Below, in pieces: positions 1-32,402 of a stretch of DNA of 32,402 nucleotides (the first letter of the stretch is position 1; the number at the start of each line of letters is the position of its first letter). The translations under genes and the position numbers were made by a program. Source of the DNA: a virus (Duplodnaviria; Caudoviricetes). Location: the IMG/VR virus record IMGVR_UViG_3300048835_000060, positions 1-32,402 of that record, one strand, 5' to 3'. The notes below the pieces were generated by a model. It made no database searches, was not told the DNA's origin, and was given only the letters and a program-made list of their open reading frames with translations.

Positions 1-2
1 TG

Positions 3-2441
3 ACGGTCTCGGGCATCTCGGGCGTCAACGTGACGCTATCCGGCCTGCCTGGGCCGACCTCGCTCTTCGTCGATCTGAGCTACACGACGAGCACCGCCGA
101 CAAGCTGCGGCAGCAGTTCAAGTCCGGGTCCGGGACGCAGACGTCGACCGACTGGGGCGGTGATCCGAGCGCGCCGAGGTGGACAACGAATCACCGGCTG
201 CGCGGCGTCGCGTACAGCCGCTTCGCGTCTCTCTGGGACGAAGCGGCATTCCAGAACGGCCAGCCGGACACGACGGCGGTGCTCAAGGGCGGCGGGGCCG
301 ACGGCCATCCGTTCTACGACCCGCGCGACGCGTCCAATCCCACCTACACCGACAATCCGGCGCTGCTCGCGGCCTGGTGGATGACGCTGCCGCAGGCTCT
401 CGGCGGCTGCGGGTATCCGAGCGACTGGATCGACTGGGTAGCGGTCGGCGTCGCGGCGAACATCTGCGACGAGCTGGTGACCGTCAAGACGTTGGACGGC
501 ACAAGCACCGAGTCGATCAAGCGCTACCAGTGCCACACGGTGCTCGACACCGCGGACGCGCCGCTCGGCAATCTCGACAAGATCCTGCGCTCGATGGCGG
601 GCCGGCGGGCGTTCACCGGCGGCAAGTACAAGATCATCGCAGGCGCGTTCCGGGCGGCCACCCTCACGATCACCGACGACGACATCGTCGGTACCAAGCC
701 GATCTCGATCGACGCGACCGGCGGCGACGTCACGCCGGCCAACATCGCCACCGGAACCTTCGCGGACAGCACGAAGGCGTGGCAGGGAACGTCGCCGACG
801 GTGGTCCGCAACAGCACGTACGTGACCGAGGACGGCGCCGAATCCACGGTGGACGTCGATCTGTCGTCGGTGACCGATCCGCGCCAGGCCAACTACCTGC
901 AGGGCATCGCGATCGAGCTGACCCGGCCTTGCATGCGGGGCAGCCTCTCGGTGAAGGGCATCGGCGAGGACATCGCGCTCTTCGACACGGTGGAACTGGA
1001 CATCACGAACCGATCGGTCTACGCCGGCAAGACGTTCGAGGTGACCTCGCTCACCGACAACTGGGACGGGACGTTCGATCTGGTGCTCAACGAGATCCGC
1101 TCGACCAGCTACGCGCTCGACTACACGACGTGGACGCCGCTGGTGCAGCCGACGCCGCCTGACCTGTCGTACCTGTGGGACGTCGACGCAGTCGCGGGGC
1201 TGAGCGTTTCGGTAGGCTCGCCGCAAAAGTTGCTCAACGGCAAGTCGGTCTCTGCTGTGTCGCTCTCGTGGACTGCGCACACGCAGGACAGCGTGCTGGC
1301 GACCGGACGGATCGAGCAGCGCTACCGGCGCATCGGCGACTCCGGCTACACATCGCTCGGCGATGTCGAGGGCGACGCGACGGGTACGGCGTTTTCGGCC
1401 GCGCTCACCGACGGCTCGACGTATGAGTGGCAGGTGCGCGCGCGCAATTCGGTGGGCGCGGTGAGCCAGTGGTCGAGCGTCTACGCGACGGTGATCGGGT
1501 CGAAGGCATTCGTGACGCACACGATGTCGATCACGCCGGACCCGGGGTGCGAGAACTGGGATGCGTGGGTGTTGGAATCCGGGACGAGGCCAACGTCGGT
1601 GGTCGTCGGTTCGGACGAATTCGGCGGGCGTATGTGGTACTCGTCGGTCCTGTCTCGGTTCTACAGCAAACCCGTCTCGATTGATCGGACCAAAGCGTAC
1701 CGAGCGATCTGCAATGTGAGCGTGTCGAGCTTCGGTCAGACTGGCAACTGCTACCTGCTCTGCGCCTTCTTCGACAAGAATGGAGCGCTCATCAATGGCT
1801 CGTCGGATGGCGCCGGGTGGCCTAGCTACGGCACGTATCACTACTTCGGCGTCGTCGGCACGGTGCCGACTTACGCGGGTGAGTATTCGATCGCATTTGG
1901 CGCGGGCCAGGCGCCCGTGATCCCGGCAAACGCGTACTTCGTGTCGATCGGCGTCCTCGCGATGGTCAACTCCGGTACCGGAGCGATCTACTGGCAGGGC
2001 CGCATCCAGCAGCTGCAGGAGACGGACCTGATCGCAGCGGGTGCGGCGACGGAGGTGCAGACAGGTACTAGCGCATCCGGCACATCGACCATCACGAGCC
2101 CTGAACATCGCGCGGCGTTTTCTGGTTCGATCTGTACGTTCACGAACGACAGTGATGGGCCGCTTCAGGTCCTGATGCTCGGCACAATCAATGTGACCAC
2201 ACCGAGCGCGACGATTGGGTCGTCATTCTTCGGGATCTATTCTGCAGGCCCTCCGGTCGTTCTGACTCAATGCGGAGCGCCGGCACTGCTCGGTTCGTCA
2301 ACCGGTAAGCGCACATACGCAGGCGTCGACACGCTGCCTGCCGGCACGACGCGCACCTATGCGCTTGGCTGGTATGCAGGCAGCAGCGACTCGGTCAGCT
2401 ACTCGGACCTTGAGGTCCGATACGAGATGATCAAGCGATGA
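3..2441 (+). CDS. Tail tip / host-specificity protein (J-like) with fibronectin type III domain; 5'-truncated by window edge
   Basis: Frame is open from base 3, so the ORF-track GTG at 30 is probably internal. Motifs YDPR...YTDNPAL and ANICDE...RYQC are typical of siphovirus tail tip proteins. Fn3 signature LTDGSTYEWQVRARNSVG..SQWS. Ser/Thr/Gly-rich beta C-terminus. Confidence 0.8.
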   Translation, partial: TVSGISGVNVTLSGLPGPTSLFVDLSYTTSTADKLRQQFKSGSGTQTSTDWGGDPSAPRWTTNHRLRGVAYSRFASLWDEAAFQNGQPDTTAVLKGGGADGHPFYDPRDASNPTYTDNPALLAAWWMTLPQALGGCGYPSDWIDWVAVGVAANICDELVTVKTLDGTSTESIKRYQCHTVLDTADAPLGNLDKILRSMAGRRAFTGGKYKIIAGAFRAATLTITDDDIVGTKPISIDATGGDVTPANIATGTFADSTKAWQGTSPTVVRNSTYVTEDGAESTVDVDLSSVTDPRQANYLQGIAIELTRPCMRGSLSVKGIGEDIALFDTVELDITNRSVYAGKTFEVTSLTDNWDGTFDLVLNEIRSTSYALDYTTWTPLVQPTPPDLSYLWDVDAVAGLSVSVGSPQKLLNGKSVSAVSLSWTAHTQDSVLATGRIEQRYRRIGDSGYTSLGDVEGDATGTAFSAALTDGSTYEWQVRARNSVGAVSQWSSVYATVIGSKAFVTHTMSITPDPGCENWDAWVLESGTRPTSVVVGSDEFGGRMWYSSVLSRFYSKPVSIDRTKAYRAICNVSVSSFGQTGNCYLLCAFFDKNGALINGSSDGAGWPSYGTYHYFGVVGTVPTYAGEYSIAFGAGQAPVIPANAYFVSIGVLAMVNSGTGAIYWQGRIQQLQETDLIAAGAATEVQTGTSASGTSTITSPEHRAAFSGSICTFTNDSDGPLQVLMLGTINVTTPSATIGSSFFGIYSAGPPVVLTQCGAPALLGSSTGKRTYAGVDTLPAGTTRTYALGWYAGSSDSVSYSDLEVRYEMIKR

Positions 2442-2893
2442 ACGTCCTCGTTCACTACGCCGATGCCGATACGGGGGCCTTCTCCGGCATTTCGTGGAGC
2501 GGGATGCCGTCGTCCATGCCTCAGTACGCCGGGCTGCGCGCTGTCGATGTCACGGCCGTCGAGCGGTTCGATTGGCAGTCCATGCGCTGCGATCTTGCGA
2601 CCGGTCGGGTCGTCGACTATCAGCCGCCGGCGCCACCGGATACCGAGTTCGAGACTTTCGCATGGGATGACGCGCTGCGCCGCTGGGTCGGCACGCCTAC
2701 CGTGGCGGCGCACTGGCGCCACGTGCGCGCCGAGCGTGATCGACGCCTCGCTGCCTGCGACTGGATTGTCGCTCGATCCTCTGAGCTCGGCGAGCCTGTG
2801 CCGCAGGCGTGGCGCGATTACAGACAGGCGCTGCGCGACATCACGACGCGGGCCGATCCGCTGAATATCAAATGGCCGGAGCCGCCAACATGA
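2438..2893 (+). CDS. Tail fibre assembly chaperone
   Basis: C-terminal RAERDRRLAACDW...WRDYRQALRDIT...IKWPEPP is the phage tail assembly chaperone signature; ATGA overlap with the tail gene. Confidence 0.85.
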   Translation: MNVLVHYADADTGAFSGISWSGMPSSMPQYAGLRAVDVTAVERFDWQSMRCDLATGRVVDYQPPAPPDTEFETFAWDDALRRWVGTPTVAAHWRHVRAERDRRLAACDWIVARSSELGEPVPQAWRDYRQALRDITTRADPLNIKWPEPPT

Positions 2894-3219
2894 GGCAATT
2901 CATCGCGCTGATTCTTCTTGCCTTCGCCGCTGCCGTCCACGCGCAGCCGTTCGTTGAACTTGGCGTGGGCGCCGTAGTCGGGGGGTGCATCGCAAACGGA
3001 TACAGCGAGTCAGCCGCGCCTGCGCTGAGCGCGATTCGTGGCTCGCCGCCCGAAGCCGTGAACGTCCACTGTTCGCGCGGGGCGATCGGAATCGCTGCGA
3101 TCGGGTATCAAATCACCGAGCGGTTGAGCGCGCAGTACGAGCACATATCGAGCGTGCCAGACGGCCACGATCGCGGCCTTGAAGTGTTGTCGATTCGCTA
3201 CCGCTACACGTTCAAATGA
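2890..3219 (+). CDS. Secreted outer-membrane beta protein resembling the C-terminal half of PagL lipid A deacylase
   Basis: ATG 2890 overlaps the upstream stop. Sec signal MRQFIALILLAFAAAVHA-QP, then PFVELGVG, YEHISS, GLEVLSIRYRYTFK with a barrel-type aromatic C-terminus. Confidence 0.6.
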   Translation: MRQFIALILLAFAAAVHAQPFVELGVGAVVGGCIANGYSESAAPALSAIRGSPPEAVNVHCSRGAIGIAAIGYQITERLSAQYEHISSVPDGHDRGLEVLSIRYRYTFK

Positions 3220-3752
3220 TCCGCTTCGCCGCCCTTGCCGCGTTCGTCGAGCTGGCCGCGCTCGCCGCCTTCCCGCTCGTTCCGATCGCGGTCGCATTCA
3301 GCGACAGCCTCGGCCACCTGCCGCGCTGGGCACGGTGGCTGGAGACGCAGGACCGACCCGGCTGGCTCGGCCCGCCGTCCGAAGGTTACCCGGCGACCCG
3401 CTGGGGCCTGATCCGCTGGCTTTGGCGCAACCGGGCATACCGGCTGCGCAACCGCTACCGAGCCACGCCGGACTACGACGACATCGCCATCACGGTCGGC
3501 GGCCAGATCGCGCACCCGCGGCTCGGCGTCGGCCGGCTCTCGATCGACATCCACTCGCAGGGCCGCACCTGGTGGTATCGCCGCTGGTCGCTCGGCCTCG
3601 TGCGCGCGGTTGTCTACGTCCACGCCGGCTGGAAGCTGATCGGCTACGTCGAGGGCGCGCGGCCGGAACCGGATTCGCTGGCGAGCACGGGGATGTTCAT
3701 CGGCGTGGCGATTCGGACTGATGGATTGGGGGATCGAGATCATGGCGGCTGA
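3216..3752 (+). CDS. Conserved phage membrane protein of unknown function
   Basis: N-terminal hydrophobic helix; LPRWARWLETQD and WLWRNRAY motifs recalled from a widespread phage family found near lysis genes; ATGA coupling. Confidence 0.6.
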   Translation: MIRFAALAAFVELAALAAFPLVPIAVAFSDSLGHLPRWARWLETQDRPGWLGPPSEGYPATRWGLIRWLWRNRAYRLRNRYRATPDYDDIAITVGGQIAHPRLGVGRLSIDIHSQGRTWWYRRWSLGLVRAVVYVHAGWKLIGYVEGARPEPDSLASTGMFIGVAIRTDGLGDRDHGG

Positions 3753-4089
3753 ACCGCAGGGCATTTTGGACACCGTGGCGCAGGCCGCGGCGAAGCTCTG
3801 GCCGGGGCTGGCCGGCGCGCTCGTTGCGCTGCGGTGGCTTCCCGTGGACTCGACCCGCTGGGATCGGTTCTTCGCGGCGATCGGCGGGTTCGTCGCCGCC
3901 GCCAACCTCGGACCGGCAATCTCCGACGTCGTCGGCATCTCGAGCCAGCGAGTCGAGGCCGGGATCGTGTTCGCTACCGGCCTGTTCGGGATGGCGGTTG
4001 CGGGCGAGGTTCTGGCATCGATCAAGCAGCTCCAGCTTGCCGAGATTGCACGAGACGCCATCCGCAAGATTTTCAGAATCGGAGGCTGA
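3742..4089 (+). CDS. Holin-like membrane protein (alternative in-frame start at 3721)
   Basis: About three hydrophobic segments, basic C-terminus (RKIFRIGG), immediately upstream of the endolysin. Confidence 0.65.
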   Translation: MAAEPQGILDTVAQAAAKLWPGLAGALVALRWLPVDSTRWDRFFAAIGGFVAAANLGPAISDVVGISSQRVEAGIVFATGLFGMAVAGEVLASIKQLQLAEIARDAIRKIFRIGG

Positions 4090-4092
4090 GCC

Positions 4093-4359
4093 ATGATCGA
4101 GGCGCTGTACTACCTCTCGCTCGCCGTCGTCATCGTCGCGGCGCTCGTGGTTGCGCTGCACTCGGCCATTCCAGGCGGGTTCGTCGGCGCGACCGCGCTC
4201 GGCGGCGTGGCCGTGTTCGCGATGGCGGGATTCGACAACTCGCCGCCGACCTGGCTGGTCGGCTTCATGGCGAGCCTCGCCGGGACGTGCGTCTGGGCGC
4301 TGACCCGATGGCGCATGTACCGGACGGACAGGTGCTTCAAGGTCGGCGGGACGGATTGA
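4093..4359 (+). CDS. Second holin/antiholin-like membrane protein
   Basis: GGAGG RBS; three hydrophobic segments and a basic tail; TGATG overlap with the endolysin. Confidence 0.6.
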   Translation: MIEALYYLSLAVVIVAALVVALHSAIPGGFVGATALGGVAVFAMAGFDNSPPTWLVGFMASLAGTCVWALTRWRMYRTDRCFKVGGTD

Positions 4360-4829
4360 TGGACGCCTTCCAGCGCGCGTTCGAGGTCGTGATCGGCCAC
4401 GAGGGCGGCTACGTCAACGATCCGCGCGACCCCGGCGGCGAGACGAAGTACGGCATCAGCAAGCGCGCGAACCCGGACGTGGACATCCGCAACCTGACGC
4501 TCGCCAAAGCGCAGTGGATCTATCGCCAGCGGTATTGGCTGCCGCTGCATGCCGACGCGATGCCGGAAGCTGTGGCGGTGCAGGTGTTCGACGCGGCGGT
4601 GAACCACGGCCTCAAGCCGGCGACACGGATGATGCAGCGGGCGCTACAGGTGCCGGACGACGGGATCATCGGGCCGGTGACGCTGCGGGCGATGACGACG
4701 GTCGAGGATGCGCGGTTCCTTGCGCACTTCGCCGCTGAGCGGCTGACGTTCTACACCGACCTGGCTGGCTGGGACGTGTACGGCCGCGGCTGGACCCGGC
4801 GCGTCGCCAGCAATCTGAGGCGGGCGTGA
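4359..4829 (+). CDS. Endolysin, glycoside hydrolase family 108 with C-terminal peptidoglycan-binding domain
   Basis: HEGGYVNDPRDPGGETKYGIS catalytic motif; DGIIGPVT and GRGWTRRV motifs. True start is ATG 4359, inside the 3834 ORF. Confidence 0.93.
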   Translation: MDAFQRAFEVVIGHEGGYVNDPRDPGGETKYGISKRANPDVDIRNLTLAKAQWIYRQRYWLPLHADAMPEAVAVQVFDAAVNHGLKPATRMMQRALQVPDDGIIGPVTLRAMTTVEDARFLAHFAAERLTFYTDLAGWDVYGRGWTRRVASNLRRA

Positions 4830-5359
4830 TCCCGATCCCGGCCGCCGTCGTTCGCTGGCTCGTCGGGCTGCTGGTCTGTGCTGGGCTGCTCACCGCCGCT
4901 TGGTTTCATGGCCGGTCGATAGGCGTCACGTCCGAGCGCGCCGTCTGGACCGAGCGCCAGATCATCGCCGAGCGCGCGGCGCGGCAGACGGAAACCGATC
5001 TTGCCGCGCTGGCCGCGAAGTCGGCAGCCCGGCAGGCGCAGAAGGAGGCGCTGCTCAATGACCAAGCCCAACGACAAACGGCTGCGTGGCGCGCCGCTAT
5101 GGCTCGCTTGCGCGATCAGCGCATCCCTGCTGCTGTCGGCGTGCAGCTCGACGCCGCCGGCGGCCTGTCCGCAGCTCCCGCCGTGGCCGAGCCACCTCGA
5201 GCCGATCCCGATGGTCCCGCACTCGATCAGCTCGTCCGGCTTGCCGACGAGCTCGACACCGTCCGGGAAAACTACCAGCGGTGTGCGGTGAACATCGAAC
5301 GTCTGAGTGCTGCGCGTGACTGGTATAACGAAATCCGCGAAAGGGTCAACGAACCTTGA
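4826..5359 (+). CDS. Rz: Inner-membrane spanin (Rz-like)
   Basis: Single N-terminal TM helix, Ala-rich coiled-coil periplasmic region, C-terminal Cys; directly after the endolysin. Confidence 0.8.
   Translation: MIPIPAAVVRWLVGLLVCAGLLTAAWFHGRSIGVTSERAVWTERQIIAERAARQTETDLAALAAKSAARQAQKEALLNDQAQRQTAAWRAAMARLRDQRIPAAVGVQLDAAGGLSAAPAVAEPPRADPDGPALDQLVRLADELDTVRENYQRCAVNIERLSAARDWYNEIRERVNEP
5058..5291 (+). CDS. Rz1: Outer-membrane spanin lipoprotein embedded in Rz in the +1 frame
   Basis: AAGGAGG RBS at 5042-5048, ATG 5058, lipobox LLSA-C, Pro-rich mature part (CSSTPPAACPQLPPWP); lies fully inside Rz as in lambda. Confidence 0.85.
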   Translation: MTKPNDKRLRGAPLWLACAISASLLLSACSSTPPAACPQLPPWPSHLEPIPMVPHSISSSGLPTSSTPSGKTTSGVR

Positions 5360-5373
5360 CTTGGCCCTCGGTC

Positions 5374-5871
5374 TCAAAGGGTGCTGTATGGGTGCAGTCG
5401 GCGCTTCGCCTCGACGTATGCGGCATGCGCTTCTTCAGGCGTACTGAACACGCCGATATGTTTTCTGCCAACCATCGGGACGTTAATTTCCGCCTTGAAT
5501 TTATCGCGGCATCTAGAAACGCCAAGCAGCCCTGTAAACGAACCCTTAGTGGCAGAGCGCCGATTCTGCTTGTTCTCCGCGTTGGTTATGTCGCGCAGGT
5601 TGTTCCATTTGTTGTTCGCACGATCGCCGTCGATGTGATCGACCTGGTGTTGAGGCCATTCACTGAGCACCCACAAGAAAGCGAGGCGGTGGGCGTAATA
5701 CCGACGACCATGAATGCAGATCTCGATGTACGAGAAGCTGGAAGTGCTGCCTGCAACGCTTCCGACAGGCCTGATTGGTGACAACTGCTGAGCCCATGTG
5801 AAAACCCCGGTGTTGGGGTCATAGTGGAGCAGCTCACGCAATCGCTCTGCGGTAAGATTTTCTTTAGCCAT
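5374..5871 (-). CDS. HNH homing endonuclease with C-terminal AP2-like DNA-binding domain
   Basis: AHRLAF...VDHIDGDRANNKWNNLR HNH motif; GV...FKAEI...HIGVFSTPEEAHAAY AP2 motif. Start MAKENLTAERLRELL at 5871; visibly lower GC than flanks. Confidence 0.9.
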   Translation of the reverse strand: MAKENLTAERLRELLHYDPNTGVFTWAQQLSPIRPVGSVAGSTSSFSYIEICIHGRRYYAHRLAFLWVLSEWPQHQVDHIDGDRANNKWNNLRDITNAENKQNRRSATKGSFTGLLGVSRCRDKFKAEINVPMVGRKHIGVFSTPEEAHAAYVEAKRRLHPYSTL

Positions 5872-5897
5872 GAAGCACCCAGTATGCTGATTGGTCA

Positions 5898-5933
5898 GAG
5901 GCCGCCAAGCATCGCAAGTGCTTTGGCGGCCTC
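5898..5933. promoter_or_regulatory. Strong hairpin in the leader of the HNH-AP2 gene
   Basis: GAGGCCGCCAA (5898-5908) pairs with TTGGCGGCCTC (5923-5933); minus-strand TAAAAT -10-like box at 5937-5942. Confidence 0.55.
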
Positions 5934-5980
5934 GCCATTTTAACGTGCGCAGGTAACTTTTAATACCAATGCACGCAATC

Positions 5981-6058
5981 TGCGCGGCCAACATCAGCCG
6001 ACTGACCGAGGCGCGCGAGTGGTACGACGCGCTAAGGGAGCGCGTCAATGCTCGTTGA
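5981..6058 (+). pseudogene. Orphaned second copy of the Rz 3' end
   Basis: Translates CAANISRLTEAREWYDALRERVNAR*; 15 of 25 residues identical, without gaps, to the Rz C-terminus CAVNIERLSAARDWYNEIRERVNEP* (5282-5359). Confidence 0.85.
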
Positions 6059-6116
6059 GTGGATCATCGACCTCTGGGCCTGGTGCGTCGCGCACCTGGT
6101 CGTCTGGGTGCTCTGA
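6048..6116 (+). CDS. Putative 22-aa Trp-rich hydrophobic peptide
   Basis: AAGGGAG RBS at 6034-6040; MLVEWIIDLWAWCVAHLVVWVL*; overlaps the end of the Rz remnant. Confidence 0.4.
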   Translation: MLVEWIIDLWAWCVAHLVVWVL

Positions 6117-6190
6117 CGCGCCAGATCGGCGCAGGCGGCGCGATCGGCGGGCCGGAGGTATCAGCGGTCGTCCGGGCGGGTGATCGGCGC

Positions 6191-6379
6191 TCAGGCGCCC
6201 GCGTAGGCGTCCGCGAGCAGCGCGTGAGCGCGGCGCAGCCTGCTCACCAGTCTCGACACGCTCGGCGATCCGTCTGGACGAACACGGTAGGGTACTCCCA
6301 TAGCGTCGAGTGCGCGACACTGCGCCGGCCGGCGGGTAACGCCGATCCTCTCGGCGATCTGGTCAGCGGTGAGCAGCAT
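6191..6379 (-). CDS. Excisionase-like protein (DUF4224-type)
   Basis: MLLT..QIAERIG..RRPAQCRALDAMGVPYRVRPDGSPSV matches the DUF4224 pattern; last gene of the leftward operon, where xis normally sits. Confidence 0.65.
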   Translation of the reverse strand: MLLTADQIAERIGVTRRPAQCRALDAMGVPYRVRPDGSPSVSRLVSRLRRAHALLADAYAGA

Positions 6380-6627
6380 TACAGCAACCCATCCTGTACA
6401 GGATTCTGCGCAGGCTTCTTCTTGCGCAGGTCGCGCAGTTTGCGCAGTACATCATTTCTGGTCAGCGTGTCGTCCGAGTGATCGTATGTGTACTCGGCCC
6501 CGTTAAACCGGCAGCCGCCGTAGTGCCGCGCGATAGATAGCTGTCCATGCGAAACGCTCCGGATCTGGTACGGCGTGTCGCGCGGTAGCGATTGGATCGC
6601 GTCGAGTTCTTCGTCGGTGAGCAGCAT
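6379..6627 (-). CDS. Hypothetical protein
   Basis: 82 aa, coupled at both ends, GGAG RBS. Confidence 0.6.
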   Translation of the reverse strand: MLLTDEELDAIQSLPRDTPYQIRSVSHGQLSIARHYGGCRFNGAEYTYDHSDDTLTRNDVLRKLRDLRKKKPAQNPVQDGLL

Positions 6628-6654
6628 CAGCCGCGCTCCGCGATCGTCAGCAGG

Positions 6655-6846
6655 TCAGCCACGCGGACCTTTCTCGCGCAGATAACGCTCCCATCGCTCC
6701 GGGTCTCGGATTGTCGGCCGATTCCTCCACCAGTCACGAAACGTCGTGCCGTCTGGTTCGCTCGGGTTCGCAATCCAGTACAGCGCGAACACGATCGCAA
6801 AAACAGCGGCGATCGAACACGCGACCCATTCGATTCGCTCGATCAT
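6655..6846 (-). CDS. Small single-TM membrane protein
   Basis: GGAGG RBS; hydrophobic segment WVACSIAAVFAIVFALYWIA. Confidence 0.6.
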   Translation of the reverse strand: MIERIEWVACSIAAVFAIVFALYWIANPSEPDGTTFRDWWRNRPTIRDPERWERYLREKGPRG

Positions 6847-7139
6847 GCTTCCTCCGCTGGCCCGAACAAGCTCGGCTTCAGGCAGCTATAGCTCCCGACG
6901 TGCAACTCGACCACTTCGCCAACCGGCAGCGTCTCGACGATGGACTCTCGGATAAGCCACGCGATGTATTCAGCATCTTCGCCAGAGTAGTCTTTGCGAA
7001 GCTCCGTCGGCTTGAACCGTTCCGCCTCTGCTACCGGATCGAAGTCACGCAGCGCGCGCATATGGTCGCGCAGGCAGTAGTCCGAATACTCGCCGTCTGT
7101 GATGGCGATGATCTGTCCCTTGCGTATCGTTCGTGTCAT
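6843..7139 (-). CDS. Hypothetical protein
   Basis: Start MTRTIRKGQII at 7139 after GGAGG; GEYSDY motif. Confidence 0.6.
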   Translation of the reverse strand: MTRTIRKGQIIAITDGEYSDYCLRDHMRALRDFDPVAEAERFKPTELRKDYSGEDAEYIAWLIRESIVETLPVGEVVELHVGSYSCLKPSLFGPAEEA

Positions 7140-7140
7140 G

Positions 7141-7326
7141 TCATTCCTCCGCTGGCCGGGTGAGGCCGCGCCACTGGCAATCGGGACACGACCACCGATA
7201 CAACCACCATATAGTCCGTCTGCCGATCCCATAACCTCGTCGGCATCGCCACTCGTATTTGCTGTTCTCGGTGCCGTTGACCGGCGGTTCAGTTTTCGCG
7301 TTGAACCACGGCGTGCGCTTACTCAT
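7141..7326 (-). CDS. Small Trp/Cys-rich hypothetical protein
   Basis: Start MSKRTPWF at 7326 coupled to the upstream stop; ends WRGLTRPAEE. Confidence 0.55.
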   Translation of the reverse strand: MSKRTPWFNAKTEPPVNGTENSKYEWRCRRGYGIGRRTIWWLYRWSCPDCQWRGLTRPAEE

Positions 7327-7562
7327 TGCGCATCCCTCGGGCGACCCCTTGCGATCCTGATCTTCTCCATTTCTCCGACCATCGACATGCACTGCTCCGC
7401 GAGCGATTCGTGATCGTCTCCTGGCGCGGCAATGCACAGCACGCCGTTGAAGTCGTAGTGAACAGTCACCCCCAGACGGTTCGCAAGGTCAATCGCCTCG
7501 CGTGCCGCAACCGTTACGTCGGTTCCCGGCAGGACTTCAACCGTGATGCTCAGATTACTCAT
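7323..7562 (-). CDS. Hypothetical protein
   Basis: 79 aa, GGGAG RBS, overlaps neighbours, globular composition. Confidence 0.6.
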   Translation of the reverse strand: MSNLSITVEVLPGTDVTVAAREAIDLANRLGVTVHYDFNGVLCIAAPGDDHESLAEQCMSMVGEMEKIRIARGRPRDAQ

Positions 7563-8025
7563 TGCTGGCTCCCATTGCCGCGTCGATCCACGAATCGGCG
7601 TCAGGATTGCTGTAACCGAGGAACACCATCCCTGCCGGAATCACCCACTCCCCTTCTGGATACGTCGCAACGCAGAATTCTCGATTGGCTCTCAGCCACC
7701 GATACCGCCGCGCATCCTGCTCGGCCTCGGCAAGCTGCCGGCGCAGTTCGTCGCGCTCGGCGGTCAGGCGCTCGATTTCCGCCTTCTGCGCCTCGACGTG
7801 CGCGAGGATGGCGGTCATGTTGGCGGGCGAGCAGGCGGCGATGAATGATGCATCGATGCTGTCATGCGACAGTTCGCAATCGCTTGGCGGCACAGCCTCC
7901 CACGCATTAATACGAGCGACGCAATGCACGCCGGCATTTGCTGGCATCGTCACCCACGGCCCCGGCGTCGGCCCCGCTGCCAGCGCGTCCCGCACCTGGG
8001 CGAGCGCGGCTTGTGCGTCAGTCAT
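7555..8025 (-). CDS. Ead/Ea22-like early protein
   Basis: TPGPW...DASFIAACSPA..AIL and coiled coil followed by DARRYRWLR, typical of Ead/Ea22-like proteins. Confidence 0.7.
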   Translation of the reverse strand: MTDAQAALAQVRDALAAGPTPGPWVTMPANAGVHCVARINAWEAVPPSDCELSHDSIDASFIAACSPANMTAILAHVEAQKAEIERLTAERDELRRQLAEAEQDARRYRWLRANREFCVATYPEGEWVIPAGMVFLGYSNPDADSWIDAAMGASNE

Positions 8026-8242
8026 GCTGCCCCCTTGCCTTGAGCATCTCGTCAGCCATCCGGAAGGACGCGGCTGCGATAGCAGCAAAGTCCACTCTGC
8101 TCTCGGGGCCGGCGACTTGCATGGCAGCGAGCAAAATCGGCTGCATCGCCTCCGCCGCGAAGTAGTCGCGCAGGGTCATGCCGCCCGTGTAGTTATGCTG
8201 CCCGTCATGCGGAAATGCAGGCCCGCCGTCATTGATGCTCAT
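8018..8242 (-). CDS. Conserved lambdoid early protein of unknown function
   Basis: DGGPAFP...GMTLRDYFAA.AMQ...ADEMLKAR motif, common in lambdoid early regions. Confidence 0.75.
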   Translation of the reverse strand: MSINDGGPAFPHDGQHNYTGGMTLRDYFAAEAMQPILLAAMQVAGPESRVDFAAIAAASFRMADEMLKARGQHD

Positions 8243-8531
8243 GCCGCCTCCCAATCTCTGCTGCGGCTCGGACGATGGCGCGGCGGGTAGCGGCGAGATC
8301 GTCCTCATCTTGTCGGCCGAACCGCTCCAGCGATCGAAAGTGGTAGAACTCTGCCCCGTTGAACAGATTCAGATTCACTGCCAGCCGCAGCGCGTCGCCG
8401 TCGTCGGTGAGAGGGCTCCATCTACTCAGCACGCCATCGAAATAGGCGTCGTTGCCGACCCACTCCCCGCGCAACTCTCCGCAGGCAATGGCCGCCAGCC
8501 GTAGCAGTTCGCGGTCGTCGTCACTCAGCAT
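8229..8531 (-). CDS. Conserved phage early protein (NinX/ABA-sandwich-like)
   Basis: WSPLTDDGDALRLAV and ATRRAIVRAAAEIG motifs. Confidence 0.65.
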   Translation of the reverse strand: MLSDDDRELLRLAAIACGELRGEWVGNDAYFDGVLSRWSPLTDDGDALRLAVNLNLFNGAEFYHFRSLERFGRQDEDDLAATRRAIVRAAAEIGRRHEHQ

Positions 8532-9345
8532 CGCTGCCTCCGATTCTCGGCATGACCGACAGGTCAACAAATCGCGGATCGCCGAACGTCGGAAACTTAA
8601 GCGTCCACGCTCGTCGCCCGTGCGGCTTTACAACGACGCCATCGCGGAGCTTGAGTCCTGTGGCATCGACAATACGACGAATCAGATGCTCCGCCTCGCA
8701 AGCCCTCTCGGCCCACGGAACGGCGATCAGGTCAAGGTCGCGCGTGAATGAACCGTGCAGGCCGATGGCGTATCCCTCCTCCCACGCGAGCTTTCGGGCG
8801 ATGGTGTAGACCCGGCCATAATCGGGGTCGATGATCCCGTAGGGAGCGCCGGTCGGCTCGGCATCGTTTCGATAGCTATCCGCCATTCCCTTGTAGACAC
8901 CCAAGTCGTCGCCACTTGCCGGCGCTGGCTTCGGCTCGGTCTGCGGAACCGGCCACCCTTTCGTTCCGTCGGCGGCGTCCCTGTAATGGCAAGCGTCGCC
9001 GTCCTGACATGGACACGTAGGATCGTTGCCTATACACGGCTCGGCCTGCTGCGCGGCTGGCGCAGCGGCAACCATGGCGCTATACCAGTTCGCGTGGTCC
9101 GCGTCAGGAGAGCATCCCGGTGCGTGCCAGTCATAGCCGTCCATCATGCCGACCGCGCTCAGCATCTCCGGCGTCGGCTCCACCGGCACCAGCTTCCATC
9201 CGTGCGGCACGGCTGGCGTTGGCTGCGCATCGACCAGTGCGCGCAGGTAGTCGGCGGCGCGAATCACGTCTACCGTGGCGAGGTCATAGTGCGGCACAGA
9301 CAGCGCATCGGCCAGCGCGCGGAGTTCGTTTGCGTCCATCGTCAT
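8521..9345 (-). CDS. Mosaic early protein: Eaa-like segment plus C-terminal nucleotidyltransferase-like domain
   Basis: VPHGWKLVPVEPTPEML module; Cys cluster CIGNDPTCPCQDGDAC; C-terminal LHGSFTRDLDLIAVPW...FVDLSV. Confidence 0.6.
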   Translation of the reverse strand: MTMDANELRALADALSVPHYDLATVDVIRAADYLRALVDAQPTPAVPHGWKLVPVEPTPEMLSAVGMMDGYDWHAPGCSPDADHANWYSAMVAAAPAAQQAEPCIGNDPTCPCQDGDACHYRDAADGTKGWPVPQTEPKPAPASGDDLGVYKGMADSYRNDAEPTGAPYGIIDPDYGRVYTIARKLAWEEGYAIGLHGSFTRDLDLIAVPWAERACEAEHLIRRIVDATGLKLRDGVVVKPHGRRAWTLKFPTFGDPRFVDLSVMPRIGGSDAE

Positions 9346-9592
9346 TTCTCCTGATCCTCGTGCACAAGGGATTCGGGATAGCACGCTTGCGCCGTCGTGC
9401 CGTCCCATCCAAGACGAGAGACAGCAGCATCGAACCGCACGAACACCGTGCTTCCGTCCGCAGAAACACTTGACACCTTGCCGCGCTCGCAGTCGCTATG
9501 TGTGCGATCACCGTAAGCGTGCATCGGCACGTAAACGACTCGATCGCCTGGGGCGAACGGACTCATGCGTTGCGGCATCGTCATTTCTCCTG
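9337..9592. repeat. 17-bp exact direct repeat flanking gene 9342-9584
   Basis: CATCGTCATTTCTCCTG at 9337-9353 and 9576-9592 (minus strand CAGGAGAAATGACGATG = RBS + stop + start). Confidence 0.9.
9342..9584 (-). CDS. Small SH3/KOW-like beta protein
   Basis: FAPGDRVVYVP...ERGKVSSV...VFVRFD pattern. Confidence 0.6.
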   Translation of the reverse strand: MTMPQRMSPFAPGDRVVYVPMHAYGDRTHSDCERGKVSSVSADGSTVFVRFDAAVSRLGWDGTTAQACYPESLVHEDQEK

Positions 9593-10171
9593 CGGCACGG
9601 TGGCCGGCACATCAAACTGCTCATAGATCAGCGCGTCGAAATTGTCCCGTGCGGCGTACCATGCGGCGACCCGTGCGGCGGCCCCTGCGGCGACCCGTGC
9701 GGCGGCCCATGCGGCGGCCCGTGCGGCGGCCCATGCGGCGTCCCATGCGGCGTCCCGTGCGGCGTCCCGTGCGGCGGCCCATGCGGCGGCCCGTGCGGCG
9801 GCCCTGATCGACTCGTCGCCGGTCATCAGGTAATCGAGCACAACATCCGGCGGGTCGTCGTACAGGTGGATCACCGACAGCGCCTGCATCCGGGCGTAAT
9901 AGCGCAGCGTCTCGGTGATATCTGCGCGCTGAATGATCCGGCGGCGACGGCACACGAACTTGTCGTGATCCTCGGTCACAATGTCGTCGCACTCGACACG
10001 GCACAGAACTGGACCCGGCGCGTATTCCAGCGCATGAGCCGGCCTACGGCTGGCGTGCAGGCCGGTCAAGCAAATCTTGACCGGGCCGGTATGAACGAGC
10101 CATTCGCCGTCCGGCGGGATCGGCCTGCCGTCGCGCAGGGTTGACCCGACAAAATGCCACGCTTCGATCAT
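9581..10171 (-). CDS. Phage protein with Ala-rich tetrapeptide repeats
   Basis: N-terminal C..GLHAS...AL.YA domain followed by AARA/AAWA/AARD repeats. Confidence 0.75.
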   Translation of the reverse strand: MIEAWHFVGSTLRDGRPIPPDGEWLVHTGPVKICLTGLHASRRPAHALEYAPGPVLCRVECDDIVTEDHDKFVCRRRRIIQRADITETLRYYARMQALSVIHLYDDPPDVVLDYLMTGDESIRAAARAAAWAAARDAARDAAWDAAWAAARAAAWAAARVAAGAAARVAAWYAARDNFDALIYEQFDVPATVPQEK

Positions 10172-10197
10172 CTATTTCTCCTGCGGCACGGTGGCCG
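9583..10197. repeat. 24-bp exact direct repeat flanking gene 9581-10171
   Basis: ATTTCTCCTGCGGCACGGTGGCCG at 9583-9606 and 10174-10197; both adjacent genes end ATVPQEK. Confidence 0.92.
9646..9803. repeat. 12-bp coding tandem repeat (about 13 units)
   Basis: Unit consensus CC(G/A)TGCGGCG(G/T/A)C, encoding Ala-Ala-(Arg/Trp)-(Ala/Asp/Val) on the minus strand. Confidence 0.9.
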
Positions 10198-10681
10198 CGA
10201 GCGCGGCAAGCTGCTCAGCGAGCGACCGACACTCGGCGCGGACGTACTCGATATCTCGATACACGGCGTCGTCATCGAACGAGTACGGGGAGCCGGGTTG
10301 CAGGTCGCCCGCGTGCGCGCAGTCGAAGCCGAACCAGTTCCCGGCAAGCCCGTCAAGCTCGCCAGAGAAGGTCAGGCTGCCATGGACATCGAACAGGATA
10401 TCGATGCGCGGCGCTTCCGGTTCACAGACAAAGGCCGTGAAGATCCCGCGCTTGCCGAGCGGCGACTGCAATGCGGCCTGCGCGCTGTCTCGCAGCGAAT
10501 CCGGCACAACGTCCGAATACTCCTTGCCGTGCAGCGGATGGCCTTCCGGCACGCGGACATACCCGCACAGGTGGCCGCTTCGGCCGTGCCGGATGATGTG
10601 ACAGAGCAGGCCGGCGTGATCGAAGGTTTCTTCGTCCGGTTCATTGGTCCACGGGCCTTGCGGCCAGGCATCTTTGTTCAT
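10172..10681 (-). CDS. Conserved phage protein with His/Cys/Asp putative metal-binding motifs
   Basis: GHLCGYV.VP..HP, DVHGSLTF, WFGFDCAH motifs; start MNKDAW at 10681. Confidence 0.75.
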   Translation of the reverse strand: MNKDAWPQGPWTNEPDEETFDHAGLLCHIIRHGRSGHLCGYVRVPEGHPLHGKEYSDVVPDSLRDSAQAALQSPLGKRGIFTAFVCEPEAPRIDILFDVHGSLTFSGELDGLAGNWFGFDCAHAGDLQPGSPYSFDDDAVYRDIEYVRAECRSLAEQLAALAATVPQEK

Positions 10682-10797
10682 CGTTGCACCTCCACAGGTT
10701 TCGTCACTCGCTGCGCCGGGTCGTCCGACGCGCTTCCGCACGCGGCGAGGCCGGCGGCGATCAGGGCGATCAGCAGGGCGAGGGCGTAGCGGTTCAT
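10678..10797 (-). CDS. Small lipoprotein (39 aa)
   Basis: MNRYALALLIALIAAGLAA-CGS lipobox; GGAGG RBS; coupled at both ends. Confidence 0.6.
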   Translation of the reverse strand: MNRYALALLIALIAAGLAACGSASDDPAQRVTKPVEVQR

Positions 10798-11363
10798 CGC
10801 GCCGCCTCCTGGGCCTGCTCCCACGCCCGATTGACCTCGGCCATGCGCGCGTCGGTGCCGCCGCGATCCGGGTGCGCCGCGCTCGCTGCACGCCGGTATG
10901 CCGCGCGCGCCTCGTCGAGCGATGCCGTCTGCTCGACGCCCAGCACCGTCCACCAGCCGCTCGCTGCCGGCGCTGGCAGCGCCTTGAAGCCGGCGAACGT
11001 CGCGCGCACCAGCGCGAGCGTCCCGTGCCGCAGCTCGACGCGCCGCGCCTCGATGATGTGGTGGATCGCCTGCAGGTTCGCCGCCGGCGTGTCGTAGCGG
11101 TCGACGGGGATGCAAACCTGCGCGCCGTCCCAGGTGAACCATGCCGCGACGCCGGGATCGGACGGCTTCTCGACGCCGAGCGTGCAGTTCGACGACAGCA
11201 CCAGGTCCTTGATCGGCTGGCGGCTGTCGGTGCCGAAACGGCGCAGCGAGTCGTCGACGTTCTTCAGCGCGCCGGCGAGCGAGGTCTTGAACGCACCGCG
11301 CTCGCGCTGCTTGCTGCGCGGGATCGTCGGGGGCCAGCAAAGCGGGTAGGCGTTGATGGTCAC
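10794..11363 (-). CDS. J-domain (DnaJ-type) protein
   Basis: C-terminal WWTVLGV...AYRRAASAAHPDRGG...EVNRAW with intact HPD; N-terminal AYPL.WP and DPGVA domain; GTG start 11363. Confidence 0.85.
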   Translation of the reverse strand: MTINAYPLCWPPTIPRSKQRERGAFKTSLAGALKNVDDSLRRFGTDSRQPIKDLVLSSNCTLGVEKPSDPGVAAWFTWDGAQVCIPVDRYDTPAANLQAIHHIIEARRVELRHGTLALVRATFAGFKALPAPAASGWWTVLGVEQTASLDEARAAYRRAASAAHPDRGGTDARMAEVNRAWEQAQEAAR

Positions 11364-11665
11364 GATCCAACAACCTCCCCATCCGGCTCCCACGTGAACT
11401 CGCCGACCGGCCGGTGCATCTGGCAGTGAACGCAGTAGGTCCCGCCGTAGAACTTCGGATCGCGGGCGTACGTCTCCGCGAGCGCAAGCCCCATCGTCGT
11501 CACCGTGCCGCAGGTCCTGTGCAGGTAGGAGCGCCGCACCGGCCGGACGAAGCCCTTCGAGCGCTCTTCATCGCTCAGAACGAGGTAGGCCTCGGCTTGC
11601 GGGCGCGGCGCGTCATCGGTGCCGTGCGTCAGACGCGGATCGGTCGGGTCGGTGGTCAGGCTCAT
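11360..11665 (-). CDS. Conserved zinc-binding phage protein
   Basis: YLVLSDEERSKGFVRPVRRSY, HxxC and CxxC motifs; start MSLTTDP at 11665. Confidence 0.7.
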   Translation of the reverse strand: MSLTTDPTDPRLTHGTDDAPRPQAEAYLVLSDEERSKGFVRPVRRSYLHRTCGTVTTMGLALAETYARDPKFYGGTYCVHCQMHRPVGEFTWEPDGEVVGS

Positions 11666-11934
11666 GCTCGGCCTCGAAGGGTGCGATCGTGCTCGGCAAG
11701 GCGCTTTGCCGCGGCTTCGTCGACAAGCCGAAACTCGATCGAGTCGGCGTGTCCGTGCGTGAGTAGGGTCGGCGGGCCCGGTGCGAACGCGGCGGCGCAT
11801 CCCTGAATGTCCTCGGCGGTGATCGTCACCGTTCCGCGCCCGACGCACTTCCAGACGATGAGCGCCGCGAGCTTCTGCCAGTGTCCGTCGATCTGCTGCA
11901 GGATGACGCTGTCCGGGTTGATGGTGATGTTCAA
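11662..11934 (-). CDS. Hypothetical protein
   Basis: TTG start at 11934 after GGAGG, overlapping the upstream stop. Confidence 0.55.
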   Translation of the reverse strand: MNITINPDSVILQQIDGHWQKLAALIVWKCVGRGTVTITAEDIQGCAAAFAPGPPTLLTHGHADSIEFRLVDEAAAKRLAEHDRTLRGRA

Positions 11935-12263
11935 GTCGACCTCCGTTGGATGAGCTTCCCGCCCGCGAGCGACGGAACGTGCGAGTGATCGCTGCCGGGC
12001 CGACGTACCACAGCCGGCGAGCGGTACGGCTGCATCGGCGGCAGCGCCGACAGGCTCGGGATCGCCAGCCGCCCGGCGCGGGTCAGCCGGTAGCGGTTCC
12101 ACTTGAGCGCGACGAGGCCCTCGGCGATGAGCAGCTCGGTCGTGCGCACGATGAGCGACGTCGGGTGCGCACTCATGCAGCGCGCCAGCTCGGCGCTGTT
12201 GCGCGGTGCGACCTGCAGGGCGCGCAGGACGGTGCCGCGAAGGGGATGGGCGTCGGTGGTCAT
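11931..12263 (-). CDS. Winged-helix-like hypothetical protein
   Basis: SAELAR...LIAEGLV...YRLTRAG wHTH pattern. Confidence 0.55.
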   Translation of the reverse strand: MTTDAHPLRGTVLRALQVAPRNSAELARCMSAHPTSLIVRTTELLIAEGLVALKWNRYRLTRAGRLAIPSLSALPPMQPYRSPAVVRRPGSDHSHVPSLAGGKLIQRRST

Positions 12264-12976
12264 CCGAACAGCCCCGGTTCGCGCTGCCGCTGCACTTCCT
12301 GCAGCGTCGCCAGCACCGCGATCATGCAGTCCAGTTCGCGGAGCGCCTGTTCGCGATTCATGAGCCGATCTTCAGCATATTGAGCGAAGCCGCGCTTCGT
12401 GCGAACCGACCGGAGCAAACTGCGAATCACGAGCGACTGTCTGGCGATGGTGATTGTCTTCTTGTCTCGATACCGACGATGCGCGTCGCGGCTGCACTGC
12501 GCGCAAACGACCCATCCACGCTTCTTGAGCGCCCCGAACTCGCGGCGGTCGTGCCCGTTACGGCAGTGCGTCTGCTTCAATGCGCGCGCGATGTTGCTGG
12601 CTCCGGCTCCTCCTCTTTTGGTGTTCTCCGCAACGGTGACTGGCTCCAGGTGCCACGGGTTGACGCAGGCTCGATTGCGGCAAAGATGATCCAAGACCAA
12701 TCCGTCTGGAATTTCCCCTCTGTGCAGGATGTAACTGACGCGATGTGCCTGTGCCGGATATTTTGTCCCGGCCCGTTTGCTGCCCGTGCAAATCTGACCG
12801 TATCCGGTCGGCCTGAGAGAACCGAGCCATAGCCAGCACCCTGTCATCGGCTCTGGTTCGTAGAGCGACTGCAGGCGCTCCAATGTTCCGTCCGTGAGGT
12901 CCAAGCGGCGCGTCAAGACCATAGCGGCGCCTCGGCGAGGCACCGCGATCTGGTCGGCGAGGGCGACGGCGCTCAT
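12260..12976 (-). CDS. HNH endonuclease fused in frame within a small phage gene
   Basis: GCWLW.G...GYG...AHRVSY...LDHLCRNRACVNPWHLEPVT..EN and THCRNGH..C..C zinc motif; internal ATG at 12922; lower-GC core. Confidence 0.85.
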   Translation of the reverse strand: MSAVALADQIAVPRRGAAMVLTRRLDLTDGTLERLQSLYEPEPMTGCWLWLGSLRPTGYGQICTGSKRAGTKYPAQAHRVSYILHRGEIPDGLVLDHLCRNRACVNPWHLEPVTVAENTKRGGAGASNIARALKQTHCRNGHDRREFGALKKRGWVVCAQCSRDAHRRYRDKKTITIARQSLVIRSLLRSVRTKRGFAQYAEDRLMNREQALRELDCMIAVLATLQEVQRQREPGLFG

Positions 12977-13578
12977 GCCTCTTCCGCCTCTTCTTCTTCG
13001 TCCTCCGTCTCGTCGTCGTCGAACTCGCCCTCGGACGGTTCCGCCTCGTCGTCGTCCTCGAAGAGCGGCGGCTCGTAGTCGGCCGAGGGCGGATCGAAGC
13101 TGATCTCGACCGACTGGCGCTGCAGGTCATACAGGCGCGCGATCTGCTCGCCCGACGGATAGCCGCGCACCGTGAAGACCATCTCGACCTGGCCGCCGTC
13201 GACGAACGCGAGCGTGAACGCCTCGATCTTCGTATCGTCGATCACGATGTCCGCGCGCCCGCTCACCCCGAAGTGCACGGTCAGCGTGCCGCCGACCAGG
13301 CGTTGCGACCACTTGATCGAGCCGAGCCGGTCTCCCGAGAACTTCGGCACCAGCAACTGGTCCGGATGCGCGGCCTGGTCGGCGAGGTCTGCGCCTTCCT
13401 CGGGCTCTGCGCGCTTGAAGAACGAGTCGCGCAGCAGCGGGTGGAAGTGCGCGAGCACGCCGTTGTCGATGCGCATCTCGAACTTCAGGTCGGCCACCGG
13501 CACGCGCTTGTTGCCGTGCTTCTCGGTGGTCGTGTTCATGTGCGCGAAGAGGGCGTTGCGGCGGTCGAATTCGAGCAT
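12973..13578 (-). CDS. Conserved phage beta-rich protein with a strongly acidic C-terminal tail
   Basis: AGGAG RBS; N..TEKHG...ADLKF motif; tail FEDDDEAEPSEGEFDDDETEDEEEEAEEA. Confidence 0.75.
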   Translation of the reverse strand: MLEFDRRNALFAHMNTTTEKHGNKRVPVADLKFEMRIDNGVLAHFHPLLRDSFFKRAEPEEGADLADQAAHPDQLLVPKFSGDRLGSIKWSQRLVGGTLTVHFGVSGRADIVIDDTKIEAFTLAFVDGGQVEMVFTVRGYPSGEQIARLYDLQRQSVEISFDPPSADYEPPLFEDDDEAEPSEGEFDDDETEDEEEEAEEA

Positions 13579-13608
13579 GTCGGGGCTCCTGGTAGGGTGT
13601 GGTGGCGG

Positions 13609-13839
13609 TCAGGCTTCGCTGCCGTCGTGGCCGTCGTCGATGTCGAGCTGCAGTTCCGCGCCGGCGTCCTGCACCTTCACGCCGCTGGTGAGCAGCTCGA
13701 CGATCGTCTCCTGCCCCGCCACGGCCGCGCGGTAGGTCTCCTTGACCACGTGGCGGATCGCCTGCGCCTGGCTCGATGCGCGCACGAGGTGCTCGGCGGC
13801 GGTCTCGGTGTTGATGACTCGGTAGATGCGAAGGGACAT
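13609..13839 (-). CDS. Small conserved phage protein
   Basis: RIYRV...HLVRASSQAQAIRHV motif; GGAG RBS. Confidence 0.7.
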   Translation of the reverse strand: MSLRIYRVINTETAAEHLVRASSQAQAIRHVVKETYRAAVAGQETIVELLTSGVKVQDAGAELQLDIDDGHDGSEA

Positions 13840-13842
13840 CGG

Positions 13843-14508
13843 TCACTCCGCGCGAGTCAGTTGCTTGCGGCGCCGGCCGCCGTTATTTCCGACCGGGGTT
13901 GTCAGCGCTCGATCGACGGACCATCCGCGCCGCAGCCGATCGGAAAGCGTGAATACGCTGATGCCGATTTCCGCCGCCCAGTCCGTCATCACCATCGTGC
14001 GACCGTTGAACGTCAAGGTGTGGTTGTCCGTGCGGTTCCTCGCTTGCTCGGCCGTGGTCGCCCAACGGCAGTTGCCCGGTTCGTACCCGCGCGCGTTGTC
14101 GATCCGGTCGATCGTCGCGCCATCCGGGCGCTCACCCATATCGGCGAGGAAATTCTCGAACGATTCGCGCCACCGATCGCATACGCCGATGCCGTTCGCT
14201 CCGTATCTGTCGTAGCTCGCCGAATTCGCGTCGTAGCACCTGCGGACCATCCCGAGCCACACTCGATGCGTCGGAGTGCTCGTCATGCCGTGCACTCGCT
14301 TGCGTCGAGATGACAGCTCGGCGCTCAGGCATCCGCACGAGGACGCCCGGCCACTGCTGACGCTGTACGGGTCGACGACCTTGACCGCCCCGCAAGCGCA
14401 TTGAACGCGGAGCATGGTTCTCGTCTTCGCGCCGCGCCTTGCTACCCGGTCGGCGCCGACGACCGTGAGGCGGCCGTAGGCGCGACCTTGCATCTGCTGA
14501 ACGAGCAT
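13843..14508 (-). CDS. HNH-type homing endonuclease
   Basis: YGRLTV...CACG...SCGC, W..M..RC...YG..GI.VC.RW..FENF..DMG, IDRIDN..GY.PGNCRWAT...Q..N, with a C-terminal HTH. Confidence 0.88.
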   Translation of the reverse strand: MLVQQMQGRAYGRLTVVGADRVARRGAKTRTMLRVQCACGAVKVVDPYSVSSGRASSCGCLSAELSSRRKRVHGMTSTPTHRVWLGMVRRCYDANSASYDRYGANGIGVCDRWRESFENFLADMGERPDGATIDRIDNARGYEPGNCRWATTAEQARNRTDNHTLTFNGRTMVMTDWAAEIGISVFTLSDRLRRGWSVDRALTTPVGNNGGRRRKQLTRAE

Positions 14509-14512
14509 GCCT

Positions 14513-15628
14513 CTACTCCTTCGCCTTCAGCAGTTTCCGCAGACGACCAAACTCATTCGAGCAATCGGGCTGCTGGTCGTCCGGCAGGTACTGGATCAGG
14601 TCGCCGAGGGCGTCGAGCGCGTCGAGGTCGGCGGACTTGTGGATCTTGTCCACCAGCTCGGCGTAGGTGATGCTCGGGGCGTCGGCAGGGGGCTCGGTGG
14701 CGGCGTCGAGGCCGGCGGACTGGTCGGCGTCCATATCGGCGTCCTGCGCCGGCGCCGCGCCGCGCCTGGCCGTACGCGCGCGGATCGCGTCCTTCGCCTT
14801 GTCGGCGGCGGTCTTGCCCGCTGGCGGCGGCTCGTCGCCGTCGACCGGGTCGAACCACTCGGCCGGCGTGCTCATGCCGTCGCGCAGGCTCGCGTAGATC
14901 TTCTTCAGCGCCACGACCTGCGCGGGCTGGATCGCGTCGAGCCGGCGCTGGATGCGTGCCTCGATCTGCTCGCGCGTCACGCCGTACGCCGAGAATGCCT
15001 CGAGCATCTTGTGCATCGCGTCCGGCGAGGTGTCGGCCTTCGCCTTCATCGTCGCCTCGCACTGCTTCACCGCGGCCTCGGTGACGTCCCCAGGGATCAC
15101 CGCGAGGATGCAGGCCCGCAGGCGGCGAGAGCCCTGGTTGGCGACCATCTCGTACACGTCGCGCGGATCCTCCAGGCGCGTCACGCCGCGCTTCGTGTGC
15201 CGCACGTGCGGAACGTGAAAGGTCACCTCGCGACGCGTGTTCGTCTCGACGTCCCATGCGAACGCCTGCACGGTGCTGCCGCCGTTGCTCTGCTCGAGCT
15301 CGCGGATGCCGAACTGGAAATTGCCCCACTGCTGCGCCATCGCCTCGGCCAGCCGGATCGACGGGCCCGAGACGTCCGAGCCGCCGCGGCTGTACTGGTA
15401 GATCGCGCTGTCGGCCAGCGTCGGGCGCGTGCAGGCATTCAGGATCCGATCCATCGCGGCGATCGGGTCGCGCGGGTTCATGCGGGCGATCACCATCGCG
15501 GCCTGCACTTCGGCGATCGCGCGCTGCTGGTCGGATTGTGCGAGCGCGCCGCCGCCCGGGCGGGCAGCGATCGGCGCGTCGCCGAACGGGTTGGCGGAGC
15601 GGGTTGCGACGTCGTTCATGTCGGTCAT
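14513..15628 (-). CDS. Putative single-strand annealing / recombination protein
   Basis: Directly downstream of the YqaJ exonuclease; GPSIRLAE...QWGN and RRLRACIL..IP motifs; start MTDMND at 15628 after AAGGA. Confidence 0.65.
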   Translation of the reverse strand: MTDMNDVATRSANPFGDAPIAARPGGGALAQSDQQRAIAEVQAAMVIARMNPRDPIAAMDRILNACTRPTLADSAIYQYSRGGSDVSGPSIRLAEAMAQQWGNFQFGIRELEQSNGGSTVQAFAWDVETNTRREVTFHVPHVRHTKRGVTRLEDPRDVYEMVANQGSRRLRACILAVIPGDVTEAAVKQCEATMKAKADTSPDAMHKMLEAFSAYGVTREQIEARIQRRLDAIQPAQVVALKKIYASLRDGMSTPAEWFDPVDGDEPPPAGKTAADKAKDAIRARTARRGAAPAQDADMDADQSAGLDAATEPPADAPSITYAELVDKIHKSADLDALDALGDLIQYLPDDQQPDCSNEFGRLRKLLKAKE

Positions 15629-15654
15629 GTCCTTGCGTGGGTGGTAGCGGGTTT

Positions 15655-16572
15655 TCAGGCTGCCTTGACGAGGAACCGCCGCGACGGCTCCCCGGCCTTG
15701 ACGAAGCGCTCGTAGACGTCGGGCAGCGCGGCCTTGAGCGCGGCAGAATCGAGGCGCCTGGCCGGCGCCGCGGCCTTCCAGGTGGCGAGCGTCTTGCCGG
15801 TCGGGTCGGTGAGCGTGTCGGCCTCGCCCAGCGCGCCCATGACGACGGCGCGCGCCTCTTCCTCGGCCGCGTCGAGCGCCTCGCGCTCGGCCTTGATCGT
15901 GCGCAGCCGCGCGACGGCTCGTTCGACGTCCGCCGATGCGACGACGCTGGCCGACCTGCTCGCGCGCCCGTAGCGGGCCTGCATGTCGGCGTAGCTCACC
16001 GGCTCGGGCGGCTCGCCGCGCTGCACGCGCGACCAGAATTCGGCCTCGGCCTCGATCAGCATCTCCTGCAGCTCGCGGTCCTCGGGCACCTCGTAGATGC
16101 GGAAGTCCGACCCGCCGATCAGCACCGCCACGTCGGCCACGGCGATGCTGGTCACGGCCATGTAGTGCTGCACCTGCAGCAGGTAGATCTGCGGCACCTG
16201 GTCGGTCCCGGGCTCGCCCCAGCCCTCGGCGGTGCGCGCGGTCTTGGCCTCGAAGAGGCGCAGATCCGCCTGCCCCTCGGCGCCGGCGAAGCCGTCGATG
16301 TTGGCGACCATGAAGTCGCGCTCGGGGTGGCGCAGCATGCCGGTGGGCACGCGCACCTCGCGCCCGGTCTCGTCGGCGTACGCCTGACGCACGACCGGCT
16401 CGAGGTAGCGGCCCCAGCGCATCGCCTCGTTGTCGGGTTGCGACGCGACCTCGCCGCGCTTTTCCTGGAACACCTGCAGCGGCGTGCGCCACTTCGACAG
16501 TCCGAGGATCGCGGCCACGTCGCTGCCGCCGATCCCGGTTTTCCGTTCCTCGAGCCACTGTTCTCGGTTCAT
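15655..16572 (-). CDS. YqaJ-like viral recombinase exonuclease
   Basis: WLEERKTGIGGSDVAAILGLSKW.TP, G..LEP, ANIDG, EAKT, QVQHYM motifs; start MNREQW at 16572. Confidence 0.93.
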   Translation of the reverse strand: MNREQWLEERKTGIGGSDVAAILGLSKWRTPLQVFQEKRGEVASQPDNEAMRWGRYLEPVVRQAYADETGREVRVPTGMLRHPERDFMVANIDGFAGAEGQADLRLFEAKTARTAEGWGEPGTDQVPQIYLLQVQHYMAVTSIAVADVAVLIGGSDFRIYEVPEDRELQEMLIEAEAEFWSRVQRGEPPEPVSYADMQARYGRASRSASVVASADVERAVARLRTIKAEREALDAAEEEARAVVMGALGEADTLTDPTGKTLATWKAAAPARRLDSAALKAALPDVYERFVKAGEPSRRFLVKAA

Positions 16573-16742
16573 GCTGCTCTCCTGAGCTTGCGCGCCGCCC
16601 GCTGCGGCTGCTGCCCGAACATCGGCCGGATCGCGAGCCCGCGCGGATGCCGGCGGGTCAGGTCGGCCACGCGGGCGAGCAGCTCGCGGTAGGCGTCGTG
16701 CGAGGCGCGCATGGCGAGGATCTCGTTGAGGCGGTCTTTCAT
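16569..16742 (-). CDS. Small hypothetical protein (57 aa, not in ORF track)
   Basis: MKDRLNEILAMRASHDAYRELLARVADL...; stop overlaps the YqaJ start. Confidence 0.5.
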   Translation of the reverse strand: MKDRLNEILAMRASHDAYRELLARVADLTRRHPRGLAIRPMFGQQPQRAARKLRRAA

Positions 16743-16745
16743 GGC

Positions 16746-16982
16746 TCAATCCATCCGTGCGAGAAGCGCCGCGAGCTGCGGCCACACCTGATTCGGCCGT
16801 CCGTCCAGCCAGTCGAGCAGCGACACCGCGCCGCCCACCACGAACGCGAGCAGCAGCAGGAACGCGCAGCCGCAGACGGCGAGCGCCAGCAAGTCGGCGA
16901 AGCGGGCCCGGTGCATGGCGAGGTCGGCCTGGCGGGACGCGCGCATCGCGGCGCCCTCCTGGCGCAGGTAGGCGGGCCGCAT
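16746..16982 (-). CDS. Small membrane protein
   Basis: MRPAYLRQ... with TM segment LLALAVCGCAFLLLLAFVVGGAV; TGATG coupling. Confidence 0.55.
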   Translation of the reverse strand: MRPAYLRQEGAAMRASRQADLAMHRARFADLLALAVCGCAFLLLLAFVVGGAVSLLDWLDGRPNQVWPQLAALLARMD

Positions 16983-17287
16983 CACGCCGCTTCCCACGCG
17001 ACGTCGCGCTCGCGCTGCCACGTCAGCTCGGCCATCTCGCGCACGTGCGTCAGCGCGGTGCACACGCGCCCCGGCGGGTGCAGGCTGTCGAGCAGCTCGG
17101 ACAGGTCCGGCGTCTCGTACTCGCCGACGAGCATCGACACGCGCACGTCGAGCCATTCGGCCGGCTCGGCGTCGTGGCAGCGTTCCGGCGGTCCGTAGGT
17201 CCGCGCCGGGACGGCCGGCGAGAACGCGCCGACAACACGCCACGATTGGCCCAGTGCCTCGAAGGTCACGTCGATGTGGCGGATCAT
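16982..17287 (-). CDS. Hypothetical protein
   Basis: AAGGAG RBS; YGPPE.C..AEPAE motif recalled from phage early proteins. Confidence 0.65.
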   Translation of the reverse strand: MIRHIDVTFEALGQSWRVVGAFSPAVPARTYGPPERCHDAEPAEWLDVRVSMLVGEYETPDLSELLDSLHPPGRVCTALTHVREMAELTWQRERDVAWEAA

Positions 17288-17547
17288 GCTGCTTGCTCCT
17301 TCGTGGTCTCGGCGACGTCGGCGGCCGTGGCCTCGGCGACGTCGGCGGCCGCGATCAGTTGCGCAGCAACGGCTCGGGCCTTGGCGGCGTCGAATTCCAG
17401 CGAGAGGTAGATGTGCCCGCGCCGAACGCTGAAATCCACATTCCGGCCGTCCGTGCGAACCACGGTGTAGTTGCCCGCTTCTTGGCCGGAAGCCATCACC
17501 TCGTAGGCGTATGCATTGCTGCCGGTGGATTGAAAGTCGTGGCTCAT
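17284..17547 (-). CDS. Hypothetical protein
   Basis: GGAGG RBS; ARAVAAQLIAAADVAE helix. Confidence 0.6.
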   Translation of the reverse strand: MSHDFQSTGSNAYAYEVMASGQEAGNYTVVRTDGRNVDFSVRRGHIYLSLEFDAAKARAVAAQLIAAADVAEATAADVAETTKEQAA

Positions 17548-17864
17548 GCCAGCAGTCCTCCCAGCTTAAGCACGCGCGTCGCGCGCTCGATCACCTGATC
17601 GTCGGCCGGCGTTCGCGCAGCGCGACCGGCGAGCTTGAGCGTCTCCGCGAGGGCTTCGCGCAGCAGGCGGTTCGTGCGGGCGAGCTGCTCGGCATCCTTC
17701 TGCAGCAGGTTGGCGCGGAAGCCGTCGGCGGCGGCCTGCGGGCTGTCGGCGAGCCTGGGGAGATCGGCCAGCGCGATGCGCTCGTCGGCGTGGATCGGCG
17801 CGGTCGGGCCGGCGTGGCCAATGGGCTGGCCGGCGTTGGCGTAGCGGGTGAGGGCGGCGGACAT
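17544..17864 (-). CDS. First gene of the leftward operon, hypothetical
   Basis: GGAG RBS; helical/coiled-coil composition; no HTH or S24 peptidase motif seen. Confidence 0.6.
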   Translation of the reverse strand: MSAALTRYANAGQPIGHAGPTAPIHADERIALADLPRLADSPQAAADGFRANLLQKDAEQLARTNRLLREALAETLKLAGRAARTPADDQVIERATRVLKLGGLLA

Positions 17865-17897
17865 CTGCGGCTCCGATCGTTGGTGACGATGGAGCCA

Positions 17898-17927
17898 AGT
17901 CTACGCGCAGTTGACCGCACAAGTCAA
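17898..17927 (-). promoter_or_regulatory. Leftward sigma70-type promoter (pL-like)
   Basis: Minus strand TTGACT (17927-17922) - 18 nt - TAGACT (17903-17898). Confidence 0.7.
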
Positions 17928-17993
17928 CAGGCAGTAGACGCCATGATTGAGGGTCTACGGTGGGTTGACATTCATAGTCTACGCACAGTAGAC
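17899..17993. promoter_or_regulatory. Four 17-bp palindromic operators GTC(T/A)AC-N5-GT(T/A)GAC
   Basis: Sites at 17899-17915, 17923-17939, 17953-17969 and 17977-17993; 24-bp period within each pair. Confidence 0.88.
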
Positions 17994-17994
17994 T
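17965..17994 (+). promoter_or_regulatory. Rightward sigma70-type promoter (pR-like)
   Basis: TTGACA (17965-17970) - 18 nt - TAGACT (17989-17994). Confidence 0.75.
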
Positions 17995-18001
17995 TGCCGG
18001 C

Positions 18002-18271
18002 ATGAGCACCGAACTGATCGAACTGCGCGCATACGCAGAGGCAAACGGGGGCATCACAGAGGTGGCCTCAACGCTCGGGGTCACGAAGGGCGTGTTCTGG
18101 GCGTGGTTGAACCGGGGGCAGGTCCCGGCAGATCAATGCCCGGCCGTCGAGCGCGCGACCGGCGTGCGCCGATGGGCTCTGCGCCCCGACGACTGGTTCC
18201 GCATCTGGCCGGAACTGATGGTCGAGCCCGGCGCCCCCGCAGTCCCCGCTACCACGCCAGAGCCCTCGTAG
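18002..18271 (+). CDS. cro: Cro-like (YdaS-type) HTH regulator
   Basis: GGITEVASTLGVT...W..RGQVPADQCPAVERATGV....LRPDDW..IWPEL, the YdaS/Cro pattern; first gene after pR. Confidence 0.85.
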   Translation: MSTELIELRAYAEANGGITEVASTLGVTKGVFWAWLNRGQVPADQCPAVERATGVRRWALRPDDWFRIWPELMVEPGAPAVPATTPEPS

Positions 18272-18282
18272 GGCGTCACGCG

Positions 18283-18387
18283 ATGACGCCAGAGCAGGTG
18301 GAGTTGCGCCGCATGGAAGTCGCGGGCGAGATCGAGATCGAGCGGGGCAGCGGCAAGCGGCCCGACCGAGTGCGGAGGGCGCGGTGA
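18283..18387 (+). CDS. Small hypothetical protein (34 aa)
   Basis: MTPEQVELRRME...; GTGA overlap with the next gene. Confidence 0.35.
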   Translation: MTPEQVELRRMEVAGEIEIERGSGKRPDRVRRAR

Positions 18388-18656
18388 GCGATCGCCGCCT
18401 CAAGCCCGAAATCCGCGATCGGTGGATCGTGGACATGCTGGCGTATCGCGGCCCGATGGACGTGGCCGAAATCGGCCATCAACTCGGTCTGTCGGTGCGC
18501 CACATGCAGGGCGTCGTGCGCGAGCTTCGCAAGGCCGGCGCAATCGAGATAGCGCCGGGTCGGCGTGGCCTTGGGCGGCGCGGCAGGCTGCCAACGTTGT
18601 ACCGGGTCGTAGAGGACCGGCAGTCGCGGTACGCGCAGGACAGGGTGGCGCGGTGA
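18384..18656 (+). CDS. Winged-helix DNA-binding protein
   Basis: GPMDVAEIGHQLGLS...VVRELRKAGAI...GR.PTLYR; GGAGG RBS. Confidence 0.7.
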   Translation: MSDRRLKPEIRDRWIVDMLAYRGPMDVAEIGHQLGLSVRHMQGVVRELRKAGAIEIAPGRRGLGRRGRLPTLYRVVEDRQSRYAQDRVAR

Positions 18657-18847
18657 AGGTCGCCGAGCTTTCGCCGCTTGAGCGCCATCTGCGCGTCGTG
18701 CGCACGATCGGCGCGCACCGGCCGGCGGCGCCGGATTACGTCGCCTACGGGCGCATGAAGGCCGAACTGGTGCGCGACTTCCCCGACCTTGAGCCGGCCG
18801 AGTACAGCCGGGCAGTGCGCGAGATCGCGCGAGCGACGGGGGTGTGA
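18653..18847 (+). CDS. Hypothetical protein
   Basis: GTG 18653 coupled to the upstream stop; Y..MKA.L...P...EY..AVR.IA...GV pattern. Confidence 0.55.
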   Translation: MKVAELSPLERHLRVVRTIGAHRPAAPDYVAYGRMKAELVRDFPDLEPAEYSRAVREIARATGV

Positions 18848-18942
18848 TGCGCTTCATCCGTCACTGGATCAGGCTGCGCTCGTTCTCGGCGGCGCGATGG
18901 CTGCGCGCCTACGAACGGGCCGAGCGGAGACATTGGCAATGA
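18847..18942 (+). CDS. Small Arg/Trp-rich peptide (31 aa, not in ORF track)
   Basis: MRFIRHWIRLRSFSAARWLRAYERAERRHWQ*; TGATG and ATGA overlaps at its two ends. Confidence 0.45.
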   Translation: MRFIRHWIRLRSFSAARWLRAYERAERRHWQ

Positions 18943-19400
18943 ACGCGCGCAACGTCTTGGACCGATTCAACGAGAAGGTCCATCGATCGACCGAGTGCTG
19001 GACATGGATAGCACGCCGCACGCCGCAGGGTTACGGAAGGTTCAGCTTGCGCGGCAAGAATCGTCTTGCTCATCGAGTGGCATTTGAACTGTTCGTGCGC
19101 CACCTGGACGACGGGGAGCAGGTTCTTCATAGATGCGATAACCCATCATGCGTTCGCCCGGACCACCTTTGGATCGGAGACAACGCGGCCAATGTGGCAG
19201 ATAAGGTTCGTAAAGGGCGCGCGAAGGGGTTTGTAGGCGAGAGCAATCCACGGGCTCTGCTACGGAACAAGGACATCCCAGTAATCAGGAGGCTTGCGGC
19301 AAGCGGCCAGATGCAAAAACTGATCGCCGCGCAATTCAACGTCCGCCCACACGTCGTTGGTGAGATTGTGCGCGGGAAGAATTGGAGGAAAGTCACTTGA
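18939..19400 (+). CDS. HNH homing endonuclease with C-terminal HTH
   Basis: ECWTW...GYG...AHRVAF...VLHRCDNPSCVRPDHL..G...N..D; GESNP.A.L; lower GC; ATG 18939 after GGAGA. Confidence 0.9.
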   Translation: MNARNVLDRFNEKVHRSTECWTWIARRTPQGYGRFSLRGKNRLAHRVAFELFVRHLDDGEQVLHRCDNPSCVRPDHLWIGDNAANVADKVRKGRAKGFVGESNPRALLRNKDIPVIRRLAASGQMQKLIAAQFNVRPHVVGEIVRGKNWRKVT

Positions 19401-21166
19401 ACGCCCGCGAGTTGGCCGATCGCCTCGCCGAGAACGCCGCGGACGTAGCCGCCATGCTGCTGCCGGCCGGCAAGCGGCACGGGCAGGAGTGGAAGGCGGG
19501 GTCGGTCACGGGCGAGGCCGGCGGATCGCTGTCGGTGCGCATCACTGGATCGAAGCGCGGCGTCTGGAAGGACTTCGCTACGGGCGAGGGCGGCGACCTG
19601 CTCGACCTGTTCGCGGCCCGCCGCGGCTGCTCGATCGCCGAGGCCATGCGGGAAGCGGCGGCGTACCTGGGCGTGTCGCTGGACGCGCCGATCAAGCCGC
19701 AGCGCACTTACTCGCGGCCCGCGAAGCCAGACGGCAGCCGGCCGCGCTCGCGCGTCGCTGCATGGCTCGCGTCGCGCGGCTTGACCGAGCAGACGATTGC
19801 CGAGTTTCGGCTGGCCGGAAACCCGGACGATACCGCCGTCCTGATGCCGTACCTGCGCGACGGCGAGCTCGTCAACGTCAAGACCCGCCTTCTCGCCGAG
19901 AAGAAGATGTGGCAGGCGAAGGACTCGGAGCCGTGCCTGTTCGGCTGGCATCTGGTCGATCCGAAGGCGCGCAGCATCTGCATCACCGAGGGCGAAATCG
20001 ACGCCATGACGCTGCATCAGGTCGGCATCCCGGCCATGAGCGTCAATCAGGGCGCCGGAAACCATCAGTGGATCGACTCGGATTGGGAGCGCTTGCAGCG
20101 CTTCTCCGACATCGTGTTGTGCTACGACGACGACGACGCCGGCAGGAAGGGCGCGCGCGAGGTCGCCAACCGGCTCGGGCTGGATCGCTGCCGGGTGTGC
20201 AGGTTCCCGACGAAGGACGCGAACGAGTTCCTGTTGGCCGGCGCCAACGCGGATGACTTCGCCTTCCACGTCCGCGAGGCGCGGCCGATCGACCCGGATG
20301 AACTGGTATCGGCCTCGATCTTCGTCGACGAGGTAATCGCCGACCTGCACACGCTGGCCGATGCGCCAGTCGATCCGGCGCTCTACGTCGGCATGGATCA
20401 CGAGTGGTTCCGGTTTCGGCCCGGCGAGGTGTCGGTATGGACCGGGTACAACGGCCACGGGAAGTCGCAGTTTCTCGGTCAGGCCATGCTCGGCCTGATG
20501 CGCAACGACGAACGCGTGCTGATCTTCTCGGGCGAGATGTTGCCGAAGAAGATCATGTCGCGCCTGACGCGCCAGGCGGCCGGCTGCGGCGATCCGACGA
20601 TCCCGTACATCCGCCAGGTCAATCGCTGGTTCGATGATCGCCTGTGGCTGTACCGGCACGTCGGGCAGGCCGACAGCACGCGGCTGCTCGAGGTGTTCGC
20701 CTACGGCGCCAGGCGGTACGGCATCCGGCACTTCGTCGTCGACTCGCTGATGATGCTGGCCGACGTGCCCGAGGAAGGCAAGGGCGCCTTCGAGGCGCAG
20801 CGGCAGTTCATGTCGCGCGTGACGGCCTTCGCCAAGCAGTTCGCCGCGCACGTCAACGTCGTGGCTCACCCGCGCAAGGCGGCCGACGAAAAGTCCGGGC
20901 CAGGAAAGCTCGACGTCTCAGGCTCCGGGAAGATCACGAACATGGCCGACAACGTGTTCAGCGTGTGGGCCAGGTTGCGCGAGGAAACCGAGGCGGACGA
21001 CGGCTCGCCGGACGCGAAGGTCGAGCTGCTCAAGCAGAGAAACGGCGAGGCGCAGCACCGGGCCATGTACCTGTGGTTCGAGCCGCGCAGTCTCCAATAC
21101 TGCATCACGAACAAGCGCCGAGCGGTGCAGTACATGCCGGCCGAGCAAGCGGAGCCTGTGCGGTGA
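19397..21166 (+). CDS. Bifunctional DNA primase-helicase (TOPRIM + SF4 helicase, T7 gp4/Twinkle-like)
   Basis: ITEGEIDAM and YDDDDAG TOPRIM motifs; Walker A TGYNGHGKS, FVVDSL, VAHPRK, SGSGKI; TTG start 19397 after GGAGG. Confidence 0.92.
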   Translation: MNARELADRLAENAADVAAMLLPAGKRHGQEWKAGSVTGEAGGSLSVRITGSKRGVWKDFATGEGGDLLDLFAARRGCSIAEAMREAAAYLGVSLDAPIKPQRTYSRPAKPDGSRPRSRVAAWLASRGLTEQTIAEFRLAGNPDDTAVLMPYLRDGELVNVKTRLLAEKKMWQAKDSEPCLFGWHLVDPKARSICITEGEIDAMTLHQVGIPAMSVNQGAGNHQWIDSDWERLQRFSDIVLCYDDDDAGRKGAREVANRLGLDRCRVCRFPTKDANEFLLAGANADDFAFHVREARPIDPDELVSASIFVDEVIADLHTLADAPVDPALYVGMDHEWFRFRPGEVSVWTGYNGHGKSQFLGQAMLGLMRNDERVLIFSGEMLPKKIMSRLTRQAAGCGDPTIPYIRQVNRWFDDRLWLYRHVGQADSTRLLEVFAYGARRYGIRHFVVDSLMMLADVPEEGKGAFEAQRQFMSRVTAFAKQFAAHVNVVAHPRKAADEKSGPGKLDVSGSGKITNMADNVFSVWARLREETEADDGSPDAKVELLKQRNGEAQHRAMYLWFEPRSLQYCITNKRRAVQYMPAEQAEPVR

Positions 21167-22002
21167 ACTTCTACCCGTTTCACATCGGCGACTACGCCAG
21201 CGCGACGGCTCACCTGTCGATCGTCGAGGACGGCGTTTACCGTCGTTTGCTCGACGTGTACTACGTCCGCGAAGCGCCGATTCCGGCCGACACGCGCCAG
21301 GTGTATCGACTGGTGCGCGCACAGTCAGACTGTGAACGCGAAGCCGTCGAAACGATCCTGCGCGAATTCTTCACCGAGACGCCGGAGGGCTGGCGACATT
21401 CTCGCTGTGACGCCGAGATTGCGCGCGCAAACGACAAGAAGCGCAAGGCCAAAGAGTCGGCAGAGGCGCGATGGGGAAATGCGAAGGCAGAATCCGAGCC
21501 AATGCGTCCGCAATGCGATGGTAATGCGAACGCATATGCGAACGCACCAGAGCAACCATGCGAACGCATGAAAAGTCCGTGCGAAGGCAATGCTCCCAAT
21601 CCCAATCCCAATCCCAAAGAAGAAAACACCCCCCTACCCCCCGCAAGCGGGGGGCGAGACCGACCAGGACGGGCCACGACAAGCGACGGCTTCGAGCAGT
21701 TCTGGGCGGCGTACCCGAAGCGGGTGAGCAAAGGCGCTGCACGCAAGGCGTGGACCAAGCTGAAACCGAGCGAGCAGCTCCTGCAGGCGATTCTCGCCGG
21801 CATCGGGCGGGCCAAGACCTCGGCTCAGTGGCTCCGTGACGACGGCCGCTTTGTCCCGCACCCGGCGACGTGGCTCAACGCCGAAGGCTGGCTCGACGAC
21901 CCGCCGACCAGCGGCGGGAAACCCGATGAGCAGTGGTGGCTCGGAAGAGGCTTCGGCACGCGAGAGTCCGCGATCGCAGCCGGCGCCAGGGAACCGGCAT
22001 GA
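21163..22002 (+). CDS. Replication initiator (DUF1376/YdaU-type N-terminus)
   Basis: NFYPFHIGDY...T.HLS..E.GVYRRLLD.YY; C-terminal FEQFWAAYPKR..K..A.KAW and PHPATWLN..W.D; internal iterons. Confidence 0.85.
   Translation: MNFYPFHIGDYASATAHLSIVEDGVYRRLLDVYYVREAPIPADTRQVYRLVRAQSDCEREAVETILREFFTETPEGWRHSRCDAEIARANDKKRKAKESAEARWGNAKAESEPMRPQCDGNANAYANAPEQPCERMKSPCEGNAPNPNPNPKEENTPLPPASGGRDRPGRATTSDGFEQFWAAYPKRVSKGAARKAWTKLKPSEQLLQAILAGIGRAKTSAQWLRDDGRFVPHPATWLNAEGWLDDPPTSGGKPDEQWWLGRGFGTRESAIAAGAREPA
21479..21640. other. Putative replication origin: iterons inside the initiator gene
   Basis: ATGCGAACGCA at 21524, 21536 and 21558; variants at 21479, 21502, 21513 and 21579; then (TCCCAA)x4 at 21594-21617 and an A-rich tract. 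Confidence 0.75.
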
Positions 22003-22160
22003 CCTGCGCCAGTTGCCGCCACGCCAAGCCGCACCCGCTCGCAGCCGTCCGGCACCAGGTCTGCGCGCACCCGCGCGCCTACCGGCCGCATGGCGTGCTG
22101 CCGGCCACCGCCGTCGTGCTGGCGCGCACCGAGGGCCGCTGCTGGGCGGCGAAGCGATGA
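21999..22160 (+). CDS. Small Cys-rich protein
   Basis: MTCASCRH...C...C; coupled at both ends. Confidence 0.5.
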   Translation: MTCASCRHAKPHPLAAVRHQVCAHPRAYRPHGVLPATAVVLARTEGRCWAAKR

Positions 22161-22633
22161 TCGTCATCACACTTCCGTATCCGATCTCGGCCAACCGATA
22201 CTGGACGCAGTTCACCATCCGCGGTCGGCAGATGCAGGCGCCGTCGAAAGAGGCGAAGGTGTTCAAGCGCGAGGTCGCCGAGCGCGCTCTCGAGCAGGGC
22301 CTACGCAAGCCGATCGCCGGGCGCGTCGCCCTCACCCTGCGCCTGTACCCGCAACGCCCACAGGATGCCGCCCGACGCATTGCGCGCAATCCGATGAACT
22401 GGGATGACGACGTCCGCTGCCTGGACCTCGACAACAGCCAGAAGGTCGCGATCGATGCGTTGAAGGGCATCGTGTTCGAGGACGACAAGTGGGTGTGGCG
22501 GATCCTCGCCGAGCGCATGGAGCCCGATGGCGAAGCGCGCCTGGTCGTGGCCGTCGAGCCGATCATGCGCGTGTCGCCGCAGGCTGCGCTGCCGATCGAT
22601 GTTCCACGAGAAACCGAGGACTTCTTCGCGTGA
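22157..22633 (+). CDS. rusA: RusA family Holliday junction resolvase
   Basis: LPYPISANRYW; DLDN..K...DAL.G....DDK catalytic motif. Confidence 0.9.
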   Translation: MIVITLPYPISANRYWTQFTIRGRQMQAPSKEAKVFKREVAERALEQGLRKPIAGRVALTLRLYPQRPQDAARRIARNPMNWDDDVRCLDLDNSQKVAIDALKGIVFEDDKWVWRILAERMEPDGEARLVVAVEPIMRVSPQAALPIDVPRETEDFFA

Positions 22634-23217
22634 CCGACATCGACGCCATCGTCCCGGCGTCGGCCGACGAGGCTGACCGCGCCGCCTTCCGTTCGGTCGA
22701 GGCCGCGCTGCGCTTCGCCTATGGTCAGCGCCACCGCGGCGAGCCGGACAGTCTTGCCCGCCACCAGAAGCGCGAGGCCCGCGGCGCTCCGATGTTCGAG
22801 GACGCCGAGGAACGCGCGGCCTGGGCGGGGGCCATCCGTCGACGGCTGGAGACCCTGAGCCCGGCGCGGCGTTCCGTCCTGGTGGTCCGGTTTGCACCCC
22901 GCGCGTTGCCATGCTCGTGCCGGCGCCCCTGCTGCTCCGGTTGGGCCAAGAACGCGGAGTGGACCGAGGCATGTGCGGACCTGGTCGAGCTGTGCATCGA
23001 GGCTGTCGCGGGGCAGCTCGCGAACCGCCAGCTGCGCGCCGGGATCGTGCGAAAGTGGTCGGGCGAACGGGTCAACCTGGGCATCCTGGCTGAGCGCTGC
23101 GACGTGCATCGCAACACCGCCGGCAAGCAGGCGAAGCTCATCCGCAAGTGGCTGGACCGGCTCGAGCACCAGGCGCTGAAGGAGGCGGACCAATGCCTGG
23201 TCGGGGCCTCCAATTGA
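22630..23217 (+). CDS. Putative late-gene regulator (Q-like antiterminator position), Cys cluster plus C-terminal HTH
   Basis: Last early gene before the late promoter; FRSVEAALRFAY, CSCRRPCCSG, LAERCDVHRNT. Confidence 0.6.
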   Translation: MTDIDAIVPASADEADRAAFRSVEAALRFAYGQRHRGEPDSLARHQKREARGAPMFEDAEERAAWAGAIRRRLETLSPARRSVLVVRFAPRALPCSCRRPCCSGWAKNAEWTEACADLVELCIEAVAGQLANRQLRAGIVRKWSGERVNLGILAERCDVHRNTAGKQAKLIRKWLDRLEHQALKEADQCLVGASN

Positions 23218-23243
23218 CAGGCGTGTGCACTGCGTGCTGAAAT
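23214..23243 (+). promoter_or_regulatory. Candidate late promoter (pR'-like)
   Basis: TTGACA at 23214-23219 overlapping the stop codon; only a weak -10 (TGAAAT 23238-23243). Confidence 0.45.
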
Positions 23244-23282
23244 TGCGGGCAATTCAGGCACTGTGGATAGGTGCCCCAAGGA

Positions 23283-23325
23283 AGAGCCCGGCCGGTCGCG
23301 AGACCCGTCGGGCTTTCGTCTTTTC
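23283..23325 (+). terminator. Terminator-like hairpin after the late promoter (tR'-like)
   Basis: AGCCCG..GGTC-GCGA-GACC..CGGGCT followed by TTCGTCTTTT. Confidence 0.65.
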
Positions 23326-23355
23326 GGCCGGCTCCGCCCGGACCGCATCTTCCCC

Positions 23356-23505
23356 ATGCCACAAGACCTGATCGACCGCCTCGATGCGCTGATCGCGACT
23401 CAGGCCGCATTGGCCGAGGCGATCGGACGTCTGGCTCAGGCGGTCGCGATGATGGCTGGCGCCGACGATGAGCGGGAGCAGGTCCCGACCACGCTGGACG
23501 GGTGA
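23356..23505 (+). CDS. Small coiled-coil protein
   Basis: MPQDLIDRLDALI...TLDG; TGATG overlap with the packaging HNH. Confidence 0.55.
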   Translation: MPQDLIDRLDALIATQAALAEAIGRLAQAVAMMAGADDEREQVPTTLDG

Positions 23506-23816
23506 TGTCCCGCCTGACCACGCTCAAGCCGCGCATCGCCACGCTGGACACGCGCCGGGTGCGCCAGCTCGACGTGACGCCCGGTGCAACACCCAGGCAG
23601 CGCGGCCGACAAGGCATGACGCGCCGGGCACGGTGGCTCTCGCTGCATCCGCTGTGCGCGCACTGCGAGCAGGCAGGCAGGGTGACGCTGGCCGATGAGG
23701 TCGACCACATCGTGCCGCTGATCGAAGGTGGCGCGGACGACGAGTCGAACTTCCAGTCGCTGTGCTCGCCCTGCCACAAGGTCAAGACGGCGCGCGAGGC
23801 GAGTCGCAGGGGGTAG
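23505..23816 (+). CDS. Terminase-associated HNH endonuclease (HK97 gp74-like)
   Basis: PLCAHC...VDHIVPL..GG.DD..NFQSLC.PCH..KT; immediately upstream of terS. Confidence 0.88.
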   Translation: MSRLTTLKPRIATLDTRRVRQLDVTPGATPRQRGRQGMTRRARWLSLHPLCAHCEQAGRVTLADEVDHIVPLIEGGADDESNFQSLCSPCHKVKTAREASRRG

Positions 23817-23912
23817 GGGGGTGCGATCCTTGGAGGGTCGAGGCTCGGACACCGGGCGCTCCCTCACGCGGAGGTTTTTTTCTCGTCCGGAATTTCGAGC
23901 GAGTACCGCTTT
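23817..23912. other. Probable cos/packaging region
   Basis: Non-coding gap between HNH and terS with a G-run, GC-rich core and T-run; this position holds cos in HK97-like phages. Exact cut site cannot be determined. Confidence 0.5.
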
Positions 23913-24323
23913 ATGGCCAAAAACGAGAGAACCGGGCGACCCGCCCACCAGCCGACCGCGGCGACGCGCCGGAAGGTGACGAACGCGGCGGCCGGCGGCA
24001 TGGCGCACGAGGAAATCGCGATCGCGCTCGGGCTCCATCGCCATACGCTCGTGAAGCATTACGAGCACGAGCTCTCTGTCGGAGCCATGAACCGACGCGC
24101 CGAGGTGTACGACGCGATGGTGCGCACCGCATTGAAGGGCAACGTTGCGGCGCAGAAGGCGCTCCTCGCGATGACGCCAGCCCTCGCAGCGCCGCCGGTG
24201 GACGCCGAGAAGCCGCTCGGTAAGAAAGAGCAGGCCAACGCCGACGCGAGGACGGCCGCAGACGGTACCGAGTGGGCTGACCTGCTGCCGCCTGGCGTCT
24301 CTCCGCTGCGCAAGGCGGGCTGA
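23913..24323 (+). CDS. terS: Terminase small subunit
   Basis: GRP.H.PT, HTH EEIAIALGL...TL.KHY..EL, GNVAAQ, LGKKEQA; directly upstream of terL. Confidence 0.8.
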   Translation: MAKNERTGRPAHQPTAATRRKVTNAAAGGMAHEEIAIALGLHRHTLVKHYEHELSVGAMNRRAEVYDAMVRTALKGNVAAQKALLAMTPALAAPPVDAEKPLGKKEQANADARTAADGTEWADLLPPGVSPLRKAG

Positions 24324-26002
24324 TGGGCTGGAATCTCTCCTGCCGGGATTGGTGGGAGCGCCTGAAGTCTGGACGATCGCTCGTTCCGGATCTGCCGCTC
24401 ACGGAGGACGGCGACCGGGCGGTGCGGATCTTCAACAAGCTCCGCCTGGCCGACGTCCCGGGCACGCCGACGATGGAGGAGGCCGGCGGCGACTGGTTCC
24501 GCGACATCGTACGCGCGATGTTCGGTTGCATCGATCCGGTGACGCGCGAGCGGATGATCCGCGAGCTCTTCGGCCTGGTGCCGAAGAAGAACAGCAAAAC
24601 GACGGACGGCGCGTTGCTGATGCTGACGGCGCTACTTGTGAACCTGCGACCGCACGCATCGTTCGTCATGACGGCGCCGGTGCAGGACGTTGCTGACATC
24701 GCATTCGACGCGGCGGCCGGCGCGATCGATCTCGATCCGGTGCTCGCGAAGAAATTCCACGTGCGACCACATTTGAAGACGATCGTGCATCGCGAGACGA
24801 AGGCGACGCTCGAGATCATGACGTTCGACCCGGCCGTGCTCACCGGGCAGAAGATCTCGGGCGGCGCGCTCATCGACGAGCTGCACGTGTGCGCGAAGAT
24901 GAGCAAGGCGCCGAAGGCGCTGCGCCAGATCCGCGGCGGGATGCTGCCGTTCCCGGAGTCGTTCCTCGCCTTCATCACGACGCAGAGCGACGAGCCGCCC
25001 GTTGGGGTATTTGCCGAGGAGCTTGCGAAGGCCCGGGAGATTCGTGACGGGAAGCGCGAAGGCGCAATGCTGCCAGTGCTCTTCGAGTTCCCACGGGACG
25101 TGCAGCAATCGCAGGATCGTCGCTGGGAAGACCCCGCCCTGTGGTCGCTGGTCACCCCGAACCTTGGCAAGTCGATCACCCTCGAGCGGCTGAAGGCCGA
25201 TCACGCGGACGCCAAGGCGACGAGCGAGGCAGAGCTGCGCGTATGGGCTTCGCAGCACCTGAACGTCGAGATCGGCCTGGCGCTGATGTCCGACCGGTGG
25301 GCGGGTGCGGACTTCTGGGAGCGCTGCGGCGACCCCTCGCTCACCCTGGACGCGCTACTCGAGCGATCCGAGGTCGCTGTGGTCGGCATCGACGGCGGCG
25401 GCCTGGACGACCTGCTCGGGCTGGTGGTGCTGGGGCGCGAGCGCAATACGCGCCGGTGGCTGCACTGGGCGCATGCCTGGGCGCACGAGATCGTGCTGGA
25501 GCGGCGCAAGGAGCTCGAGCCGAAGCTTCGCGACCTTGAGCGTGCCGGGGATCTGAGCATCGTGCAGTCGCCCGGCGAGGACGTCGAGGAGCTTTCCGAC
25601 GTCGTCTGTCGCGTGCGCGATGCGGGCCTGCTACCGGACAAGCATGCAATCGGCGTCGACGCCGCCGGCATCGGGGCGATCGTCGACGCGATCACCTCCC
25701 CCGATCGTGACATCAGCATCGACCAGATCGTCGCCGTGTCGCAGGGGTGGAAGCTCAACGGCGCCATCAAGACGGCCGAGCGTGCGCTGGCCGGCGGCGA
25801 TCTCACTCACTGCGCTCAGCCGCTCATGGCGTGGGCCGCAGGTAACGCGAAGGTGGTGCCAGTGGGGAATGCCGTGACGATCACGAAGCAGGCCAGTGGC
25901 AGCGCGAAGATCGACCCGTTGATGGCGACCTTCAACGCGGTCACGCTGATGGCCCTCAACCCGCAGACTGAACTGCACGACGGCGAGGTCACCTTCGTAT
26001 GA
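24323..26002 (+). CDS. terL: Terminase large subunit
   Basis: Walker A VPKKNSKTT, Walker B LIDELH, coupling motif ITTQ, nuclease GIDGGGLDDL and KIDPLMA. Confidence 0.95.
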   Translation: MGWNLSCRDWWERLKSGRSLVPDLPLTEDGDRAVRIFNKLRLADVPGTPTMEEAGGDWFRDIVRAMFGCIDPVTRERMIRELFGLVPKKNSKTTDGALLMLTALLVNLRPHASFVMTAPVQDVADIAFDAAAGAIDLDPVLAKKFHVRPHLKTIVHRETKATLEIMTFDPAVLTGQKISGGALIDELHVCAKMSKAPKALRQIRGGMLPFPESFLAFITTQSDEPPVGVFAEELAKAREIRDGKREGAMLPVLFEFPRDVQQSQDRRWEDPALWSLVTPNLGKSITLERLKADHADAKATSEAELRVWASQHLNVEIGLALMSDRWAGADFWERCGDPSLTLDALLERSEVAVVGIDGGGLDDLLGLVVLGRERNTRRWLHWAHAWAHEIVLERRKELEPKLRDLERAGDLSIVQSPGEDVEELSDVVCRVRDAGLLPDKHAIGVDAAGIGAIVDAITSPDRDISIDQIVAVSQGWKLNGAIKTAERALAGGDLTHCAQPLMAWAAGNAKVVPVGNAVTITKQASGSAKIDPLMATFNAVTLMALNPQTELHDGEVTFV

Positions 26003-26154
26003 ACCCCGTCGTCTACAACGCTACCGTCGGCGTCGGCGTCGTGCTGGCGTCAGTCGGGGCCGGTGCGCAGTTCGGCTGGCCGGTTGGCCTGATCGTGGCC
26101 GGTGCCATGCTGATCGGCCTGTCGGTGTACACGCTGCGGGTGTTGGTGCGCTGA
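25999..26154 (+). CDS. Small two-TM membrane protein between terL and portal (not in ORF track)
   Basis: MNPVVYNATVGVGVVLASVGAGAQFGWPVGLIVAGAMLIGLSVYTLRVLVR*; coupled at both ends. Confidence 0.65.
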   Translation: MNPVVYNATVGVGVVLASVGAGAQFGWPVGLIVAGAMLIGLSVYTLRVLVR

Positions 26155-27626
26155 TGTTCATCACCGCATCGATGCTCACGGCCGGGCCTGCCGCGTCGGA
26201 CGACTTCTGGTACGGACCGGTTGGCGCGGTGTCGGCGTCGGGGGCTACCGTCTCGGCGGATTCGTCGCTGCGGCTTTCGGTGGTCTTTGCGTGCGTGCGC
26301 GTGCTCTCGGAGTCAGTCGCGAAGATCCCGCTGCGGATGATGCGGGGCGTCAACGAGGTGGTCACGGATCACCCATTGTCGCGCCTGGTCTCGCGCCGGC
26401 CGAATCGCTGGCAGACGGCGTTCGAGTTCCGGGAGATGCTGCAGGGCCACCTGTGCCTGCGCTCGAACGCCTATGCGCAGGTCGTCTACGCACCGAACGG
26501 CGACCCGGTCGAGCTGGTGCCGCTGCATCCGGATCGGGTGACCCCTGAGCAGATTGGGGATTTCGCGCTGCGGTATCGGGTGGCCGACTGGCAGGGCCGG
26601 CAGCGCACGCTGACGCAGGACGAGGTGCTGCATCTGCGGCAATTGCCGCTCGACGGCTTCAGCGGACTGTCGATGGTGGCGGCGCAACGCGAGCCGATCG
26701 GGTCGGCGCTCTCGGCACAGGAGTACGCCGGGCGGTTCTTCAAGAACGGCGCGAAGCACGGCGGCATGTGGATCGAGATGCCGGGGAAGTTCGAGAACGA
26801 CGATGCGCGCGCGAAGTTCCGCGCCGCGTGGCGGACGTCGCTGTCCGGATCGAACGCGTTCGACACGCCGGTGATGGATCGCGGGATGAAGCTGCACGAG
26901 CTCGGCATGACGAACGCCGACGCGCAGTTCATCGAGAGCCGCAAGTACAGCGACAGCGACCTGTGCCGGATGTTCCTGGTGCCGCCGCACATGGTCGGGA
27001 TTCTCGACCGGGCGACGAACAACAACATCGAGCAGCAGTCGGCGGAGTTCTACCAGGGCACGCTGATGGCGCTCTTCCGGCGGTGGGAAGAGGCGTTTGA
27101 GGTGCAGCTGCTCACCGAAGACGAGGCGGACGATCTGCGCATCGAGTTCGACGTCAAGCAGCTGCTGCGCGCGAACTCCGAGGCGCGCTCGACGTACTGG
27201 CACAACGCGATCTCGGACGGCTGGCTGACGCGCAACGAGGTGCGGCGCGAGGAAGGGTACGAGCCGCTGCCGGGTCTGGACGAGCCGCTGCACCCGCTGA
27301 ACATGGGGTCGAATGGTGGTGCGCCGGGGGCCCCGAGGAACGGCCGTGCGCAGGCGATCCTCGAGGCGGCGGCCGATCGGGTCGTCGTGCGCGAGTGCAA
27401 CGCGTTGGCGCGGATGATCGGGCGGCACGCGGGGATGGAGGCCGCGGCGGACTTCTACGCGCGGCATGCGCCGTGGATGGCGAGCGTGATGGCGATCGAT
27501 CTTGCGGTCGCCGAGCGCGCGTGCGAGCGCCGGTTCGACGAGTTGCGCGCCGAGGGCGGCTCGAGCCAGTTGATCGATGAATGGCGCGAGCTGGGCGGCG
27601 CCGAACTGCTGAGGATCATGCAATGA
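26154..27626 (+). CDS. Portal protein, HK97 family
   Basis: VFACVRVLSESVA.IP, PNRWQT..EF, L.PLHP.RV, DAQFIESRK, F.VPPHMVG, NNIEQQ, T.NEVR..EG..PL.G. Confidence 0.95.
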   Translation: MFITASMLTAGPAASDDFWYGPVGAVSASGATVSADSSLRLSVVFACVRVLSESVAKIPLRMMRGVNEVVTDHPLSRLVSRRPNRWQTAFEFREMLQGHLCLRSNAYAQVVYAPNGDPVELVPLHPDRVTPEQIGDFALRYRVADWQGRQRTLTQDEVLHLRQLPLDGFSGLSMVAAQREPIGSALSAQEYAGRFFKNGAKHGGMWIEMPGKFENDDARAKFRAAWRTSLSGSNAFDTPVMDRGMKLHELGMTNADAQFIESRKYSDSDLCRMFLVPPHMVGILDRATNNNIEQQSAEFYQGTLMALFRRWEEAFEVQLLTEDEADDLRIEFDVKQLLRANSEARSTYWHNAISDGWLTRNEVRREEGYEPLPGLDEPLHPLNMGSNGGAPGAPRNGRAQAILEAAADRVVVRECNALARMIGRHAGMEAAADFYARHAPWMASVMAIDLAVAERACERRFDELRAEGGSSQLIDEWRELGGAELLRIMQ

Positions 27627-28534
27627 ACCCTGTTCTCGCGGCGCTGCTGGCGCAGGTCTGGGCGCTCGATGCGACGGTGATGCACCGTCTCGCCGAGGTC
27701 ATCGAACGCCACGCGACCGGCGCGCGGCTCGATCAGGTGCAGCTCGAGGCGGCGATCGGAACGGCGCCACAGGCGGCGCAGGCGAGGCGCGATGCCTCGG
27801 CCGGCGCGCAGGGCGGTGTCGCGGTGCTGCCGCTCTACGGGGTGGTGGCCCACCGTGCGCACATGGTGCGCAACGTCTCCGGACCGGGCGGCACGTCGAC
27901 CGAGCTGTTCGGCCACGCGTTCCGCACGGCGCTGGCCGACGACCAGGTCGGGGCGATTCTGCTCGACGTGGACTCGCCGGGCGGGGCGGTGGCTGGCACG
28001 CCAGAGCTCGTCGACCTGATCTATGGCGCGCGCGGGCAGGGCAAGCCGATCGTGGCGAGCGCAAACGCGCTTGCCGCGTCGGCGGCCTACTGGATCGCCT
28101 CGGCCGCCGACGAGTTCGTCGTGACGCCGTCCGGTTCGGTGGGGTCGATCGGCGTACTGGCGGCGCACGAGGATCGCAGCGAGGCCGCGGCGAAAGAGGG
28201 TCGTCGCATCACCTACGTGACGGCCGGCAAGTTCAAGGCCGAGGGCAATCCCCACGAGCCGCTGTCGGACGAGGCGCGCGCCGAGGTGCAGCGCATGGTC
28301 GATCACGCCTACGGGGTGCTGGTCGAGTCGATCGCGCGCAACCGCGGGGTGTCCGTGCAGGCGGTGCGCGAGGGTTACGGCGAGGGCCGGGTGTTTCACG
28401 CGAAACAGGCGCTCGCCGCCGGGATGGTCGATCGGGTTGAGTCGTTCGACGAGACGCTGGCGCGGCTGGCGAACCCCCGTCGGCGTTCGAGGATTTCGGC
28501 TGCACGCAACGCCGTGCGGCTGGCCGAGGTGTGA
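27623..28534 (+). CDS. Prohead protease, S49 family
   Basis: ILLDVDSPGG, AASAAYWIASAAD, VGSIGV, AGKFKAEG; ATG 27623. Confidence 0.92.
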   Translation: MNPVLAALLAQVWALDATVMHRLAEVIERHATGARLDQVQLEAAIGTAPQAAQARRDASAGAQGGVAVLPLYGVVAHRAHMVRNVSGPGGTSTELFGHAFRTALADDQVGAILLDVDSPGGAVAGTPELVDLIYGARGQGKPIVASANALAASAAYWIASAADEFVVTPSGSVGSIGVLAAHEDRSEAAAKEGRRITYVTAGKFKAEGNPHEPLSDEARAEVQRMVDHAYGVLVESIARNRGVSVQAVREGYGEGRVFHAKQALAAGMVDRVESFDETLARLANPRRRSRISAARNAVRLAEV

Positions 28535-28571
28535 GTCTCATGCAGGCCCGAAGGTCTGCGAACAGTGAACC

Positions 28572-28598
28572 GGGCGCCTCGAGCGCCCTTTCTTTTTT
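28572..28598 (+). terminator. Terminator-like hairpin upstream of the capsid gene
   Basis: GGGCGC-CTCGA-GCGCCC followed by TTTCTTTTTT. Confidence 0.55.
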
Positions 28599-28613
28599 CC
28601 AGAGGGAACCAGC

Positions 28614-29942
28614 ATGAACAAGGCACTCCGCGCGCTCCTGGCGCGCAAATCGCAGTACGTGGCACAGGCGCGCGCGCTGACCGACCTGGCGGCGAAGGAA
28701 GAGCGCGACCTGTCGGCCGAGGAACAGACGTCGTTCGACGGCCTGATGGCGCAAGTCGACGCGCTCGCGCCGCAGATCGAGCGCGAGCAGCGCCTGATCG
28801 AAGCCGAGCGGACGATGGCCGGGCAGCCGCTCGACCTGCCGGACGGCAGCCGGATCGAGGCCGGGGCCCCGCAGGCGGCGCGTGACCCTCAGCGCGGTTT
28901 CGCGCACTTCGGCGAATACCTGAACGCCGTGCGGATGGCGAGCGTGCGTCCCCAGGCGGCCGACGAGCGGCTGCTCATCCTGTCCGCCGGTCCGACGACC
29001 TACGCCAACGAGACGGTCGGCGCCGACGGCGGGTTCCTCGTGCCGCCGCAGTACAGCACCGAGATCGCCTCGGTGATCGAGTCGGGCGAGTCGCTCTTCT
29101 CGCGCGTGCGCCAGATCCCGGTGACGGGGAACTCGTTCGTGTTCCCGAAGTCCGAGGTCACGGCGCACGGCACGACCGGCATCCAGGCGTACTGGGACGG
29201 CGAGGGCGACCAGATCACGCAGTCGAAGCCCGTGTTCAAGAACTCCGAGATTAAGGCGAGCCGCCTGACCGCGCTCGTGCCGGTGACCGAAGAGTCGCTC
29301 GAGGATGCGGCCGCGCTGGGCGCCTGGGTGCAGATGGAGGCCGGCGAGAAGATGGGCTTCAAGGTAACCGACGGCATCCTGAACGGGAACGGCGTCGGGA
29401 TGCCGCTGGGCATCATGAACGCGCCGTGCCTGGTGACGGTGAGCAAGGAGGGCTCGCAAGCGGCCGATACGCTGCTCGCCGAGAACGTCCTGAAGATGTT
29501 CAGCCGCATGCCAGCGCGCAACCGCGCGAACGCCGTGTGGATCATCAACCAGGACCTCGAGCCGCTGCTGCCGGGTCTGTTCGTCGCGATCAAGAACGTC
29601 GCGGGCACGGAGAACGTCGGCGGGATGCCGGTGTACGTTCCCCCGGGCGGGCTGACGGGCTCGCAGTACGGCACGCTGCTCGGGCGTCCGATCGTGATGA
29701 CCGAGGCGTGCGCCGCGGTGGGCGACCTGGGCGACATCGTGTTCGCCGACCTGCGCCAGTACATGGCGATCATCAAGGGCGGCATCAAGTCGGACCAGTC
29801 GATGCACTTCTGGTTCGACCAGAACATCCGCGCGTTCCGCTTCGTGCTGCGCATGGGCGGCATGCCGTGGCTGGCGGCCGCGATCGCCCGCAAGAACGGC
29901 TCGAACACCCTGAGCCACTTCGTCACCCTGCAGGCGCGCTGA
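28614..29942 (+). CDS. Major capsid protein, HK97 fold with N-terminal delta (scaffold) domain
   Basis: Coiled-coil N-terminus; DGGFLVP, W.GEG, ILNGNG.G.PLGI, TLLGRPI, GDIVFADL. Confidence 0.95.
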   Translation: MNKALRALLARKSQYVAQARALTDLAAKEERDLSAEEQTSFDGLMAQVDALAPQIEREQRLIEAERTMAGQPLDLPDGSRIEAGAPQAARDPQRGFAHFGEYLNAVRMASVRPQAADERLLILSAGPTTYANETVGADGGFLVPPQYSTEIASVIESGESLFSRVRQIPVTGNSFVFPKSEVTAHGTTGIQAYWDGEGDQITQSKPVFKNSEIKASRLTALVPVTEESLEDAAALGAWVQMEAGEKMGFKVTDGILNGNGVGMPLGIMNAPCLVTVSKEGSQAADTLLAENVLKMFSRMPARNRANAVWIINQDLEPLLPGLFVAIKNVAGTENVGGMPVYVPPGGLTGSQYGTLLGRPIVMTEACAAVGDLGDIVFADLRQYMAIIKGGIKSDQSMHFWFDQNIRAFRFVLRMGGMPWLAAAIARKNGSNTLSHFVTLQAR

Positions 29943-29968
29943 TCGCCGGCTGACCAAGGAGATTCAAC

Positions 29969-30454
29969 ATGAATGTCAATGCACGACTGGACGAGCAGGT
30001 TGCGCTGGTGCAAGCCACCGCGATCGCTGCGCTCGCCACCACGGCCGGCGACGCCGCCTTCGTTTCGATGAAGGGTTACGAGCGCTGCTGCATCGTCATC
30101 GATGTCACCAACGGTTCGACGGTGACCGGCGGTGCGGTCACCCTGATCCAGGCGAAGGAGGTCGCGGGCACGACCACGAAGGCGCTCGGCTTCACGCGGA
30201 TGCTGGCGAACACCGACGTGGCTGCCGCGCAGACGCTGACCGAGACGGCGGTGTCCGGCGATACGTTCACGACCAACACGACCAACAGCAAGCGGCTGCG
30301 GTACGTGCTGGACGTGGCGGCGTCCGACCTGGATGGCCAGAACGGCTACGACTGCCTGCGGGTGGACGTGGCCAGCATGGCGAACGCGACCGGCATGGTG
30401 TCGTACATCTTGTACGGGGCCAAGTACAGCGGCATGTCGCCGATGGCGGACTGA
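29969..30454 (+). CDS. Putative capsid decoration/structural protein
   Basis: AAGGAG RBS; directly after the capsid gene; Thr/Ala-rich beta composition. Confidence 0.6.
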   Translation: MNVNARLDEQVALVQATAIAALATTAGDAAFVSMKGYERCCIVIDVTNGSTVTGGAVTLIQAKEVAGTTTKALGFTRMLANTDVAAAQTLTETAVSGDTFTTNTTNSKRLRYVLDVAASDLDGQNGYDCLRVDVASMANATGMVSYILYGAKYSGMSPMAD

Positions 30455-30473
30455 CCTGACGCCGCAACCCGAG

Positions 30474-30509
30474 AACGGCCGCTCTTCACCGGGCGGCCGT
30501 TTCCATTTC
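30474..30509 (+). terminator. Hairpin / possible terminator
   Basis: AACGGCCGCTC pairs with GGGCGGCCGTT, followed by TCCATTT. Confidence 0.55.
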
Positions 30510-30520
30510 CAGAGGACACC

Positions 30521-31036
30521 ATGAAGACCATCCGCCACATCCTCGCCAGCCTCGCGCTGGCCTTCGTCACCGCCGTGTCGTTCGCGCCGCAAGCGCAGGC
30601 GCAGGCGCTGACCAACTATGCCGAGAACAAGATCGTCGACGCGGTGTTCCGCGGCCAGACGCTCGGCGCGCCGGCCACCTTCTACGTGGCGCTCTACACG
30701 GCGGCCTGCAACGATGCGGGCGGCGGCACCGAGGTCACCGGCGGCAGTTACGCCCGCGTCGCGGTCACGTCGAGCCTGGCGAACTGGGCCGGCACGCAGT
30801 CGGCAGGATCGACCACGGCGTCGAGCGGCACCGGCGGCCAGACCTCGAACAACGCGGCGATCACATTCCCCGCGCCGACCGCCAACTGGGGCACGGTGAC
30901 GCACTTCGCGCTGCTCGACGCGTCGACGGCCGGGAACATGTGGGTGTGCCAGTCGCTGACGGCCAGTAAGACGATAAATTCGGGGGACTCAGCCCCGAGC
31001 TTTGCGATCGGCGCCCTCACGGTAACGTTCCAGTAA
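30521..31036 (+). CDS. Virion structural protein-like domain preceded by a Sec signal peptide
   Basis: NY.EN...D, YVAL.TA, GGTEV.GG.YARVAV, N.AAITFP..TANWGTVTHF...DA, KTI..GD..F..GAL recalled from a common virion protein family; N-terminus MKTIRHILASLALAFVTAVSFAPQAQA. Confidence 0.7.
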   Translation: MKTIRHILASLALAFVTAVSFAPQAQAQALTNYAENKIVDAVFRGQTLGAPATFYVALYTAACNDAGGGTEVTGGSYARVAVTSSLANWAGTQSAGSTTASSGTGGQTSNNAAITFPAPTANWGTVTHFALLDASTAGNMWVCQSLTASKTINSGDSAPSFAIGALTVTFQ

Positions 31037-31704
31037 TGGAAGGCAAGCTCTGCACCAAGTGCGCGCGGCTCCTGCCGCGAGATGCGTTCAGGCCGCGCCC
31101 AGAGCGTGGCCCGAACGCGCTGCACTCGTGGTGCCGGGAGTGCCTGAACGCGCATCGACAGTCGCGCCGCGTGTCGGCAACGCCTGACGAGAAGGAGCGC
31201 GCGCTCGCGCTCGCGCGCCAATGGAAGCGCGACAACCGCCAGCGGAACAGGGCTGCGAAGCGTGCGTGGGAGGCCGCCAACCCGGAGAAGGTGAAGGCGT
31301 ACACGCAGCGGGTTCAGCGCAAATGGCGCGAGGCGAACGTCGAACTCGCGCGTGAGCGCGTGTTGGCCTCGAAGCGCAAGAAGCCGGACTACTACCGCGA
31401 GCAGCAGCGGCAGATTCAGAAGCGCGACGCGCACAAGTACCGCGCCAAGTACAAGGAGTACATGGCGACGAAGCGCGGCGCCACGCCACCGTGGTTCGAC
31501 AAGGTGCTGGTCGAAGAGGCCTATCACCTGGCGCAGTTGCGGACAAAGGCGACCGGCTTTCAGTGGCACGTCGATCACATCGTGCCGCTGCAGTCAACGA
31601 TCGTCTGCGGGCTGCACACGATAGAGAACCTGCAGGTGATCCCCGGTGCCTTGAACATCTCGAAGGGTAACCGGCACTGGCCGCAGATGCCGGGGGAGAG
31701 GTGA
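31036..31704 (+). CDS. HNH endonuclease with N-terminal CxxC zinc motifs
   Basis: CTKC...WCREC, basic helical linker, ATPPW, WHVDHIVPLQ...VCGLH...NLQVI....N..KGN; TAATG overlap. Confidence 0.9.
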   Translation: MEGKLCTKCARLLPRDAFRPRPERGPNALHSWCRECLNAHRQSRRVSATPDEKERALALARQWKRDNRQRNRAAKRAWEAANPEKVKAYTQRVQRKWREANVELARERVLASKRKKPDYYREQQRQIQKRDAHKYRAKYKEYMATKRGATPPWFDKVLVEEAYHLAQLRTKATGFQWHVDHIVPLQSTIVCGLHTIENLQVIPGALNISKGNRHWPQMPGER

Positions 31705-31707
31705 CCG

Positions 31708-32112
31708 ATGCGCCTGGCTGACCTGCCGGCCGAGACGCTGCGCGCGACGTCCGATGCCGACGCGCCGCTGCGGCTGATCCAGCTCGGCAGTTGGGTCATC
31801 GTCAGGCCCGAGGCAATCACGATGCTGCGCGCGATCGACAAGGTCGTGGAGGTGTACACGCACGCCGGCTATGTCGGCGCGCTCACGGCGATGTCGCTGC
31901 TCCGGATGGTCGATCGCTATCGGCAGTTCGACTGGGTGCTGCTGTCCCGTGCGGCGGCTGCCAAGCGGTCGGCGATCCTGCGGATCGATCACGCGCCGGC
32001 CGGGAAGAAGGTGGTTCGGGCGGCGCGCGTCGCAGGCGTTGCCGAACCCGTTGTGATTTCAAGGCGCCACTGGATGCCGGTGCGCGCGCAACTGCTTGGA
32101 GGTAGACCATGA
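31708..32112 (+). CDS. Stand-alone LytTR-like DNA-binding domain protein
   Basis: EAITMLRAIDKVVEVYT, SL..M, SRAAAAKRSAI.RI and EPVVISRRH...VR follow the LytTR (AlgR-type) pattern; no receiver domain. Confidence 0.65.
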   Translation: MRLADLPAETLRATSDADAPLRLIQLGSWVIVRPEAITMLRAIDKVVEVYTHAGYVGALTAMSLLRMVDRYRQFDWVLLSRAAAAKRSAILRIDHAPAGKKVVRAARVAGVAEPVVISRRHWMPVRAQLLGGRP

Positions 32113-32402
32113 CCCTCGTCGAAGCGATCACGAACCTGACGGCCCTCGTCACCCAGATGGCGCAGGCCCAGCAGGCAACCGGGATGACGGCCGAGCAGGC
32201 GGCGCTGCTGCAACAGGTGTCGGCCGATATGGCGGCGCTCAAGTCTACGCAGCAGACGGTGCTTGGCACGCTCAACACGCATACCGAGCAATTGTCGGGC
32301 CTGTCTCAGCAGTTGCAGGCGAACAGCGCCGCCGACCAGGCGAACGCAGCAGCCGACAAGGCGTTGCGCGACGCGATCGGCGACACGTCGCAGCTCGGGT
32401 GA
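32109..32402 (+). CDS. Coiled-coil Ala/Gln-rich hypothetical protein
   Basis: GGAGG RBS, ATGA overlap, heptad pattern; stop codon coincides with the window end. Confidence 0.65.
   Translation: MTLVEAITNLTALVTQMAQAQQATGMTAEQAALLQQVSADMAALKSTQQTVLGTLNTHTEQLSGLSQQLQANSAADQANAAADKALRDAIGDTSQLG

Follow-up and report, generated by a model that had tools for sequence, protein, structure and literature searches.

The question raised by this phage DNA (the window: all 32,402 nt of the Caudoviricetes record IMGVR_UViG_3300048835_000060) is why its HNH genes sit at the ends of other genes, in three cases between two copies of the same gene end. The first-pass annotation counted five HNH genes besides the packaging HNH and placed them in unrelated subfamilies; all six are found with Pfam and PHROGs, and the five fall in different PHROG families (99, 826, 374, 59/826 and 26577/1035). 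These HNH-type genes in a virus record lie outside introns and inteins (Pfam, PHROGs, Rfam), there being 0 Rfam hits at gathering score and no intein family among the Pfam hits. Relatives lack the HNH gene at each cognate site, i.e. at an Rz-like spanin gene, a putative recombinase gene, a small gene (unfused proteins in the relatives), a primase-helicase gene and a head gene.

At four of the five sites the end of the adjoining gene is unlike that of HNH-less relatives, and at three the old gene end is retained, either next to the nuclease gene or within it. At the Rz, recombinase and small genes the nuclease lies between two copies of one terminus of the host gene; this extends to only 4 codons at the primase and is absent at the head gene. 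Compared with relatives, the ORFs of the Rz, recombinase, primase and head genes have their full length, and the small gene has undergone fusion and not splitting. In the Rz, recombinase and head genes it is the HNH-proximal end that holds most of the synonymous divergence, which is not so between HNH-less relatives. As a whole the observation is mostly real, with five cases of unequal strength. The five HNH genes have probably spread as intron-less homing cassettes, each a nuclease together with a foreign copy of the end that it interrupts, and such selfish genes, able to spread with no need of splicing, likely account for the recoded ends and the surviving old ends by carrying along a spare end that resists cutting.

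Exchange of a lysis gene end

4826-5273, + strand: Rz-like spanin gene (ORF 4826-5359), native body (weak phrog_1327 match, E 4e-4)
5058-5291, + strand: embedded +1-frame Rz1-like lipoprotein ORF (no family hit)
5274-5359, + strand: replacement 3' end of Rz, about 28 codons, the left part of a 699-bp element (5274-5972)
5374-5871, - strand: HNH1, 165 aa (HNH_3 / phrog_99), antisense to the lysis genes
5898-5933, - strand: part of the HNH1 leader that folds into a strong hairpin (z -3.7 over 5860-5975, 0/200 shuffles)
5973-6058, + strand: displaced native 3' end of Rz (scar)

The Rz-like ORF follows a GH108 lysozyme gene, and its body is 88-90% identical in nucleotides to that of HNH-less L002 and L003. 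The earlier pairing of its C-terminus (5282-5359) with 5981-6058 is real: 16 of 26 codons agree in residue or stop (50/78 nt), and the pair scores 86 against a next-best 33 among 64,650 window positions. It is the displaced copy that is closer to all three empty-site relatives, with 60/69 and 57/69 nt shared with L002 and L003 (attached end, 48/69 and 45/69), and 55/57 nt with L367 (attached end, 37/57), a match that continues for 69/70 nt downstream. Contig-joint evidence comes from 4 of 24 related runs (X1, X5, X6, X8), and at Rz a contig of run X6 passes directly from 5259 to 5973. The element is 699 bp, with the empty alleles of three relatives and one joint ending on the distal copy, and the end duplication at this gene is established.

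In the replacement end, synonymous differences from L003 number 11/17 as against 14/118 in the body (p 6e-6), and from L002 9/18 as against 12/132 (p 8e-5); the control comparison between relatives gives p 0.84. The exchange also reaches the embedded ORF, which we take to be Rz1 from its position and a lipobox motif: owing to the swapped end it is 5 residues shorter than in HNH-less relatives. HNH1 has a weak match to the HNH homing endonuclease of PDB 1u3e (E 0.022, with the DH...N motif aligned); a search for a sigma-70 promoter consensus for it found none.

The putative recombinase gene

13843-14508, - strand: HNH3, 221 aa (phrog_374, E 2e-61)
13843-13878, - strand: HNH3 tail, matching the old recombinase end and stop codon (GRRRKQL motif)
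14513-14564, - strand: last 52 nt of the putative recombinase gene (14513-15571), a replacement 3' end

The label 'recombinase' presumes on the gene's position after YqaJ; Pfam and PHROGs give it no family support, the gene belonging to phrog_3657, of unknown function. HNH3 has DR where the other HNH sequences have DH, with no Pfam match and no meaningful PDB match. The proposed pairing of 14513-14548 with 13843-13878 (7/12 codons, 19/36 nt, score 24 against a next-best 22) is not beyond chance from the window alone and becomes credible once relatives are added. GRRRKQL is the end motif in 5 of 7 recombinase relatives, and among 68 HNH3-family tails that of HNH3 is the best for the resemblance (35 against 21). 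Contigs of X1, X5, X6 and X8 cease to match at 14565, and in X1 and X8 (two studies, 2 of 4 runs) 13849 is joined to 14565, so that HNH3 is skipped; the empty alleles keep colinearity (45 + 7 = 52 nt), and the stop codon that closes them is the one now used by HNH3.

The case is accordingly supported, with a displaced end that matches relatives at protein level (5/7, plus the stop codon) and is ambiguous over its 36 nt: the last 36 nt of L121 share 24 with the attached end and 23 with the HNH3 tail. Synonymous differences from L121 are 8/13 in the replacement end as against 51/257 (p 0.002), and the comparison with L120 gives p 0.035 (control, p 0.83). Since HNH-less L120 and P0007 have a protein end resembling the attached one, import from a diverged allele describes such ends better than the term 'recoded' used earlier.

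A second start within a fusion

12945-12976, - strand: first 11 codons, native, of a small gene of 65 aa; the HNH2 fusion ORF now begins with them
12449-12889, - strand: HNH2 nuclease part, residues 30-176 of a 238-aa ORF (12260-12976; phrog_826, E 5e-41; HNH_3)
12326-12457, - strand: second copy, strongly diverged, of the first ~43 residues of the small gene, following HNH2 in frame
12260-12325, - strand: last 21 codons of the small gene, native (same residue as P0010 at 21/21 positions; 78% nt to L368)

The in-frame HNH fusion reported at 12260-12976 is present, and it also holds a duplicated start that had escaped description. The fused ORF is a further case of end duplication, with the old start kept and a diverged second copy placed behind the nuclease. 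Over residues 1-19 the start is 14/19 identical to P0010, and contigs of X1 and X8 match down to 12945. The second copy aligns with P0010 in an in-register block of 21 residues (4/21 identical, shuffle p 0.00025), and its GC3 of 0.70 is HNH-like, the native parts having 0.84-0.86. Here too the displaced start is the closer to the empty-site relative, at protein level.

Primase start and head gene end

18939-19400, + strand: HNH4, 153 aa, whose first 4 codons, start codon included, were formerly those of the primase
19397-19456, + strand: present primase-helicase start (TTG), not significantly recoded
30964-31036, + strand: last 24 codons, recoded, of the head gene (Gp80/phrog_240), with no scar
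31036-31704, + strand: HNH5, 222 aa (phrog_26577 and phrog_1035)

At the primase 4 codons have been captured, not 13. The pair at 18939 and 19397 scores 34 against a next-best 26, and its first 4 codons (MNAR) are host-derived, the HNH4 start being identical over 14 nt to the start of the primase in HNH-less L004. The 13-codon pairing was overstated: the remainder follows the N-terminal pattern of the HNH family, chance explains codons 5-13, and the longer duplicate is rejected. The HNH4 stop overlaps the new primase start, and its last codons may supply the primase with a new ribosome site. Recoding of the present start is not significant (48/60 nt shared with L004 as against 204/240; p 0.34 and 0.17). 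The layout recurs in L015, L056/L060 and L058, start capture being repeated in 3 other distinct loci; in one of the 3 the new start is diverged (54/60 as against 237/240 nt, p 0.003), while in L062 the primase start beside an HNH4 relative is unrecoded (59/60 nt to HNH-less L057). No HNH4-like gene abuts the primase in 75 of 80 loci. A search for a PDB match to HNH4 gave none.

The atypical 3' end noted upstream of the fifth HNH gene is present over the last 24 codons of the head gene, whose stop is overlapped by the HNH5 start. They share 61% of nucleotides with L124 and L127 (p 0.0015 and 0.004; control, p 0.90). This end is recoded and has no scar, the best candidate in a search for one being 20/30 nt. 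In L124/L125 a zinc-finger-like stump follows an unrecoded head gene end. Similar diverged patches also occur away from any HNH gene, at head gene codons 29-52 in L124/L126 and at recombinase codons 82-141.

How the ends may have been exchanged

The expectation that an empty allele should equal upstream gene plus scar is upheld at Rz and, in outline only, at the recombinase and small genes; it fails at the primase, where the start taken to be new is about as close to HNH-less relatives as is the body of the gene. For the cassettes to spread, the nuclease would, in a mixed infection, nick or cut the native allele within the terminal 15-30 codons or right next to them, and repair would copy the cassette, with the gene body as one homology arm and the donor scar or downstream DNA as the other. 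The foreign end would complete the recipient gene, in a spelling that would escape cutting. The fate of the recipient's own end would then differ between sites: at Rz it would be pushed out to form a scar that is not translated, the recombinase end and the starts of the small gene and the primase would be taken into the nuclease ORF in frame, and the head gene end would disappear.

Such a mechanism is already described in eukaryotes, in yeasts and in the mitochondria of fungi (PMC3630166, PMC7282813). The mobile endonuclease ORFs (mORFs) of fungal mitochondria form gene hybrids at Glomus atp6, atp9, cox2 and nad3 and Allomyces macrogynus atp6, where a nuclease lies between a foreign terminus, similar in protein and diverged in nucleotides, that completes the gene and a displaced native terminus that is the better match to an empty relative, with no intron needed (PMC3630166). 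The nucleases there are LAGLIDADG or GIY-YIG and not, as in this phage DNA, HNH (PMC3630166); in comparison with the hybrids, the phage ends are shorter (17-44 codons) and take both 5' and 3' forms, one nuclease is antisense, old ends are absorbed into nuclease ORFs and one swap alters two overlapping genes. WHO elements at yeast FBA1 have the same layout, and for them allele-specific cleavage has been shown (PMC7282813). They likewise home without splicing by replacing a gene's 3' end, the unit being nuclease plus resistant end, with the old end left downstream as a proposed second homology arm; they differ in being intein-zinc-finger fusions with ~400-bp fragments and one main target gene (PMC7282813), whereas the phage has five HNH families at five genes, known here from sequence. 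The phage elements work like mORF and WHO elements without being members of either, all being HNH-type and in a virus record.

Among phage systems, the T4 seg/mob and Skunavirus HNH genes are also outside introns, present or absent at fixed sites and often overlapping neighbours' starts or stops, and donor sequence replacing the cut site leads to resistance; in the available parts of these accounts they are described as intergenic with distant cut sites, and duplicated or displaced termini are not described (PMC2988022, PMC12724721, PMC10448857). The gene-splitting mobE (Aeh1 nrdA) and mobA (T4 gene 39/60) are intron-less HNH genes inside coding regions with host function kept, but there the host protein is split in two with new extensions (PMC2988022, 10.1101/2022.08.31.505936), whereas here the host gene is in one piece. 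No phage paper on displaced termini was found in the literature searched, which was mostly without subscription papers and supplements.

Other explanations

Ordinary phage mosaicism would have each HNH gene arrive on a diverged-phage segment by one-off recombination crossing over near a gene end, the duplicate end being a by-product kept for gene wholeness and unrelated to a cut site. Diverged patches unlinked to HNH genes in the same genes fit this, as do HNH-less alleles resembling the attached recombinase end at protein level and the rarity of scars among other HNH loci. Nevertheless it is unlikely, given that all five HNH genes are at a terminus with a swap or capture, that at Rz and the recombinase the empty allele is in exact colinearity with the boundaries, that HNH4's family occupies the primase start in 4 other distinct loci, and that a relative existing today has almost the same sequence as the Rz scar, as renewal by homing predicts.

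Free-standing nucleases of the T4 type are reported to have cut sites that lie hundreds to thousands of bp away from the nuclease gene (PMC2988022), and scars therefore need not mark cut sites. Were the HNH genes here active in that classical manner, the swapped ends would be co-converted passengers or first-insertion relics conferring no resistance. The published behaviour of seg/mob genes (PMC2988022) and the unrecoded primase starts beside HNH4 relatives are in keeping with it; divergence that is limited, with a sharp edge, to the 17-29 codons adjoining the HNH gene, and the absence of long diverged tracts deeper in the genes on the window's side, make it decidedly improbable. That the paired ends reflect chance resemblance or assembly chimeras is hardly credible: though the recombinase and primase pairs are near chance level in the window alone, the same filled sequence is found at 100% in independent records L001 and L122, empty alleles support the Rz, recombinase and small-gene cases, and L002, L003, L367 and the X6 joint refute it for Rz.

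Generality

To our knowledge, targets are not known for nearly all free-standing phage HNH genes. If, with homing by end replacement, the swapped end marks the cut site, comparison of filled and empty alleles would give a candidate target of 50-90 bp per nuclease, and this genome would offer five at once, with natural empty alleles available. Abrupt divergence where phage genes end, unusual tails at either terminus of HNH proteins and mis-annotated fusions would also be accounted for, and a homing route documented so far in yeasts and fungal mitochondria would reach phages. A bolder proposal, tentative and somewhat doubtful, is that end replacement is a main route by which intron-less HNH genes of many families enter phage coding sequence, at 5' and 3' ends and even in overlapping genes, such that scars and recoded patches would predict the cut sites of uncharacterised phage HNHs, and that it keeps rewriting the termini of lysis, recombination, replication and head proteins.

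The generality claimed earlier is weakly borne out: 121 other HNH loci yielded a single additional recoded scar together with an exact duplicate, and a universal rule of end replacement is not shown. These two finds come from a stop-anchored survey (195 tests on 126 non-redundant HNH loci, 5 being the window's own; flanks under 250 nt dropped), in which 7 tests reached the lowest p with 3.2 expected, 2 of the 7 being the window's own. Three of the other 5 were inspected: L365 is a credible recoded scar (a relative of its gene was sought for empty-allele comparison and not found), L311 is an exact 15-nt duplicate and L281 was rejected. A six-frame unanchored comparison of both flanks at 48 non-redundant HNH1-family loci singled out only the window's copy (L202); its other high scores, discarded as low-complexity shadow frames, also appear in 54 control loci. 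A survey for start capture found 1 in 90, by a method that missed the known primase cases, and its figure is discarded. Drops in GC3 of 0.2 or more are not enriched at HNH-adjacent gene ends (2/20 as against 62/461), and a GC3 drop is seen at those ends in the comparison of the 20 with the 461 controls (p 0.02).

Displaced gene ends and empty alleles

The window, a whole 32.4-kb virus record of ~67% GC with lysis, recombination, replication, packaging and head modules, yielded no intron or other RNA in an Rfam search. Close relatives are carried by wastewater, biofilm and activated-sludge assemblies, in long pieces with few differences in the four runs examined (X1, X5, X6 and X8). Five HNH-type genes, HNH1 to HNH5, differing in best PHROG family, lie at ends of an Rz-like spanin gene, a small gene, a putative recombinase gene, a primase gene and a head gene, respectively. 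End replacement is demonstrated at one of these five sites, supported at two, partial at another and had been overstated at the remaining one.

5274-5972: HNH1 element, 699 bp, HNH gene antisense to Rz, AC common to both edges
Residues 30-176 of the fusion ORF: HNH domain of HNH2, after the small-gene start
23502-23816: packaging HNH, separate from the five other HNH-type genes

The Rz end has been replaced and its native end displaced. The last 26 codons (5282-5359) are repeated at 5981-6058 on the other side of the antisense HNH1, and this pair, proposed in the first-pass annotation, is real (score 86 vs 33 for the next match within the window). A viral scan for the locus gave three loci, L001 from the same phage and the HNH-less L002 and L003; a metagenome scan gave L367, the third HNH-less Rz relative among the matches listed. 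In all three HNH-less relatives the Rz gene ends with the distal copy, as was predicted of an empty allele consisting of upstream gene plus scar: L002 and L003 match that copy at 60/69 and 57/69 nt, against 48/69 and 45/69 for the end now attached to Rz, and L367 at 55/57 against 37/57, with 69/70 nt then matching downstream. The same prediction is borne out by an X6 contig in which 5259 is joined to 5973 by 14 letters, exactly colinear, and it is this joint that sets the element's limits. Synonymous differences in the attached end are in sharp excess (p 6e-6 with L003 and 8e-5 with L002), with no such excess in the control comparison between two relatives (p 0.84). The swap takes five residues off the embedded +1-frame Rz1-like ORF. 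The HNH1 leader holds a strong hairpin, and a search there for a promoter consensus found none.

At HNH3 the host gene matches no named family and is called a recombinase because it comes after a YqaJ-family gene. Its proposed end pair is at chance level within the window (24 vs 22 for the next-best), but draws support from relatives and contig joints. Of seven proteins with the same C-terminal module, five end in GRRRKQLVAK(D/E), a motif that the HNH3 tail shares; the other two end like the attached copy. Basic tails are frequent in the HNH3 family; among 68 tails of the family the window's is the best fit to the relatives' recombinase end (35 vs 21). In two of the four runs (X1 and X8, from two studies) contigs pass from 14565 to 13849 through 45 other letters, so that the empty allele is colinear (52 nt) and closes on the present last seven bases of HNH3, stop included; X5 and X6 contigs likewise lose their match at 14565. 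In comparison with the HNH-less L121 and L120, the attached 52 nt show synonymous divergence (p 0.002 and 0.035; control 0.83). Two things count against displacement: L121 over its last 36 nt scores 24/36 to the attached end vs 23/36 to the HNH3 tail (over the first seven codons of the recombinase end, 17/21 to the tail vs 14/21 to the attached end), and the protein end of L120 resembles the attached end. Overall the comparisons support a probable replacement, with the old end in the HNH3 tail. The last ~68 recombinase residues (14513-14716) form a module common to otherwise different proteins (P0001-P0007), including Bet and RecT (PF03837) types.

The in-frame fusion noted at first pass is seen, and moreover holds a duplicated start that had not been claimed. 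The small gene is defined by eight unfused proteins of 65-66 aa. Its start opens the 238-aa fusion ORF, with 14/19 residues identical and the DNA matching down to 12945 (11 codons). After the HNH domain the first ~43 small-gene residues return in frame as a diverged second copy, which contains a block of 21 residues in register (shuffle p 0.00025) and shares the GC3 of the HNH; the last 21 residues of the ORF are native, all identical to those of protein P0010. Where the nuclease meets the beginning of the second copy there is no stop or start codon. As judged from sequence, a further duplicated-terminus case is supported.

Atypical codons had also been noted before HNH5, and the last 24 codons of the head gene, from 30964, do diverge, identity falling to 61% with L124 and L127 (p 0.0015 and 0.004; control 0.90). 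A search of the window for the old end found no scar. Behind an unrecoded head gene end in L124 and L125 is a zinc-finger-like stump that fits neither reading cleanly; this ~90-aa ORF (L124:2020-2290) opens like HNH5, with cysteine pairs, lacks the nuclease domain and is possibly a decayed element. Codons 29-52 of the head gene in L124 and L126 form a synonymous low-GC3 patch (0.52-0.54), mid-gene with no HNH adjoining, possibly another nuclease's footprint.

The primase N-terminal duplicate is where too much had been claimed. HNH4's start has 14 nt, four codons, in common with HNH-less L004, and its further residues follow the family's own N-terminal pattern. HNH4-like genes abut the primase start in 5/80 primase loci (4 of the 5 distinct), and their starts match upstream DNA plus the start of HNH-less primases at 22/25 plus 14 nt (L058) and 23/25 plus 6 nt (L056). 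The new primase start, overlapped by the HNH stop, is diverged in L056 (54/60 vs 237/240, p 0.003), not in L062 (59/60), and the window's own shows no significant synonymous excess (p 0.34 and 0.17). The case is one of start capture with little recoding, and resistance, if any, may come from mere interruption of a site spanning the start. Distant HNH genes after the primase gene in L049, L051 and L057, and an HNH4-family gene after a recombinase homologue (L099:3520-4020), suggest that different HNHs are drawn to the same gene neighbourhoods.

Mechanism and parallels

What is observed comprises the layouts and the empty alleles, together with the boundaries and the divergence at the termini. 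Their probable explanation, and the one we favour, is that nuclease and foreign end together form a homing cassette, for which cutting, resistance and homing would be expected from the nuclease families involved. The original proposal was of invasion without splicing by means of a recoded, cleavage-resistant replacement end. Terminal divergence is indeed seen, but import seems likelier for the new ends than purposeful rewriting, since their GC3 is lower, as in the nucleases, and one protein variant occurs without an HNH. On the model for yeast WHO elements, the Rz scar would be renewed at every homing event, acting as a homology arm, and its near-identity to a living allele fits.

Several sources offer parallels: the same layout at four Glomus mitochondrial genes, with Allomyces atp6 cited (PMC3630166), WHO elements with demonstrated allele-specific cleavage and proposed 3'-end replacement (PMC7282813), and related partial duplications in fungal mitochondria (PMC7487136, PMC8393795). 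In their working the window's elements would resemble WHO elements and mORF gene hybrids; with HNH nucleases and a phage host, they are members of neither. In phages, HNH genes are described as intergenic, intron-less homing or dispersed (PMC2988022, PMC12724721, PMC10448857, PMC2248197), and gene splitting with new extensions is known (10.1101/2022.08.31.505936); displaced termini are absent from the available portions of these five, and a literature search, covering material outside subscription papers and supplements, found no phage account of them. The natural empty alleles document the phage version of this end-replacing layout well.

Other HNH loci

Generality, with prediction of cut sites, had also been claimed; we regard it as possible, though rather doubtful. 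A stop-anchored comparison, run as 195 tests over 126 non-redundant HNH loci of which 5 belong to the window, put 7 at the lowest p where 3.2 were expected; three of the five non-window matches were inspected. L365 (720-1600) is a credible, independent recoded scar with the Rz layout: an antisense HNH3-family gene converges on a large gene, presumably encoding a terminase large subunit, whose last six codons recur in other spelling beyond the HNH; no empty allele was found. At L311 the final codons and stop of the gene upstream of the HNH (1501-2028) are repeated exactly beyond it, as 15 nt without recoding; the related L357 has no such repeat. L281 was rejected as not credible. An unanchored test of 48 loci found nothing besides the window's own copy. 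GC3 drops at gene ends adjoining HNHs are slightly above controls (20 vs 461, p 0.02), with no enrichment of large drops in the same comparison. Such surveys bound long fresh scars rather than the mechanism, as short, decayed or 5' scars escape them.

Further observations

In L002 and L003 the DNA shared with the window behind Rz (window 6059-6379 vs L002:520-1838) is followed by a tRNA-like stretch and then, in L002, by what we take to be an integrase-like ORF. In the window a DUF4224 gene is directly next, with no integrase-like ORF at this place, so that an integration module may have been lost. The gene at 12973-13578 is missing from some relatives, as an X1 contig joins 12977 to 13615. 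Another gene (9581-10171) has a low-complexity Ala/Trp/Arg repeat of AAW-type units close to its end.
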